NCBI GenBank assembly: GCA_944371905.1
Contig: CALVYA010000005.1
Span: forward strand, 7,728-71,727
Length of the DNA: 64,000 bases
Direction: 5' to 3'
Source: an uncultured Bacilli bacterium
GTDB lineage: Bacteria; Bacillota_I; Bacilli_A; RF39; UBA660
The notes below the pieces were generated by a model, which made no database searches, had not been told where the DNA came from, and saw only the letters and a list, made by a program, of their open reading frames with translations. Both the position numbers and the translations under genes were made by a program. This document shows positions 1-64,000 of the stretch, piece after piece. Position 1 is the stretch's first letter. The number at the start of each line of letters is the position of its first letter.

Positions 1-342
1 CCAATTAGTTTATCTCCTCTGGCAAGAGCTAATGATGAACGTCCTAACATTACAGATCGTTTTCAATTAGTAATTAACGGAGCAGAAATAGTAAATGGAT
101 TTTCCGAGTTAGTTGATCCTATGGAACAAGAAAAAAGGCTTCTTGAACAAGCTAACCTAAAAGCTAATGGCGATGAAGAAGCCATGGATATGGATTATGA
201 TTATATTGGTGCGATGGAGTATGGTATGCCACCTATTTCAGGATGGGGAATGGGAATTGATCGTTTGATTCAATTACTTACTAATAGCGAAAATATAAAA
301 GATGTAGTAATGTTTCCATTAATGCGGCCTATAGATAAATAA
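1..342 (+). CDS. lysS: Lysyl-tRNA synthetase (class II), C-terminal fragment; the 5' end is outside the window
   Basis: Frame 1 is open from base 1. The translation ...ITDRFQLVINGAEIVNGFSELVDP...YGMPPISGWGMGIDRLIQLL...MFPLMRP has the class II aaRS motif 2/3 region typical of LysS. Confidence 0.85.
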   Translation, partial: PISLSPLARANDERPNITDRFQLVINGAEIVNGFSELVDPMEQEKRLLEQANLKANGDEEAMDMDYDYIGAMEYGMPPISGWGMGIDRLIQLLTNSENIKDVVMFPLMRPIDK

Positions 343-366
343 AAGCAGAAAACTGCTTTTTTTTTG
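342..366 (+). terminator. Rho-independent terminator after lysS
   Basis: AAAGCAG-aaaa-CTGCTTT hairpin followed by a T run. Confidence 0.7.
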
Positions 367-394
367 ATAAAATATCAAAATTTATCATAAAAAC

Positions 395-422
395 TTGTTT
401 TTGTACTAAAATATTGTATAAT
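395..422 (+). promoter_or_regulatory. Candidate sigma-A promoter for the 442 ORF
   Basis: TTGTTT (395-400), 16-nt spacer, TATAAT (417-422), about 20 nt upstream of the GGGAGGG RBS. Confidence 0.35.
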
Positions 423-441
423 TAAAAATGGGAGGGTTAAA

Positions 442-1845
442 ATGAAAAAACATAGTTTATTTAAAGTGATTGGCATCACGATTATTGTAGCAGTTATATT
501 GACTTGGATTTTTCCTATAACATATTTTGGATATAGTTTAACGGAAGAAGCTCGTAGTCAAGTTGGACTTTTTGAATTATTCTCACTTGGTCCAGTTGTA
601 TTCTACTATTTTGGAAGCATTATTTTTTATGTACTTGCTATAGGAGGTTTCTATGGGGTTTTATATCATATTGATGGATATAGAAATTTACTTGATAAAA
701 TAGTAGAAAAATTTAAAGGAAAAGAAAATATTTTCTTAATAGTTATTATGGTTTTATTTGCAATTATTGCATCTATGGCTGGTATAACTACAGGATTATT
801 GTTCTTGTTCCCATTAATTATTTCTATTATATTACTGATGGGATATAATAAGCAAACAGCTGCTTTAGTTACTGTTGGTTCTGTTGCGGTTGGTTTAATT
901 GGTACAACTGTATCAGCAACTAATATTAATGCTATTGTGGGAATTTTAGGATTGGATTTCAGTTCTGAATTATTAACTAAAGCGATTATTTTAGTAGTTG
1001 GATTGGTATTATTAATTTTCAATACTTTGTCATATGCTAAAAAACATAAAAATAATAAAGAAGAAAAGAAAGATGATGAATTAGAATTACCTGTTTCTAA
1101 AGATTCTAAGAAAAAAGTTTGGCCAATTGTTTTAGTTATTGATTTAATTTTAATAATTATGATTTTAGCTTCTATATCTTGGGATACAGTATTAGGTGTA
1201 AATTTATTTAATGACATTCATGAATCTGTAATGAATTTTAAAGCAGGCGATTTTGCTATTTTTGGTAAGATTCTTGGTGAAAATAGTACAGTTGCATTTG
1301 GAAAATGGACTTTAATTGAATATACACTTTTAGTAACTTTAGGTGCAGGAATTATCTCTTTACTATATAAGAAAAGTTTTAATAAATTTATTAAAGCGTT
1401 CTATGAAGGAATGAAAAAAGCTTTTAAACCAGCAGTATTAATTTTCTTTGCTTATATAGTATTAGTAATTACTGCTACACATCCAGTGTTATTAGCAATA
1501 TTTAAACCATTATTAACTGCTACAAGTGGATTTAATGTATTTACAATGAGTATTGTTGCATTTATTAGTAGTATCTTTAATATTGAAACTTATTATACAG
1601 CATCAGGAGTTTTACCATATGTAACTTCAATTATTAGTGATACTTCAACTTATCCATTAATTGCTATTATTTGGCAAGCAATGTATGGATTAGCTGCTTT
1701 AGTAGCTCCTACTAGTTTGGTATTAATCGCAACTTTATCTTATTTAAATATATCTTTCTGGCAATGGCTAAAAGCTTCATGGAAATTAATTTTAGAAATT
1801 TTAGTTGCCTTGTTATTGATTTTTACAATATTAATTTTAATTTAA
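442..1845 (+). CDS. Polytopic membrane protein, YfcC/DcuC-like putative transporter
   Basis: 467 aa with more than 10 hydrophobic segments. The N-terminus ...IIVAVILTWIFP... and the block VLAIGGFYGVL...GKENIFLIVIMVLFAIIASMAG...LMGYNKQTAALVTVG are collinear with my recollection of E. coli YfcC. GGGAGGG RBS. Confidence 0.6.
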   Translation: MKKHSLFKVIGITIIVAVILTWIFPITYFGYSLTEEARSQVGLFELFSLGPVVFYYFGSIIFYVLAIGGFYGVLYHIDGYRNLLDKIVEKFKGKENIFLIVIMVLFAIIASMAGITTGLLFLFPLIISIILLMGYNKQTAALVTVGSVAVGLIGTTVSATNINAIVGILGLDFSSELLTKAIILVVGLVLLIFNTLSYAKKHKNNKEEKKDDELELPVSKDSKKKVWPIVLVIDLILIIMILASISWDTVLGVNLFNDIHESVMNFKAGDFAIFGKILGENSTVAFGKWTLIEYTLLVTLGAGIISLLYKKSFNKFIKAFYEGMKKAFKPAVLIFFAYIVLVITATHPVLLAIFKPLLTATSGFNVFTMSIVAFISSIFNIETYYTASGVLPYVTSIISDTSTYPLIAIIWQAMYGLAALVAPTSLVLIATLSYLNISFWQWLKASWKLILEILVALLLIFTILILI

Positions 1846-1924
1846 AAAGAACTTCGGCTCTTTTTTTGTTTATCTTTTGAAAAAAAAGACATAATAAACA
1901 TAGAATAATATGAAAGGTGATTAT

Positions 1925-4231
1925 ATGTTTTCAAAATTTACGGAAGAAGCTCGTAAAGTATTAGTTAGTGCAAAAAAAGAAATGACGGATTTAAAGCATC
2001 CTTATGTTGGAAGTGAGCATTTGTTATTAGCAATATTAAAAAATAAGGATAGTGCTATTGCAAAAAAATTAAAAGAGTATAATTTGGATTATAATAGTTT
2101 TAAAAAAGAAATCATTAATATAATAGGAATAGGCACAGAAGTTACAGAATGGTATTTATATACACCTTTATTAAAGAAAGTGATTGAAGATGCCATGATG
2201 GAATCTAAAGAAGAAATGAAAGATGTAACAGTAGAAATGCTTTTTTCTTCTTTAATTCACGAAGGCGAAGGTATAGCTATTAGGATTATGTTAGCTATGA
2301 ATGTTGATTTTGATAGCATTATGGAAGAGTTTAATGTTAAAACTGCCGGAAAAAAAATTAAATCAAAGAAAAAATTAATGATTGACGAATTTGGATATGA
2401 TTTAAATAAAAAGGCTCGTCAAGAAGAAATAGATCCGGTTATAGGAAGAAATGGTGAATTAGAAAGATTAATTGAGATATTATGTAGAAGAACTAAAAAT
2501 AATCCATTATTAATTGGCGAAGCTGGTGTAGGTAAAACTGCGATTGTGGAAGAATTAAGTAGAAAAATAGTTCAGGGAATGGTTCCAGAACAATTAAAAA
2601 ATAAAAGAATTGTATCTGTTTCTATGTCTAGTTTAGTGGCAGGAACGAAATATCGTGGGGAGTTTGAAGAAAGAATTACAAAAATGTTGAAAGAGTTAGA
2701 AAACGATAATAATGTTATTGTTTTTATTGATGAGATGCATACATTAGTTGGAGCTGGTGGAGCAGAAGGAGCCATCGATGCTTCTAATATACTTAAACCT
2801 ATTTTAGCAAGAGGGAAAATAAAAATCATTGGTGCAACGACAATTGAAGAATACAAAAAATATATTGAAGAAGATCGAGCTTTAGCTAGAAGATTTCAAA
2901 CTATTTTGATAGAAGAACCTGATAGTAATAAAACTAAAGAGATTTTATTAAAACTAAAACCAATATATGAAAAATATCATAATGTTAAAATATCTGATGA
3001 AGTGATAGACGCTATAGTTAAATTATCTAATCGATATATCTATAATAGAAAACAGCCAGATAAAGCCATTGATATTTTAGATGAAGCTGCAGCTAAAGTT
3101 TCGGTAGCTAAAGATAAAAAAAGTAATCATTTAAATATTTTAAAGGAAGAATTAGATAATATTATGGAGGAAAAAAATAAAGCTATTATTAAACAAGACT
3201 ATAATAGTGCTGCCTCTTTTAGAAAAGCAGAAAACCAATTAGAAACAAAAATAAATAAATTAGAAGAAAAAAAGTTAAAAAATATTAATACTAAAATAGT
3301 TACCACCAAAACAATAGCGGAAATAATTAATTTAAAAACTAAAATACCAGTTTATGAATTAGAACAAGATGATTTTAAAAATATTTTAAAATTAAAAAAG
3401 TCCATGATGTCTAAAATAAAAGGGCAGGAAGTAGCTATTGATAAATTATATCAAATAAGCAAGAGAATAAAATTAGGTTTTAAAGAAGAATCAAAACCGG
3501 TATCTTTATTGTTTGTAGGACCTACTGGAGTAGGGAAAACTTTATTAGTAAAAGAGTTTAGTAAACTGTTAGTAGGAAGTAATAATTTAATCACGTTAGA
3601 TATGAGTGAATATAAAGAAGAGCATACTATTAGTAAAATCATAGGATCTCCACCGGGATATGTTGGTTATTCAAATAAAAATACAGTAGTAGAAGAAATA
3701 AAAAATAAGCCATATTCAGTTATTTTAGTAGACGAAATAGAAAAAGCTCATCCCTCAGTCCTTAATTTGTTTTTACAAATATTAGATGAAGGAAGAATTA
3801 AGGATTCTAGAGGAAATAGTATAAGGCTTGATCATAATATTATTATTATGACTTCTAATATAGGTTTTAATAAAAATGCAATAGGATTTAATCAATCGGA
3901 TAACAATAGTATTGAAACTAAGTTAAAGGAATTTTTAAGTCCGGAAATAATGAATAGGATTGATGATGTTATTATTTTTAGCAAGTTAAATAGAAAAAAT
4001 ATTTTTGATATTGTGACTAAAAAATTAAAAGAAGTGAAAGAAAAATTTCGAGAAAATAATATTGATATTCATATAAGTAATAAAGTAGTGGAACAAATTA
4101 TTGATGAAAGTAAATTTGAAGAATATGGTGCTAGGAAGATTGATAAAATTATAAGAACAAAAGTCGATAACATTATAATAGATGAATTATTGTTAGGAAA
4201 GAAGAAATTTAATATACAATCAATATATTGA
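1925..4231 (+). CDS. clpC: ATP-dependent Clp protease ATP-binding subunit (ClpC-type, two AAA+ modules)
   Basis: Clp_N repeats (GSEHLLLAIL / ...IHEGEGIAIRIM), D1 Walker A GEAGVGKTA, D2 Walker A GPTGVGKT, Walker B ILVDEIEKAH. I prefer the ATG at 1925 (MFSKFTEEA) after an AAAGGTGA RBS over the track start at 1910. Confidence 0.9.
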   Translation: MFSKFTEEARKVLVSAKKEMTDLKHPYVGSEHLLLAILKNKDSAIAKKLKEYNLDYNSFKKEIINIIGIGTEVTEWYLYTPLLKKVIEDAMMESKEEMKDVTVEMLFSSLIHEGEGIAIRIMLAMNVDFDSIMEEFNVKTAGKKIKSKKKLMIDEFGYDLNKKARQEEIDPVIGRNGELERLIEILCRRTKNNPLLIGEAGVGKTAIVEELSRKIVQGMVPEQLKNKRIVSVSMSSLVAGTKYRGEFEERITKMLKELENDNNVIVFIDEMHTLVGAGGAEGAIDASNILKPILARGKIKIIGATTIEEYKKYIEEDRALARRFQTILIEEPDSNKTKEILLKLKPIYEKYHNVKISDEVIDAIVKLSNRYIYNRKQPDKAIDILDEAAAKVSVAKDKKSNHLNILKEELDNIMEEKNKAIIKQDYNSAASFRKAENQLETKINKLEEKKLKNINTKIVTTKTIAEIINLKTKIPVYELEQDDFKNILKLKKSMMSKIKGQEVAIDKLYQISKRIKLGFKEESKPVSLLFVGPTGVGKTLLVKEFSKLLVGSNNLITLDMSEYKEEHTISKIIGSPPGYVGYSNKNTVVEEIKNKPYSVILVDEIEKAHPSVLNLFLQILDEGRIKDSRGNSIRLDHNIIIMTSNIGFNKNAIGFNQSDNNSIETKLKEFLSPEIMNRIDDVIIFSKLNRKNIFDIVTKKLKEVKEKFRENNIDIHISNKVVEQIIDESKFEEYGARKIDKIIRTKVDNIIIDELLLGKKKFNIQSIY

Positions 4232-4294
4232 TGTATATGGATTTCTTTTTTTATGATATAATTTGATTAAGATAAATAAAGAGGAGAATCAATT

Positions 4295-5390
4295 ATGGAT
4301 TTTAATGAAATAAAAAAAACTCTGGAAATGAATCGTAATAAAATATCTAGTTTATGGAGGTCACTTTGACATAGATTCTAAACAGGAAAGAGTTTTGACT
4401 CTAGAGAAAGAAATGATGAAGGAATCTTTTTGGAATGATAAAAGTAAAGCAGAAGCTATTATTGATGAGTTAAATAATTTAAAGCAAATGACGGATGCTA
4501 TCAAAGAGGCAAAAATAAGAATTGATAATAATTATTCTTTCATTGATAATATTGAAAATGATGAAGAAATGTTAAAAATAATGACAGAAGAAGTTAATGA
4601 TATATCTAAAATAGTAAATAAATTAGAAGTGAATCTTCTTTTAAGTGGACCTTATGATAAATGTGATTGTGTTTTAGAGATTCATTCAGGAGCTGGAGGA
4701 ACTGAAGCCTGTGATTGGGCTAATATGCTTTATAGAATGTATCTAAGGTGGTGTGAGAAGAAAAAATATAAAGTAGAAGTTTTAGATTATCAAGAAGGGG
4801 AAGAAGTTGGAATTAAAAGTGTTTACTTATCAATCAAAGGGAAGAATAGTTATGGGTATTTAAAAAATGAAAAAGGTATCCATAGGTTGGTAAGATTATC
4901 ACCATTTGATACTAATAATAAGCGTCATACTTCTTTTGCGTCAGTAGATGTGATACCAGAGTTTGATAATACTTTAGATATAGAAATTAATGAAAAAGAC
5001 CTAAAAATTGATGTATATCGCTCCAGTGGAGCTGGAGGTCAGCATGTTAATACTACTGATAGTGCTGTTAGAATTACTCATTTACCTACCAAAATTGTAG
5101 TGACTTGTCAAAGTCAAAGAAGTCAAATTCAAAACAGGGAAAAAGCTATGGAAATATTAAAAAACAAGTTAAAATTGTTAGAAATTGAAAAACAGAATAA
5201 ACAGTTGAATGCATTACGTGGAGAACAAAAAAATATTGAATTTGGTTCACAAATAAGAAGCTATGTTATGCATCCTTATTCAATGGTAAAAGATCATAGA
5301 ACTGGATATGAAACTAGTAATGTAGATAAAGTTTTAGATGGTGATCTTGATGAATTTATAGAAGCAAATTTAAAGGGGATAAGTTTATGA
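4295..5390 (+). CDS. prfB: Peptide chain release factor 2, expressed through a programmed +1 frameshift (4295-4366 joined to 4368-5390)
   Basis: A short frame (MDFNEIKKTLEMNRNKISSLWRSL) ends at CTT TGA C. The downstream frame carries SPF (LVRLSPFD) and GGQ (SGAGGQHVNTTDSAVR). Confidence 0.92.
4355..4370 (+). promoter_or_regulatory. prfB autoregulatory +1 frameshift site
   Basis: TGGAGG (SD-like), TCA, then CTT TGA C. This is the canonical RF2 recoding cassette. Confidence 0.9.
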
Positions 5391-6259
5391 ATAAAGAAAA
5401 ATCTAAAAATATAGTAAGACAAATTTATAAAAAATTTCGCTGGAAGAGATATTTACAATTGTTATTAGGTAGTTTTATTTTTGCTCTTGCATTTAATTTG
5501 TTTATTTTACCTAATAATTTTGTGTATGGAGGAGTTAGTGGATTAGCAATTATTCTTCAAGAATTGTTTGGTTTTGAACCTTCACCAACTATTATGATCT
5601 TATCACTATTATTATTAGTAGTTAGTTATTTTGCTTTAGGTAAAGAAAAAACGGTTGGTTCGATTATGGGATCAATTTTATTTCCAATTATGGTTGATTT
5701 AACAAGCAACGTAAGATTATATTTAGATATTGATACATCTCAAATGTTATTATCAGCAATTTTTGGTGGAGTAGTAGCAGGAATAGGTGCAGGGCTTATT
5801 TATAAAGCAGGATTTAGTAATGGAGGAACAGATATTTTAAATCAAATTGTTTCCAAATACGGTAAAGTAAGTATGGGAAAAGCAATTATTATGAGTGATG
5901 GACTGATTTTATTAAGTGGTACTTTTATTTTTGGAATTAATAATTTTATGTATGCTCTTATCGTTTTATATATCATTAGTATTATTACTGATCGCGTTTT
6001 GCTTGGAATTTCTGATTCGAAAGCGTTTTATATCGTAACGGAAAAAGATTCAGAGGTAAAGGAATTTGTTTTAGATAAATTGAGTCATGGCGTAACTATT
6101 TTTGAAGCAAGAGGAGGATATGAAAATAAGAAACAGAAAGTATTATTTTGTGTGATTCCAACCAAAGAATATTTTAAATTAAAAGAAGGAATATCACTAA
6201 TTGATAGTAAAGCATTTTTTGTAGTTACAGACGCATATGAAGTATACGGTGGTGAGTAA
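5387..6259 (+). CDS. YitT-family membrane protein (DUF161 repeats plus C-terminal DUF2179)
   Basis: GGVSGLAIIL, GFSNGGTDIL, and the C-terminal HGVTIFEARGGYE...VIPTKEYFKLKE...VVTDAYEVYGG. The ATGA overlaps the prfB stop. Confidence 0.8.
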   Translation: MNKEKSKNIVRQIYKKFRWKRYLQLLLGSFIFALAFNLFILPNNFVYGGVSGLAIILQELFGFEPSPTIMILSLLLLVVSYFALGKEKTVGSIMGSILFPIMVDLTSNVRLYLDIDTSQMLLSAIFGGVVAGIGAGLIYKAGFSNGGTDILNQIVSKYGKVSMGKAIIMSDGLILLSGTFIFGINNFMYALIVLYIISIITDRVLLGISDSKAFYIVTEKDSEVKEFVLDKLSHGVTIFEARGGYENKKQKVLFCVIPTKEYFKLKEGISLIDSKAFFVVTDAYEVYGGE

Positions 6260-6260
6260 A

Positions 6261-7121
6261 ATGTTTCATAGAATTTGGGATATTATTGAAGAAAAACATT
6301 TACTGAAACGTTATGGATATCTAACTTTATCCTTATTTTTAGCAGCTATATGTTATAACTTATTAATATATCCAGCTAAGATAGTATCAGGAGGAGCTAA
6401 TGGATTATCTATTGTAGTAGAAACTGCGTTTGGCATCCCCCCTGCAACCTTTATTCTTGCTTTCTCAACTATTATTTTAATAATTTCTTTCTTGGTTTTA
6501 GGAGTTGAAAAATCGAGCGGTTCGGTTATTTCTACTTTTATATATCCTATATTTGTTGAACTAACTTCTGGAATTACTACAATAGTAGATATAAATAGCA
6601 ATGATATGATTTTAATTAGTTTATTTGTAGGAATTATTAGCGGATGGACTTCTGGAATTATATATAAAATGGGCTTTAGTAATGGAGGAATATCATTAAT
6701 TAACCAAATACTTTTTGAAAAACTTCATTTTCCGCTTAGCAAGAGCACTGTTTTAATAAATATGATTATTGTGGCATTAGGTGGTATTTATTATGGAATT
6801 GAAACGATTTTATATGCTATGATTGTTTTATTTGTGAGCGGTATTATTATTGATAGAGTATTATTGGGAATTTCCAATAATAAAATGTTTTATATTATTA
6901 CAACGAAGGAAGACGAAGTTCAGAAATATATATTAAATGAAATAGGACACGGAGTTACTAAATTTAATGTAGTAAAAGGATATTTAAATAATAAAAGTCA
7001 AGCTTTAATGACAGTAATTCCCACCAAAGAATACTTTAAAGTATCGGAAGGAATAAAACAAATTGACAAAAATGCCTTCATTGTTGTCACGGATTCGTAT
7101 CAAATGTCAAATGGTGCCTAA
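6261..7121 (+). CDS. YitT-family membrane protein, tandem paralogue
   Basis: Same architecture (GGANGLSIVV, GFSNGGISLI, HGVTKFNVVKGY...VIPTKEYFKVSE...VVTDSYQMSNG). I prefer the ATG at 6261 after GGTGGTGAG over the track start at 6237. Confidence 0.8.
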   Translation: MFHRIWDIIEEKHLLKRYGYLTLSLFLAAICYNLLIYPAKIVSGGANGLSIVVETAFGIPPATFILAFSTIILIISFLVLGVEKSSGSVISTFIYPIFVELTSGITTIVDINSNDMILISLFVGIISGWTSGIIYKMGFSNGGISLINQILFEKLHFPLSKSTVLINMIIVALGGIYYGIETILYAMIVLFVSGIIIDRVLLGISNNKMFYIITTKEDEVQKYILNEIGHGVTKFNVVKGYLNNKSQALMTVIPTKEYFKVSEGIKQIDKNAFIVVTDSYQMSNGA

Positions 7122-7189
7122 AATTTCCAATGAAATTTGTCGAATTTATGTTATAATAAAATTGTATCGACAATAAAAAGGAGGTAAAA

Positions 7190-7888
7190 ATGGATCTAAT
7201 TAATATTAAACATGTTAATAAGGTATATAAAAATGGTGTTACGGCGATATATGATCTGTCGTTAAAGATAAAAAAAGGTGATTTTGTTTTTGTCATAGGT
7301 GGTTCAGGAAGCGGGAAATCCACTTTAATAAAAATGTTGTATCGAGAAGAAAGACCAACATCTGGAGAGATTATTTTAGGGGGATTAAATGTAGCTAGAT
7401 TACGTAATAGTAAAGTTTATAAATTAAGACGAAAACTAGGAATTGTCTTTCAAGACTATAGACTATTACCAAAGTTAACAGTATATGAAAATGTAGCATT
7501 TGCATTAGAGGTAATTGGTGCAAAAAAAGAAGAAATCAAAACAAAAACATTAAAAGCTATTGATCTTGTTGGCTTAAAAGCAAAGACTAGAACTTATCCT
7601 ACGGAGTTATCAGGAGGAGAACAACAACGTGTAGCAATAGCAAGAGCTATTGTTAATAATCCTAAATTGTTAATTTGTGATGAGCCTACTGGTAATTTGG
7701 ATCCTGATATGAGTAGAGAAATAGTAAAAGTTCTGGACAATATTAATAAAGAAGTAGGAACAACAATTATTATGGCTACTCATGATCGAGAGATAGTAAA
7801 TGAAATGAAAAAGCATGTCATTGCTTTAAAAGATGGAAGATTAGTAAAAGACTATGAGAAAGGAACTTACGATAATGAAATTGTTTAG
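7190..7888 (+). CDS. ftsE: Cell-division ABC transporter ATP-binding protein FtsE
   Basis: Walker A GGSGSGKST, signature LSGGEQQR, Walker B LLICDEPTGNLD. It lies directly upstream of ftsX. Confidence 0.9.
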   Translation: MDLINIKHVNKVYKNGVTAIYDLSLKIKKGDFVFVIGGSGSGKSTLIKMLYREERPTSGEIILGGLNVARLRNSKVYKLRRKLGIVFQDYRLLPKLTVYENVAFALEVIGAKKEEIKTKTLKAIDLVGLKAKTRTYPTELSGGEQQRVAIARAIVNNPKLLICDEPTGNLDPDMSREIVKVLDNINKEVGTTIIMATHDREIVNEMKKHVIALKDGRLVKDYEKGTYDNEIV

Positions 7889-8774
7889 AATGTTTGGAAG
7901 AAATGTGCGTGATGCCTTTAAAAGTGTAACAAGAAATTTTTCATTATCCATTGCTTCTATCTCATGTATAAGTATTACGTTAATTGTTGTAGGACTTTCA
8001 TTAATTATTTCATTTAATGTAGATAATTTTACTAGAACTATAAAGAAAGATGTGACAGTGGTTGTTTTCTTAGAGCAGGATACAACGAAAGAGGAACTGG
8101 AAAGTATTCAAAAAGAAATAGCTGGATTTGATAATGTTGAATCTATTAAAATTAAGACAAAAGAAGAATCTAAAAAGGAAATGATGGCGGAATCAGAAGT
8201 GTTTGAAGCAACAATGGAAACTTGGCCAGAAGAGGATAATCCTTTAAGAGATAGTTATTTAATTAAAGTAGAAAGAATTGAAGATATTGGCGATACAGCC
8301 GATAAAATAAGAAAAATTGATAAAGTTGAAGTAGTGGATTATGGAGAAGAGATGGTAGAAAGATTAGTTGGAGCATTTAAACTAGTAGAGAAGATTACCA
8401 TTGTTATTGTAGCAATATTAATTATTGTTACAGTATTCTTAATAGTGAATACTATTAAATTAACTATATTCTCTCGTAAACGCGAAATCTCTATTATGAG
8501 ATTAGTTGGTGCTAGTAATTTAACTATAAAGATACCATTTGTAATAGAAGGTATGATTATCGGTGCTATAGGTTCTATTATTCCAATTATAATTTCTATT
8601 TATGGTTATGTAGCATTTTATGAAGAATTTGATGGTCAATTATTTTCAGCTTTAATAAAATTAGTTCCTCCAGAACCTTTCATATATTTAATAGCAATAG
8701 CAATTTTAGTTATTGGTGTTATTGTAGGTATGTTTGGTAGTGGAAGAGCAGTAAGGAAGTATTTAAAGGTATGA
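7875..8774 (+). CDS. ftsX: Cell-division permease-like protein FtsX
   Basis: 4-TM FtsX architecture with an extracellular domain between TM1 and TM2, and C-terminal ...RKREISIMRLVGASN.... The ATG at 7875 overlaps the ftsE 3' end. Confidence 0.85.
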   Translation: MKLFRMFGRNVRDAFKSVTRNFSLSIASISCISITLIVVGLSLIISFNVDNFTRTIKKDVTVVVFLEQDTTKEELESIQKEIAGFDNVESIKIKTKEESKKEMMAESEVFEATMETWPEEDNPLRDSYLIKVERIEDIGDTADKIRKIDKVEVVDYGEEMVERLVGAFKLVEKITIVIVAILIIVTVFLIVNTIKLTIFSRKREISIMRLVGASNLTIKIPFVIEGMIIGAIGSIIPIIISIYGYVAFYEEFDGQLFSALIKLVPPEPFIYLIAIAILVIGVIVGMFGSGRAVRKYLKV

Positions 8775-9964
8775 GAAAAGTATTAAGAATATTGTTAATT
8801 TTAATGATTTGCATTGCTTTAGTGCCTCATGATACACATGCAATAACGTTAGGAGAATACGAGGCTCAGTTACAGAAATATAAGGCGGATGCTGCTGCCA
8901 ATCAAGCTGCATTAAATAAAACAGAAGCAGAAATTGCTGAAACTAACCGACAAATAGAAAATACGAAGACAGAAATTAAGAATCTAGCTAATGAAGTCAC
9001 TAAATTAAAAGAAGAAATTGTTCAGTTTAATGAAGAAATAAAAGAAAAAAGTTTACAGACAAAAGAGTTATTTCAATATTTTCAAATGTCAAATGGTGAA
9101 AATGCATATTTAGAGTATGCATTTGGAGCTGAAACAGTAACAGATTTAATTTACAGAATGGCTATCGTTGAACAAATGACAGAATATAATGAAAAAGTTA
9201 CAAAAGAATTAGAGGATATGATAAAAGCCAATCAGGAAAGAGAAGAAGAAATAAAAGAAATAAACAAAGATTTAGAGGTAAAACAGAAAGAACTAGAAGA
9301 AAAAGTTGTTTCTTTAGGTAATACGAAATCTTCTTTAACTGTAGGAGGAGCTTCTATTCAAGATCAAATAAAAAACTATGAAGAAAAAGTTAATTATTAC
9401 AGAAACAAGGGATGTAGTAGTAATGATGTTATCGGAGTTGATTGTGCTGTAAGTGCTTCTTCTGGTGTATTTCGAAGACCGGTAGGAGTTGGATATATTA
9501 CTAGTGAATTTGGAAGTCGAGGAGGATCTTTTCATAGAGGATTAGATATTAGTAATGGAGATCCATATAATACGAAGATTTATCCTGTAGCTAACGGAAC
9601 TATTAGTTCAATTTGGCAAGATTTATATGGAGCATTAATAGTTACTGTCGAACATTATGAATCTGTTAGTGGAACTTATTATACGTCAATGTATGCACAT
9701 TTAAGTTCTTATGCTCCTAACATATATGTTGGAAAATATGTTACTTCAGATGATTATCTTGGCTATATGGGAAATACAGGTTATTCTACCGGCCCACATT
9801 TACATATGGAAATAGCACCATGTAGATTATATTTAGATAGTGCTTGCTATACTTGGGATTCTTATACACGATTTGTACAGAATCAAGGATATAACGGATT
9901 TAAAGGGCCAAGACAGTTAATCAATTTTCCTAGTGGAACTTATAATGCATGGTATACAAGATAG
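8771..9964 (+). CDS. Secreted coiled-coil M23 (LytM-type) peptidoglycan hydrolase, probable FtsEX partner (PcsB/EnvC-like arrangement)
   Basis: Signal peptide, a long heptad-rich N-terminal half, and C-terminal M23 motifs HRGLDIS and GNTGYSTGPHLHMEI. ATGA overlap with ftsX. Confidence 0.85.
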   Translation: MRKVLRILLILMICIALVPHDTHAITLGEYEAQLQKYKADAAANQAALNKTEAEIAETNRQIENTKTEIKNLANEVTKLKEEIVQFNEEIKEKSLQTKELFQYFQMSNGENAYLEYAFGAETVTDLIYRMAIVEQMTEYNEKVTKELEDMIKANQEREEEIKEINKDLEVKQKELEEKVVSLGNTKSSLTVGGASIQDQIKNYEEKVNYYRNKGCSSNDVIGVDCAVSASSGVFRRPVGVGYITSEFGSRGGSFHRGLDISNGDPYNTKIYPVANGTISSIWQDLYGALIVTVEHYESVSGTYYTSMYAHLSSYAPNIYVGKYVTSDDYLGYMGNTGYSTGPHLHMEIAPCRLYLDSACYTWDSYTRFVQNQGYNGFKGPRQLINFPSGTYNAWYTR

Positions 9965-9984
9965 AATTTGTTCTATCTTTTTTC
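9959..9984 (+). terminator. Rho-independent terminator after the M23 peptidase gene
   Basis: AGATAGAA-tttg-TTCTATCT followed by TTTTT. Confidence 0.7.
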
Positions 9985-10375
9985 ATATAAAAAATAATAT
10001 TGAGTTAGCCGATATTATTTTTTATTAAGAGAAATGTTAAAATTTATTATAACAATAATTATTCCAATGATATAAAAGTGAAACCAAAAGTTGTAACTCT
10101 TTGAATAAACTCTATTAAGTCTTAGGTGTATCATTTTTAATGTATATTCCATAATAAAATTAGTAAAACTGCTAAAAAAAGATAATTTTTAAACTCAAAA
10201 TTTTATTACTGTAGTTTACTGGTACCTTGGTATTTTTCTGTTCATATTTTCCAACTTATTTTTTTGTTATATAATATAATTTTACAATGTTTTAGTAATA
10301 TAAACTGTTCTTGTATTCTGATCTAATAAATGTTAAAATATCTTTTTGAAAGAATATGAAAAAGGAGGTAGAGGT

Positions 10376-10669
10376 ATGTTTAAATTGGTTTCTAAATTTA
10401 ATCCTTCAGGGGATCAACCAGAAGCGATTTATCAATTAGTACAAGGGCTAAAAAAAGGTAAAAGAGATCAAGTTTTATTGGGAGCTACAGGTACAGGTAA
10501 AACTTTTACTATTGCAAATGTGATCCAAGAAGTAAATAAACCAACATTAATATTGGCACACAATAAAACTTTAGCAGGGCAATTATACAGTGAATTAAAA
10601 GAACTATTTCCTGAAAATCGAGTAGAATATTTTGTTTCATATTATGATTTGTCATGTATTTATTGCTAA
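10376..10669 (+). pseudogene. uvrB: Displaced 5' stub of uvrB: codons 1-91, then 6 unrelated codons and a stop
   Basis: [15 protein letters not shown]...GATGTGKTF...[11 protein letters not shown], then LSCIYC and TAA. It is collinear with codons 1-91 of the complete uvrB at 25864. Good RBS (AAAGGAGG). Confidence 0.9.
10620..10649 (+). repeat. attL core candidate (end of uvrB homology)
   Basis: GAGTAGAATATTTTGT (10620-35) and TATTATGATT (10640-49) are identical to 26108-23 and 26128-37. Sequences diverge completely from 10650. Confidence 0.7.
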
Positions 10670-10748
10670 TTTAGTATTAAGATCATCAATTAAATGTTAC
10701 AAAACAGTATAATACAAGATCTATTAGAACTATATAAAAAAGATTGTT

Positions 10749-10781
10749 ATTTGTGACTTTTATTCGTGTAATATCGTGTAA
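10749..10781 (+). repeat. Left-end copy of a 33-nt repeat holding two TCGTGTAA motifs (candidate arm-type or regulator sites)
   Basis: ATTTGTGACTTTTATTCGTGTAATATCGTGTAA matches 25713-25745 at 29 of 33 positions (hand alignment). Confidence 0.6.
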
Positions 10782-11314
10782 TGATGTATCAACCCATTAG
10801 ATGATGTGTGTCTAAAAGTGAGAAATTAACGAGAACAAATGAAATGTATTTATTTAATAGAATCTATGTCTAAATTAATTTGTTTAATCAAAGTATTTTA
10901 AAATTGATTTTAAAGTATGTTAATAAAATTTCCGTGTATTATTAATGTTATGAAATAATATTAGGTTTTAATATGAACAGACAGCAATATAAGAACAAAT
11001 AGATACTTCAAACAATATAATATTCTTTGTGGTTTAGGAATTGGTGGTTAATTATTTAAAAAGTAGAAGTGAAGAGTCTACTAAGTATGAAAATATTAAA
11101 GTATAAAAAAATTTATAAAATTTATTTCTAGGTCTTGTCTTTTACTATAATAGCTGTTAAAATGTGAGTAATTAAAGGTTTTGCCTTTGATGGAATAATA
11201 TCATTTCGGTTGTTAAAAGAAATGGTAACATCTTTGATAATACACTACTAGGGAGCAAGTTCCTAGCGGGCTCTTATGTAAATATTGTACATACGACCTC
11301 GTTATTACTAACCA

Positions 11315-11407
11315 AAAACAATACTACTAATATCACTAATAAAAGAAAACAATACTACTAACATCACTATAACTAACACTACTAATACTACTAACACTAC
11401 TAATACA
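11315..11407 (+). repeat. Iteron-like direct repeats in an ACTAAY-rich tract
   Basis: 24-nt unit AAAACAATACTACTAAYATCACTA at 11315-38 and 11346-69 (23/24 identical, 31-nt period). 18-nt tandem unit ACTAACACTACTAATAC(T/A) at 11372-89 and 11390-407 (17/18). Confidence 0.6.
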
Positions 11408-11450
11408 AAAACTATCATTACACATACTAAAACTAAATATAAAGAATTAC

Positions 11451-11483
11451 AAAACAGGAGATGAAATATTCTCCTGTTTTATT
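11451..11483 (+). terminator. Strong rho-independent terminator closing the ORF-free left arm
   Basis: AAAACAGGAG-atgaaatatt-CTCCTGTTTT followed by ATT; 10-bp perfect stem. Confidence 0.7.
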
Positions 11484-11558
11484 ATGAACTAATTGAAAAT
11501 TCAGATTCAGTATTAGCAAATTTCCTATTGTTATACCATGTAAATGGGAGGATAAATT

Positions 11559-11864
11559 ATGAATGAAATTGAAACAATGAAAACAGAAGAAGAAATATCA
11601 CATAAGAAATTTCTTGCTTATTTAATTGCTGATATGATCTATATTCATTACAAACATTACGAAAATTCAAATTTTGAAAGTTACAACCAATTTTATCATA
11701 GTAGTATGCAATTTATCAATTATAACAAACAGGAGCAGGAAGAAATATATCAAAATGTTGACTCTATTCTTGAAGAAAAATATGATTTATTCTTTGCCCA
11801 CAATGAAAAAGATGAACCTATTTATTTAGTTGATATTTCAGGAAAGGAAGATGATGTATGTTGA
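11559..11864 (+). CDS. Hypothetical acidic protein (island)
   Basis: 101-aa ORF with a GGGAGG RBS and a 7-nt overlap with the downstream ssb. No recognisable motif. Confidence 0.6.
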   Translation: MNEIETMKTEEEISHKKFLAYLIADMIYIHYKHYENSNFESYNQFYHSSMQFINYNKQEQEEIYQNVDSILEEKYDLFFAHNEKDEPIYLVDISGKEDDVC

Positions 11865-12187
11865 ATCAAATTGTTTTAGTAGGTCGTTTAATTAAAGATC
11901 CAGAAGTAGTTACTATGGAGTCTGGTAAAAATATAAGTCATATAACTATAGCTATTCCTAGACCATTTAAGAATGTTGAAGGAGAATATGATACAGATTT
12001 TATTGATTGTGTATTATGGAATACAGTTGCTGAAAGTACTTCAGAGTATTGTAGAAAAGGAGACATTATAGGGGTTAAAGGTCGTGTTCAAAGTTGTATT
12101 GTTGAAGATGCAAAAGAAAAAGATTACAATAAAATTGAAATAGTTGCCGAAAGAGTTACATTCTTATCTAGTAAGAAGGAGGAATAA
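11858..12187 (+). CDS. ssb: Single-stranded DNA-binding protein, short form (OB fold only, no acidic tail)
   Basis: MLNQIVLVGRLIKDPE...TDFIDCVLWNTVAE...KGDIIGVKGRVQS is a typical SSB OB-fold signature. At 109 aa it lacks the usual Gly/Pro-rich linker and DDDIPF-type tip. Confidence 0.8.
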   Translation: MLNQIVLVGRLIKDPEVVTMESGKNISHITIAIPRPFKNVEGEYDTDFIDCVLWNTVAESTSEYCRKGDIIGVKGRVQSCIVEDAKEKDYNKIEIVAERVTFLSSKKEE

Positions 12188-12301
12188 TTGCATGGAGTTT
12201 GTCTACGCTGCTGAAGGTAGAAAAAAAATTTTAAAGCTAATGTAGTCGGTAATTATGGATGCGTATATGGGGACTATGTTAAGGAAGTTGAGGGATAGTC
12301 A

Positions 12302-12652
12302 ATGAATGGTGTTGAGAGATTAAAAAAATTAGCAGAAGGTCAAGAAGATACTTCTCTACTTAGGGTTATAGAATATCTAGTTAATATCGATGATATGGAT
12401 GAGATGTTTTTAAATGAAGATAAATCTTTAAAGTGTATGGTTGATTATATCAAAGGTGAAGCTAAAAAAATAGCAAAATATGGATATTGTTGGGTTGAAG
12501 ATACTACTGTTTATGAATGGGCTGCTAATTATTGGTCTAAAACAGATGACGAGTTAGGAATAAAGAAACCTGTAGTTACACCTACACAAAAGACAGAAAA
12601 GAAAGAGGTTGTTCCGGAAATTAAAGAGTATGGACAACTATCATTATTCTAG
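12302..12652 (+). CDS. PcfK-like protein (the family that includes AcrIIA9-type anti-CRISPRs); tentative
   Basis: 116 aa. ...KSLKCMVDYIKGEAKKIAKYGYCWVEDTTVYEWAANYW... resembles my recollection of the PcfK-like core, and the gene is followed immediately by a PcfJ-like gene. Confidence 0.45.
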   Translation: MNGVERLKKLAEGQEDTSLLRVIEYLVNIDDMDEMFLNEDKSLKCMVDYIKGEAKKIAKYGYCWVEDTTVYEWAANYWSKTDDELGIKKPVVTPTQKTEKKEVVPEIKEYGQLSLF

Positions 12653-12664
12653 GTGGTTATTCCT

Positions 12665-14095
12665 ATGGGTTATATCAAAAAAGAATTACAAGACCTTATA
12701 AAGTGTATGGACGAAACTTTTTTAATTGAATCTGGGGTGAGAAAGTGGATAAGGCAAAGTGTTTACCCTAAACATAATCTTATACTAAAATCAAAAAACG
12801 GTTATTATTGTACAAATTGTAAAAAATTATTTTACTCTACTGCTAGAGTTGGTGAATATGTTGAGTGTCCTAAATGTAAAGAAACATTACTTGTTAGGAT
12901 GAAGACATTACAATATCAAATATTCAAAGATGATTTTAGAATTATTAATTATATCAATGGGTACTTTGTACTAAGAGGGTTTGAGGTATCATCTACATAT
13001 AGCAGTAATAAAGTTACACATAGGTATCAAGAGTATCAGAGATTGGTTATAAGCAAGGATAAAATCTACTTGTTAGTATCAAATGTATTCAAAAACTATT
13101 TGGGATATACAATGGTTAATTATAATGAAAAACATATTCGGTGGAGGCTACTAGATGGTCAGTATAGATGGTATATGTCTAGAGGGAGTATCTACTGGGG
13201 AGAGCTAAAGAGAGACCTAGAGGGGTCACTTTATTACTACTGTCCTATAGAGAGAGGGGTATCACCATATAATAATAATCAAGATATAGAGACACTACTT
13301 CAGAGGGTACTTATCAATCCTATAGCATTTGAATTATTATCCAAGCTCAATCTTACTAATCTTGCTATTCATTGTGATAGATTTATTAATAGAGGTTCAT
13401 TTGAAAAAAGGTTTGGTGTTACTAAGAATTATCTGCCATTTATGGTAAAGCACAATATTACCTATGACGAATTAGAGGTATTACAGATAATTAAACATAA
13501 GAACATTAAGGTTATAAGGAAACTTGCAGAGTTAAATAGTTATAAAGAGTTAGCACAATATGTTGATTTAGAAAAAGCACTAGCAAATGGTCTTACTAAA
13601 AGTAATGAGCATATGTATCTGGACTACCTCTCCTTTGCAAAACGACTACATCTTAATATGAAAGATAAACGAGTGCTATACCCTAAAGATATCTTAAAAT
13701 CACATGATGAACTTATGCACCAAGTAGAAACTATTGAAAACCAAGAAATAATTGAAAAAATTAAGATAAGGTATGAAGAATTAAAAAACTTAAGTTATCA
13801 AGATGATAAGTACATAATCTATCCAGTTCCAACAATGAGTGATTTAATTAACGAGTCAGAAGTACAAAATATATGTATTAGAAGTTACAACGAGCGATAT
13901 GCAAATGGTAAAACAAACTTGTTCTTTATGAGAAATCTAAAGAATGTTACTAAACCACTTATAGCTATTGAAGTACGAGATAAAAAAATTGTACAAAGTC
14001 GTGGAAAAGGTAATAATGAACCTACTAGATTACAAAAAGCATTCATTACTAAGTGGGAAAATGAAGTGTTGAAAGGAAGTGTATTATATGCCTAG
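12665..14095 (+). CDS. PcfJ-like protein with an N-terminal zinc ribbon; tentative
   Basis: CTNCKK...(17 aa)...CPKCKE ribbon. The C-terminal ...LIAIEVRDKKIVQSRGKGNNEP... resembles the PcfJ-like signature. I prefer the ATG at 12665 after AGGTGG. Confidence 0.45.
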   Translation: MGYIKKELQDLIKCMDETFLIESGVRKWIRQSVYPKHNLILKSKNGYYCTNCKKLFYSTARVGEYVECPKCKETLLVRMKTLQYQIFKDDFRIINYINGYFVLRGFEVSSTYSSNKVTHRYQEYQRLVISKDKIYLLVSNVFKNYLGYTMVNYNEKHIRWRLLDGQYRWYMSRGSIYWGELKRDLEGSLYYYCPIERGVSPYNNNQDIETLLQRVLINPIAFELLSKLNLTNLAIHCDRFINRGSFEKRFGVTKNYLPFMVKHNITYDELEVLQIIKHKNIKVIRKLAELNSYKELAQYVDLEKALANGLTKSNEHMYLDYLSFAKRLHLNMKDKRVLYPKDILKSHDELMHQVETIENQEIIEKIKIRYEELKNLSYQDDKYIIYPVPTMSDLINESEVQNICIRSYNERYANGKTNLFFMRNLKNVTKPLIAIEVRDKKIVQSRGKGNNEPTRLQKAFITKWENEVLKGSVLYA

Positions 14096-14366
14096 ATTTC
14101 AAATAGGAAAACTTATTATAACAAATGGAATACAAAACATAATAAATGAAAACCCTAGTTTTCAATATGAGTTAGTTAATTATTTGAATAGATATTTAAA
14201 CGAAGATTGGGGAATTTTATGTGATAGTGATAAACAAATGAATGAAGCTGCAATAAAAACTAATGAAAGAATACTTGCTTCGTACGATACAACTAAAGGT
14301 AATATATATGTAATAACTGAAAGAGACAGGTCTTGCACTACAATTTTATTGAGGAATGAGTACTAA
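14088..14366 (+). CDS. Small conserved protein associated with mobile genetic elements, function unknown
   Basis: The signature ...EDWGILCDSDKQMNEAA...ERILASY...IYVITERDRSCTTILLRNEY resembles a small protein family I recall from plasmid and ICE leading regions. It overlaps the stop of the upstream gene. Confidence 0.5.
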   Translation: MPRFQIGKLIITNGIQNIINENPSFQYELVNYLNRYLNEDWGILCDSDKQMNEAAIKTNERILASYDTTKGNIYVITERDRSCTTILLRNEY

Positions 14367-14602
14367 TGAATTGCAAAAGTAAAACTATATACAAAACAGT
14401 GGCAGAAAATATAAAATATTACCGTGAAGCAAAAGGAATGACAATAAGTGACTTAGCTCAAAAAACAGGATATACTAAAGACTTTATTACTAAATTAGAA
14501 GCAGCTATATACACAAAAAAATGTACAATAACAGTTGTCTATAATATAGCAATTGCTCTTGGCATCAAGATAGACCTATTATTGATAGATGACAAAAAGT
14601 AA
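14366..14602 (+). CDS. XRE-family helix-turn-helix protein
   Basis: 78 aa; ...NIKYYREAKGMTISDLAQKTGYTKDFITKLE... is a classic HTH_3. TAATG overlap with the upstream ORF. Confidence 0.75.
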   Translation: MNCKSKTIYKTVAENIKYYREAKGMTISDLAQKTGYTKDFITKLEAAIYTKKCTITVVYNIAIALGIKIDLLLIDDKK

Positions 14603-14666
14603 ATTCAAAATCAGTATAGTGTTAGATTAGATTATGCTATAATTAAATTGAAAGGAGAACTTTTAT

Positions 14667-15167
14667 ATGAAAAACGAATTATATAAAGAAATTAGAAAAA
14701 TGAAATCAAATGATTTAATATGCGTAGCATCACGACCTGGTCAAGGGAAAACGACAACACTATTAGCGTTAGCGGATGATTTGCTAACAAATAATAAAAA
14801 CATTGTTTTTGTTACACTAGAATCATCAGCAGAATTATTGAAATCAAAAATTAAAATTAAAAACAATAAAAAATTAAATGTCGTTGATTTACCTAATTCA
14901 TCAATTGAAGAGTTATCTGATGTTGTTGAAAAAATCAAGAAAAAAACAAAGGTAGATTATGTTTTCGTTGATTATATTCAACTTCTAAACTGTGATGTTA
15001 AAGCAAGAGATGCTTTGTTGAAAGAATTGACAATATCATTAAATATACCTTTTGTAGTATCCTCACAACTACCTAGAAATTATAATGAAATGAATATTGG
15101 ATTAGAAAAACAAGAGTATACTAAAATATTCATAATCAAAGATTTTAATGAGTATGAAATTTTATAA
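14667..15167 (+). CDS. Mini DnaB-family ATPase (RecA-like C-terminal domain only, 166 aa)
   Basis: ASRPGQGKTTT (DnaB-type Walker A), VFVDYIQLL (Walker B region), VVSSQLPRN (the SQLSR-like motif). No N-terminal helicase domain. Confidence 0.6.
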   Translation: MKNELYKEIRKMKSNDLICVASRPGQGKTTTLLALADDLLTNNKNIVFVTLESSAELLKSKIKIKNNKKLNVVDLPNSSIEELSDVVEKIKKKTKVDYVFVDYIQLLNCDVKARDALLKELTISLNIPFVVSSQLPRNYNEMNIGLEKQEYTKIFIIKDFNEYEIL

Positions 15168-15246
15168 TATACTATGAATGTTATCTAAAAATCATCTAAT
15201 TCAATAGCTAAACAAAAACGTAATTAGTAGTTGATGATTACTTTAA

Positions 15247-15271
15247 GACATACCTTAATTGGTGTGTTTTT
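15247..15271 (+). terminator. Candidate terminator after the mini-DnaB gene
   Basis: GACATACC-ttaatt-GGTGTGTT (8 bp including two G-T pairs) followed by TTTT. Confidence 0.4.
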
Positions 15272-15337
15272 AGTTAGTTCAGTATCAGTATGTATTACAG
15301 TGTATTGGTAGTAAAATAAGTGTTGAGGTGGTTTATA

Positions 15338-16297
15338 GTGAATTTGAGTTCTATAATTGATAATAAACTGATGGTACATGACTATGAATTTATTATTAAG
15401 GATTGGTTATTAGATGCAGAAATATCTATCAATAGTAAGGATACATACGAATATGCGGTAAGAAGATATATAAAATATTTACAAGAAAAAGATATTACTT
15501 CAACTAGAAATACAGTTATAGAGTTTAAAAATGAAATGATAAATAGTTATTCAAATAGTACAGCATATATTCTCTTATCGGGTGTTAAAAGTTTTTATAG
15601 ATATTTGGCAAGAAAGTATAGTATACAAGATGTTGCTAAAGATGTTAAGTTACCAAAAATACCTAGGGGCTTTAAAAAAGATTGTTTAACTGTGGAACAG
15701 GTATCACAATTGCTTAATTCATTAAATGAAAATACTTTAGCACAGCTAAGAGATAAAGCTATGATTAATTTATTTATAAGATGTGGATTAAGGTGTTGTG
15801 AAATAATAAATGCAAATATTGAAGATATAGGAACTAAAGATGGTCAAAAGGTACTTTACATCAAAGGCAAAGGGCATACCGAAAAAGATGATTTTGTAGT
15901 ATTAACTACTGATATGTTAAGAATATTAGATAAATATTTGGTAAAGCGGAAAGAATACATAGATAAAAGTCCACTATTTGCTAGTGTTAGTAATAGATCT
16001 TATGGAAAAAGATTAGATAGTAGTACAGTTAGAGCAATTTGTAAAAGATATTTTAAAAATATAGGAATTAATACACCAAGAGTTTCAACACATAGTCTAC
16101 GACATACAGCAATTACTCTTTCTATTTTAGCAGGTGCTGGGATAATAGATGTAAGGGATTTTGCACGACATACTGATATTAATACTTCATTAAGGTATAT
16201 TCATAATCTTCAAAGGTTAGAAAATGCACCTGAATTAAAAATTGATGAATTTTTAAAGAAAAACAGTTCAAAAGAAAAGGATGAAATCATAAGTTGA
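15338..16297 (+). CDS. Tyrosine recombinase, XerC/XerD-like (no Arm domain)
   Basis: SAM-like N-terminal domain; catalytic region ...GLRCCEIINANIEDI..., HSLRHTAITL, ARHTDINTSLRYIH. I prefer the GTG at 15338 after GAGGTGG; the track start is 15320. Confidence 0.85.
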   Translation: MNLSSIIDNKLMVHDYEFIIKDWLLDAEISINSKDTYEYAVRRYIKYLQEKDITSTRNTVIEFKNEMINSYSNSTAYILLSGVKSFYRYLARKYSIQDVAKDVKLPKIPRGFKKDCLTVEQVSQLLNSLNENTLAQLRDKAMINLFIRCGLRCCEIINANIEDIGTKDGQKVLYIKGKGHTEKDDFVVLTTDMLRILDKYLVKRKEYIDKSPLFASVSNRSYGKRLDSSTVRAICKRYFKNIGINTPRVSTHSLRHTAITLSILAGAGIIDVRDFARHTDINTSLRYIHNLQRLENAPELKIDEFLKKNSSKEKDEIIS

Positions 16298-16365
16298 AAT
16301 CACCCTTTTATGCTACTAAAAACTAAGCCTAATTAACACTAATTATTATTATAGTGTATTAAAAT

Positions 16366-16755
16366 TTAATGATTATTTTTGTTTAATAATCCGTTTATAT
16401 ATCCAATAACATTTGCTTTGTCTTCTTTACTAAGTTCATTGTATTTAGTAACTAATAAATTATATTCTTCACTATCATATTTTAATAATTCATCAACTTT
16501 TGTTGATATATTAGTTCTGTCTAACAAATAATCTATATTGACATCAAAATAATCTGCAAGTTTTATTAATGAAACTAAACTTGGATGTTTTGTGTTATAC
16601 CTATATCCTTGAATTGATGAATCAGATAAATATAACTCCGTTCCTAATTTAGTATCATTTATATTTTTATTTTTCATTATGGTTTCAAGATTATTCATAG
16701 AAATATTTTTTTTAACTTGGTTATAATTATCTTTATTAGAATCAGAAAAACGCAT
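16366..16755 (-). CDS. XRE-family HTH regulator with a C-terminal extension (cI/ImmR-like or C-protein-like)
   Basis: ...LGTELYLSDSSIQGYRYNTKHPSLVSLIKLADYFDVNIDYLLDRT.... Strong GGGAGGTG RBS. Divergent from the 16901 operon. Confidence 0.75.
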   Translation of the reverse strand: MRFSDSNKDNYNQVKKNISMNNLETIMKNKNINDTKLGTELYLSDSSIQGYRYNTKHPSLVSLIKLADYFDVNIDYLLDRTNISTKVDELLKYDSEEYNLLVTKYNELSKEDKANVIGYINGLLNKNNH

Positions 16756-16770
16756 TATAATACACCTCCC

Positions 16771-16879
16771 AAGTGGCTTTAGTAAAAATATTATTCCACA
16801 ATATGGTTATATAAATACGCCACTATATGAGAAGTTAATTTGAAAATACCACTACAAAGAGTATAAATTATGATATAAT
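16771..16879. promoter_or_regulatory. Divergent control region: extended -10 promoter for the 16901 operon plus repeated GCCACT/CCAC(T/A)A boxes
   Basis: TGATATAAT at 16871-79. CCAC(A/T)A boxes at 16796, 16820 and 16849, and an inverted AGTGGC at 16772-77. Confidence 0.4.
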
Positions 16880-16900
16880 AGATTTAAGGTGGTGAAACTT

Positions 16901-17323
16901 ATGCATGTAAGAATAATTCCTATGTCGTTATATGATGAAACTTTTGTAGGTAAATGTATTGAGGAAATACAAAAAGACTTCTTTAAAGATTATTTAATTA
17001 ATGTTAGTAAAGGTTGGTATTATTATGGAAAAAGTGGCTTAGAAGCAAATTCTGGTGATTTATTATTATTTCAAATGAATAATCAGGTAATTGCCTCTGC
17101 TATATTAGAAAATGTTATACAATTTACTAAACCTACTATTGATGGTAATACTGGTGCTTTAATACTTGATAGAAGAACGATCAAAGTTTTTCCCCCAATT
17201 AAAAAAGAAGAACTATCTTTATTTATTAAAAAGTTTATATCTTTTAATCAAGTAAAGCAAAAGTTTGACGTTAAAGATGTAGACTTTCCTTCTTTGGAAA
17301 AGAGGATGAAGGAAAATGATTAA
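16901..17323 (+). CDS. Hypothetical 140-aa protein; possible PUA-like (EVE/ASCH-type) small beta-barrel (weak call)
   Basis: ...GDLLLFQMNNQVIASAILENV... resembles the central strand pair of PUA-like reader domains. AAGGTGGTGA RBS, and an 8-nt overlap with the downstream nuclease gene. Confidence 0.3.
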   Translation: MHVRIIPMSLYDETFVGKCIEEIQKDFFKDYLINVSKGWYYYGKSGLEANSGDLLLFQMNNQVIASAILENVIQFTKPTIDGNTGALILDRRTIKVFPPIKKEELSLFIKKFISFNQVKQKFDVKDVDFPSLEKRMKEND

Positions 17324-17963
17324 AATCAAGTTCAATCCTATCAATGATCGCATTATTGATGAAATAATTAAGGAAAAAGAAAGCGTTAATTTTGATAAAA
17401 AATTAATTAAAGATGATGAAAATTTAAGTGGAAGTTTTAATAAGTTGGTTGGAAATTTGACTGCTATGACTTTAAGAAAATATATATCTAACATAATAAA
17501 TTATCATGGATTAAATTATAAAGTTTCTAATTCTAATGCATTTGTTAAAGGATGTCCTATTGAGTGGGATTTAATTATATTAAAAAGTAGTGCTGAAGAT
17601 ATAAATAATACTAATGTTTTTGATGCTAGAGATTGTATATGCTTATTAGAATTTAAAACAAGCGGTTTGATGCCTAATCAATTTAAAGATATTAATAAAA
17701 CATTTAATACTCAATTTAGTCATTTGTATGCTTTGAGAAAAATTGCAAAAAGAAATATTCCTTTTGGATATGTAACATTTGCAGAAAGTATTGAATACTA
17801 TGATAAAACTTTAAAATATTTTGATAACATGAATGGATTAAATAATACTGCGTTTGCATTTTTAGATTATCAAGAATTAGCCCTTAATGATGAGAAAAAA
17901 TATATTGATGTATGTAATGATTTTGAAAGATATTTGTTCGATTTATTAAATCAAAGTAAATAG
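17316..17963 (+). CDS. Putative PD-(D/E)xK-fold nuclease (restriction-endonuclease-like)
   Basis: ...GCPIEWDLIILKSS...(about 20 aa)...CICLLEFKTSG gives a D...E-x-K arrangement on hydrophobic strands. No cognate methyltransferase is present in the island. Confidence 0.45.
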   Translation: MIKIKFNPINDRIIDEIIKEKESVNFDKKLIKDDENLSGSFNKLVGNLTAMTLRKYISNIINYHGLNYKVSNSNAFVKGCPIEWDLIILKSSAEDINNTNVFDARDCICLLEFKTSGLMPNQFKDINKTFNTQFSHLYALRKIAKRNIPFGYVTFAESIEYYDKTLKYFDNMNGLNNTAFAFLDYQELALNDEKKYIDVCNDFERYLFDLLNQSK

Positions 17964-17995
17964 TTAATAAAAGGTTAAGGTGATGATAAATATTT

Positions 17996-19033
17996 ATGAA
18001 AAATATAAAAAATTTTATTAAGAATAATAAGGCATTATCAATATTATTGTTTACATTATTGATTGTTGCTTTTATAATTGCAGCTTCATATGTATCAAAT
18101 AGTAATAATATATTAAGTAATAGTGAAAGTAGTATAATTAATTATGAAGATGATTATTATTGGATTTCAACAGATGATTATTTTTATGATGAAAAAAAAG
18201 ATTTAATCATTTCTAATACTGCATATGCTTTTAAATTTTTAGATAATAATAAATGTTATATTGCTACAATAAATGGTGATACAATTTATGACAATAATCA
18301 AGTGTATTATAAATTTAAAAAATACAAATCAGCTTTAATAGAAAAGCAAGGAGTTTGGCTTTCTAATTTGGAAGAATGTTCTTATCAAATAAATGATAAT
18401 CACATATACATAAACCCACTTAATGATGATGTAACATTATTTAATGGTGAAATTTTCAAAGACAAAGATAAAATAGAAATAATTTGGAATGGTGATAATA
18501 GAAAGACAACGTATTATAACATAAAAATTGAAAATAATATTTTATTTAGTTACACATTTTTTTTGGAATATGATGATATTTATGAATATGAAGTTTTTGA
18601 TTATGACTTTGATTCACATATTAGAAAACCTGATGATGGAATTGATTATGGAATTAGAATTGACGAAATAATCAAGCCTATATTGTTAGAACAAAATTTA
18701 GATATAAGTGTAGATGAATTTTGGAGGTTCAATTCAACAATGTTGAATTCTGATTCTTTGGAATATAATGCATTTTTTAGTGGTAGTTTATATAGTTATG
18801 GTTCATATAGTAAAATTGGACTTAGATCACCGGGAATTGAACAGGCCCGGGGAAAAGTATTAAAATTATATGCCCCAAGGAGAAAGTTAACAAGAGAAGA
18901 AGTTATTGAAAAAATTTCTAATGAAACAAATATTACATATGAAAATATAGTTGTTCCTGATACTATAAAGTATTTGGAAAATGCAACTATTTATATAACC
19001 TCAATGGATGTTCTAAGAGATTACATATATTAA
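17996..19033 (+). CDS. Membrane-anchored (N-terminal TM/signal anchor) protein of unknown function, Asn/Asp/Tyr-rich ectodomain
   Basis: 345 aa with an N-terminal ...ALSILLFTLLIVAFIIAASYV... anchor. No recognisable motif. Confidence 0.6.
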   Translation: MKNIKNFIKNNKALSILLFTLLIVAFIIAASYVSNSNNILSNSESSIINYEDDYYWISTDDYFYDEKKDLIISNTAYAFKFLDNNKCYIATINGDTIYDNNQVYYKFKKYKSALIEKQGVWLSNLEECSYQINDNHIYINPLNDDVTLFNGEIFKDKDKIEIIWNGDNRKTTYYNIKIENNILFSYTFFLEYDDIYEYEVFDYDFDSHIRKPDDGIDYGIRIDEIIKPILLEQNLDISVDEFWRFNSTMLNSDSLEYNAFFSGSLYSYGSYSKIGLRSPGIEQARGKVLKLYAPRRKLTREEVIEKISNETNITYENIVVPDTIKYLENATIYITSMDVLRDYIY

Positions 19034-19044
19034 AAAGCGATAGA

Positions 19045-20130
19045 TTAACAACTGTCGCTTTTATTTAATTCACAATCTAACTGTCGCTTATACTTTTCAA
19101 GGTCCCTTTTCTTAGATTTATCTTTTGGCCCAAGATGTTCAACATTATAAATTAATGTTTTATTCTTACTTTTATAGATATTATTCACAAGATAGTCATA
19201 TGTTTCTCGTTTCGTATTTTCATAATTTTTGACACTTTCGTCTCTGTTAATTTTTTTGCATTTATCGCAAAGAAGTTTTTTGTATTTAGATATATAATTG
19301 CTTGAGACTATAACCTCTTTGCTTAAAGTAGAAAGACATTTGTGACACTTTGCAAATACTATCCATTTGTGTTGCAACTCTTCTTCAATTTTAACATAAG
19401 TTATAGATGATGCAATATTATTGAGTAAAGTTTCATAAGGAAAAGTAAATAGATTAGTTACATATCTTATTGGAATAAGGTTTTCATCATCTAAATTTTT
19501 AGTTATCACAGTTTTGTATCTACCGAGGTTAGCCCTTCCATTAATGTTATCTAAAAAATCAACAATTTTAGTAAGAACATCATAAGTCAAATCATCATCT
19601 TCAATTTCAATGGCCTGATATAATGTTTTATAATCTTCATAATTTGATGCTAAGTCTGTATATGCAAAATTTATTATATAAATCATAATAATATTATTAA
19701 CTAATTCGTGAACAGATATATTATCTTCTAAGTATTCACTATTATTTCTTTCTATAGAGTAGATAGGAATATTATAATTTGATATGAATTCTATACATAA
19801 AGGTAAAACTGCCTTTATTTTTTTATTGATTGTTTCATTACTTACAAAATCTTGGGTTAAATCCTTATATGTTCCATTATTAAAAATAGGTTTTAAGGAG
19901 TCTTTGAATAATAAATAAAATTTTTCACCTAGTGTTAATATATCTTCAAACAATTTATATTCATCTAATTCCCCATAAGATAATTCGCTTGGATCATATT
20001 TTGTGTTCTTTATATAGCAGTAATCACCATTATAATATGTAGTAAAATCCCAATTATCATAAAACTTACCAAAACAGACTTTGCAAGACTTATCGACATG
20101 ATTTTCATTATAAATAATTTTATATTTCAT
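19045..20130 (-). CDS. Hypothetical protein with N- and C-terminal CxxC pairs (zinc-ribbon-like)
   Basis: 361 aa. CKVC near the N-terminus, then CHKC...(23 aa)...CDKC near the C-terminus. Convergent with the 17996 gene. Confidence 0.6.
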   Translation of the reverse strand: MKYKIIYNENHVDKSCKVCFGKFYDNWDFTTYYNGDYCYIKNTKYDPSELSYGELDEYKLFEDILTLGEKFYLLFKDSLKPIFNNGTYKDLTQDFVSNETINKKIKAVLPLCIEFISNYNIPIYSIERNNSEYLEDNISVHELVNNIIMIYIINFAYTDLASNYEDYKTLYQAIEIEDDDLTYDVLTKIVDFLDNINGRANLGRYKTVITKNLDDENLIPIRYVTNLFTFPYETLLNNIASSITYVKIEEELQHKWIVFAKCHKCLSTLSKEVIVSSNYISKYKKLLCDKCKKINRDESVKNYENTKRETYDYLVNNIYKSKNKTLIYNVEHLGPKDKSKKRDLEKYKRQLDCELNKSDSC

Positions 20131-20263
20131 ATATTATCCACCTGATTTCATCTGATAATTTCTTTTTATGATTATAACACAAAACGATATATAATGGAAC
20201 AACAGAAGCAGAAAAAGGCCTGAAAGATTTCAATTCTACTTCTAAAAAGAAAGGAAAATAAAT

Positions 20264-21121
20264 ATGAAAGATAAACAAAGATATTTTTTTACGGTTCATG
20301 ATGAATTATTCTTTGATTTAATTGTTCCTGATGAATCATTAAAAACAAAAGAAAAAAAAGCGAGGGTTGCACTTACAAATAAAACACAGATGTTTACCGT
20401 TCATGAATTGATATTGTGGACTATATTGGTGGATTTTAAATTGAAGAACCCAAGCAATTGTTTTGCAATATCATTAAGTTATATTCATAAAAAATATAGA
20501 GAAAAGAGAACTGGAAAAACAGAAGTTATGAGTAAATCAGACCTAGATGCATATATGAATGCATTAAATGGTTTACAAAGAAAAAGAATAAATCTTAAAA
20601 TTAGTAATACAAGAGTACGTTATCATCTAAATCATAAAGAAATTACAAATGGAAGAATATTTAAAATCACAAATATTACAGGTAAGCAAAACGGGGATTT
20701 AATATTTGAATATACATTGGGAGAGTATGGTGAAATAATATCAAAAAGTAAAAGATATTCAGATATGCTTCCTATAGACATATTAAAGATTCCATATAAG
20801 CAAAATATGAAACTTTATATTGCAATGTATATAGCTAGATTGGTTTTTATAAACAAAAAAAGAAATTTAAACGAATTTATTATTACAACTGAAAGTATTA
20901 TGAAAAAAATAAGATTGCATGATAGCAACGGAATTGATATCGGTAAAAATCTCTATGAACTTACTAAGGAAAACAATATTACTAAATATTCAAAATTAAA
21001 AATATTCAATAATTATTTAAATGATGTATTAGAGATGCTTAAGAAAAATGGGACTATATATAATTATGATACGTCATTAGAGGATGGTAGAAAATGTCAT
21101 ATTGATTTAAAAATTAAGTAA
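20264..21121 (+). CDS. Hypothetical protein; by position a candidate replication initiator
   Basis: 285-aa basic protein directly upstream of the DnaB-like gene. AAAGGAAA RBS. No motif recognised. Confidence 0.3.
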   Translation: MKDKQRYFFTVHDELFFDLIVPDESLKTKEKKARVALTNKTQMFTVHELILWTILVDFKLKNPSNCFAISLSYIHKKYREKRTGKTEVMSKSDLDAYMNALNGLQRKRINLKISNTRVRYHLNHKEITNGRIFKITNITGKQNGDLIFEYTLGEYGEIISKSKRYSDMLPIDILKIPYKQNMKLYIAMYIARLVFINKKRNLNEFIITTESIMKKIRLHDSNGIDIGKNLYELTKENNITKYSKLKIFNNYLNDVLEMLKKNGTIYNYDTSLEDGRKCHIDLKIK

Positions 21122-21197
21122 TTACATTAAAAAAAATTCTACTTAAAAAAGTAGATTATTAAAAAGTTCTTATAAATAAACGAAAAAAGGAGGGAGT

Positions 21198-21257
21198 ATG
21201 GGGGCTAATATATTAATATATAATTCATTAGAAAAAGTTAGCCCTCACAGAATATGA
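21198..21257 (+). CDS. 19-aa upstream ORF translationally coupled (ATGA) to the DnaB-like gene
   Basis: A strong AAGGAGGG RBS lies 5 nt upstream of ATG 21198. It encodes MGANILIYNSLEKVSPHRI. Its TGA (21255-57) overlaps ATG 21254, which has no SD of its own. Confidence 0.4.
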   Translation: MGANILIYNSLEKVSPHRI

Positions 21258-22840
21258 AAAATGAAGATAAAAACGTATTGGTAAAAAACATTATATATAG
21301 TAGAATTCTTCTAGCTGTTTCTTTAATAAAAAGTGAAAATAAAGAAGAATATTTAAAAAAAATATTAAACATAAAATTTTTAACGGATATTGAGAAATAT
21401 AAATGGGAATGTTTGTATAAGTGTTTCACACGTACTGGTAATATTTTAAAAGCAGATATTGTTAGAATTTTTAATTTAGACCAATTAAATATTGAATTTA
21501 TAAATAAATTATTATCTTGTGATGATAATGATGAGATTGATAGTTATTTTAAAATTTATGAAAATGTTATGAAATATACTGATTTATTTTATACATTAGG
21601 TAATCTAAGGAAGAAATTATTTAACGAAGGAATATTTGATGGGAATGAAATCATACAAAAAATGCATAACATAACAAATGCAAAATCAGTAAATGTAGAT
21701 ATTTTAACTAATTTGGAAAATATTTACGATGAAGCTATTGATATGACTAAAATATCAACTTGTATTAAACAAATTGATGATCTTAATGCTGAATTTAGAA
21801 AAGGAACTGTTAATGCAGTAATGGGATATACTGGTTCATATAAAACATTGTACTGTACCAATGTTTGTTATGGGGCTATAAAAAAAGGAATTAATACCTG
21901 TTATGTATCATTGGAAATAAGTACAAGTGAGATGTATTATAATTTCCTATCTAGATATTCAAATGAGGCAATATTTGATAGAAAAATATGTCATACGGAT
22001 ATAAAATTTAAGGAATTATCAGATGATGATAAAAACTATTTGTTTCATACTATAGTACCATCATTTAAAGAGGAATTATCAAAACATTTAGTTGTTATTG
22101 ATGAAACTAACTTTAGTTCAAACACATTGACAACGTTTGATGATATTTTTAGTACAGTTGAGACAAATTTTATTAAAACTACTGGAAGAGGCGTTGATTT
22201 AGTAGTTATAGATCATTTAAATCTACTTAAATTTAGTGATTCTAGTGGTATGAATGACTATAGCAAGGTTAATCATTGGATGTCATATTTTAGAAGAAAT
22301 TGTATGAATTTTCTAAAAAAACATAAACAAGTGTGTATTTTAGTTGCAGTTCAATGCAGTAGAGATGGTTATGAAAGAGCCAAAAGAAATGGAGGAACTT
22401 ACTCATTAACAGGCGTGGCAGAAGCTAACGAAGTTGAAAGAGCATCAGAAAATGTTCTTGCTATCTATTCTGATTGTAGTTTAAAAGAACATTTAAAAGC
22501 AAAAATACAAATAATAAAAGGAAGAAATTGTGGTGAAACGAGTACTCCACTAATGATATCAGTAAATCCTAAATACTATATTGTTTCAGATAATGATGAA
22601 GATGAAGAAAATTTAGATAATGACTTGACAGATGTAACAGCTATTAATAAAAAAGTAAATTTAAACGATAAAAAGGCAGACGAAACAACTATTATTCAAA
22701 ATGAAGATAGTAATATTAATTTTAGCACATTAATGTCTATGGATAACTCAATGAGTAGTACTAATTTGAATATTCCACCTGAGAAAGCTGAAATTTTGGA
22801 AAAACTTGGAGTGCATTTTCTAAAAAATCAGAATCAGTAA
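21254..22840 (+). CDS. DnaB-family replicative-helicase-like ATPase with a non-canonical N-terminal region
   Basis: GYTGSYKT (deviant Walker A), VSLEISTSEMYYNFLSRY, LVVIDHLNLLK, and VAVQCSRDGYERAKRNGG are collinear with DnaB C-terminal domain motifs. Asp/Asn-rich tail. Confidence 0.65.
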   Translation: MKNEDKNVLVKNIIYSRILLAVSLIKSENKEEYLKKILNIKFLTDIEKYKWECLYKCFTRTGNILKADIVRIFNLDQLNIEFINKLLSCDDNDEIDSYFKIYENVMKYTDLFYTLGNLRKKLFNEGIFDGNEIIQKMHNITNAKSVNVDILTNLENIYDEAIDMTKISTCIKQIDDLNAEFRKGTVNAVMGYTGSYKTLYCTNVCYGAIKKGINTCYVSLEISTSEMYYNFLSRYSNEAIFDRKICHTDIKFKELSDDDKNYLFHTIVPSFKEELSKHLVVIDETNFSSNTLTTFDDIFSTVETNFIKTTGRGVDLVVIDHLNLLKFSDSSGMNDYSKVNHWMSYFRRNCMNFLKKHKQVCILVAVQCSRDGYERAKRNGGTYSLTGVAEANEVERASENVLAIYSDCSLKEHLKAKIQIIKGRNCGETSTPLMISVNPKYYIVSDNDEDEENLDNDLTDVTAINKKVNLNDKKADETTIIQNEDSNINFSTLMSMDNSMSSTNLNIPPEKAEILEKLGVHFLKNQNQ

Positions 22841-22883
22841 ATTTAATCAAAATAAAATAGTAGAATAAAGGAGGAAAAATTTT

Positions 22884-23078
22884 ATGAATAACATTAATAT
22901 GGTATATTCTCCAAAAGAAATTCAAAAAATGTTGGGAATTGGAAAAGAAAGCGTATATGAATTTCTTGAAGAAGTTTATAAAAACAAGAAACCATTTATG
23001 GTTATAAAGATTGGTAAATTATATAAAATACCAAAAGAGCCATTTAATCGTTGGTTAAATGGAGAAACAAATGCCTAA
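22884..23078 (+). CDS. Excisionase-family (MerR-like) HTH DNA-binding protein
   Basis: 64 aa; ...SPKEIQKMLGIGKESVYEFLE...IKIGKLYKIPKEPFNRWL.... AAGGAGG RBS. Directly upstream of the integrases. Confidence 0.75.
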   Translation: MNNINMVYSPKEIQKMLGIGKESVYEFLEEVYKNKKPFMVIKIGKLYKIPKEPFNRWLNGETNA

Positions 23079-23106
23079 ATAGTACATAAAGTTAGGAGGT
23101 AGTACT

Positions 23107-24285
23107 ATGAGTGTAAATAAAATTGGAAATGCTTTCTTTGAAAGAGGTTCGTGGTACCATCGTACCAAAACTTTATGTGATAATGGTACGACAAAATATG
23201 GTAAACTTGGAGGATTTACTACCCCAGAAGAAGCTGAAACAAGTTATAAAAAACATGAAGAAGAATATCAAAAACTTAAGCGTGAATATTGGCTAATTAA
23301 GGAAAATCAAGAAATAATGTTTAAAGATTATATTGTATACTGGTTTGAAAATATGTATTTAGAAAGAACTGAAACTACAACTCAAAGTTTAGGAGCATAT
23401 GCAATATATAATTTAATTATTCCAAATATTGAATATGATATTAAATTAAGGCAAGTTACTACTTCATATTTAGATCAAATTATAAATGCTTGTTCTAAAA
23501 TGACAAAATCTAGTGGTGAATTAAGTAGATTTATAATCTATTTATCTCTAAGGGATGCTGTATCTAATGGTTTCATTAGTTTTAACCCTGCTAAAGATAC
23601 TAAAGCATATCCTAGACCTAAACCAAATATAAGAATATTAAGTGAAAATGATATAAAAAAATTACTGGATAATGCACAATATACAAATTGGTATTTAGAG
23701 TTACTGTTGGGATTATTTTGTGGTTTAAGAAAAGGTGAAATATTAGGACTTAAAGTATCTGATTTTAATATTGAAAATAGAACATTGAGTATATCTAGGC
23801 AACTAGTAAACGATGTTAAATTGGAAAAAGGAACTAATAAAGTTATATCAAGTAAAATTGTTGAAAGACCACCAAAAACTGAAAATAGTTATAGAACTAT
23901 TAGAGTTCCTGATATAATTATCGATGAGTATAAAAAAAGGCTTCAGCTAATAAATAAATATAAATTACAATATAAGGAAAAGTATATAGATAACAAATAT
24001 ATTTCTTGTACTAAATATGGAAAAAACCATGCTTTAAGTTCCCTTAATGGGATTTTAACAAAATTATGTAAGAAAGCAAGTATTCCAAAAGTTACTGTGC
24101 ATAGTTTAAGACACACATTTGCCACAATTTTGTTGGAGCAAGGTGTATCGTTAGAACAGATATCTGCTTTACTAGGACATAGTTCTATACATACAACTTA
24201 TGAATATTATTGTGAAGTTATTTCAGAAAAAGAAAAAATATTATCTTATATTAATGATGTTTTTAGCGTCGAAAAGGAGTTATAG
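23107..24285 (+). CDS. Tyrosine integrase with an N-terminal Arm (AP2-like) DNA-binding domain
   Basis: N-terminus ...FERGSWYHRTKT...GKLGGFTTPEEAETSY.... Catalytic motifs GLRKGEILGLKVSD, HSLRHTFAT, LGHSSIHTTYEYY. Confidence 0.9.
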   Translation: MSVNKIGNAFFERGSWYHRTKTLCDNGTTKYGKLGGFTTPEEAETSYKKHEEEYQKLKREYWLIKENQEIMFKDYIVYWFENMYLERTETTTQSLGAYAIYNLIIPNIEYDIKLRQVTTSYLDQIINACSKMTKSSGELSRFIIYLSLRDAVSNGFISFNPAKDTKAYPRPKPNIRILSENDIKKLLDNAQYTNWYLELLLGLFCGLRKGEILGLKVSDFNIENRTLSISRQLVNDVKLEKGTNKVISSKIVERPPKTENSYRTIRVPDIIIDEYKKRLQLINKYKLQYKEKYIDNKYISCTKYGKNHALSSLNGILTKLCKKASIPKVTVHSLRHTFATILLEQGVSLEQISALLGHSSIHTTYEYYCEVISEKEKILSYINDVFSVEKEL

Positions 24286-24287
24286 AT

Positions 24288-25577
24288 ATGAGTTTAATAT
24301 TAAGAAATGATACTTATATAAATTGGAAAATATATTCAGTTACTAGAATAAAAGGAAAATATGGTTTTAGAATAAAATTAGATTATAATAACGAAACAAT
24401 AGTTCAACAGAAATCAGGATTTAGTACAAAAAAAATGGCAGAAGAAAGAAGAAATACCGTTATTGCTGAATTAACTAATCATTCATATGTAATGTATTCT
24501 AATATCAAAATATCTGAATTTTATGACTATTGGTTAAATGAAGTTATGAAGCCCAAGATAGAATATAATAGTTACATGAGTTATAGAAATGCAATACATA
24601 ACTATATTATTAAAGAATATGGTAATTTAAAAATGACTACATTAAATCAATCTCATATTCAAAAGTTATATAATAGTGTTACTAAAAAGCATGTATCTAT
24701 TGCTAGGCTTGTTAAAACTATAATGAATAATAGTCTTGATTATGCAAAATCTATGAATATAGTTAGTGTTAATGTTGCTACTGATGTAGGATTGCCTAAA
24801 TGTGTCAAAAAGAAGGAATATAGAAAATTAAATATTGATAGTTCTAAAACTTATAATATAGAGCAAGTCAAACAATTACTGCAAGTTAGCAAGAATACTC
24901 CAATTTATTTAGAAATTATGTTTGCAGTATTAATGGGGATGAGAATTAGTGAAATAAATGCAATTAAATATAGTGACATTGATTATGTAAACAAAAGGTT
25001 ACATGCATCAATACAATTAGGAAAAGATTTAAGAATAGATCCTACCAACTTAAAGAAGAAAACCATTACAAAACAGGAAAAGAAGATGAAAACTAAAAAT
25101 AGTAAGCGATGGTTAGATATTCCTGATATATTATTTAATGCAATAATTGAACAAAGAGTAATATATGATAAAAACAAACGAAGAAGAATAAATGATAAGC
25201 ATAACCCATTTGTTGATGAAAATTATATTTGTTGTTCTACCTATGGACATTCAAGAAGCCGTGGCTTTCATTATAACTATTATAAAGAAATTATTAAGAG
25301 AGCCAATCTACCATATATACGATTTCACGATTTAAGACATACTTATACTACAATACTAGTTAAAGCTAATTTTAGTGTTAAAGCAATTTCACAAATTTTA
25401 GGGCATTCAAACGAAATAATTACTGTTGATGTTTATACTGATAAACTTCAAATAATTCAAGATTGTTTAGAATTGTTAAACCCGTATATAGAAAAAATAC
25501 TGCCGTCACGAAAAAATACAAAATTTATAGATTGTACAAAAGTACAACTAAATGATTATTTTTCTAAATTTGTTTAA
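24288..25577 (+). CDS. Second tyrosine integrase with an Arm-type N-terminus (tandem partner)
   Basis: N-terminus ...KGKYGFRIKLDYNNE...SGFSTKKMAEERRN.... Catalytic motifs GMRISEINAIKYSD, HDLRHTYTT, LGHSNEIITVDVYTD. Lies 2 nt after the previous stop. Confidence 0.9.
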   Translation: MSLILRNDTYINWKIYSVTRIKGKYGFRIKLDYNNETIVQQKSGFSTKKMAEERRNTVIAELTNHSYVMYSNIKISEFYDYWLNEVMKPKIEYNSYMSYRNAIHNYIIKEYGNLKMTTLNQSHIQKLYNSVTKKHVSIARLVKTIMNNSLDYAKSMNIVSVNVATDVGLPKCVKKKEYRKLNIDSSKTYNIEQVKQLLQVSKNTPIYLEIMFAVLMGMRISEINAIKYSDIDYVNKRLHASIQLGKDLRIDPTNLKKKTITKQEKKMKTKNSKRWLDIPDILFNAIIEQRVIYDKNKRRRINDKHNPFVDENYICCSTYGHSRSRGFHYNYYKEIIKRANLPYIRFHDLRHTYTTILVKANFSVKAISQILGHSNEIITVDVYTDKLQIIQDCLELLNPYIEKILPSRKNTKFIDCTKVQLNDYFSKFV

Positions 25578-25582
25578 ATATC

Positions 25583-25616
25583 GGGGAAGCATAAATGTGT
25601 TTCCTTGTTTTGTTAT
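25583..25616 (+). terminator. Candidate terminator after the integrase pair
   Basis: GGAAGC-ataaatgt-GTTTCC (with one G-T pair) followed by TTGTTTTGTT. Confidence 0.4.
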
Positions 25617-25712
25617 ACGAAAAATGGTAAAATATATATTGTTTGGATGACCTGTTTAATAAGATTTAGTTCTGACTAGTCTAATTGAATGTTAGAATGT
25701 CTTATTTAATAG

Positions 25713-25745
25713 ATTTGTGACTTTTGCTCGTGTAAATTCGTGTAA
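25713..25745 (+). repeat. Right-end copy of the 33-nt repeat with two TCGTGTAA motifs
   Basis: ATTTGTGACTTTTGCTCGTGTAAATTCGTGTAA; 29/33 identical to 10749-10781. Confidence 0.6.
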
Positions 25746-25784
25746 GCCCAGTATTAGCCATTAAAATAAAGTTTTGTTAATATG

Positions 25785-25821
25785 AATTACACGAATTTTA
25801 TTAAATAATTGCACGAATTTT
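25785..25821 (+). repeat. Two inverted copies of the same motif (AATTRCACGAATTTT) just upstream of the element-borne uvrB start
   Basis: AATTACACGAATTTT at 25785-99 and AATTGCACGAATTTT at 25807-21. Both contain the reverse complement of TTCGTG(T/C)AA. Confidence 0.6.
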
Positions 25822-25863
25822 TAGGTTAATACTAATCATAATAATAGAAAGGATGTGACAGCA

Positions 25864-27813
25864 ATGTTTGAATTAGTATCTAAATATAAACCAAGTGGTG
25901 ATCAACCACAGGCAATAAATGAATTGGTTAAAGGTGTTGAAAATGGCAAGAAATATCAAGTTTTACTAGGAGCAACAGGTACAGGTAAAACATTTACGGT
26001 TGCTAATGTTATTGCTAAAGTTAATAAACCTACTCTAGTTTTAGCTCACAATAAAACTTTAGCAGGACAACTTTATTCTGAACTTAAAGAGTTGTTTCCT
26101 GATAATAGAGTAGAATATTTTGTCTCTTATTATGATTATTATCAACCGGAAGCTTATGTTCCTTCTACTGATACTTATATAGAAAAAGATTCTTCTATTA
26201 ATGATGAAATAGATGAATTACGTCATTCGGCTACTAGTGCTTTATTGTCACGAGATGATGTGATTGTAGTAGCTAGTGTTTCTTGTATATACGGTATTGG
26301 TGAAGTAGAAGAATATGAGAATAAAATGTTAACTTTAAATGTAGGAGATACTATTGATCGTGATCAAGTTTTGATGAAATTGATTGATATGTTATATGAA
26401 AGGAATGATATAGATTTTAAACGTGGTACTTTTAGAGTAAAAGGAGACGTTTTAGAAATTATTCCGGCAAGTGATAGAACTAATGGAATTAGAGTAGAGT
26501 TTTTTGGCGATGAAATTGACAGAATTAGTGAAATAGATCCTTTAACAGGTACTATAAAAACTAATAAGAAAACTATTTCAATATTTCCGGCTAGTCATTT
26601 TGTAACTAGTGAAGAAAAATTAAAAGTAGCGTTGAAGACAATCAAAGAAGAATTGCAAGATAGATTGCAATATTTTAAAGAAAATAATAAGCTATTAGAG
26701 TATCAGAGATTAGAACAACGTACTAATTATGATTTGGAAATGTTAGAAGAAACAGGATTTTGTACAGGAGTAGAAAACTATTCTCGTCATTTAGCAGGTA
26801 GAAAGGAAGGAGAAACTCCTACTACTCTTATGGATTTTTTTCCTAAGGATTATTTATTAGTAATAGATGAATCCCATGTTACTATTCCGCAAGTAAGAGG
26901 AATGTATAATGGAGATAGAGCAAGAAAAATGAATTTAGTAGAGTATGGATTTAGATTACCTAGTGCATTAGATAATAGACCATTAAAATTTGACGAATTT
27001 GAAAAGAAAATTAATCAAGTAATATATGTTTCTGCAACTCCAGGTGACTATGAACTAGAAAAAGTTAATAATCATTACGTGGAACAAATAATTAGACCAA
27101 CAGGATTATTAGATCCAATAATAGAAGTGAGAAAAAGTGAAGGACAAATTGATGATTTAGTTGGCGAAATTAAAGTAAGAATGAAAAATAACGAAAGGGT
27201 TTTAATCACTACATTAACGATTCGTATGGCAGAAGAATTAACTAATTATTTGAAGGATTTAGATATTAAGGTAGCATATCTTCATACTGAAGTAAAAACA
27301 TTAGAAAGAATGCAAATAATTAGAGATTTGCGTTTGGGAAAATATGACTGTATCGTAGGAATCAATTTATTAAGAGAAGGAATTGATATACCAGAAGTTA
27401 GTTTAATTGCAATATTAGATGCTGATAAAGAAGGTTTCTTACGTAGTAGTCGCAGTTTAATTCAGACTATAGGACGTTGTGCTAGAAATGCTCATGGGAA
27501 ATGTATTATGTATGGGGATAAAATTACAGATTCTATGGATTATGCTATTAAAGAGACAATGCGTCGTCGCCAAATTCAAGAAGAATATAATAGAGTTCAC
27601 AATATTATTCCTAAAACTATTTCTAAAGAAATACGAGAAGTTATAAGTAATGTTGATGAAAGTAAGGATAAGAAAATTAAAACAACTAAAAAAGAATTGG
27701 TTAAAACAATAGATAAAATAGAGCAAGAAATGAAAGATGCCGCTAAAAATCTTGATTTTGAAAGAGCAATGGAATTACGTGATATTTTATTTGAAATGAA
27801 GAGTGGAATGTAA
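25864..27813 (+). CDS. uvrB: Excinuclease ABC subunit B, full length; codons 1-91 appear to be element-derived
   Basis: 649 aa: [18 protein letters not shown], beta-hairpin region YYQPEAY, C-terminal UVR motif ...[11 protein letters not shown].... I prefer the ATG at 25864 ([15 protein letters not shown]). Confidence 0.93.
26108..26137 (+). repeat. attR core candidate
   Basis: GAGTAGAATATTTTGT and TATTATGATT are identical to the attL blocks. Confidence 0.7.
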
Positions 27814-28652
27814 TGAGATTTAAAAAGATATATATTGAAATCACAAATTATTGTAATTTAAATTGTTCGTTTTGCAATAATAATAATAGATTTAAAAAGT
27901 TTATGAGTGTAAGTGAATTTGAATATATAATTAATGAAATTAAAGATTATACTAATTATGTTTATTTACATGTGAAAGGTGAACCATTATTACATCCAAA
28001 GTTAGAAGAAATTTTAACTGTTTGCGAAAAAAATAATATTAAGGTTAATATCACTACTAATGGAACTTTGATTAAACAACAGAAAGATACTATTTTGAAT
28101 TCGGCATGCGTGAGACAATTAAATTTTTCCTTACATTCGGAAAATAATATATCAACATATTTTGAGGATATTTTTTCTGCTGCGAAAGAATTATCCACAA
28201 AAATGTTTATAAGTTACCGTTTATGGACTCTTAAAGATTATAAATTGGATAAAAAATCAACAGAAATTGTGCAAAAAATAATTGATTCTTATAAATTATC
28301 TACAGAAACAGTGGATAAACTTTTAAATTGTACTTCAGTGGAAATTTTTTTCAACACATTTGTGAATAAAGATAATTTATTTTCGTGGCCAGATATAAAT
28401 AATGAAGAAGAACAAAACCATTTTTGTTACGGTTTAAAAACTCATATTGGAATATTAGTAGATGGAACAGTAGTGCCTTGTTGTTTAGATGGAGAAGGGA
28501 TTATCCAGTTAGGAAATATTTTCAATGAAAAACTAAATGACATTTTACATAGTAATCGAGCAAAAAAAATAATGAAAGGTTTTACTAATAATAAATGTGT
28601 GGAAAAATTATGCTTAAAATGTACTTTTAAAAATAGATTTGATTATAAATAA
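27813..28652 (+). CDS. Radical SAM protein with a C-terminal SPASM/twitch-like Cys cluster
   Basis: IEITNYCNLNCSFC (Cx3Cx2C). C-terminal ...C...GTVVPCC...(about 45 aa)...CVEKLCLKC. TAATG overlap with the uvrB stop. Confidence 0.8.
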   Translation: MRFKKIYIEITNYCNLNCSFCNNNNRFKKFMSVSEFEYIINEIKDYTNYVYLHVKGEPLLHPKLEEILTVCEKNNIKVNITTNGTLIKQQKDTILNSACVRQLNFSLHSENNISTYFEDIFSAAKELSTKMFISYRLWTLKDYKLDKKSTEIVQKIIDSYKLSTETVDKLLNCTSVEIFFNTFVNKDNLFSWPDINNEEEQNHFCYGLKTHIGILVDGTVVPCCLDGEGIIQLGNIFNEKLNDILHSNRAKKIMKGFTNNKCVEKLCLKCTFKNRFDYK

Positions 28653-28689
28653 TTTGTGGTATAATACATTTGATTTGTGGAGTGATAAT

Positions 28690-29277
28690 ATGGCTAATAA
28701 AAATGCAGAAATGCTAAAAGTTTTTTTGGGAGTAATGAGAAATGATAACAATTATGTTAATTTAGTTATTCCTAATTGCTATGTAAAGGATGTTTATAGT
28801 ATAAATTATGAAGATTTATATCAACGAGGATACCATAACATTGTCTTTGATGTGGATAATACGTTGTTACCAGTCAATGATACTAATGTTCCACAATCTT
28901 TAATAGAGTTGTTTGAGTACTTAAAAAATGGTGGATTTAATATATGTGTTGTATCCAATAATGAAGAGGAAAGAGTAAAATATCCAGCAGATAAATTAGG
29001 TGTTTTATATTTATCTAAAGCAAACAAGCCCAATAAAGAAGCATTTGATAGGGCACTAGATATATTAGAATCGGGTAGTAATGATACTATTATGGTTGGA
29101 GATCAAATGTTAAGTGATATTAAGGGAGCCAATGAATATGGTTTGTATACTATTTTAGTAGACCCCCTTGAAGATAAATATGACATTAAGACAGGGACAA
29201 GTAGGGTCTTACAAAATATTATGATAAAGAAGTTGAGTAAAAAAAATATATTTCATAAAAATAATTATTATAAGTAG
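28690..29277 (+). CDS. YqeG-family HAD-IIIA phosphatase
   Basis: VFDVDNTLLP, VVSNN, and GDQMLSDIKGANEYGLYTILVDPL. I prefer the ATG at 28690 after GGAG. Confidence 0.8.
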   Translation: MANKNAEMLKVFLGVMRNDNNYVNLVIPNCYVKDVYSINYEDLYQRGYHNIVFDVDNTLLPVNDTNVPQSLIELFEYLKNGGFNICVVSNNEEERVKYPADKLGVLYLSKANKPNKEAFDRALDILESGSNDTIMVGDQMLSDIKGANEYGLYTILVDPLEDKYDIKTGTSRVLQNIMIKKLSKKNIFHKNNYYK

Positions 29278-29289
29278 TAGGTGACTAAC

Positions 29290-32097
29290 ATGAATGAAAT
29301 AATTATAAAAGGGGCAAGAGAGAACAATTTAAAAAATATTGATTTAACTCTTCCTAAAAACAAATTAATTGTAATGACAGGTGTATCAGGAAGTGGAAAA
29401 AGTAGTTTGGCTTTTGATACAATATATGCTGAAGGACAGAGACGTTATGTTGAAAGTTTAAGTGCATATGCAAGACAATTCTTAGGTGGAACAGAAAAGC
29501 CAGATGTGGATTCTATTGAGGGACTTTCACCTTCTATTAGCATTGATCAAAAAACAACCAATAAAAATCCACGTTCAACAGTAGGAACGGTAACTGAAAT
29601 ATATGATTATCTCCGATTATTGTATGCTAGAATAGGAACTCCTTATTGTCCTAATCATCATATACCAATAAAAGCGCAAAGTGTAGAAGAAATGGTAAAT
29701 AAGCTACTTGAATATGAATTAGGAACTCGATTTGTCATTATGGCGCCGGTAGTTCATGGTGAAAAGGGAACACATAAGGATTTGTTTGAGAAATTGCGTA
29801 ATGATGGGTTTGTTAGAGTACGAGTAAATGGTGAAATACATGATTTATCTGAAGATATAAATTTAGATAAAAATATTAAAGATAATATAGACGTTATTGT
29901 AGATAGATTAATTTTAAAAGAAGATATAAGAGGCAGATTACATGAATCTATCGAAGTTGCTACTAAATTAGCCCATGGAAAAGTAGTGATAGAAATTCCT
30001 GGTAATAAAGAAATTTTGTTTTCAGAAAGTTTCGCATGTCCTTATTGTGAATTTTCATTACCAGAACTAGAGCCAAGGTTATTTAGTTTTAATTCACCAT
30101 ATGGAGCTTGTCCTGATTGTAAAGGATTAGGGATTAAGTTAAATATTGATCCTGAGTTAGTCATTCCTAATTCAGATTTATCTATTAATGATGGATGTAT
30201 TGCTACCTTAAGTGATGATCAAGAAGGGATTTATTATAAAAGATTGGAAGCAGTTTGTAACTATTATGATATTGATATGAATCAACCATTTAAAGAATTA
30301 ACTAAAAAAGAAAAACAAATTGTTTTATATGGTTCTCCTGATAAAGTAGATTTTAAATATACAACAAAAGGCGGAACTTCCTATAATCAAAAAGATTATT
30401 ATGAAGGAATTATTACTAATTTGCAACGACGATATATGGAAACTAGCAGCAATTGGATTAGAGAATGGTTAGAAAATTACATGGTAGAAAAAGAATGCGA
30501 AACATGTAAAGGAGCAAGGCTAACAGATAGTGTGTTATCGGTATTGATTAATAAAAAAAATATCTATCAGATGACTTGTATGAGTATAAAAGAATTAGTC
30601 GATTTTTTTGATGAATTACATCTTACTAAAGAGCAAGAAAAAATCTCTGGGTTATTAATAAAAGAAATTAAAAATAGGTTAAATTTTCTTAAAAATGTAG
30701 GGCTAGAGTATTTAACATTAAATAGGATGGCAGGTACTTTATCAGGAGGAGAAGCACAAAGAATCCGCTTAGCTACTCAAATAGGTTCTAGACTTACTGG
30801 AGTTTTGTATGTTTTAGATGAACCTAGTATTGGACTTCACCAAAGAGATAATGACAGATTAATAAAAGCTTTAGAAGAAATGCGTGATTTAGGAAATACT
30901 TTGATTGTTGTTGAACATGATACTGATACTATGTTAGCTGCAGATTATTTAGTGGATGTTGGACCAGGTGCTGGTGAAAATGGTGGTGAAATAGTAGCCG
31001 CCGGTACTCCAGAAGAGGTAATGAAAAATGATCATAGTATCACAGGCCGTTATTTAATTGGTAAAGAAAAAATTGAAATTCCCAAGGAGAGAAGAAAAGG
31101 GAATGGATTATTTATTGAAGTAAAAGGTGCTCGTGAAAATAATTTAAAAAATATTAATGTTAAATTTCCTTTAGGAACATTTACTTGTGTTACTGGAGTA
31201 TCAGGAAGTGGAAAAAGTAGTTTAGTAATGGAAATATTATGTAAAGCGGCATTAAATTATTTATATCATACTAAAGATAAGCCAGGGAAACACAAAAAAA
31301 TTATAGGGTTAGAAAATATTGATAAAGTGGTGGATATAACACAGAATCCAATAGGAAGAACTCCTCGTAGTAATCCTGCTACTTATACCGGTGTATTTGA
31401 CGATATAAGAACTTTATTTACAACAACGAAAGAAGCTAAAATGTACGGATTTGGCAAAGAAAGATTTTCTTTTAATGTTAAAGGCGGAAGATGTGAAGCC
31501 TGTCGTGGAGATGGTGTTAAAAAAATAGAAATGCATTTTTTGCCAGATGTTTATATTCCTTGTGAAGTTTGTCACGGAACTAGATATAATAGCGAGACTT
31601 TAAAAATAAAGTATAAAGGAAAAAATATAGCAGAAGTTTTAGATATGCGTGTTAAAGAAGCTTTAGAGTTTTTTGAAAATATTCCTAAAATAAAAAATAA
31701 ACTACAAGTTCTATATGATGTTGGGTTAGGATATATTAAATTAGGACAAAGTGCTCCTACTTTATCAGGAGGAGAGGCTGGTAGAGTTAAATTAGCTAAA
31801 GAATTACAAAGAAAAGCAACAGGAAAAACTTTATTTATTTTAGATGAGCCTACCACTGGATTACATTCAGCGGATATTAAGAGATTACTTGCAATTATTC
31901 AAAAAATAGTGGATAATAATGATACAGTAATAGTAATAGAGCATAATTTGGATATGATTAAAACTGCCGATTATATTATTGATATCGGTCCAAACGGTGG
32001 AGATGCTGGTGGAGAGATAGTTGCAACTGGAACTCCAGAGCAAATTGTTAAAAATAAGAATTCATATACCGGAATGTTCTTAAGTAAAATGTTATAG
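29290..32097 (+). CDS. uvrA: Excinuclease ABC subunit A
   Basis: Two ABC modules ([10 protein letters not shown] twice, LSGGEAQR / LSGGEAGR) and zinc modules (CPYC...CPDC; CEAC...CEVC). Confidence 0.95.
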
Positions 32098-32105
32098 GAG
32101 GCACT

Positions 32106-32537
32106 ATGAAAATAGTAATTGTTGATAATAATGATAAAGTACGATTAAATAAACTTTTAGAATGGTTTATTTATATGTTTGGTTATACAGTATCGTTTTT
32201 ATTAATATCTTTGTTGTTTGGTAGTAGTTTCCAAATCGATACAGAGCATAAAATTATTTATTCCTTTGTAGCGGTAGTATTAATTTTTTTACTTAATAAA
32301 ACAGTAAAACCAATATTATTTAAGCTAACTCTTCCAATTACAGGATTAACAATGGGTTTATTCTATTTCGTAATTAATATGGTTATTTTAAAGTTAGTAG
32401 ATTTTATTATGTTAGATAAATTGAACTTTATTGGAACTTGGAAATTATTTTTTATAGCTATATTATTAGCTATTACTAATGTTGTCATAGAACAATTAAT
32501 TATTAAACCAATTGTAAGGAGGTTTAAGAAAAAATGA
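32106..32537 (+). CDS. YvlD/holin-4-family (DUF360) small membrane protein
   Basis: 143 aa, 4 TM, ...LTLPITGLTMGLFYFVINMVILKLV.... Its TGA stop overlaps the lgt ATG. Confidence 0.6.
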   Translation: MKIVIVDNNDKVRLNKLLEWFIYMFGYTVSFLLISLLFGSSFQIDTEHKIIYSFVAVVLIFLLNKTVKPILFKLTLPITGLTMGLFYFVINMVILKLVDFIMLDKLNFIGTWKLFFIAILLAITNVVIEQLIIKPIVRRFKKK

Positions 32538-33349
32538 ATAGAGTAGCACTAGATTTAGGTTTTATTCAAATATATTGGTATTCCATTTTTATTTTACTGG
32601 GGTTATTAATGGGATTAACCGTAATATATAAAGAAATAAAAAAACAGAAGATAAATACTGATTTTTTTACGAATTTGGCTTTTTATTCTATTATTATAGG
32701 AATTATTTCAGCAAGATTATATTATGTTTTATTTAATTTAGATTATTATAGTCAAAACATTTTAGAAATCTTTGAAATTTGGAATGGTGGTCTTGCAATT
32801 CATGGAGGCTTGCTTGGTGGGGGATTATTTGCTTTATTTTATTGTCACAAATATAAAGTGAATACTTATAGAATATTTGATATATGTGTTGTCGGATTAA
32901 TTTTAGCACAAGCTATAGGTAGATGGGGAAATTTCTTTAATCAAGAAGCTTATGGCATGTTAACTACTAAAGAGACATTATTATCACTACATATACCTGA
33001 TTTTATTATTAATGGAATGTATATTAATGGGGAATATTATCATCCGGCGTTTTTATATGAATCTTTGTGGAATATTTTAGGATTTATTGTATTAATTATA
33101 ATTCGAAAAGTATTTAAATATTTAAAGACTGGTCAGTTAACAGGAGTATATTTAATTTGGTATTCTGTAGGTAGAATTTTTATTGAAGGTATGAGAACCG
33201 ATAGTTTAATGCTAGGGGGATTGAAAGTTGCACAATTAGTATCTATTCTATTAATTATATCTGGTATAGTATTAATCATTATTCGAAAGAAAGGCTCACG
33301 ATTCGATAATCTATATCGTGAAGGTGAAAAAAATGAAGTCAAGTTTTGA
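32534..33349 (+). CDS. lgt: Prolipoprotein diacylglyceryl transferase
   Basis: ...IYWYSIFI..., WNGGLAIHGGLLGG, AIGRWGNFFNQEAYG, HPAFLYESLWN. Confidence 0.92.
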   Translation: MNRVALDLGFIQIYWYSIFILLGLLMGLTVIYKEIKKQKINTDFFTNLAFYSIIIGIISARLYYVLFNLDYYSQNILEIFEIWNGGLAIHGGLLGGGLFALFYCHKYKVNTYRIFDICVVGLILAQAIGRWGNFFNQEAYGMLTTKETLLSLHIPDFIINGMYINGEYYHPAFLYESLWNILGFIVLIIIRKVFKYLKTGQLTGVYLIWYSVGRIFIEGMRTDSLMLGGLKVAQLVSILLIISGIVLIIIRKKGSRFDNLYREGEKNEVKF

Positions 33350-34247
33350 CGTAGTTATTATTGGTGCTGGTGTAGCCGGTATGACAGCAGCTATTTATTT
33401 GAAAAGAAGTGGTATTGATTGTTGTATTTTAGAAAGAGAAGTTCCTGGTGGGCAAATAAATAAGTCATCATCAGTAAAAAACTATCCTGGATTTATAGAC
33501 ATTACTGGTCCTGATTTATCTAATAGCATTTTTAAACAAGTAACGGAATTAGGTGTGGTTTATAAATATGGTAATGTCTTAAAAATAGAGTTAAAGCAAG
33601 ATATGAAAGTGATTAAAACCGATTTAGAAGAAATATCTGCAAAGAGAATTATCATTGCTACTGGAAGAAAACCTAGAAAATTAGATATTAAAGGAGAAGA
33701 TAAGTTAGTTGGAAAAGGGGTTAGTTATTGTGCCTTATGTGATGCTAATTTCTTTAAAAATCAAGATGTAGCAGTTATAGGGGGGGCTAACAGTGCTTTA
33801 GAAGAAGCCATTTACTTATCTGGAATATGTAAAACAGTAACGATTATTCATAGAAAAAGTGAATTTACTGCAGAAGATATTTTTAAGGAAAAAATAAAAA
33901 ATATTTCTAATATAAAACTAAAATTAGGATATGTAGTAAAAGGGTTAATGATGAAAGATGAAAAATTATCGTCAATTATTATTCAAAATGATAATAAAGA
34001 AGAAGAGTTATTAGTAAAGGGATGTTTTATATATATAGGACAAATCCCTTCTAGTGAGGCTTTCAAAAATATTTTAAAATTTGATAAAGATGGATATATT
34101 AAAGTAAATAAACACAATGAAACTAATATTAAAGGTATATATGCGGCAGGAGATATTATAAAAAAAGATGCTTATCAATTATTAACTGCTATGAGTGATG
34201 GAGTGATTGCAGCAGTAAATTGTATCAAAGATATCAAAAATAATTAA
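33333..34247 (+). CDS. trxB: Thioredoxin-disulfide reductase
   Basis: VIIGAGVAGMTAA, redox-active CALCD, GGANSALEEA, and GIYAAGDI. I prefer the ATG at 33333 after GAAGGTGA. Confidence 0.88.
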   Translation: MKSSFDVVIIGAGVAGMTAAIYLKRSGIDCCILEREVPGGQINKSSSVKNYPGFIDITGPDLSNSIFKQVTELGVVYKYGNVLKIELKQDMKVIKTDLEEISAKRIIIATGRKPRKLDIKGEDKLVGKGVSYCALCDANFFKNQDVAVIGGANSALEEAIYLSGICKTVTIIHRKSEFTAEDIFKEKIKNISNIKLKLGYVVKGLMMKDEKLSSIIIQNDNKEEELLVKGCFIYIGQIPSSEAFKNILKFDKDGYIKVNKHNETNIKGIYAAGDIIKKDAYQLLTAMSDGVIAAVNCIKDIKNN

Positions 34248-34335
34248 TATTTCTTGACTAAAAAACACTTATGTGCTATTTTATAACTGACACATCAAAG
34301 TGTTTTTATTTTGGTAAAATAAGGTAGGGGATATT

Positions 34336-34668
34336 ATGGTAAAAGAAACGAAAAAAACAAAGAAAAAATCTGAAATGGAAAAGAAAGCAACAAAACAAGA
34401 AATGGTAGAAAAAGGAAAGAAAAATATTACTAAGAAAAAGGAAAACAAAAAGGTAGAAAAAAAAGATAATAAACAAAAAAAAGTTGGTTTATTTAAGAAA
34501 ATAAGCAATTGGTTTAAATCTGTTATCAAAGAAGTTTCCAAGGTTAGATGGACACCAAAAAAAGAAATGATTAAATACTCTATTGCTACAATTGTTTTTA
34601 TCATTTTCTTTGCACTATTCTTCTATGCTATTGAATTATTAATGGCATTCTTAAAATCTTTAATATAG
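34336..34668 (+). CDS. secE: Preprotein translocase subunit SecE with a long Lys-rich N-terminal extension
   Basis: C-terminal ...VIKEVSKVRWTPKKEMIKYSIATIVFIIFFALFFYAIE... is the canonical SecE TM segment. Directly upstream of nusG. Confidence 0.85.
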   Translation: MVKETKKTKKKSEMEKKATKQEMVEKGKKNITKKKENKKVEKKDNKQKKVGLFKKISNWFKSVIKEVSKVRWTPKKEMIKYSIATIVFIIFFALFFYAIELLMAFLKSLI

Positions 34669-34678
34669 GGGTGAATTT

Positions 34679-35212
34679 ATGGAAAAACAATGGTATGTAG
34701 TAAATACTTATTCAGGGCATGAAAGTAAAGTAAAAGAAAAACTTGAAATGAAAGCAAACTCTATGGATATGAAAGATTATATTTTTAGAGTAATTATTCC
34801 AGAGCAAAAAGAAATTGAAGTAAAAGATGGCGTACAAAAAGAAAAAGTAAAAAAAATGTTCCCTGGATATATTTTAGTAGAAATGGTCATGAGTGATGAA
34901 GCTTGGTATGTAGTAAGAAATACTCCAGGAGTTACAGGTTTTATTGGTTCAAGCGGAAAAGGAGCTAAACCTACACCATTACAACCATACGAAGTAGATA
35001 CTATTTTAAGAAATATGGGAATTAGTAGATTTGAATCCGACCAAGAACTAGAAGTAGGTACAAAAGTAAAAATTGTTGCAGGACCATTTAACGGAATGTA
35101 TGGTACTATTTCTAATATTGATATGCCAAATCAAAAATTAGAACTAAATGTTGATTTATTTGGACAAGAAACATCAGTTGAGGTAGAGTTATCACAAATA
35201 GAGGTGGCATAA
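34679..35212 (+). CDS. nusG: Transcription termination/antitermination factor NusG
   Basis: WYVVNTYSGHE, PGYILVEM, the VRNTPGVTGFIG NGN domain, and a KOW region (GTKVKIVAGPFNGMYG). Confidence 0.93.
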   Translation: MEKQWYVVNTYSGHESKVKEKLEMKANSMDMKDYIFRVIIPEQKEIEVKDGVQKEKVKKMFPGYILVEMVMSDEAWYVVRNTPGVTGFIGSSGKGAKPTPLQPYEVDTILRNMGISRFESDQELEVGTKVKIVAGPFNGMYGTISNIDMPNQKLELNVDLFGQETSVEVELSQIEVA

Positions 35213-35213
35213 T

Positions 35214-36074
35214 ATGAGTTTAAAAATCAATAGTGAATCTAAAATTGCACAAGAAAGATATATTGAATTAAAACAACTAGCATATAATTATTATGAACAG
35301 TATAATTCTTTAGATCGAAGATCGAGAAAAAGCTTTTTAGATGCACTACCTGAAATGAATACTCCTTATGAAACAGCGATTTTGCGTAATACATTACTTT
35401 TTCCTGATACTTTTGAATTATTGGTGACACCTAAAGGGGCATTATATAGAGTATTAAATAAATTTACAAAGGATAATGATGATATTACTAAAGAAGATAT
35501 GATGGCTAAATACTTAGAATATAGTGTGCAACATACACCAAATTTAGTAAAAGAAGGTCTTTTAAAAGTAATGGATAATATTAATTATCCAGACAATAGT
35601 ATTAATGATAAAGATTATATATCATTAAAAGAAGAAGTTTTAGGTATAAGTGATCAATTTATGAGTTTATCTTTGCAGAAAAAAGTAAAGTTCATTTTGA
35701 AATGTACTGAGGAAGAAGATTATCAGGCAAAAATACAACTATCTACTTTATTAATTCCGAATGATATACTTTTAATGAAACAATTGAAGGAATCATCGAT
35801 TAGTGAATTAGCTCGTTTATATGGCGTTCCAACTAGTGTGATAGAATTTAAAAAAGAAGAGTATGAGAAACAAGATACATCAACTTTGATAGCACAAGGT
35901 AAAATTAGTACTTCCAATTTTACTCTAGCATGGTATAAAGATAGAATAGACGAAGGAATGATCAATCAAATATGGGATCAGAGTTTTTATCACAAAATTG
36001 AGATGGAATATATAAGTAATGCGAATAAAGCACTAGAAAACATGTTTGGACAATCCAAAAAAGTAAATAAATAA
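35214..36074 (+). CDS. Hypothetical 286-aa protein inserted between nusG and rplK
   Basis: GAGGTGG RBS, start 2 nt after the nusG stop. No recognisable catalytic motif; possible HTH-like stretch ...ISELARLYGVPTSVIEFKK.... Confidence 0.6.
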   Translation: MSLKINSESKIAQERYIELKQLAYNYYEQYNSLDRRSRKSFLDALPEMNTPYETAILRNTLLFPDTFELLVTPKGALYRVLNKFTKDNDDITKEDMMAKYLEYSVQHTPNLVKEGLLKVMDNINYPDNSINDKDYISLKEEVLGISDQFMSLSLQKKVKFILKCTEEEDYQAKIQLSTLLIPNDILLMKQLKESSISELARLYGVPTSVIEFKKEEYEKQDTSTLIAQGKISTSNFTLAWYKDRIDEGMINQIWDQSFYHKIEMEYISNANKALENMFGQSKKVNK

Positions 36075-36144
36075 CTAGTAATTGTTGATTTTTATTAAAA
36101 ATAATGATATTATTTAAACGCTATATTTAATTTATATAGATTTA

Positions 36145-36190
36145 AGTGGGAGGCAAAAGCTAAAAATGCGGACTAGCTATTAGGACCACT
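36145..36190 (+). promoter_or_regulatory. Structured rplK leader, candidate L1-binding autoregulatory element
   Basis: AGTGG (36145-49) pairs with CCACT (36186-90). This encloses GAGG..., a GCTA/TAGC inner stem and a GCGGACT loop. It shares GTGGGAGG with the rplA leader. Confidence 0.35.
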
Positions 36191-36225
36191 CGCGAAAACT
36201 AAAAAATTTATAGGAGGTGTTTTTC

Positions 36226-36651
36226 GTGGCAAAAGAAGTAGTTAAAAAAATAAAATTACAAATTCAAGCTGGAAAAGCTACACCTGCTCCACCAGTAGGA
36301 ACAGTATTAGGGCCAGCAGGGGTTAATCTACAAGAATTCTGTACAAAATATAATGATGCAACACGTGATAAAATGGGAGATATATTACCAGTAGAAATTA
36401 CTATTTTTGATGATAGAAGTTTCGACTTTGTAATAAAAACTCCACCTACAGCGTTCTTATTAAAGAAAGCAGCAAAGATTGAAAAAGGTTCAGTAAAAGG
36501 TAAGAATGAAGTAGTTGGTACAATTACGAAAGAACAATTAAAAGAAATAGCTGAAACAAAATTACCAGATTTGAATGCTTATGATGTAGAAGAAGCTATG
36601 AAAATTGTTGAGGGTACTGCTCTTAACATGGGAATTAAAATTTCTGAATAA
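36226..36651 (+). CDS. rplK: 50S ribosomal protein L11
   Basis: [34 protein letters not shown].... GTG at 36226 after AGGAGG. Confidence 0.93.
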
Positions 36652-36667
36652 TAAATAATGGTATACC

Positions 36668-36717
36668 TATGTGGGAGGATGTCCGCTTACGCTTCCATAT
36701 ATACCACATAAGGAGGA
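36668..36717 (+). promoter_or_regulatory. Structured rplK-rplA spacer, second candidate L1-binding element abutting the rplA SD
   Basis: TATGTGG (36668-74) pairs perfectly with CCACATA (36704-10). GAGG follows the 5' strand, and the AAGGAGG SD follows the 3' strand directly. Confidence 0.35.
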
Positions 36718-36722
36718 TTAAA

Positions 36723-37421
36723 GTGAAAAAAAGAAGTAAGAAATATTTAGAAGCTTTATCAAAAATTGAAAAAGGTAAAGCATATACAAAAGAAGAAGCG
36801 ATAAAATTAGTAAAAGAAACTTCTGTTAGTAAATTTAATGCATCTGTTGAATTAGCTATTAGATTAAATTTAGATACTAAAAAAGCTGATCAACAATTAA
36901 GAGGTGCTATAGTTTTACCGCATGGAACAGGTAAGACTAAAAAAGTATTAGTAATTGCTAAAGGCGATAATGCTAAGAAAGCTCAAGAAGCTGGAGCAGA
37001 TTTCGTTGGTGATACTGATATGTTAGAAAAAATCGAAAAGGAAAACTGGTTTGATTTTGATGTAATGATTGCAACACCAGACATGATGCCGCTTTTAGGT
37101 AAATTAGGTAGAGTATTAGGACCTAAAGGATTAATGCCAAACCCTAAAACTGGAACTGTAACAACAGATGTTACTAAAGCAGTAACTGATGTAAAAGCTG
37201 GTCGTGTAGAATATAGAACAGATACTTTTGGTAATGTTCATGGTATTATTGGTAATGTAACTTTTACTGAAGAACAATTACTTGAAAATTTGAATGCATT
37301 TATGGCTACAATTTTAAAAGTAAAACCTTCTACAGTTAAAGGGGATTACATTAAAAATATAGCAGTTTCTACTACAATGGGTCCAGGAATTAAAATAATC
37401 ACAAATTCTTTTGACAATTAG
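36723..37421 (+). CDS. rplA: 50S ribosomal protein L1
   Basis: [21 protein letters not shown]...[12 protein letters not shown]...[15 protein letters not shown].... GTG at 36723 after AAGGAGG. Confidence 0.93.
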
Positions 37422-37444
37422 TAGAATATAATATATAATACAAA

Positions 37445-37564
37445 TTGATTTCCAAGTGCCATAGACAGTAGGTATAAAAATAAATCCTACCGAGGACTTA
37501 ACTTAAATAAATAGTTATTAAAGTCTTTATGTCTATTTACATTGGCACATAAAGGCTTTTCTTT
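37445..37564 (+). promoter_or_regulatory. Ribosomal protein L10 leader-type attenuator (terminator/antiterminator)
   Basis: 12-bp terminator stem 37521-32 / 37547-58 followed by TTCTTT. The upstream GTGCCATAGACA (37456-67) can pair with TGTCTAT (37531-37) and TGGCAC (37543-48) inside the terminator. Position upstream of rplJ-rplL matches the Firmicute L10 leader. Confidence 0.55.
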
Positions 37565-37597
37565 ATGGCATTTAAAAATATTATGAGGAGGTGCTAT

Positions 37598-38092
37598 ATG
37601 GCAAGTGAGAAAATTCTAGCTAAAAAACAAGCTATTATTGATGAAATCAAAGATCGTGTTCAAAATAACGCAACTATAGTTTTATTTGATTATCGTGGAA
37701 TTACTGATAATGAAGCTAAAGAATTAAGACGTACTCTAAGATCAAATGATTCTGATTATAAAGTATATAAGAACACTTTGATGGCTAGAGCATTATCTGA
37801 TTTAAATATTAATCTTGATGATAATTTAACTGGACCAAGTGCTTTAGCATTCGGTACTGATCAAATTGCACCAATTAAAGTATTATCAGATTTTGCTAAA
37901 AAGAATCCAGCATTGGTACTAAAAGTAGGTATTGTGGATGGAGAGATTTCAGATAAAGAAAAATTAGCTGCTTTATCAACTATTCCATCAAGAGAAGGAT
38001 TACTTACTATGTTAGCTGGTGGTATGATTGGAATTGCAAAAGATTTATCTATTTGTTTAGATTTATATGCAAAGCAAAAAGAAGAAAAATAA
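37598..38092 (+). CDS. rplJ: 50S ribosomal protein L10
   Basis: MASEKILAKKQAIIDEIKDRVQ...VLFDYRGITDNEAKELRRTLR.... ATG at 37598 after GAGGAGG. Confidence 0.92.
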   Translation: MASEKILAKKQAIIDEIKDRVQNNATIVLFDYRGITDNEAKELRRTLRSNDSDYKVYKNTLMARALSDLNINLDDNLTGPSALAFGTDQIAPIKVLSDFAKKNPALVLKVGIVDGEISDKEKLAALSTIPSREGLLTMLAGGMIGIAKDLSICLDLYAKQKEEK

Positions 38093-38120
38093 TAAAATTT
38101 AATATAGGGAGGAAAATAAA

Positions 38121-38489
38121 ATGGCTAAATTAACAAGAGATGAATTTATAAGTGCTTTAAAAGAAATGAACCTTTTAGAAATTAAAGAATTAGTAGATGC
38201 TATGAAAGAGGAGTTTGGAGTAGATCCAAGTAGTGTAGCAGTTGCTGCTGCACCAGCAGCTAGTGCTGAAGAAGCTGGACCAAGCGTTGTTAGTGTTAAC
38301 TTAGTAAACGCAGGTGCTGCTAAAATCAACGTTATCAAAGTAATTAAAGAAATTACAGGATTAGGATTAAAAGAATCTAAAGATATTGCTGATAATGGTG
38401 GAGCTATTAAAGAAGGTATTTCTGTAGATGAAGCAAATGAAATCAAAGCTAAGCTTGAAGAAGCTGGAGCAGAAGTAGAAGTTAAATAA
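38121..38489 (+). CDS. rplL: 50S ribosomal protein L7/L12
   Basis: ...AAAPAA... hinge, then KINVIKVIKEITGLGLKESKD...EANEIKAKLEEAGAEVEVK. Confidence 0.95.
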   Translation: MAKLTRDEFISALKEMNLLEIKELVDAMKEEFGVDPSSVAVAAAPAASAEEAGPSVVSVNLVNAGAAKINVIKVIKEITGLGLKESKDIADNGGAIKEGISVDEANEIKAKLEEAGAEVEVK

Positions 38490-38503
38490 ATCTGTGATTG
38501 TGA

Positions 38504-38530
38504 AAGAACATATTCGTATGTTCTTTTTTC
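38504..38530 (+). terminator. Rho-independent terminator after rplL
   Basis: AAGAACATA-ttcg-TATGTTCTT followed by TTTT. Confidence 0.75.
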
Positions 38531-38578
38531 TTGTAAAAAAATAGAAAATACGGTATTATGTATAATAGGTGATGGTAT

Positions 38579-39370
38579 ATGAAAAAGAATAAACTTACTA
38601 AAAAAGATATAGGTATCATTATTATTGTAGCGTTGATTATAGGATTCGTTTTTAGTGGAATATTATCTTATATCAATTATAGTAATAAAAATAAAGAAGA
38701 GATTACTGAACCATCTGGAAAGGTAGAAAATTTGGAAATAGGTGACGAAGTAGTTCAAAATCTATTCTATTTAACTAGAGGGGATTTGACTGGTAGTTTA
38801 TTTGTAGGAACAGATTATGAAAATATTTATTATCGACAAGATAGAATTATCATCGACGAAATGGATGAAAACTTTAAAAAAATATTATCTTTTGTTACTT
38901 TAAATGAAAATCTAATTAAACAAGAACAATCTAAATCTATCATTAATTCTGATGATTTAAAAAATCAATATAATAAAATTTTTGGAAATTTAACAGATTA
39001 TAAAGATGAAACTTTTAATTATAATTGCCCAGCTACCATAGAATATAATAAAAAGTCTAACCAGTATGAATATGAGAACGCTTGTGGATATTCCCTTTCT
39101 AGTGGTTATGTCAGTAAATTAACAGAAGCTAAAAAATATGAAGATCGAATCGAAATATATGAGACAGTTGCATTTTATTTATTAGATGATAATACTAATG
39201 AAGTATCTTATTTTACGACTAGTGATTATAGTGAATATTTAGTAGTATTAAAAAATGAGGAAACCTTTACTATAGAAGATTATGCAGATAAATTAGATAT
39301 ATATAAATATACTTTTATGAGAGATAAAGATACATATCATTTTACTAAAGTGGAAAAACAAGAAAAGTAA
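38579..39370 (+). CDS. Membrane-anchored hypothetical protein
   Basis: 263 aa with an N-terminal ...IGIIIIVALIIGFVFSGILSYI... anchor. No motif recognised. Confidence 0.6.
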   Translation: MKKNKLTKKDIGIIIIVALIIGFVFSGILSYINYSNKNKEEITEPSGKVENLEIGDEVVQNLFYLTRGDLTGSLFVGTDYENIYYRQDRIIIDEMDENFKKILSFVTLNENLIKQEQSKSIINSDDLKNQYNKIFGNLTDYKDETFNYNCPATIEYNKKSNQYEYENACGYSLSSGYVSKLTEAKKYEDRIEIYETVAFYLLDDNTNEVSYFTTSDYSEYLVVLKNEETFTIEDYADKLDIYKYTFMRDKDTYHFTKVEKQEK

Positions 39371-39487
39371 AAGATGAGAATTCTATTGATTTTATTTAAA
39401 AAGTATAGTATGATTAATGATACGAAAGGAGTTAACTATAAATTAAATTTTGTAGTTAACTTTTTTAACTTTTAAGGGATTGATTTC

Positions 39488-40075
39488 ATGGGACAATATT
39501 TTGATAACGATAAATTAAAAAGCGAAATAAATTTATTTAAAACCAAGATATTAGATAGAGAATATTCTTTTTACACAGATAATGGAGTCTTTTCTAAAAA
39601 TAAATTAGATTTTGGGACTAGAACATTAATAGAGAGTATTAACTTAGATGAATTACATGGTAAAGTTTTAGATGTTGGATGTGGATATGGTGTAATTGAT
39701 ATTGTCTTATCTAAAATAACAGATGCATTTTTTGAAGGAATAGATGTTAATTTAAGGGCACTTCATTTAGCTAAAATGAATGCCAAACTTAACAATACTG
39801 ATAATGTAAAATTTTACGAAAGCAATGTCTATGAAAATGTAAATTCTAAATATAATTTTATTATTACTAATCCTCCTATTAGAGCAGGTAAAAAAATAGT
39901 ATATGATATTGTTATGAATGCTAGATTTCATTTAGAAGAAAATGGCATTTTATATATAGTAATAAGAAAAGAACAGGGTGCTAAATCTATGGTAAGAGAT
40001 CTCTCCAAATATTATAAAACAGAGGTCATAGCTAAAAATAAAGGTTTTTTTGTAATTAAATGTAATTTACATTGA
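39488..40075 (+). CDS. Class I SAM-dependent methyltransferase, RsmC/YbxB-like
   Basis: VLDVGCGYGVI (motif I) and IITNPPIRAGK (motif IV). It occupies the same rplL-rpoB position as B. subtilis ybxB. Confidence 0.8.
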   Translation: MGQYFDNDKLKSEINLFKTKILDREYSFYTDNGVFSKNKLDFGTRTLIESINLDELHGKVLDVGCGYGVIDIVLSKITDAFFEGIDVNLRALHLAKMNAKLNNTDNVKFYESNVYENVNSKYNFIITNPPIRAGKKIVYDIVMNARFHLEENGILYIVIRKEQGAKSMVRDLSKYYKTEVIAKNKGFFVIKCNLH

Positions 40076-40170
40076 CATCTTGTTTGAAATGTGCTAATAA
40101 TATAAATTGGCAACGTATTAGATTAAGTAAATATGTTCTTTGATTAAATATTGGTATAGGGGTGAAATAA

Positions 40171-43100
40171 GTGGCATATAAGATAATTAATTGTGGCAAG
40201 CATCGTACGAGAAGAAGTTTTTCTAGAATCAAAAATACTTATGAATTAAAGGATTTACTAGAGATCCAAAAGAAATCATATCAGTGGTTTGTTGAAACAG
40301 GTATTAAAGAAGTTTTCGATGACCTATTCCCCGTAGAAAATTTTTCAGGTACTTTATCATTAGAATTTGGAGATTATCATTTTGATGAGCCTAGATATTC
40401 TATTAAACAAAGTAAAGACCGTGAAACAACTTATGCGGCACCTTTAAAGGTAGAAGTGCGCCTTTTTAATCATGAAACAGGCGAAGTAAAAGAGCAAGAA
40501 ATATTTTTAGGAGATATGCCCTTAATGACAGAAAGTGGTACTTTTGTTATTAATGGTGCAGAACGTGTAATTGTATCTCAATTAGTAAGATCTCCTAGTG
40601 TTTATTTCAATAAAGAAACAGATAAAAACGGTAGACTTTCTATTACATCACAAATTATTCCTACACGTGGAACTTGGCTAGAATTTGAAACTGATGCCAG
40701 GGATGTTTTGTATGTAAGAATTGATAGAACTAGAAAAGTTCCATTGACTACATTATTACGTGCATTTGGGTTATCTAGCGATGAAGAAATATTAAATTTG
40801 TTTGGACAAGATGAATATTTAGAAAATACTTTGGCTAAAGATTCAACTAGAAATACTGATGAAGCGTTAATTGAAATTTATGAAAAATTAAGACCAGGAG
40901 AACCAGCAACATTAGATTCTTCTAAGAACCAAATTATTACTAGATTTTTTGATGAATTCAGATATGATCTAGCCCGTGTTGGACGTTATAAATTTAATCG
41001 CAAACTAAATGTCTTAGATAGATTGTTAAATCAACATATTGCGGAAGACATTATTGTAGATGGTGAGGTAGTAGTCAGTAAAGATACTTTAGTTACGAAA
41101 GATATTTTAGATAAATTAAAACCAGTTTTTGAAAATGGATATAATGTTAGAGAAGTAACTATTAATGAAGATTTAGATAATCTTAATAAAATTCAAACGG
41201 TTAAGATTTATAATCCTAATAATAAGAAGGAAATTATTACTATAATAGGTAATGATCAAACTTTAGATGTTAAGAGGTTAACTATATCTGACTTATATGC
41301 TTCAGTTTCTTATTATTTAAATTTGTTAAAAGGAATTGGACAAATTGACGAAATTGATCATTTAGGAAATCGTCGTATTCGTCAAGTTGGAGAATTATTA
41401 CAAAATCAATTTAGAATAGGTGTTTCGCGTATGGAACGTGTTATTCGCGAGAGAATGACTACGCAAGAAATGGAAGAAGTAACACCTAAGACATTAATTA
41501 ATATAAGACCTATTACTGCTGCTATGAAAGAGTTTTTTGGTAGTAGCCAATTGTCTCAATTTATGGATCAAACAAATCCAATTGCAGAGTTAACTAATAA
41601 AAGACGTTTATCAGCACTAGGACCAGGTGGACTATCTCGTGATAGAGCAGGTATGGAAGTACGTGACGTTAATGCTTCTCACTATGGAAGAATTTGTCCT
41701 ATTGAGTCACCAGAAGGACAAAATATAGGACTTATTACCTCACTAGCTAGTTATGCTAAAGTGGATGAATATGGATTTATTATGACTCCATATCGTAAGG
41801 TTAAAAACAAAGTATTAACTGATGAAGTGGATTATCTAACAGCCGATGAAGAAAATGACGTTATCATATCTTTAGCGACAGTTACTATTGATGATAATAA
41901 TATGATGATTGATGAGCAAGTTCCTGCTAGATTTCGTGGAGAAAACATTATTGTAAAACCAGAGCAAGTTGATTATGTTGATGTATCACCACAACAAGTA
42001 GTAGCAATTACGACAAGCTGTATTCCTTTCTTAGAGCATGATGATGCTACTCGTGCTTTGATGGGAGCTAACATGCAACGTCAATCAGTACCATTATTAA
42101 GATCAGAAGCTCCATTAGTAGGAACAGGTGTTGAATATATTGCTGCTAAAGATTCGGGAGCAGTAATTGTAGCAAAAGCAGATGGTATTGTTGATTATGT
42201 AGATGCTAGAAAAATTGTTGTTAAAAATAAAGGTGGAATAGATGAATATCATTTAGCTAATTTTGAGTTATCGAATGCTGGTACGTGCCAACATCATAGA
42301 CCTATTGTAAGAGTAGGAGATAAAGTAGAAAAAGGTGATGTTATTGCTGATGGACCAAGTACCGATAAAGGTGAATTAGCTTTAGGAAAAAATGTTGTAG
42401 TGGCTTTCATGACATTTAATGGATATAACTATGAAGATGCTGTAATTTTAAATGAAAGATTAGTAAAAGATGACGTTTATACAGGTATTCATTTAGAAGA
42501 TTTTGAAATGCAATGTCGTGAAACTAAATTAGGACCAGAAGAAATTACAAGAGATATTCCTAATGTTAGTGATGAAGCTAGAAAACATTTAGATGAGAAT
42601 GGTATCGTAATTGTTGGTACTGAAGTAAAAGAAGGGGATATCCTAGTTGGTAAGGTTACTCCAAAAGGTATGGCTGAACTTACTTCAGAAGAAAAATTAT
42701 TACATGCTATCTTTGGAGAAAAAACTCGTGAAGTAAGAGATACTTCTTTACGTGTACCGCATGGTGGAGATGGTATTGTCCATGATGTTAAGATTTTCTC
42801 AAGAAAAGAAAACGATGAATTACCAGCTGGAGTTTCTAAAGTAATTCGTGTATATATAGCACAAAAAAGAAAAATCCAAGTTGGAGATAAAATGGCTGGA
42901 CGTCACGGTAATAAAGGTGTTATTTCGCTTATTTTACCAGAAGAAGATATGCCATATTTACCAGATGGTAGAACAGTTGATATTATGTTAAATCCACAGG
43001 GTGTACCTTCTCGTATGAATCTTGGACAAATATTAGAGCTACATTTAGGTATGGCTGCTAAAGAGTTAAATGTTCATGTAGCTACACCAGTATTTGATGG

Positions 43101-43782
43101 AGCTAAAACTAATGATATAGCTGAGATGATGGAAGAAGCAGGATTAGCACCAGACGGTAAAACAATTTTATATGATGGTAGAACAGGGACTCCATTTGAT
43201 AACAGAATATCTGTTGGAGTTATGTATATGATCAAATTGCATCATATGGTGGATGACAAATTACATGCAAGAAGCACAGGACCTTATTCGTTAGTAACAC
43301 AACAACCACTTGGAGGTAAAGCTCAATTTGGTGGACAAAGATTTGGAGAAATGGAAGTTTGGGCATTATATGCATATGGTGCTGCTCATACATTACAAGA
43401 AATCTTAACAGTTAAATCCGATGATGTATTAGGTCGTGTAAAAGTATATGAAGCTATCGTTAAAGGTCAGGAAATCAATCAAGCAGGAGTTCCAGAAAGC
43501 TTTAGAGTATTAATGAAAGAATTCCAAGCTTTAGGATTAGATATTAGTATTATTAATGATAAGCATGAAGAATTGCAATTAAAGACAATAGAAGAAGAAG
43601 AATATAAAGACGATTTTGTTGGTAGTGTTGAGGATATAGAATTACCAATTCCTACGCACGAAGATGAAAATAAAGAATATGATAATGAGACAGATTCAGA
43701 AGATGATGAATTTGATGAAGACTTTGAAAGTGAGTTTGAAAGCGAATTCGAAGATGATTTTATGGAAGGAGATGAAGACTAA
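40171..43782 (+). CDS. rpoB: DNA-directed RNA polymerase subunit beta, with an acidic C-terminal extension
   Basis: GTG start after AGGGGTGA. Conserved blocks include ...[27 protein letters not shown]... and ...[10 protein letters not shown].... Confidence 0.96.
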
Positions 43783-46700
43783 TGATAGAAGTAAATAAGT
43801 TTGAAGCTCTAAAAATTGGTATTGCCTCTCCTGATAAAATCCGTGAATGGTCTTATGGTGAAGTAAAAAAGCCTGAAACTATTAACTATAGAACATTGCG
43901 TCCTGAAAGAGACGGATTGTTCTGTGAAAAAATATTTGGACCAACGAAAGATTTTGAATGTGCATGTGGAAAGTACAAAAGGGTAAGATATAAAAATATT
44001 GTTTGTGATCGATGTGGAGTAGAAGTAACTCGTAGTAAAGTAAGACGTGAAAGAATGGGACATATCGAATTAGCTTCTCCTGTGTCACATATATGGTTTT
44101 TTAAAGGCGTTCCTTCTAGAATGGGATTAGTTTTAGATATGTCACCAAGAGATCTAGAAGAAGTATTATACTTTGTAAGTTATGTTGTTATTGATAAAGG
44201 TATTGCACCTTTAGAAAATAAGCAAACATTATCAGAAAAAGAATATCGTCAATATTACGAAAAATATGGTAATGGATTCCGCGTTGGTATGGGAGCGGAA
44301 GCGATTAAGGAATTATTATCAAAAGTAGATATTGAAAAAGAACTAGAAGAAATAAAAAAGGAATTAGAAGATGCACAAGGACAAAAGAGAACAAGATTGT
44401 TAAAACGTATTGATGTTCTTGATGCTTTCCATAAATCAGGAAATCGTCCTGAATGGATGATCTTGGATTGTATTCCTGTAATACCACCTGAATTAAGACC
44501 GATGATTCAGTTGGATGGTGGAAGATTTGCTACTAGTGATTTAAATGATTTATATCGTCGTGTAATAAATAGAAATAATCGTTTAAAAAAATTAATTGAT
44601 TTAAAAGCACCAAGTATTATTATTCAAAATGAAAAACGTATGTTACAAGAAGCAGTTGACGCTCTATTTGACAATGGAAGACGTGGTAGAAGTGTTACTG
44701 GTGCCGGAAATCGTCCTTTGAAATCAATTTCTAGTATGTTAAAAGGTAAACAAGGAAGATTCCGTCAAAATTTACTTGGTAAGCGTGTAGATTATTCTGG
44801 GCGTTCTGTTATTGTTGTTGGACCATCATTAAAAATGTATCAATGTGGTATTCCCAAAGAAATGGCTCTAGAATTATTTAAACCACATGTTATTCATGGA
44901 TTAGTTTCTCGTGATATAGCACATAATATTAAAGCCGCTAAAAGATTAATTGAAAATAGAGATCCACAAGTTTGGGATGTAGTAGAAGATGTGATTAAAG
45001 AGCATCCAGTTCTATTAAATCGTGCTCCTACTTTACATAGACTAGGTATTCAAGCCTTTGAACCAGTTCTAATTGGAGGTAAAGCTATTCGATTACATCC
45101 ATTAGTTACGCCAGCATTTAATGCTGACTTCGATGGAGACCAAATGGCTGTTCATGTGCCATTATCAGAAGAAGCACAAGCGGAAGCTAGATTATTGATG
45201 TTAGGTGCTAACAACATCTTATCTCCAAAAAGTGGTGACCCAATTGTTACTCCATCTCAAGACATGGTTTTAGGTAACTATTATCTAACCATGGAGAAAG
45301 CTGGTCTTGAAGGGGAAGGTAGAGTATTTAAAGATATTAATGAAGCTTTAATGGCTTATGAAAGACGTGAATTAACTTTACATACAAGAGTAGCATTACC
45401 AGTAGATTCATTTAAACACAAATTATTTACTGAAGGTCAAAAAGGGAAATATTTAGTTACTACTATTGGTAAATTAATATTTAATGAAATCTTACCTGAT
45501 TCATTTGCTTATATTAATGAACCAACTTTAGATAATATTCAAAGTATCACACCTAATAAATATTTTATTGAAAAAGGACAAAATATTCCTGAAATTATTA
45601 AAGAAATGCCTTTAGTAAAACCATTCCCTAAAGGAACACTTGAAAATATTATTGCTCAAGTATTTAAACGTTATAAAACAACAGAAACTTCTATTATGTT
45701 GGATAAATTAAAAGACTTAGGATTTAAATATTCGACTATAGCTGGTATTACCGTGTCTATTAGTGATGTTGTTACTAGTGATAATAAAGAGGAAATCATT
45801 GCAGATGCTCAAAAAATTGTTGATAAGATTAATAAACAATATCAAAGAGGATTAATCACGGATGATGAAAGATTCCAAAAAGTAATTGCTACTTGGGATG
45901 ATGCCAAAAATAAAGTTCAAAAGGAACTTGCTGAAAAAGCCGAAAAATATGTAGACAATCCAATATTTATGATGATGCATTCCAAAGCACGTGGATCTAT
46001 TTCTAACTTTACACAAATTGCTGGTATGCGTGGTATTATGTCTAAACCTAATGGAGAACCAGTAGAAATTCCTATTACTTCTTCGTTTAGAGAAGGATTA
46101 TCTGTTGCTGAATTCTTCTTATCAACTCATGGTGCTCGTAAAGGTAGTGCTGATACAGCTTTAAAAACAGCGGACTCTGGATATTTAACAAGACGTTTAG
46201 TAGATGTATCTCAAGACATAATAGTAAGAGAAGCAGATTGTGGTACAGAAAATGGTGTCGTAGTTCGCGAATTTGTTAATGATAAAACTGGAGAAGTAAT
46301 TGAAAAATTATATGATCGTATTGTTGGTAGATATACTAATAAGAAAGTAATCAATCCAGAAACTAAAGAAGTAATAGCTGATAAGTTAGAGTATATTACT
46401 GAAGCTATCGCTGATAAGATAATAAAAGCAGGAATTAAAGAAGTAGAAATCAGAACAACATTAACTTGTAATACAGTAAATGGTGTGTGTCAAAAATGTT
46501 ATGGGCGCAACCTTGCTACGGGTAATGTAGTTGAAGTTGGTGAAGCTGTGGGTATTATGGCCGCTCAATCCATTGGTGAACCAGGTACTCAGTTAACAAT
46601 GAGAACTTTCCATACTGGTGGTGTAGCTGGTGGAGAAGATATTACTCAAGGTTTACCACGTATTCAAGAATTGTTTGAAGCTAGAATTCCTAAAGGAAAA

Positions 46701-47414
46701 GCTACTATTGCTGAAATTAATGGTAAAGTTTCTAAGATTGAAGAAGATCATGGTAAATTTAGGATTAGTATTACAAATAAATTAGAAACAAAGGAACATA
46801 TTACTAATTATGGTGCAAAACTACGTGTTAACTTAAATGATGAAGTAGTAGCAGGTGACAAATTAACTGAAGGTGCAATAAGTCCTAAAGAATTATTGGC
46901 AGTAACAGATCCACTTACTACTCAAGAATATATCTTAAAAGAGGTGCAATCCGTATATCGTGGTCAAGGTGTTGATATTTCTGATAAACACGTTGAAATT
47001 ATTGCTAAACGTATGATTTCTAAAATTAGAATTATTGACTCTGGTGACACCTTATTCTTACCTGGTGCATTAGTAAATTATAGAGAATTTACGGATGGTA
47101 ATAAAGAAGTAATTATTAATGGTAAACGTCCAGCTACAGGTAAACCAATATTACTTGGTATTACTAAAGCATCGCTAGAAACGGACTCATTCTTATCTGC
47201 AGCATCTTTCCAAGAGACAACTAGAATATTAACTGATGCCGCTATTAGAGGAAAAGTTGATACTTTACAAGGACTAAAAGAGAACGTTATTATTGGTAAA
47301 CTTATACCAGCAGGTACTGGAGTAAAACAATATAAAAACGTAGAATATGAATTAGCTTCTCAATTTATTGATGAGGAACCTATTGATAAATTAGAAGATG
47401 AATTAATGGAATAA
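43782..47414 (+). CDS. rpoC: DNA-directed RNA polymerase subunit beta'
   Basis: Zn-finger CACGKY...CDRCG and catalytic [17 protein letters not shown] overlap with the rpoB stop. Confidence 0.96.
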
Positions 47415-47417
47415 TTA

Positions 47418-47450
47418 AAAGAGTTCATATCATTTTGAACTCTTTTTTTG
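47418..47450. terminator. Bidirectional terminator shared by rpoC (+) and mscL (-)
   Basis: AAAGAGTTCA-tatcattt-TGAACTCTTT with T runs on both strands. Confidence 0.7.
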
Positions 47451-47876
47451 CTTTTTTAATAAATCTCGTATTTCTTCTAATAATAATATCTCTTCGCTTT
47501 TTTTAGATGTCTCTTTTTTATTTTCATGTTTTTTCAAAAAGATTTTGTTAATAAATTTAATAAATATAAAAATACAAAAAGCTATAATTAAGAAATCAAT
47601 AATATTTTGAATAAATGATCCATAAGCAATATTAGCATCACCGATGGTAAGAGATAAATTAGAAAAGTCTTTACCACCTAATAAAATACCAATTATAGGT
47701 GTTAAAATGTCGTTGACTAATGAAGTTACAATTTTACTAAAGGCTCCTCCAATAATAACACCGACTGCTAATTCAATGACGTTACCACGTGAAATAAAAA
47801 TTTTAAACTCATTGATAAAACTATTCACTTTTTTCTTTTCTTCTTCCATAATTTTTACTTTTTTATCTTTATCCAT
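47430..47876 (-). CDS. mscL: Large-conductance mechanosensitive channel
   Basis: ...[37 protein letters not shown].... I prefer the start at MDKDKK (47876) after GAGGTG. Confidence 0.88.
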
Positions 47877-47999
47877 GTTACACCTCATTTAAATTATATC
47901 ATATATTATTTTTATATTTAATTGCTATTTCTTAAGAGTCTTAAAGTTTTACATTTAAATTTTACTATGTTATAATAAAAATTATCTAGGAGGGACAAG

Positions 48000-49415
48000 A
48001 TGAGAAGTAAATCATTCATTATAGTTAGTATATTAACATTTTTATCTTTCATTTTTAGTGGTATTACAACATTTTTAATGATTAAAAACAATTATATGAA
48101 TACCGTTAATATTATATCTATATTAACAATTGGTATGATTGTTTTCAATGCGATTAATATTTTATATATTAGTTTAAAATATAAGATTGAGATTAAATGT
48201 CCTATTCCAAAGAAAAAAATTCTGTTTCATAGCATTGGTATTATTTTAATATTGATATTGATGAATATGTTTTTTAATAAAGAGTGGATATTTGACTATA
48301 TATTATGTTTCTTTTCTTTTATACTATCATTATTGAGTTTGTATTATTTATTGTTTTTATATTCGCCAAATTTGGCGCTATGTTCCAAATTATTGAAAAT
48401 AAAAAAGCTGTTTTCTTACATTTATAAACAAAGAAATAGTAATATAATATTATTAGATACTCCTATTCATTCTAATTTAGGGGATGCAGCGATTGCATTA
48501 GCTGAAATTGAGTTTTTACATCAAGACTTGAAAATACATTCATTTATTGAAGTAACTGCACAAGATCTTGAAGGAATGGAAAAATTTTATGGTTTTTTTA
48601 CTAAAAAGGATAAATTAATATTAGTACATGGGGGTGGCTTTTTAGGTGATATATGGCCATCAGAAGAAAAACGTTTTAGAAAAATTGTTAAATACTTTTC
48701 TAAAAATAAAATCATTGTTTTTCCTCAAACGATTTATTATAATCTTTCTAAAGAAAGTAGTAGAAAGTTTTACGAGGAAAGCAAAAAAATATATTCTTCT
48801 CATAAAAACTTATCTATTTTTGTTAGAGAAAAAAAAAGTTATGATTTTTTAATTAATAGTTATCCTAATAATTTTGTTTATCTGGTTCCTGATATAGTTT
48901 TAGGATTTAATGTAGGAAATATGAAATATAATCGAAAAGATATTTTATTATGTATGCGTTCTGATATAGAAAAAAAAGTTCAAGAAAAAGATGAAAAGAT
49001 ATTAATGAATAGTATTAAGCAAAAATATCCTAACGAAACTATAAAAAGAACAGATACTGTTATTGATAAAAATATTTTACAAGACGATAGATATAGCGAA
49101 GTAAAGTTAAAATTAGAAGAATTTGCTAAAGCTAAACTTGTAATTACTGATAGATTACACGGAATGGTTTTTGCAGCTATTACTAATACTCCTTGTATTG
49201 CTTTAGGGAATAGCAGTGGTAAAGTAAAAGGTGTATACGAATGGATTAAAGAAAATAAATATATTTATTATTTGGATAATATTACAGATATTACTAAAGT
49301 ATTAGATCAATTAGATATAAATAAAAAATATAAATATCAAACAACAAAAATAAAAAAAGAATTTAAACCATTGTTAGAAAAAATAAAGAAGGAACTTAAT
49401 TATGGAAGCAAGTAG
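48000..49415 (+). CDS. Polysaccharide pyruvyl transferase family protein with a ~150-aa N-terminal multi-TM extension
   Basis: C-terminal catalytic-type blocks ...LDTPIHSNLGDAAIALAE..., VHGGGFLGDIWP, VITDRLHGMVFAAITNTPCIALGN. The N-terminus has about 4 hydrophobic helices. Confidence 0.7.
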   Translation: MRSKSFIIVSILTFLSFIFSGITTFLMIKNNYMNTVNIISILTIGMIVFNAINILYISLKYKIEIKCPIPKKKILFHSIGIILILILMNMFFNKEWIFDYILCFFSFILSLLSLYYLLFLYSPNLALCSKLLKIKKLFSYIYKQRNSNIILLDTPIHSNLGDAAIALAEIEFLHQDLKIHSFIEVTAQDLEGMEKFYGFFTKKDKLILVHGGGFLGDIWPSEEKRFRKIVKYFSKNKIIVFPQTIYYNLSKESSRKFYEESKKIYSSHKNLSIFVREKKSYDFLINSYPNNFVYLVPDIVLGFNVGNMKYNRKDILLCMRSDIEKKVQEKDEKILMNSIKQKYPNETIKRTDTVIDKNILQDDRYSEVKLKLEEFAKAKLVITDRLHGMVFAAITNTPCIALGNSSGKVKGVYEWIKENKYIYYLDNITDITKVLDQLDINKKYKYQTTKIKKEFKPLLEKIKKELNYGSK

Positions 49416-51825
49416 AACTAAAAGAGTAACTCAAAATATTACTTATAATATTTTTAATCAGATTTTATCTTTATTATTATCTTTTATATCAAGAAGTGTA
49501 TTCATTTATTACTTAGGTGTTGAATATTTAGGTATTAATGGATTATTTAGTGATGTTTTAAATTTGTTATCTTTAGCTGATTTAGGATTTACTACTGCAA
49601 TGACTTTTAGTTTTTATAAACCATTAGCGGAAAAAGATTATCAAAAGATGGCAGGATTGTCTTCTTTTTATCGAAAAATATATTTAGTAATAGCACTTTT
49701 AGTGACCGTTATTGGGTTAGCGTTAATTCCTTTTTTAGGATATATAGTTAATGTAGACAATGAGATTCCTCATTTAACATTATATTATCTATTATCTTTA
49801 GCTGGTGTTGTTGTTTCTTATGTTTGTGTATATAAAACAGCTGTAATTACTGCAGATCAAAAAGGCTATATTGTCACGAAGATAACAATGATAACATCAG
49901 TGATAAAAACGATTTTACAAATAGTTATTTTAATGTTATATAAAAATTATATTGCTTATTTGGTTATAGGTGTTATTGTTAATTTATTAAATAATATAAT
50001 TGCATCTATTGTTGCTGAAAAGCGATATCCATTTATTAAGGAAAATATCTCTCTTAGTAAAAATGAGAAAAAAAATATTTGGAATAATATTAGTTCAATG
50101 TTCATTTATAAAGCTTCTTCAGTTATGTTAAATGCAACGGATAATATTTTGATTTCTATTATAGTGGGGACTGCTATGGTAGGATATTATTCTAATTATT
50201 TAATGTTACAGACTAAAGTTACCATGTTTTATTCTTTAATATTTACATCAATGACTGCAAGTATTGGTAATTTAATAGTAAAAGAAAAAGCTGAGAAAAA
50301 ATATGAGATATTTGATTGTGAACAAGTTGTCAGTTTCATTATATGTGGAATTGTAGTTCCCTGTTATGTTTTACTAGTCAATGATTTTATATCATTATGG
50401 TTAGGTGAAAAGTTTGTACTTTCTACGGGATTGACTTTCATTATTGGTTTAAACATGTATCTTGGTTGCGTTTTACAACCATTGTGGTCATATCGAGAAG
50501 CAACAGGGCTTTATCGTAAAACAAAATGGGCTATGTTAAGTTGTGGTATATTAAATATTGTATTATCTATTGCTTTAGGTTTAGTAATGGGAATATCAGG
50601 AATTTTATTAGCATCAGCATTATCTAGATTAATGACGTATATATGGTATGAACCCAAATTACTATTTAAGGAATATTTTAATCTTAAACCATGGAAGTAT
50701 TATTTGGATATCATCAAAAATACGGGATTTATTTTTTCTTTAATTTTTATATTTGAATTAATCTTTAACAATATAGTGATTTCAAATCTTTTCCTATGGT
50801 TAGTAAAAGCAATGATTATCGGGGTAGTGTCTTCTATTACAATGTATATAGTGTATAGAAATACTAACGGTTATAAAATCTTAAAAGAAAAATTTTTGAG
50901 TAAAGTTATAAGAAAAATTAAGGAAATTTTTGACCGCTTTACTAAACCTATTCACAATAAAATAGCTAATCTTTATTATTTAATGAAATACAAATCGTAT
51001 AAAGAAAATACTTTTAATATTATGTCTAATGAGGATTTGATAGCTGAAATAGTAAAAAACAAAAAATCCCTTTGTCGATTTGGAGATGGTGAATTAAAAT
51101 GGGCTTTTGATAAGGCAAATATTGCGTTTCAAGATAATGATGAAAAATTAAGTAAAATGTTGAAAGATATTATTTTATCTCAAGATTCCGATAATATTAA
51201 TTGCATTATAGGTATTCATAGAGCTTTAAATAGTATTGATGAGTATACAAAAACAAGCAAAAAATTTTGGCGCAAATTTAATGTTTCTAATTACAAAAAA
51301 ATTATAAGTAAGATTCCTAAAGATAGAGTTTATGGAGCAGCTAATATAACACGACCTTACATTGCCTATATGGATAAAAGTAAAAAGGCAGTGGAGAAAA
51401 GATTTGATTTAATAAAAAAGATTTGGAACAAGAAAAATGTTGTAATGGTAGAAGGAGAAAAAACGAGGCTGGGTATTGGCAATGATTTGTTTGATAACTG
51501 TAAGTCTATAAAAAGAATTCTTTGTCCGCCGACCAATGCTTTTTCTAAATACGAAGAAATATGCGAGGCAATACGAAAACAAGGAAAGAAGAATATTTAT
51601 TTATTAGCATTGGGTCCAACAGCCACTGTGATTGCTTATACCATGTCAAAAGAGGGATATCAATGTATTGATATTGGCCATATAGATATAGAATATATGT
51701 GGTTTAAGAATAATAGCCAAGCAGTAGAAAAAGTGTCTGGAAAATATGTTTTAGAGGCTGAAGATGTTGGTGAAGAAAATATAATAGATGAGGAGTATTT
51801 AAACCAAATTGTTGACAAAATATAA
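49402..51825 (+). CDS. Fusion protein: Wzx-like polysaccharide flippase (about 480 aa, multi-TM) plus a C-terminal GT-D/DUF1792-type glycosyltransferase
   Basis: The N-terminal half has 12-14 TM helices in Wzx/MOP style. The C-terminal half has ...SLCRFGDGELKW..., ...VMVEGEKTRLGIGNDLF..., ...LLALGPTATVIAY...IDIGHIDIEYMW..., typical of SP_1767/GT-D enzymes. Confidence 0.65.
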   Translation: MEASRTKRVTQNITYNIFNQILSLLLSFISRSVFIYYLGVEYLGINGLFSDVLNLLSLADLGFTTAMTFSFYKPLAEKDYQKMAGLSSFYRKIYLVIALLVTVIGLALIPFLGYIVNVDNEIPHLTLYYLLSLAGVVVSYVCVYKTAVITADQKGYIVTKITMITSVIKTILQIVILMLYKNYIAYLVIGVIVNLLNNIIASIVAEKRYPFIKENISLSKNEKKNIWNNISSMFIYKASSVMLNATDNILISIIVGTAMVGYYSNYLMLQTKVTMFYSLIFTSMTASIGNLIVKEKAEKKYEIFDCEQVVSFIICGIVVPCYVLLVNDFISLWLGEKFVLSTGLTFIIGLNMYLGCVLQPLWSYREATGLYRKTKWAMLSCGILNIVLSIALGLVMGISGILLASALSRLMTYIWYEPKLLFKEYFNLKPWKYYLDIIKNTGFIFSLIFIFELIFNNIVISNLFLWLVKAMIIGVVSSITMYIVYRNTNGYKILKEKFLSKVIRKIKEIFDRFTKPIHNKIANLYYLMKYKSYKENTFNIMSNEDLIAEIVKNKKSLCRFGDGELKWAFDKANIAFQDNDEKLSKMLKDIILSQDSDNINCIIGIHRALNSIDEYTKTSKKFWRKFNVSNYKKIISKIPKDRVYGAANITRPYIAYMDKSKKAVEKRFDLIKKIWNKKNVVMVEGEKTRLGIGNDLFDNCKSIKRILCPPTNAFSKYEEICEAIRKQGKKNIYLLALGPTATVIAYTMSKEGYQCIDIGHIDIEYMWFKNNSQAVEKVSGKYVLEAEDVGEENIIDEEYLNQIVDKI

Positions 51826-51852
51826 AAGAGAAGAATCATTTGTCTTCTCTTT
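51825..51852. terminator. Bidirectional terminator between convergent genes
   Basis: AAAGAGAAGA-atcatttg-TCTTCTCTTT. Confidence 0.6.
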
Positions 51853-53110
51853 TAATGTTGGTATATATTGTTTTAGTAATGACACTACTATTTTGTCTTT
51901 TAAATTCCTTATTTAAATAGTTATAATAAGCACCAGGAGTAATGATTCCATTTATTTTTAGTAAATCGCTTCCAGTAGCTCCTAATACTTTATCTACTAG
52001 TTTAACGCAATTAGTAGATAGAAGAAAATATATTTTCCATTTTCCTTTATAAAATTTATAAAATTTAGCTTTTGTATATCGGTATAGTATACTTGCGTAA
52101 TCACTATATTCTTTACTATTGTTTAATTCTTGTTGACAAAGCCATCGATATGAAAATTCTTTAATTTTTTCCAATTCTAATTTTATACGTTCTTTTTGTT
52201 TATCTGTCAATGTGATTCCAAAGCAAAAAATAGTTTTATTAGAATGAGAAGTACAAAATTTTAAATATTTATCTTTACTATTTATTGTAAAAAAGGTCCC
52301 ATCACCAATAGATTCAAATAATTTTTTAGAGTTATCATCGTAACACCCATAAGAGTAGACTTGATTTTCAAAACATAAGTCTGCATGGCCAAATTTTCCA
52401 ACGGTAGTATTTTTTACATGGATAAAAATTTCTAAATCTACTTTGCCACTAGTATTTTTATTATTAATATGAACTGGTGTTACGTATTTTTCTAAAACAC
52501 TATTTATTTTTGTGTAGACACTATATGGTATCATAGCGGATGCAAAAATTGGCAAAGTTAATCTTAATCTTCGTTTTTTATAAGAAAAAAATTTAGGATA
52601 TAAATCTTTTACAAAATCATATAGGTAAGTGAATCCGAAAAGTATTAAATATATGCCTAATATAATAGTTAATGTTTTAATATTTTCTTGAGGACTCGTA
52701 ATCATAATAAAACTAAAAATAAAATCGATCAAACTAGCAATTAAAGTTGGATAAGAACCATGTATTTTTTCTTCTTTATATATTAGATAGGTAATAAGTT
52801 TAATGATTCCGTTTATTAACATATATAATCCAAAAATTAGTGGAAACAACGATAAAAAGGTATTAGGTTTTGAATAAAAAAAGCATCCTATAAATATCGT
52901 AGATAGAGAAATTAGAATATTTCTTTTTTTCTTTGCTTTCATAAAGTTAAATATAAAAGAAACAAATCCTAGTAGAGTAATTAATAAAGACACTACTAAA
53001 TGAAAGATTTCTATGGAAGTAGTAGGAATATATAGTAAAGTAATTCCTACGCCAATAAATATCAAGGCATTGATAAGTAAAGAAACACGTGACATATACT
53101 TTTCTTTCAT
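51836..53110 (-). CDS. Membrane protein: N-terminal ~200-aa multi-TM (DUF308/HdeD-like) region plus a C-terminal soluble domain of unknown function
   Basis: About 6 hydrophobic helices, then ...GKFGHADLCFENQVYSYGCYD.... I prefer the start at MKEKYMSR (53110) after GAGGTG. Confidence 0.6.
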   Translation of the reverse strand: MKEKYMSRVSLLINALIFIGVGITLLYIPTTSIEIFHLVVSLLITLLGFVSFIFNFMKAKKKRNILISLSTIFIGCFFYSKPNTFLSLFPLIFGLYMLINGIIKLITYLIYKEEKIHGSYPTLIASLIDFIFSFIMITSPQENIKTLTIILGIYLILFGFTYLYDFVKDLYPKFFSYKKRRLRLTLPIFASAMIPYSVYTKINSVLEKYVTPVHINNKNTSGKVDLEIFIHVKNTTVGKFGHADLCFENQVYSYGCYDDNSKKLFESIGDGTFFTINSKDKYLKFCTSHSNKTIFCFGITLTDKQKERIKLELEKIKEFSYRWLCQQELNNSKEYSDYASILYRYTKAKFYKFYKGKWKIYFLLSTNCVKLVDKVLGATGSDLLKINGIITPGAYYNYLNKEFKRQNSSVITKTIYTNIKREDK

Positions 53111-53278
53111 GCGATACACCTCATGCATCTATTTTATCATATATTATAAAAAATCCCATACAATTTAATTTAGATATATAATTGTGTCTATAAATCTCTT
53201 TGCCAAAAAGATTTATTGTATGCTATAATGAATTTGAACTATAAAGGTTAGAATATTAATAAAAAGTAGGTAATAGAT

Positions 53279-56200
53279 ATGAATAAATATAAGAGTTTTT
53301 TGAATAATTGTAAAGTAATAGAAAAATATTATGATTATTTAATATCATTAACTAATGATCATAATTTTGTGGGTGCCACTAATGAGTGGATCATTGACAA
53401 TTATTATATTGTAGCGGAAATAAAGGTAAATATTAAAAAAATTATTAGAGAAAATAAGAAATTAAAACAACTTTTGAATAGAGAACCTGATATATATCTT
53501 TATTTAAAACAACTTTATTATAAAAATGAATTTAATGTGGATTATAATGCCTTAATTAAAGAGTTAAAAAAGTATCAAACAGATAAGACCAACTATTTAA
53601 ACTATGACGTAATTGATGCTATTCCCATCTTGTTGTCTTTTATTATCATTGAACGTTTATCTTTATTATGTACTAGTAAGAAAAACAGCCAATTAGAAAA
53701 GCAAAAAATTAGAGAGTTAGTTCAAGAATTTAAAGTAAAATTAAACAATGAAGTAAAAATAAATTTAAGCGAATATATAACAATAGATAAAGAAATAGTT
53801 AATCATCCTGAAATTATTGAACAATTAAATGATAGTTTGCAAGAATTAGGAGAAATATCTAATGAACTATTTGTTCAATTAGACAAAATGCTAGAAGATA
53901 ATGGTTTAGAACTAAAAGATATTATCAATAAAGAGCATAAGGATAGTATTAATAATAATATTTTAGTCTCAAATATTTTTAATAGTTTAAGAATGGTATT
54001 AAAAATTAAAAATTTCGATTTAATTGATAAAATTAGTAAAACAGAACATGTGTTAAAGCAGGATAGTTGCTATAAAATGATGACATCTGAGACTAAAGGA
54101 CTATATCGTAGTATGATTGTCAAAAAAGCAAAAAATATCAGCGAATATGATTATGCTTGCAAATTGTTAGAGAAAAGTAGTAAAACAGGTGAACATATAG
54201 GATTTTACCTTTTTAAAAGACCTAATTACACTTTAAGAAGTAGATTATATGTTGCAGTGATTGCTATTTTTACTTTAATAATCAGCTTATTGTTATCTTT
54301 TATTACGCTTGATTATTGGTGGTTGGCATTTATATTGTTATTAGTTCCAATTAGTGAGTTGGTAATACAATTATTAAACAAAATATTGCTTCGATTTTAT
54401 CCGTGTCAACCTTTACCTAAAATAGACTTTTCTAAAGGTATTGATGTAAAAAATGCAACCATGGTAGTAATTCCTACTATTATTAAAGATAAAACAAAAA
54501 TAGATAAAATGTTCGAATTATTAGAGAAGTATTATTTAGCTAATAAATCCAATAATTTATATTTTTCATTACTAGGTGATTGCTGTGAATCAAGTATTCA
54601 AGAAGAAGAGTTTGATAAAGAAATAGCTGCTTATGGTATTGAAGTTTCTGATCGTTTAAATGAGAAATATCAAACTAAAATTTTCTCTTTTGTTTACCGT
54701 AGACGTATTTTTAATCCAGGAGAAGGAAAATATTTAGGATATGAGCGAAAAAGAGGAGGATTAATTCATTTTAACCGTTTGCTTTTAAATACGATGTCCT
54801 TATATGATAAAGAAAAGTATATTTATGTAGAGAATGTGACTCAAATAAAGAGTAATATCAAATATGTTATTACGATTGATACTGATACAGAATTGGTTTT
54901 AAATACAGCCTTATCATTAGTAGGGGTAATGGCTCATCCTTTAAATAAGCCAGTTTTGAATAGTGATAGAACTAAAGTTATTTCTGGATATGGTATTATT
55001 CAACCAAGAGTTAATGTTGATATAGAATCTACGAATAAATCTATTTATTCACAATTAATGGCCGGGATTGGAGGATTCGATGTTTATTCAACAATAGTTC
55101 CTAATTTTTATCAAGATGTCTTTAATGAAGGTAGTTTTGTTGGAAAAGGAATATATGACTTAAAAGTGTTTGATGAAGTAGTTTCTAATACTTTTCCTGA
55201 AAATTTAATTTTAAGTCATGATTTATTAGAAGGTAATTATTTAAGATGTGGCTTTGCTTCCGATATAGAGTTAATTGATGATTTTCCTTCTGAATTTTTA
55301 GTAGAGTCTTCTCGTCAACATCGTTGGAGTAGAGGAGACGTTCAAATTTCTGGTTGGTTAGGTAAAAAAGTTAGAAACAAAAGTGGAATTCTTGTAAAAA
55401 ATCCATTGAATTTAATTGAACGCTTTAAAATATTTGATAATATCAGAAGAATTTGGTTAAATCCATGTATGCTATTTTTAATGATATTGTCATTTATTTG
55501 TGGTAATCCACTTTGTACTTTTATTATTATTTTGGCAATTATTTTTCTACCTATGATTTTCTATATTAAAGAATTATTGCATAGACAAAACAAAAAAATG
55601 TTTACATTTAAATATTATAATAATTTAATGTTTGGATTTCTTAGTATTTTATATCGTATTTTTATTACGTTTATAACTATACCTTATTATAGTTATGTAT
55701 ATTTAGATGCTTTTTTTAAAGCTTTGTACCGTATGAATATTAGTCATAAAAATTTACTAAATTGGGTAACGGCGGAAGAAGCAGCAAAAAATATAAAAAA
55801 AGATCTTGCTAATTACGTGAATCAGTTTAAAGTTAATTATATTATTTCGATATTAATTGTGTTATTAGCTTTTGTTTTTTCTAGAGAATTTATAGTGATA
55901 GCAATTCTAATTACTGTTGGATTTGCTTTAGCTCCATTAGTATTATGGTCTTTTAGTAGAAGAAAAGATATTGTTTTAGATGGGCTAAATAGCACTCAAA
56001 ATGATAAATTAAAAGATATGGCATATCGTACATGGCTTTATTTTGATACTTTATTGACGGAAGAAAATAATTATTTAATTCCTGATAATATACAGTTAAA
56101 TCGTGAAAATAAGGTATACGGAAAGACTTCACCTACTGATATAGGAATGTCAATTACTTCTGTTATTTCAGCTAGTGAACTAGGATTTATTAATGACTCT

Positions 56201-59200
56201 AAAGCGTTAATTTTATTAGGAAATATTATTACTAGCATTGAAAAATTAGAAAAATGGAACGGGCATTTATATAATTGGTATGATGTTGAGAAAATGGAAA
56301 AAGTGATTCCTTATGTAGTTTCATCAGTAGATAGTGGAAATTTAGCTGCTTCTTTAGTTGTGGCAAAAGAATTTTGTCGAAAGAAAAATAACATAAAATT
56401 ATATGAACGTATTAGTAAATTATTCGATAACATGGATTTTTCGAAATTTTATACGGATCAAGATGTATTTAGCATTGCTTATAATACAGTAGATGAAGAA
56501 TTATCAACTTATAATTATAACAAGTTTGCTAGTGAAAGTAGAATTTTAAGTTTTGTTGCTATTATGAAAGGTGATGTTCCAAGCAAACATTGGTTATGTT
56601 TAGACAAAACTTTAACTAAATATAAAAAACATAAAGGTGTTGTTTCTTGGTCAGGTACTTCTTTTGAATACTTTATGCCTTTGATTTTTATGAGAACTTA
56701 TCCTAACACTTTATTAGATGAAAGTTATTTCTTTGCTAAATTTTGTCAAAAAAGTTATGTCAATGAAATTGATAGTAAAATGCCTTGGGGAATTTCTGAG
56801 TCTGCTTATGACGAATTAGACGATGGATTAAATTATAAATATAAAGCTTTTGCTACACCATATTTAAGAGTCATTGATGAGAAGGATGATCGCTTAGTTT
56901 TAGCACCATACGCATCAATTTTAGCAATTACTAATGATCCTGTAGATGTATACTATAATTTAAAAAAGTTTAAACGTTTAAAAATGTATGGTGATTTTGG
57001 ATTTTATGAGTCATATGATTATACAACTAATAATATTGTATTAGCTTATTATGCTCATCATCAGGGGATGATTTTAGCTTCTTTAACTAATTATTTGAAA
57101 GATAACATTATTCAAGATTATTTTCATGCAGATTTAAGAACACAAGCTTTTGAAATTTTATTAAAAGAAAAGGTTCAATTAAATCCAGTAATAGATATGA
57201 AAGTAGTTGGATATAAAAAGTATGATTATGAAAGAGAAAAAGTGGAAAATGATATTAGAGAGTATAATTATCTTTCTGATACTCCGCAATTATCTGTTTT
57301 GTCAAATTCGAAATATACAGTATTAATTAATGATCGTGGTAATGGTTTTAGTAGATATCATACTACACAATTAAATAGGTATAGAAAAATTACAGAACAA
57401 GATTATGGAACATATTTATATATTAAAGATTTAGATAGTAAGAAAATATGGTCTAATACTTTTGCCCCAACAAATGTGGTACCAGATAAATATAATGTGG
57501 TATTTGCTAATGATAGGATTAAATTTTCAAGGACAGATTATAATATAACTACACAAACTGAAATAATTGTAACGAAAGAACATGATTCTGAAATAAGAAA
57601 GTATACTTTTAAAAATAATTCTAATACCACAAAAAGGCTAGAATTAACTACGTATACTGAAGTGATTTTAGAGGAAAATATTGACGATATTATTCATAGA
57701 ACATTTAAAAATTTGTTCGTAAGTAGTAAGTTTGATGAAGAGAATAAAGCGTTAATTATGAGACGTCGTAATAATAGCAAAAAGTTAAGTCACTATATGG
57801 TTGGACGATTATTAGTAGATAAGAAAAAATATAATATTTCCTATGAAACCGAAAGAGATAAATTTATTGGGCGCGGTTTTAATGTGTATAATGCACAGGC
57901 TTTAAACAATGCGCTTAGCAATGAAGCCGGTACTAATATTGATCCGATTTTAAGCCTTAGAACACGAATAGAAGTATTACCAAAAGAAGAAGTTACTGTG
58001 TATTATATTGAGGGATTTAGTAGATCAATAGAAGGAATTAACGATATTTTAAATTCTTATTGCTCATCTTCTTCTATTGAAAAAGCTTTTGATTATGCAA
58101 CCTTGGCTAGCAACATGAATACTAAATTATTGGGAGTAGATGGTCATAATATTCGTACTTACAATATAATGCTTAATTACCTATATCAAACTAGCAGACA
58201 TTTTGTCAATGATGCTAGAAAGGATTTGCTGGCAAAAAATTCTTTGAATCAATCTGGTTTATGGAAATTTGGAATTAGTGGTGACAGACCAATTATACTA
58301 GTAGATATTCATAGTGGAGAGGCTTATCGACTAGCAAAAGATTTAATGCGTGCATATGAATATTTTAAAAGTAAAGGTATTCATATTGATTTAGTTATTA
58401 TTAATAGTGAAGAAGACGAATACCAAGAAATAGTAAAAAGAGAAGTAGAACAAGAAATATTCCGTATGAATAAATTATTTGACTTCTCAAATATCCCTGG
58501 TAATATTTATTTGTTAGAAGCTAGAGATTTAACGGATAATGAAATCATATTGTTAAATATGGTTGCACGTCTTGCTTTCCATTCTAATACAGATACCTCT
58601 TTGGAGGATGCAGTTAATGATATGCATTTAAATAATAAAATTGTGGATTTTCAAAAAAGAATATATGAGCCTAAAATAAAATTAGATGTTGATACAACTA
58701 AAATAAAGAATTTTAATGGCTATGGTGGATTTGTTAACAGTGGGAAAGAATATATAATAACTAATCCGGATACTCCTACTCCATGGTCTAACGTTATTGC
58801 TAATAGAACATTTGGCTCTATAGTTACTAATAATGAATGTGGATTTACTTATTCTTATAATAGTCAAATGTTTAAGTTGACTTCATGGAGTAACGATATA
58901 GTTGTTAATGATAAATCAGAAGGTATTACTATTAATGGAAAAGAAGTACAATCAGATATATGTAGACATGGTTTTGGTTATTCTATTTTTAATCATACTG
59001 GAGAAGATTACGATTTTGAAACTATACATTTTGTAGCTCAAGAAGATAAAATAAAATTTTATAAAAATAAATTGACTAACGTTACTGATAAAAAGAAGAA
59101 ATATAAAATTAGTTTTTGGATTAATCCTACTTTAGGTCCCAATGAAGAAAAATCAAGCCGTTATTTACTATCTGAATATTTTGAAGATTTAAATGCTGTT

Positions 59201-60964
59201 GTGATTCGTAATGTATATAATATTGATTTTTCAGGTGTTTCTGTATTTTTAAGCTCTACGTTACCAGTGACTAGTGTATCTATAGATCGAATTATTTATA
59301 AGTCAATTACCATAGAAATAGAGTTAGAACCTAATGAGACGAAAGAATTTGCTTTTATGTTGGGGACTGCAATTGGCAAAGAAGAGGTAAGAAACTTAAT
59401 ATTTTCTTATAACCAAGATAAAATAATTAATAAGGAATATCAAGAGGTTGTTAAATATTGGGATAATATGTTAAATACTATAAAAGTAAAGACTCCGGAT
59501 ACTAATTTCAATTATATGATGAATGGATGGTATTTATATCAGACAGTGGCGTCTCGACTTTTTGCAAGAGCAGGTTTCTATCAGGTAGGAGGGGCTTATG
59601 GATTTAGAGATCAATTGCAAGATTCTATGAACATTTGCGAAGTTAATCCGGCTTTGACTAAACAACAAATTTTAAAGAATGCAATGCATCAATTTAAAGA
59701 AGGCGATGTTCTTCATTGGTGGCACGAAGAAAATAAATTGGGTCTTAGAAGTAGATATATGGATGACTTTTTATGGCTTGTTTATGCTACTTTGAAATAT
59801 ATTAAAGTAACTGGAGATGTTAAAATTTTAGAAGAAGAGGTATGCTTTGTAGAAGGTCCACAGTTATTGCCAACGGAAGAAGAAAAAGGTATTGTATTTA
59901 ATTATAGTAATGATAAAAAAAGCTTGTTAGAACATTTATTATTGTCTATGAATCGTACTATGAATCATATTGGTACTAATGGCCTACCATTAATGGGTGG
60001 TGGTGATTGGAACGATGGTATGAATCAAGTGGGAATTAATGGCAAAGGAACTAGTGTATGGCTTGGATTTTTTGCTTATATGATAATTAGTAACTTTGTT
60101 GATACATGTGATAAACATAAAATTGATATAGACACTAAAAAATATACTAAATTTTTAGAAAAATTAAAGCAGGCATTAAATACTGTTGCTTGGGAAGATA
60201 ATTATTATGTTAGAGCGTTCTTTGATAATGGTGATAAATTAGGCTCTAATATGAATGACGAATGCAAAATCGATTTGATATCACAAAGCTTTTCTATTTT
60301 ATCCGAAGTGATTCCTTTTGATCGAATTGGGACAGTGATTAAAGCAGTGGAAGACAACTTAGTAGATAAAAATTTAAAGATCGTAAAATTATTAACTCCA
60401 CCATTTAAACAAGCTGAAAATATTCCGGGTTATATTATGGATTATCCTAAAGGTATTAGAGAAAATGGAGGACAATATACACATTCTGTAGCTTGGTATA
60501 TTATGGCTTTGATTAAAGTGGGATATATTGATAGAGCATATCAATACTACGAGATGATTAACCCAATTAATCGTACTTTAACTAGAGAAGATGTACAACA
60601 ATATAGGATAGAACCATACGTGATAGCTGCGGATATATATAGTAATTATAAATATCCTGCAAGAGGAGGATGGAGTTGGTATACAGGTAGTGCTGGTTGG
60701 TTCTACAATGTAGGTCTTACTAATATTGTTGGGTTTGTTAAAGAAGCAAATATTTTAAGAATAGAACCTCATGTTCCAACTAGTTGGAAAAATTATGAGT
60801 TGGAATACAAATACATGGATACTCTTTATAAAATAAAAGTGAATTTAAAAGAGGATAAAAATAGTATTATGGTAGATGGAGAAAAAATAAATTCTAACTT
60901 TATTAAATTAAAAAACGATAAAAGGATACATGCGGTAATTGTTAATATGAAAGGAGAAAACTAA
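53279..60964 (+). CDS. Cyclic beta-1,2-glucan synthase-like giant protein (GT84-like transferase, central helical barrel/cyclisation-like domain, GH94-like phosphorylase)
   Basis: 2561 aa. Transferase-type motifs: VVIPTIIKD, ITIDTDTEL, LSHDLLEG, QHRWSRGD, flanked by TM helices. Central blocks: KTSPTDIGMSITSV, SSVDSGNLAASL, WSGTSFEYFMPL. GH94-type motifs: GGAYGFRDQLQDS, GGGDWNDGMN, ENGGQYTHSVAWYIMA, GGWSWYTGSAGWFY. Confidence 0.75.
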   Translation: MNKYKSFLNNCKVIEKYYDYLISLTNDHNFVGATNEWIIDNYYIVAEIKVNIKKIIRENKKLKQLLNREPDIYLYLKQLYYKNEFNVDYNALIKELKKYQTDKTNYLNYDVIDAIPILLSFIIIERLSLLCTSKKNSQLEKQKIRELVQEFKVKLNNEVKINLSEYITIDKEIVNHPEIIEQLNDSLQELGEISNELFVQLDKMLEDNGLELKDIINKEHKDSINNNILVSNIFNSLRMVLKIKNFDLIDKISKTEHVLKQDSCYKMMTSETKGLYRSMIVKKAKNISEYDYACKLLEKSSKTGEHIGFYLFKRPNYTLRSRLYVAVIAIFTLIISLLLSFITLDYWWLAFILLLVPISELVIQLLNKILLRFYPCQPLPKIDFSKGIDVKNATMVVIPTIIKDKTKIDKMFELLEKYYLANKSNNLYFSLLGDCCESSIQEEEFDKEIAAYGIEVSDRLNEKYQTKIFSFVYRRRIFNPGEGKYLGYERKRGGLIHFNRLLLNTMSLYDKEKYIYVENVTQIKSNIKYVITIDTDTELVLNTALSLVGVMAHPLNKPVLNSDRTKVISGYGIIQPRVNVDIESTNKSIYSQLMAGIGGFDVYSTIVPNFYQDVFNEGSFVGKGIYDLKVFDEVVSNTFPENLILSHDLLEGNYLRCGFASDIELIDDFPSEFLVESSRQHRWSRGDVQISGWLGKKVRNKSGILVKNPLNLIERFKIFDNIRRIWLNPCMLFLMILSFICGNPLCTFIIILAIIFLPMIFYIKELLHRQNKKMFTFKYYNNLMFGFLSILYRIFITFITIPYYSYVYLDAFFKALYRMNISHKNLLNWVTAEEAAKNIKKDLANYVNQFKVNYIISILIVLLAFVFSREFIVIAILITVGFALAPLVLWSFSRRKDIVLDGLNSTQNDKLKDMAYRTWLYFDTLLTEENNYLIPDNIQLNRENKVYGKTSPTDIGMSITSVISASELGFINDSKALILLGNIITSIEKLEKWNGHLYNWYDVEKMEKVIPYVVSSVDSGNLAASLVVAKEFCRKKNNIKLYERISKLFDNMDFSKFYTDQDVFSIAYNTVDEELSTYNYNKFASESRILSFVAIMKGDVPSKHWLCLDKTLTKYKKHKGVVSWSGTSFEYFMPLIFMRTYPNTLLDESYFFAKFCQKSYVNEIDSKMPWGISESAYDELDDGLNYKYKAFATPYLRVIDEKDDRLVLAPYASILAITNDPVDVYYNLKKFKRLKMYGDFGFYESYDYTTNNIVLAYYAHHQGMILASLTNYLKDNIIQDYFHADLRTQAFEILLKEKVQLNPVIDMKVVGYKKYDYEREKVENDIREYNYLSDTPQLSVLSNSKYTVLINDRGNGFSRYHTTQLNRYRKITEQDYGTYLYIKDLDSKKIWSNTFAPTNVVPDKYNVVFANDRIKFSRTDYNITTQTEIIVTKEHDSEIRKYTFKNNSNTTKRLELTTYTEVILEENIDDIIHRTFKNLFVSSKFDEENKALIMRRRNNSKKLSHYMVGRLLVDKKKYNISYETERDKFIGRGFNVYNAQALNNALSNEAGTNIDPILSLRTRIEVLPKEEVTVYYIEGFSRSIEGINDILNSYCSSSSIEKAFDYATLASNMNTKLLGVDGHNIRTYNIMLNYLYQTSRHFVNDARKDLLAKNSLNQSGLWKFGISGDRPIILVDIHSGEAYRLAKDLMRAYEYFKSKGIHIDLVIINSEEDEYQEIVKREVEQEIFRMNKLFDFSNIPGNIYLLEARDLTDNEIILLNMVARLAFHSNTDTSLEDAVNDMHLNNKIVDFQKRIYEPKIKLDVDTTKIKNFNGYGGFVNSGKEYIITNPDTPTPWSNVIANRTFGSIVTNNECGFTYSYNSQMFKLTSWSNDIVVNDKSEGITINGKEVQSDICRHGFGYSIFNHTGEDYDFETIHFVAQEDKIKFYKNKLTNVTDKKKKYKISFWINPTLGPNEEKSSRYLLSEYFEDLNAVVIRNVYNIDFSGVSVFLSSTLPVTSVSIDRIIYKSITIEIELEPNETKEFAFMLGTAIGKEEVRNLIFSYNQDKIINKEYQEVVKYWDNMLNTIKVKTPDTNFNYMMNGWYLYQTVASRLFARAGFYQVGGAYGFRDQLQDSMNICEVNPALTKQQILKNAMHQFKEGDVLHWWHEENKLGLRSRYMDDFLWLVYATLKYIKVTGDVKILEEEVCFVEGPQLLPTEEEKGIVFNYSNDKKSLLEHLLLSMNRTMNHIGTNGLPLMGGGDWNDGMNQVGINGKGTSVWLGFFAYMIISNFVDTCDKHKIDIDTKKYTKFLEKLKQALNTVAWEDNYYVRAFFDNGDKLGSNMNDECKIDLISQSFSILSEVIPFDRIGTVIKAVEDNLVDKNLKIVKLLTPPFKQAENIPGYIMDYPKGIRENGGQYTHSVAWYIMALIKVGYIDRAYQYYEMINPINRTLTREDVQQYRIEPYVIAADIYSNYKYPARGGWSWYTGSAGWFYNVGLTNIVGFVKEANILRIEPHVPTSWKNYELEYKYMDTLYKIKVNLKEDKNSIMVDGEKINSNFIKLKNDKRIHAVIVNMKGEN

Positions 60965-60965
60965 T

Positions 60966-62186
60966 ATGATAAAATGCGATTTTGATAAATATACTTCCAA
61001 ATTTATTTCTAATATTGATAAAAGCAAATTTAATAAGATTGAAAAGAAAATAGCAAAGGAATTTTTATCTGGGAGTTTAACATATTGGAATGATATTAAT
61101 AGTTTCGTATCCAAAGATGAGTTAAATACTATTATGAATACTGCTAATTATGTAAAAGAAAATTGTGATGTATTTATTATAATAGGAATTGGTGGTTCTT
61201 ATATGGGAAGTAAAGCTATTATGGAAGCATTACTTCCTACGTTCAACAAAAGTAAACCTGAGATCATTTTTTTAGGAACCGATTTATCATCTAGCTATTA
61301 TAAAGAGGTAATAGACTATATTAAAGATAAAGAAGTAATTGTTAATGTTATTTCTAAATCTGGAAATACATTAGAACCCAATATAGCTTTTGAAGTAATT
61401 TCTTATATCATGAAAGGAAAATATAAAAAAGAAGAATTAAAGGATCGCATTATAATAACAACGGATCAAAAAGAAGGCTCATTAAGGAAATTAGCTAATG
61501 AAGAGGGATATTTTACGTTTAATATCCCTAGCAATATTGGAGGAAGATTTTCTGTTTTTACTCCAGTTGGATTATTTCCTTTAGCAGTAGCTGGAATTGA
61601 TATTTTAACACTTTTAGAAGGTTTTATGTCCGCTAGTGAGTACGTTTCACTAGCCATTGATTATGCTGTTACTAGAGAGACGTTGTATAGAAAAAATAAA
61701 TATGTAGAATCTTTTACTGTGTACAATAGTAAATTATATTATTTTACGGAATGGTTAAAACAATTATTTGCAGAAACACAAGGAAAATCAGAAAAGGGGA
61801 TATTACCAATTTCTAATATTAATACAAGAGATTTACATTCAATGGGGCAATTCTTACAAGAAGGACATGACATTATATTTGAAACAGTAATAGGGATAGA
61901 GAACTCTAATGTTATCAAAATTGTTAAATATGATAAAACTTTAAATGAAATTAATAGAATTGCTCAAGAAAAAGTATGTTTAGCTCATTACCGTGATAAG
62001 ACCCCTAGTTTAGTGATTGATATTGAAAATTTAGATGAATATAATATAGGACAATTAGTAAGGTTCTTCATAACTGCAGCTATTGCAGGGGCTTTATTAA
62101 TAGACGTGAATCCATTTGATCAACCGGGAGTAGAAAAATATAAAGAATTAATAACAGAGGCATTAAATAATACTTATATATTTTAA
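60966..62186 (+). CDS. pgi: Glucose-6-phosphate isomerase (short Firmicute type)
   Basis: GIGGSYMGSKA, ISKSGNTLEP, GGRFSVFTPVGLFP, ...QPGVEKYK.... Confidence 0.88.
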   Translation: MIKCDFDKYTSKFISNIDKSKFNKIEKKIAKEFLSGSLTYWNDINSFVSKDELNTIMNTANYVKENCDVFIIIGIGGSYMGSKAIMEALLPTFNKSKPEIIFLGTDLSSSYYKEVIDYIKDKEVIVNVISKSGNTLEPNIAFEVISYIMKGKYKKEELKDRIIITTDQKEGSLRKLANEEGYFTFNIPSNIGGRFSVFTPVGLFPLAVAGIDILTLLEGFMSASEYVSLAIDYAVTRETLYRKNKYVESFTVYNSKLYYFTEWLKQLFAETQGKSEKGILPISNINTRDLHSMGQFLQEGHDIIFETVIGIENSNVIKIVKYDKTLNEINRIAQEKVCLAHYRDKTPSLVIDIENLDEYNIGQLVRFFITAAIAGALLIDVNPFDQPGVEKYKELITEALNNTYIF

Positions 62187-62211
62187 AAAGACAGAAAATC
62201 TGTCTTTTTTC
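62187..62211 (+). terminator. Rho-independent terminator after pgi
   Basis: AAAGACAGA-aaa-TCTGTCTTT followed by TTT. Confidence 0.7.
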
Positions 62212-62248
62212 TATAATAAATGATATAATTATATTAGGAGGTATTTGT

Positions 62249-63022
62249 ATGTGGTTAATAATTATAATAATTTTAATATTATTAATTTTATCATCAGTGA
62301 AACAAATCAATGAATATGAAAGAGGGATTAAATTTTCTTTTGGTAAATTTACAGAAGTTATGCAACCTGGATGGAGATTAGTTATTCCTATTTTTCAGTC
62401 TTATAAGAAAGTAGATATAAGAACAAAAGCTGTAGATGTGCCAGAGCAAGAAGCAATTACTAAAGATAATGTTTCAATAAAAATTAATGCAGTAATTTAC
62501 TATAAGATTTTTGATGCATCTAAAGCTATATTAGCTGTTGAGAATTATTACTATGCTGTAGGACAATTAGCACAAACTACAATGCGTAACATAGTAGGAG
62601 CAGTATCATTGGATGAATTGCTGGTTGATAGAGAAAAAATTTCCAGTGAAATATGCAAAGTAATTGATGAAGCAACGGATCCATGGGGAGTAAAAGTAGA
62701 AAATGTAGAACTTAAAGATGTGGCATTACCAGAAGAGATGAAGAGAGTAATAGCTAAAGTGGCTGAAGCTGAGCGTGAAAAGATGGCAGTTATTACTAAA
62801 GCTGCAGGAGAAGTGGAAGCTTCTGAGAATTTAGCTAAAGCAGCACGTACAATGAGCGAGTCTGCTGGTGCTCTTCATTTAAGAACTTTAGCTACTATTA
62901 ATGATATAAGTTCGGATCAATCCAATACGGTAGTTTTTGCAATTCCAATCGAAATATTAAGAGCTTTTGAAAATAATCCTCTTGCAAGTAAGGCAATGGT
63001 TGATAAAATTACTAAAAAGTAA
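62249..63022 (+). CDS. SPFH/band-7 (stomatin/prohibitin-like) membrane protein
   Basis: N-terminal TM, then ...INEYERGIKFSFGKF...ITKDNVSIKINAVIYYKI...RNIVGAVSLDELL.... Confidence 0.85.
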   Translation: MWLIIIIILILLILSSVKQINEYERGIKFSFGKFTEVMQPGWRLVIPIFQSYKKVDIRTKAVDVPEQEAITKDNVSIKINAVIYYKIFDASKAILAVENYYYAVGQLAQTTMRNIVGAVSLDELLVDREKISSEICKVIDEATDPWGVKVENVELKDVALPEEMKRVIAKVAEAEREKMAVITKAAGEVEASENLAKAARTMSESAGALHLRTLATINDISSDQSNTVVFAIPIEILRAFENNPLASKAMVDKITKK

Positions 63023-63026
63023 AAAT

Positions 63027-63056
63027 AGTCCACAGTAGTGTGGATTGTTTTTATTT
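63027..63056 (+). terminator. Rho-independent terminator after the SPFH gene
   Basis: AGTCCACA-gtag-TGTGGATT followed by GTTTTTATTTT. Confidence 0.65.
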
Positions 63057-63096
63057 TAAAAATAATGTATAATGTGTGTAGAAAGAGGAAATTTGT

Positions 63097-63642
63097 ATGA
63101 AAAAAAATAAAATAGGAGAAAGGTACATTATACATAGTTATAAACATGACGGTAGTATTCATCGAGCTTGGGATGAAGCGGTATTGCTAGATGAATGTGA
63201 CGATTATTTAGTGTTTGGAAACGATCGAACTAAAGTCATAGAATCTGATGGCAGAAGTTGGAAAACAAAAGAACCAGCTATTATGTATTTTTTTAAAAAC
63301 AATTGGTATAATGTCATTGGACAATGCAAAAAAGATGGGATATATTATTATTGTAATATTGCGTCTCCCTTTGTTATAGATGAGAAAACAATAAAATATA
63401 TTGATTATGATTTGGATTTAAGAGTGTTTCCTGATGGAGCATTTAAAGTGTTAGATCGTGGAGAATATAATTATCATAAAAATAAAATGCATTATTCTGA
63501 TGAAATTGATTTAGTATTGAAAGAAGAATTATCTAATTTAATAGAATTGGCAAGAAATCATAAAGGACCTTTTGAGAAAAGTAAAATAGAAGAATATTAT
63601 AAGATATACAAAACACATAAAAATAAATATTTTGTTAAATAA
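63097..63642 (+). CDS. DUF402-family nucleoside tri/diphosphatase (Ntdp/YgaC-like)
   Basis: ...SYKHDGSIHRAWDE...YYCNIASP...IKYIDYDLDLRVFPDG.... Confidence 0.8.
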   Translation: MKKNKIGERYIIHSYKHDGSIHRAWDEAVLLDECDDYLVFGNDRTKVIESDGRSWKTKEPAIMYFFKNNWYNVIGQCKKDGIYYYCNIASPFVIDEKTIKYIDYDLDLRVFPDGAFKVLDRGEYNYHKNKMHYSDEIDLVLKEELSNLIELARNHKGPFEKSKIEEYYKIYKTHKNKYFVK

Positions 63643-63739
63643 TAGGAAACTATTATTTTTTATTTCATATAATATTGTGTGAATAAAGGTACTATGTTTA
63701 TATAGGTTTGAAAAAAATATAAAAAAATAAAAATAATTG

Positions 63740-63768
63740 TTGACTTAATAATTAAACTCTGTTATTCT
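63740..63768 (+). promoter_or_regulatory. Tandem promoter 1 (TTGACT-17-TATTCT)
   Basis: TTGACT at 63740-45, 17-nt spacer, TATTCT at 63763-68, with an A-rich upstream tract. Confidence 0.5.
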
Positions 63769-63841
63769 AGTACATGTCGTGTGAGAAATGTCGACAAAAA
63801 AAGTGTCAAATAAAAAAGTGAAAAAAAAGTTAAAAAATATA

Positions 63842-63870
63842 TTGACTTTACATATTTTGTTTGATATTCT
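63842..63870 (+). promoter_or_regulatory. Tandem promoter 2 (TTGACT-17-TGaTATTCT) with an A-tract UP-like element
   Basis: TTGACT at 63842-47 and an extended -10 TGATATTCT at 63862-70, preceded by AAAAAAGTGAAAAAAAAGTTAAAAAA. Confidence 0.55.
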
Positions 63871-63942
63871 TATATACGTCGACGCAAAAAGCCGATATCA
63901 AAAATATGTCAAATAAAAAAGTAAAAAAAAGTAAAAAAACTA

Positions 63943-63971
63943 TTGACTTTACTTAATAAGTTTGATATATT
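63943..63971 (+). promoter_or_regulatory. Tandem promoter 3 (TTGACT-17-TGaTATATT) with an A-tract UP-like element
   Basis: TTGACT at 63943-48 and an extended -10 TGATATATT at 63963-71, preceded by AAAAAAGTAAAAAAAAGTAAAAAAA. Confidence 0.55.
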
Positions 63972-64000
63972 ACTAATGCAACCCAGAAATTACAATAATG

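Follow-up and report, generated by a model that had tools for sequence, protein, structure and literature searches.

The uvrB locus and its two 5' copies

The window (the 64-kb stretch of DNA analysed here, from a gut Firmicute) carries two uvrB 5' ends, which repeat search and alignment delimit as a 274-nt direct repeat (10376-10649 and 25864-26137) with 77% nucleotide identity and a spacing of 15,488 nt. The left copy departs from uvrB past ...VEYFVSYYD, reads six element-encoded codons (LSCIYC) and ends at TAA 10667-10669, a 97-codon dead-end ORF; the right copy continues as a 649-aa UvrB in which all UvrB Pfam domains are present. On translation the copies differ at 17 of 91 residues, and 35 additional codons differ only synonymously. 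Identical blocks lie at the end of the repeat (10620-10635/26108-26123 and 10640-10649/26128-26137), the second being the 10-nt TATTATGATT, and genes for an excisionase-like protein and two tyrosine integrases stand just left of the right copy (Table 1). In all these respects the preliminary description, which had reported two collinear copies of uvrB codons 1-91 lying 15.5 kb apart, many synonymous differences included, is borne out, down to the coordinates of the identical blocks. We consider it highly probable that 10650-26137 is an integrative element of 15,488 bp that entered the 5' part of uvrB site-specifically.

Between the two copies dN is 0.127, dS 1.54 and dN/dS 0.083 (NG86). Such a ratio at a dS of 1.5 suggests that the element's copy has long been maintained as a working coding sequence, and, to judge by these rates, purifying selection acts on the element-borne segment as compared with its native counterpart.

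Table 1 Features of the interrupted uvrB locus (window coordinates).
Feature	Position	Strand	Basis or remark
Native uvrB upstream region	10248..10375	+	Promoter-like TTTCCA-16-TATAAT, 10248-10275 (promoter scan); AGGAGG ribosome-binding site
Displaced native uvrB 5' end, attL side	10376..10669	+	Codons 1-91 including Walker A loop
attL copy of TATTATGATT	10640..10649	+	Three-way alignment
Left arm (P' arm of attP)	10650..11084	+	Specific to uvrB-targeting module
Exchangeable left module	11085..15290	+	Pfam, PHROGs matches
Repeat-rich non-coding stretch	11135-11482		Within left module
101-aa ORF	within 11085..15290	+	Left module
SSB	11858-12187	+	Pfam/PHROGs
PcfK-like	12302-12652	+	Pfam/PHROGs
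PcfJ-like	12653-14095	+	Pfam/PHROGs
95-aa ORF	within 11085..15290	+	Left module
HTH protein	14366-14602	+	Pfam/PHROGs
Small DnaB_C-type ATPase	14667-15167	+	Pfam/PHROGs
Internal Xer-like tyrosine recombinase	15320..16297	+	Pfam Phage_integrase and SAM_1; no arm-binding N-terminal domain
HTH_3 (Cro/C1-type) regulator, divergent	16366..16755	-	Pfam
Five ORFs (144, 215, 345, 361 (minus strand), 285 aa)	16889..21121	mixed	
DnaB-like replicative helicase	21254..22840	+	Pfam DnaB_C, PHROG 19
Excisionase-like protein	22884..23078	+	Pfam HTH_17 above cut-off; NCBIfam 'excise' below cut-off
Integrase 1, 392 aa	23107..24285	+	Pfam Phage_integrase; full catalytic motif set
Integrase 2, 429 aa, adjoins attR	24288..25577	+	Pfam Phage_integrase; marker of uvrB-targeting family
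Element-borne uvrB upstream region (P arm)	25578..25863	+	286 nt
Terminator-like hairpin	25582-25607		In P arm
Promoter-like site, extended -10, TTGTTT-17-TGgTAAAAT	25605-25633		In P arm
Arm-type repeats, direct	25728-25745		In P arm
Arm-type repeats, inverted	25787-25794, 25809-25816		In P arm
Weak AGGA, predicted ribosome-binding site	about 10 nt before ATG		In P arm
Element-borne uvrB codons 1-91	25864..26137	+	Walker A loop GATGTGKT; restores reading frame
attR copy of TATTATGATT	26128-26137	+	Three-way alignment
Host-derived rest of uvrB, codons 92-649	26138..27813	+	Matches island-free contig L081

Gene content of the element

The left arm contains two TCGTGTAA repeats 10 nt apart (10764-10781), inside a 33-nt repeat (10749-10781) that is 88% identical to 25713-25745. 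Five of the seven exact TCGTGTAA sites of the window fall in the two arms, and these repeats are putative arm-type binding sites of the integrases. Sister elements share sequence from about 11085 onward only; the left module that begins there is 98-99% identical to elements with another recombination module (L092, L093, L096). The internal recombinase, whose similarity to the NCBIfam Xer type lies below the cut-off, has a serine resolvase at its position in sister elements, and is probably a resolvase or a module-exchange enzyme, not the uvrB integrase. The divergent HTH_3 regulator is likely the repressor of the element. The five ORFs that follow gave no matches in Pfam, PHROGs, PADLOC or NCBIfam and are putative cargo or replication accessory genes, while the DnaB-like helicase and the SSB suggest that the excised element replicates. 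Conjugation, mobilisation or virion genes were not detected in the element, so that a helper would be needed for cell-to-cell transfer.

The empty site and the native 5' end

An unoccupied uvrB had been predicted to consist of left-type codons 1-91 joined directly to 26138 onward. The corresponding hybrid protein (left-type residues 1-91 followed by residues 92-649 of the window UvrB) was found letter for letter in a protein collection (P0001) and located on five metagenome contigs, four of which show the M23 peptidase gene, uvrB and a radical-SAM gene with the island absent. L081, the contig with the longest reach among these four, carries the full ftsE-ftsX-M23-uvrB-radical SAM run; it agrees with the left flank of the window over 10,274 nt without a mismatch and with the right flank (from 26138) over 11,676 nt with a single one. 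Codons 1-91 of the stub are identical to those of the intact uvrB in the island-free contigs L081-L084, and the native upstream region is the same sequence as that preceding the uninterrupted uvrB in L081; today it would drive the stub only. In the nearest species (L002, L003) the M23 gene directly adjoins uvrB.

In the three-way alignment attB equals attL up to TATTATGATT and attR beyond it. attR retains element-type bases at 26124 and 26127, attL is of host type at 10636 and 10639, and element sequence begins at 10650; the three sites agree at base resolution with a site-specific insertion inside uvrB, as first suggested. The comparison fixes the insertion itself, its borders to within 10 nt and the identity of the native copy: the native 5' end is the left stub, now displaced, and the right copy is the element's. 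This was the assignment of the preliminary description, and the island-free relatives carry the left type, not the right type, next to the M23 gene.

Of the two junctions that excision should leave, attB is present in the island-free contigs, but when the JGI metagenome and IMG/VR collections were scanned with exact patterns for the excised circular attP junction, nothing was returned, and terminal overlaps are absent from all contigs checked. The presence/absence polymorphism is therefore the sole evidence for current excision activity.

The assembly behind the window is of metagenome type, and two contigs (L094, L195) break within the repeat, as might be seen if assembly or binning had joined reads of two strains with different uvrB alleles. 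However, independent contigs from different studies and assemblers carry the full element bounded by attL and attR, the same junctions recur on many contigs assembled independently from different samples, and the empty site was found independently. The copies are just 77% identical and hence not collapsible repeats; the probability of such an artefact is negligible.

Other hosts and the uvrB-targeting family

At least five further host backgrounds have uvrB occupied by element copies that share this integrase. The stub is specific to each host (about 76% identical to that of the window) and so is not carried along by the element. In these hosts the right-type 5' copy is base-for-base identical up to nt 112-260 of its 274 nt, depending on the contig, and the upstream region 25578..25863 is 100% identical in all element copies examined across different hosts. 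The element is mobile among several hosts.

These data bear on a different arrangement, in which the right-hand uvrB would be wholly native, the element having inserted upstream of it with a left stub captured from an earlier host. The sequence alone is compatible with it, the two 5' types resembling the nearest species' uvrB to about the same degree (80-87% and 81-86%). Yet isogenic island-free contigs join the left-type 5' end to the same gene body, and elsewhere it is the stub that is host-specific and the right-type copy with its upstream region that is identical. We rejected this arrangement as already refuted by the empty site, and give it almost no chance of being right.

Within the family, uvrB lies 281-833 nt downstream of integrase 2 in 64 of 66 loci, all three distant homologues sampled have the same layout, and in a Clostridia MAG (L032) an integrase-2 homologue is found directly upstream of uvrB. 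The conserved module comprises the excisionase, two paralogous tyrosine integrases, the promoter-like motif and the uvrB 5' end, and stands ahead of uvrB in many other gut bacteria.

The promoter candidate at 25605-25633 has 8 of 12 hexamer matches plus the TG and was missed by the standard scan. Of 70 distinct family spacers, 52 have a comparable motif 195-300 nt upstream of uvrB, and its position is conserved (63 of 70 spacers, where shuffles give 9.3 on average). Because the extended -10 motif recurs at the same position across the family, we infer that uvrB in lysogens would be transcribed from this element-supplied promoter; promoter, ribosome-binding site and arm sites are all predictions from sequence.

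The crossover point and the target

The crossover had been assigned to the last ~30 nt of the repeat, and in the window the exchange point falls in the last 10 nt, TATTATGATT. More exactly, it may lie in the first bases of TATTATGATT, or in a heterology-tolerant overlap over 26124-26130. The junction lies within the most conserved 17-nt window in the first 600 nt of uvrB (81 species); TATTATGATT overlaps the stretch that is best conserved in the 5' third of the gene, and the target codons 87-91 (GTn TCn TAT TAT GAT) encode VSYYD, a segment located at the base of the UvrB beta-hairpin. In each of the six host backgrounds seen, the attL junction falls at one and the same base, and the stubs of distant family members stop at codon 88 (...VEYFVS, then a stop), the same place in uvrB.

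The switch from element to locus sequence, on the other side, varies by host. In L087 and L089 the bases equivalent to 26124 and 26130 are different, L085 diverges from element sequence from about 26059 onward, and L088 has an internal patch. In L192 and L085 (the sole genome with both ends) the variable part is unlike both the element consensus and its own stub. One fixed crossover cannot account for all of these observations. The third-codon positions 26124, 26127, 26130 and 26133 vary among otherwise identical element copies, a pattern that a mismatch-tolerant overlap changing with each host would give.

A varying switch position and mosaics such as L085 and L088 would also be produced if integration and excision proceeded mainly by general homologous recombination over the 274-bp uvrB segment, as a Campbell-type single crossover; the homology does far exceed the 12-54 bp repeats of streptococcal ICEs (PMC4701971). 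Nevertheless, six of six host backgrounds share one attL junction to the base, and in the window both products put the exchange in the last 10 nt while the preceding 264 nt hold many longer identical runs. Excisionase, integrase pair and arm repeats are kept beside the site across the family, and 77% identity makes a poor substrate for RecA. We think homologous recombination very unlikely as the main route; such exchange more likely accounts for the secondary mosaics than for the primary event.

The putative excisionase and the integrase pair

The HTH_17 protein, a homologue of which occupies the same position in the family members checked (Pfam; tblastn, 10 loci), is presumed to be the recombination directionality factor. 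Integrases 1 and 2 are 27% identical over their full length, with aligned R, HxxR, H and Y motifs and similar N-terminal regions. Integrase 2 has 576 homologues at E<=1e-10, and its residues R219, H347, R350, H373 and Y383 are invariant. The two genes are separated by 2 nt, and in 68 of 70 family loci an integrase-1 homologue immediately precedes that of integrase 2, the pair being kept in the same order down to about 46% integrase-2 identity. Both are weakly but significantly similar to Tn1549 Int structures; specific sequence relatives of the pair were not found, the NCBIfam matches being generic and below the cut-off. The association of the two integrases is conserved and no coincidence. 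Both proteins are catalytically complete and alike in their N-terminal regions; they would act jointly on the att sites, and the HTH_17 protein would be the excision factor.

It is less probable, though still a serious possibility, that integrase 2 alone carries out integration into uvrB and that integrase 1 serves array or multimer resolution, regulation or a second target. One tyrosine integrase is enough for most described integrative elements (PMC5704250), the pair is just 27% identical, and the third tyrosine recombinase (15320-16297) indicates that recombinases with separate roles do occur in the element. The adjacency and order kept in 68 of 70 loci to that depth of divergence, the abutting genes, and the full set of catalytic residues with similar N-terminal regions in both proteins speak against it. 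Mobile-element systems with two tyrosine recombinases include XerC/XerD and Tn554 TnpA/TnpB, and the co-inheritance seen here would fit such an obligate two-subunit recombinase. A recombination module with two genes for tyrosine recombinases, as in the uvrB element, is likewise present in the Vibrio integrative element Tn6283 (PMC5991714), ICEMh1 (PMC6861422) and certain actinophages (PMC9584220, PMC4982277), suggesting either a two-subunit enzyme or a division of labour. XerC and XerD are core-type recombinases only, whereas the uvrB pair aligns over its full length including the N-terminal regions. The integrases of Tn916/Tn1549 and IntDOT of CTnDOT tolerate overlap mismatches (PMC2817482; PDB 6EMZ family), and a similar tolerance is conceivable for the overlap of the uvrB element. 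Those elements have low target specificity; the uvrB family uses strictly one site in uvrB.

Comparison with known systems

Tyrosine integrases of streptococcal ICEs and IMEs target the 5' end of ftsK, rbgA and ebfC, with flanking repeats of 12-54 bp and an N-terminus reported as unchanged (PMC4701971; review PMC5704250). Like the uvrB element, they enter site-specifically at the conserved 5' end of a housekeeping gene, the integrase gene adjoins the restored gene end and, for some of them, element sequence takes the place of the upstream region, promoter included; the gene is not destroyed, because one flanking repeat holds the gene end. The uvrB element differs from them in its target, in the 274-bp repeat of 77% identity that replaces 91 codons with 17 amino acid changes and so yields a chimeric protein, in its two paralogous integrases instead of one, and in that conjugation or mobilisation genes were not detected.

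With elements at tRNA genes and other 3' ends, and with prophages (lambda-type attP), it shares a gene-end copy in attP that replaces the displaced one; arm-type repeats flanking the core on both sides and a small HTH excisionase encoded upstream of the integrase are further common features. SpyCI of Streptococcus pyogenes is, as summarised in PMC4701971, located at the 5' end of mutL, disrupts in its integrated state the expression of mutL and three downstream genes, and restores it on excision. According to that summary SpyCI, too, is a small non-conjugative island at the start of a DNA-repair gene that determines the expression of this gene. The uvrB element differs in that it supplies a replacement start, and the gene appears to be kept on.

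Proposed mechanism and significance

We propose that attP carries the 286 nt of upstream sequence and uvrB codons 1-91 on one side and an arm of about 435 nt on the other, and that it recombined with attB, the host uvrB, within the closing bases of codons 87-91. One product, attL, retains the native promoter and native codons 1-91 in a dead-end ORF; the other, attR, places the element's upstream region and codons 1-91 in frame with host codons 92-649, the outcome being a complete chimeric UvrB with 17 substitutions. Gene 5' ends are known, though rare, as sites of integration, and the searchable literature yielded no report in which uvrB was the target. An element that replaces a 3' end, as at tRNA genes, need not bring start signals, whereas one that replaces a 5' end must provide those for both transcription and translation. 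By such a replacement the element would take over the regulation of the host gene.

The unoccupied uvrB site identifies the native copy

The region contains a single long direct repeat, 10376-10649 and 25864-26137 (274 nt, 77% identity, starts 15,488 nt apart), each copy of which is opened by an ATG and encodes UvrB residues 1-91. In the left copy the uvrB reading ends after ...VEYFVSYYD and is followed by LSCIYC and a stop codon at 10667-10669. The right copy opens an intact 649-aa UvrB in the same frame. This protein has the full Pfam domain set (ResIII/DEAD, UvrB_inter, Helicase_C, UvrB and UVR) and retains the Walker A motif GATGTGKT and the beta-hairpin motif, both of which align without gaps to the UvrB of B. 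subtilis (2D7D), residue n of the window protein corresponding to residue n+3 of the Bacillus one. Translation shows that 17 residues differ between the copies and that another 35 codons differ synonymously only. Comparison of the copies by NG86 gives a dN of 0.127, a dS of 1.54 and a dN/dS of 0.083; because dN/dS is low with a saturated dS, the 91 codons borne by the element have been maintained for a long time as a working coding sequence. The preliminary description of this DNA, which reported the two collinear uvrB 5' copies, the 17 residue differences, the truncation on the left and the 649-aa continuation on the right, was accurate in every detail; the two identity blocks near the repeat end lie where it had placed them, and Pfam recognizes the excisionase-like HTH_17 gene and the two Phage_integrase genes directly to the left of the right copy.

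An unoccupied uvrB, in which left-type codons 1-91 are joined to 26138 and onward, had been predicted. The corresponding protein (left-type residues 1-91 followed by residues 92-649 of the window UvrB) is present letter for letter in a public protein collection, and an exact look-up traced it to five metagenome contigs. Four contig places (L081-L084) are without the island and have the M23 peptidase gene directly upstream and a radical-SAM gene downstream of uvrB. The furthest-reaching of these island-free contigs, L081, has the gene order ftsE-ftsX-M23-uvrB-radical SAM-HAD-uvrA and differs from the window by 0 mismatches in 10,274 nt left of 10649 and by 1 mismatch in 11,676 nt right of 26138. 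In a three-way alignment attB equals attL through TATTATGATT and equals attR from there on, and attR stays element-type at 26124 (C, against T in attB and attL) and at 26127 (T, against A). This contig match and this alignment identify the left stub as the native 5' end, now displaced, and the right copy as an arrival with the insert; they place the exchange for the window insertion within TATTATGATT (10640-10649 / 26128-26137). The empty site thus supports site-specific integration in uvrB with a native stub and an element-borne right copy, as originally proposed, and narrows to TATTATGATT a crossover that had been placed in the last ~30 nt of the repeat. The opposite outcome, island-free relatives carrying the right-type 5' end, is not what L081-L084 display, all being left-type.

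Comparison with the nearest species was uninformative for naming the native copy, both 5' types being 80-87% identical to the closest species. The M23 peptidase gene adjoins uvrB in two relatives (L002 and L003), but this adjacency is not universal, since in the closest sequenced species (L001, 5600-9960) 4.4 kb of ordinary-looking genes, by eye including short-chain dehydrogenase-like, sirtuin-like and sortase-like ones and no integrase, separate the two.

The element in other hosts

A protein identical to integrase 2 occurs in 55 blocks of the contig collection, and 21 contigs carrying it were read for host comparison. At least three gene neighbourhoods are found downstream of uvrB, that of the window, that of contigs L085 and L088, and that of L087, while host-specific stubs or other upstream genes distinguish further attL-side backgrounds (contigs L100/L098, L192, L193, L197 and L199). 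Judged by differing stubs and flanking genes, copies with the same integrase 2 reside at uvrB in at least five other backgrounds. All those contigs share with the right-hand sequence of the window every base of the 286 nt that separate integrase 2 from the uvrB start, and in the element-type uvrB coding copy the identity extends to nt 112-260, varying by contig. The stubs of the other hosts are only ~76% identical to the window stub, and the junction of stub and element falls at the same base in all of them (...TATTATGATT/TGTCATG, the slash marking the junction). Because stubs differ by host while the right-hand sequence and the junction are constant, it is evidently the right-hand copy that travels with the element and the stub that stays with the host; a stub moving along with the element, the other outcome that would have spoken against the proposal, was not seen. 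In L193 an IS110-family transposase gene (10545-11798) is inserted in an otherwise identical element, between the HTH and small-ATPase genes.

Anatomy and class of the element

The element was annotated with Pfam, PHROGs, PADLOC and NCBIfam.

Features of the uvrB-targeting element, with predicted arm-type sites
Feature	Position	Strand	Remark
Left arm	10650-11084		integration-module-specific
Two direct TCGTGTAA copies	10764-10781		left arm; 10 nt apart
Module: SSB, PcfK-like, PcfJ-like, HTH protein, small DnaB_C-type ATPase	11085-15290
Xer-like tyrosine recombinase	15320-16297
Divergent Cro/C1-type regulator	16366-16755	minus
Five ORFs without family match	16889-21121
DnaB-like helicase	21254-22840
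Excisionase-like protein (HTH_17)	22884-23078		Pfam
Integrase 1	23107-24285		Phage_integrase, Pfam
Integrase 2	24288-25577		Phage_integrase, Pfam; ends 286 nt from right repeat
Right arm, element-borne uvrB upstream region	25578-25863
Two TCGTGTAA copies	25728-25745		right arm
One inverted TCGTGTAA copy	25787-25794		right arm
Inverted TCGTGTAA copy, one mismatch	25809-25816		right arm
Element-borne uvrB codons 1-91	25864-26137

The five ORFs between the regulator and the helicase have no match in any of the four collections. The 4.2-kb module that follows the left arm is 98-99% identical to that of sister elements (L092, L093 and L096) with a different recombination module. These sister elements are without the uvrB att module and encode a 201-aa serine resolvase at the position of the Xer-like recombinase of the window. 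In L092 and L093 the shared module is immediately preceded by a 299-aa PBP_dimer/Transpeptidase ORF that has the look of a further truncated host gene; the L096 contig ends earlier. Elements with different targets evidently swap modules. The third recombinase had raised the possibility of a tandem of two uvrB-targeting elements, which was rejected as there is no third uvrB copy and as the recombinase inside the element is Xer-like, its place being taken by a serine resolvase in the sister elements.

Within 11135-11482 a promoter-like TTGTCT-17-TAAAAT with TG is followed by ~300 nt free of ORFs, with ACTAAC/ACTACT repeats of periods 9, 18 and 21 and a strong hairpin (11449-11482) at the end. 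This stretch has no Rfam match; a small RNA, replication iterons and an oriT are the candidate functions. The sole Rfam match of the window at gathering threshold is a ribosomal protein L10 leader (37441-37571), which fits the secE-nusG-rplK-rplA-rplJ neighbourhood downstream of uvrA.

No conjugation genes (type IV secretion ATPase, coupling protein or relaxase) were found among the ORFs of 10650-25577 by Pfam, PHROGs and NCBIfam, the PcfJ-like and PcfK-like proteins being the sole conjugative-plasmid-associated families in the element, which by its conjugation-gene content is not an ICE. Pfam and PHROGs detect no relaxase family, with the five unassigned ORFs and the repeat-rich 11135-11482 leaving room for a novel relaxase or oriT. 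Structural, packaging and capsid genes are likewise absent by PHROGs, integrase 2 has no relatives in IMG/VR, and its best match among 50,697 phage genomes shares only 31% identity; these features give no sign of a prophage or a phage satellite (PICI-like). A repressor together with a helicase is a layout that a satellite may have, without being diagnostic of one. In view of the lack of conjugation, relaxase, capsid and packaging genes and of viral integrase-2 relatives, we class the element as a replicative integrative element that probably needs a helper for transfer; it may be an IME, a satellite or something else.

A two-integrase family dedicated to uvrB

Homologues of integrase 2 number 576 at E<=1e-10. 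All three distant homologues sampled on long contigs (50-60% identity) are preceded by a small ORF (HTH_17 by Pfam in one of the three) and an integrase-1-like gene, and are followed by a spacer of about 270-300 nt and uvrB. The survey was extended to 86 loci, of which a metagenome scan based on an integrase-2 alignment contributed 80, the remainder having been found earlier. The uvrB N-terminus lies 281-833 nt (median 389) downstream of integrase 2 in 64 of the 66 loci with enough downstream sequence, and the gene directly upstream is an integrase-1 paralogue in 68 of the 70 with enough upstream sequence. These integrases form a family not described before, which counts several hundred members or more in gut Firmicutes and has one highly conserved target and a conserved two-integrase layout. 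A PemK-type toxin gene, which the window element does not have, is located shortly upstream of the excisionase and integrase pair in three family members (L107, 2884-3432; L108, 547-930; L110, 2919-3293).

Integrases 1 and 2 share 27% identity over the full length, with similar N-terminal regions, and their catalytic R, HxxR, H and Y align; among solved structures the closest are those of a Firmicute integrase (3NKH) and the Tn1549 Int. The partners of a two-subunit tyrosine recombinase, on the pattern of XerC/XerD or Tn554 TnpA/TnpB, should be distinct, catalytically competent and co-inherited recombinases, and the two integrases are so by alignment and by their adjacency in 68/70 loci. That two complete paralogues are kept adjacent suggests that the two work together; that a single integrase does the work instead is possible but, to us, not the probable reading.

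The octamer TCGTGTAA has exactly 7 sites in the 64-kb window, 5 of them in the arms. In L032, a distant family member, direct and inverted TTCGTCC/GGACGAA repeats occupy the same place. By analogy with the layout of a lambda-type attP, the TCGTGTAA repeats may be arm-type integrase sites; the N-terminal domains of the integrases would bind these repeats and the core domains would bind GAATATTTTGTNTCNTAYTAYGA.

The exchange region: a conserved target with variable positions

In several loci of a more remote branch, where integrase 2 is 47-49% identical, only uvrB codons 2-88 come after the integrase pair, closed by a stop (...VEYFVS*) and succeeded by unrelated DNA (L146, 10090-14039; L157, 6804-10753; also L140, L142, L148 and L125), and in L146 and L157 a second uvrB stub comes ~3.7 kb after the first. 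The junction of these stubs, GAATATTTTGTnTCCTA/G, is 8 nt left of that of the window. Such loci could be attP forms or tandem accretions of several uvrB-targeting elements, of which one apparently lacks integrases. The JGI metagenome and IMG/VR collections were scanned with an exact 38-nt pattern for the excised circle or other attL junctions, without a match, and no contig examined has terminal (circular) overlaps. Two contigs of element length, L094 (15,402 nt) and L195 (15,600 nt), were considered as circles and rejected, as they are assembly breaks inside the repeat.

Across the family the junction aligns at the same spot of the gene, the VSYYD codons at the base of the UvrB beta-hairpin; these encode the known hairpin tyrosines of UvrB. 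The most conserved 17-nt window of the first 600 nt of uvrB in 81 species, nt 268-284, spans the junction, and this conservation of the target explains the entry of one element into several hosts.

Third-codon positions 26124, 26127, 26130 and 26133 vary among otherwise identical copies of the element (window, L087, L085 and L088). Moreover, the 5' copy of L085 (11576-11850) departs from the consensus from about 26059 on, over its last ~80 nt, and that of L088 (4433-4707) has a ~55-nt internal patch. In L192 and L085, the attL and attR of one genome and the sole case with both ends, the variable part matches neither the consensus nor the genome's own stub, and an attempt to trace the variable attR stretches of L085 and L088 to the sampled host stubs found none that fits better than the element consensus. 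A single fixed crossover does not fit these variable positions and mosaics. We propose a mismatch-tolerant overlap around 26124-26130, which would change with each passage, and occasional homologous exchange inside the 274-bp repeat as a second source of variation. Mismatch-tolerant overlaps are known for the integrases of Tn916-type elements and CTnDOT (PMC2817482).

Expression of the restored gene

A terminator-like hairpin (25582-25607) comes after integrase 2 and is itself followed by an extended -10 promoter-like site, TTGTTT-17-TGgTAAAAT (25605-25633), which was found by script and missed by a standard scan. A similar motif occurs in 63 of 70 distinct integrase-uvrB spacers (shuffles: mean 9.3, maximum 16), and 52 of the 70 have it at 195-300 nt before the uvrB start, these spacers being related by descent and the counts hence not independent. 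L032 has TAGACA-17-TATATT with TG at the equivalent place. Conservation of the motif down to ~46% integrase identity nevertheless supports a function. The native RBS, AGGAGG, is stronger than that of the element, AGGA at ~10 nt from the ATG. The native promoter-like site, upstream of the stub (10248-10275), is predicted by its position to drive now only the 97-codon stub. From the stub to the hairpin of 11449-11482 the scan calls no plus-strand terminator, that hairpin being reported on the minus strand. No LexA (Cheo) box was found upstream of either uvrB start, matches throughout the window being at chance level.

Comparison with known systems and implications

The finding is real and the earlier interpretation holds; the mechanism is a textbook one in outline and not a new principle. 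ICEs and IMEs are known to enter housekeeping genes at the 5' end, albeit rarely (7 of 73 streptococcal ICEs; ftsK, rbgA and ebfC), with repeats of 12-54 bp, an unchanged N-terminus and a promoter that is sometimes replaced (PMC4701971; PMC5704250). The uvrB element works in the same way. Unlike the streptococcal cases, however, it targets uvrB, supplies 274 coding nt and 286 upstream nt, carries a conserved integrase pair in its module, and brings a diverged segment that results in a chimeric protein with 17 substitutions around the ATP-binding loop. Literature searches found no report of uvrB as an integration target, only unrelated mentions. Tn554 is a mobile element with two tyrosine recombinases. 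Others are Tn6283 (PMC5991714), ICEMh1 (PMC6861422) and some actinophages (PMC9584220, PMC4982277), and no specific relationship of the uvrB-module integrases to known two-recombinase elements was found by NCBIfam.

Three things set the element apart: an occupied and an empty allele that form a clean natural pair, the exchange of a repair enzyme's N-terminal domain and promoter, and a large two-integrase family with a single target. Mobile across several host backgrounds, the element leaves the gene intact while replacing its regulatory region and the ATP-binding N-terminal 91 residues of the encoded repair enzyme, a clean natural example. As both alleles are found in genomes that are otherwise identical, effects on uvrB expression and on UV or mitomycin tolerance are directly testable. 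For annotation it follows that uvrB "fragments" beside integrases are att sites rather than pseudogenes, and caution is due in uvrB phylogeny or strain typing, as the 5' end can here be foreign and mosaic. The family is informative on how tyrosine integrases attain a broad host range via the most conserved nucleotides of a gene, and is possibly a source of site-specific integration tools for Firmicutes.

A joint reading, improbable as a whole, would make the integrases an obligate heteromeric lambda-type pair, tolerant of overlap mismatches, of an element that sets uvrB expression and rewrites the UvrB N-terminus. If true, the mismatch tolerance of the pair would let one element enter the uvrB of many Firmicutes. 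With the promoter and the integrase-binding repeats situated between the integrases and uvrB, the element and not the host would set the level and regulation of nucleotide excision repair, and occupancy of the arm sites by integrase or excisionase could couple uvrB expression to the excision state. Occasional homologous exchange would let elements gradually rewrite the N-terminal domain of the host UvrB.
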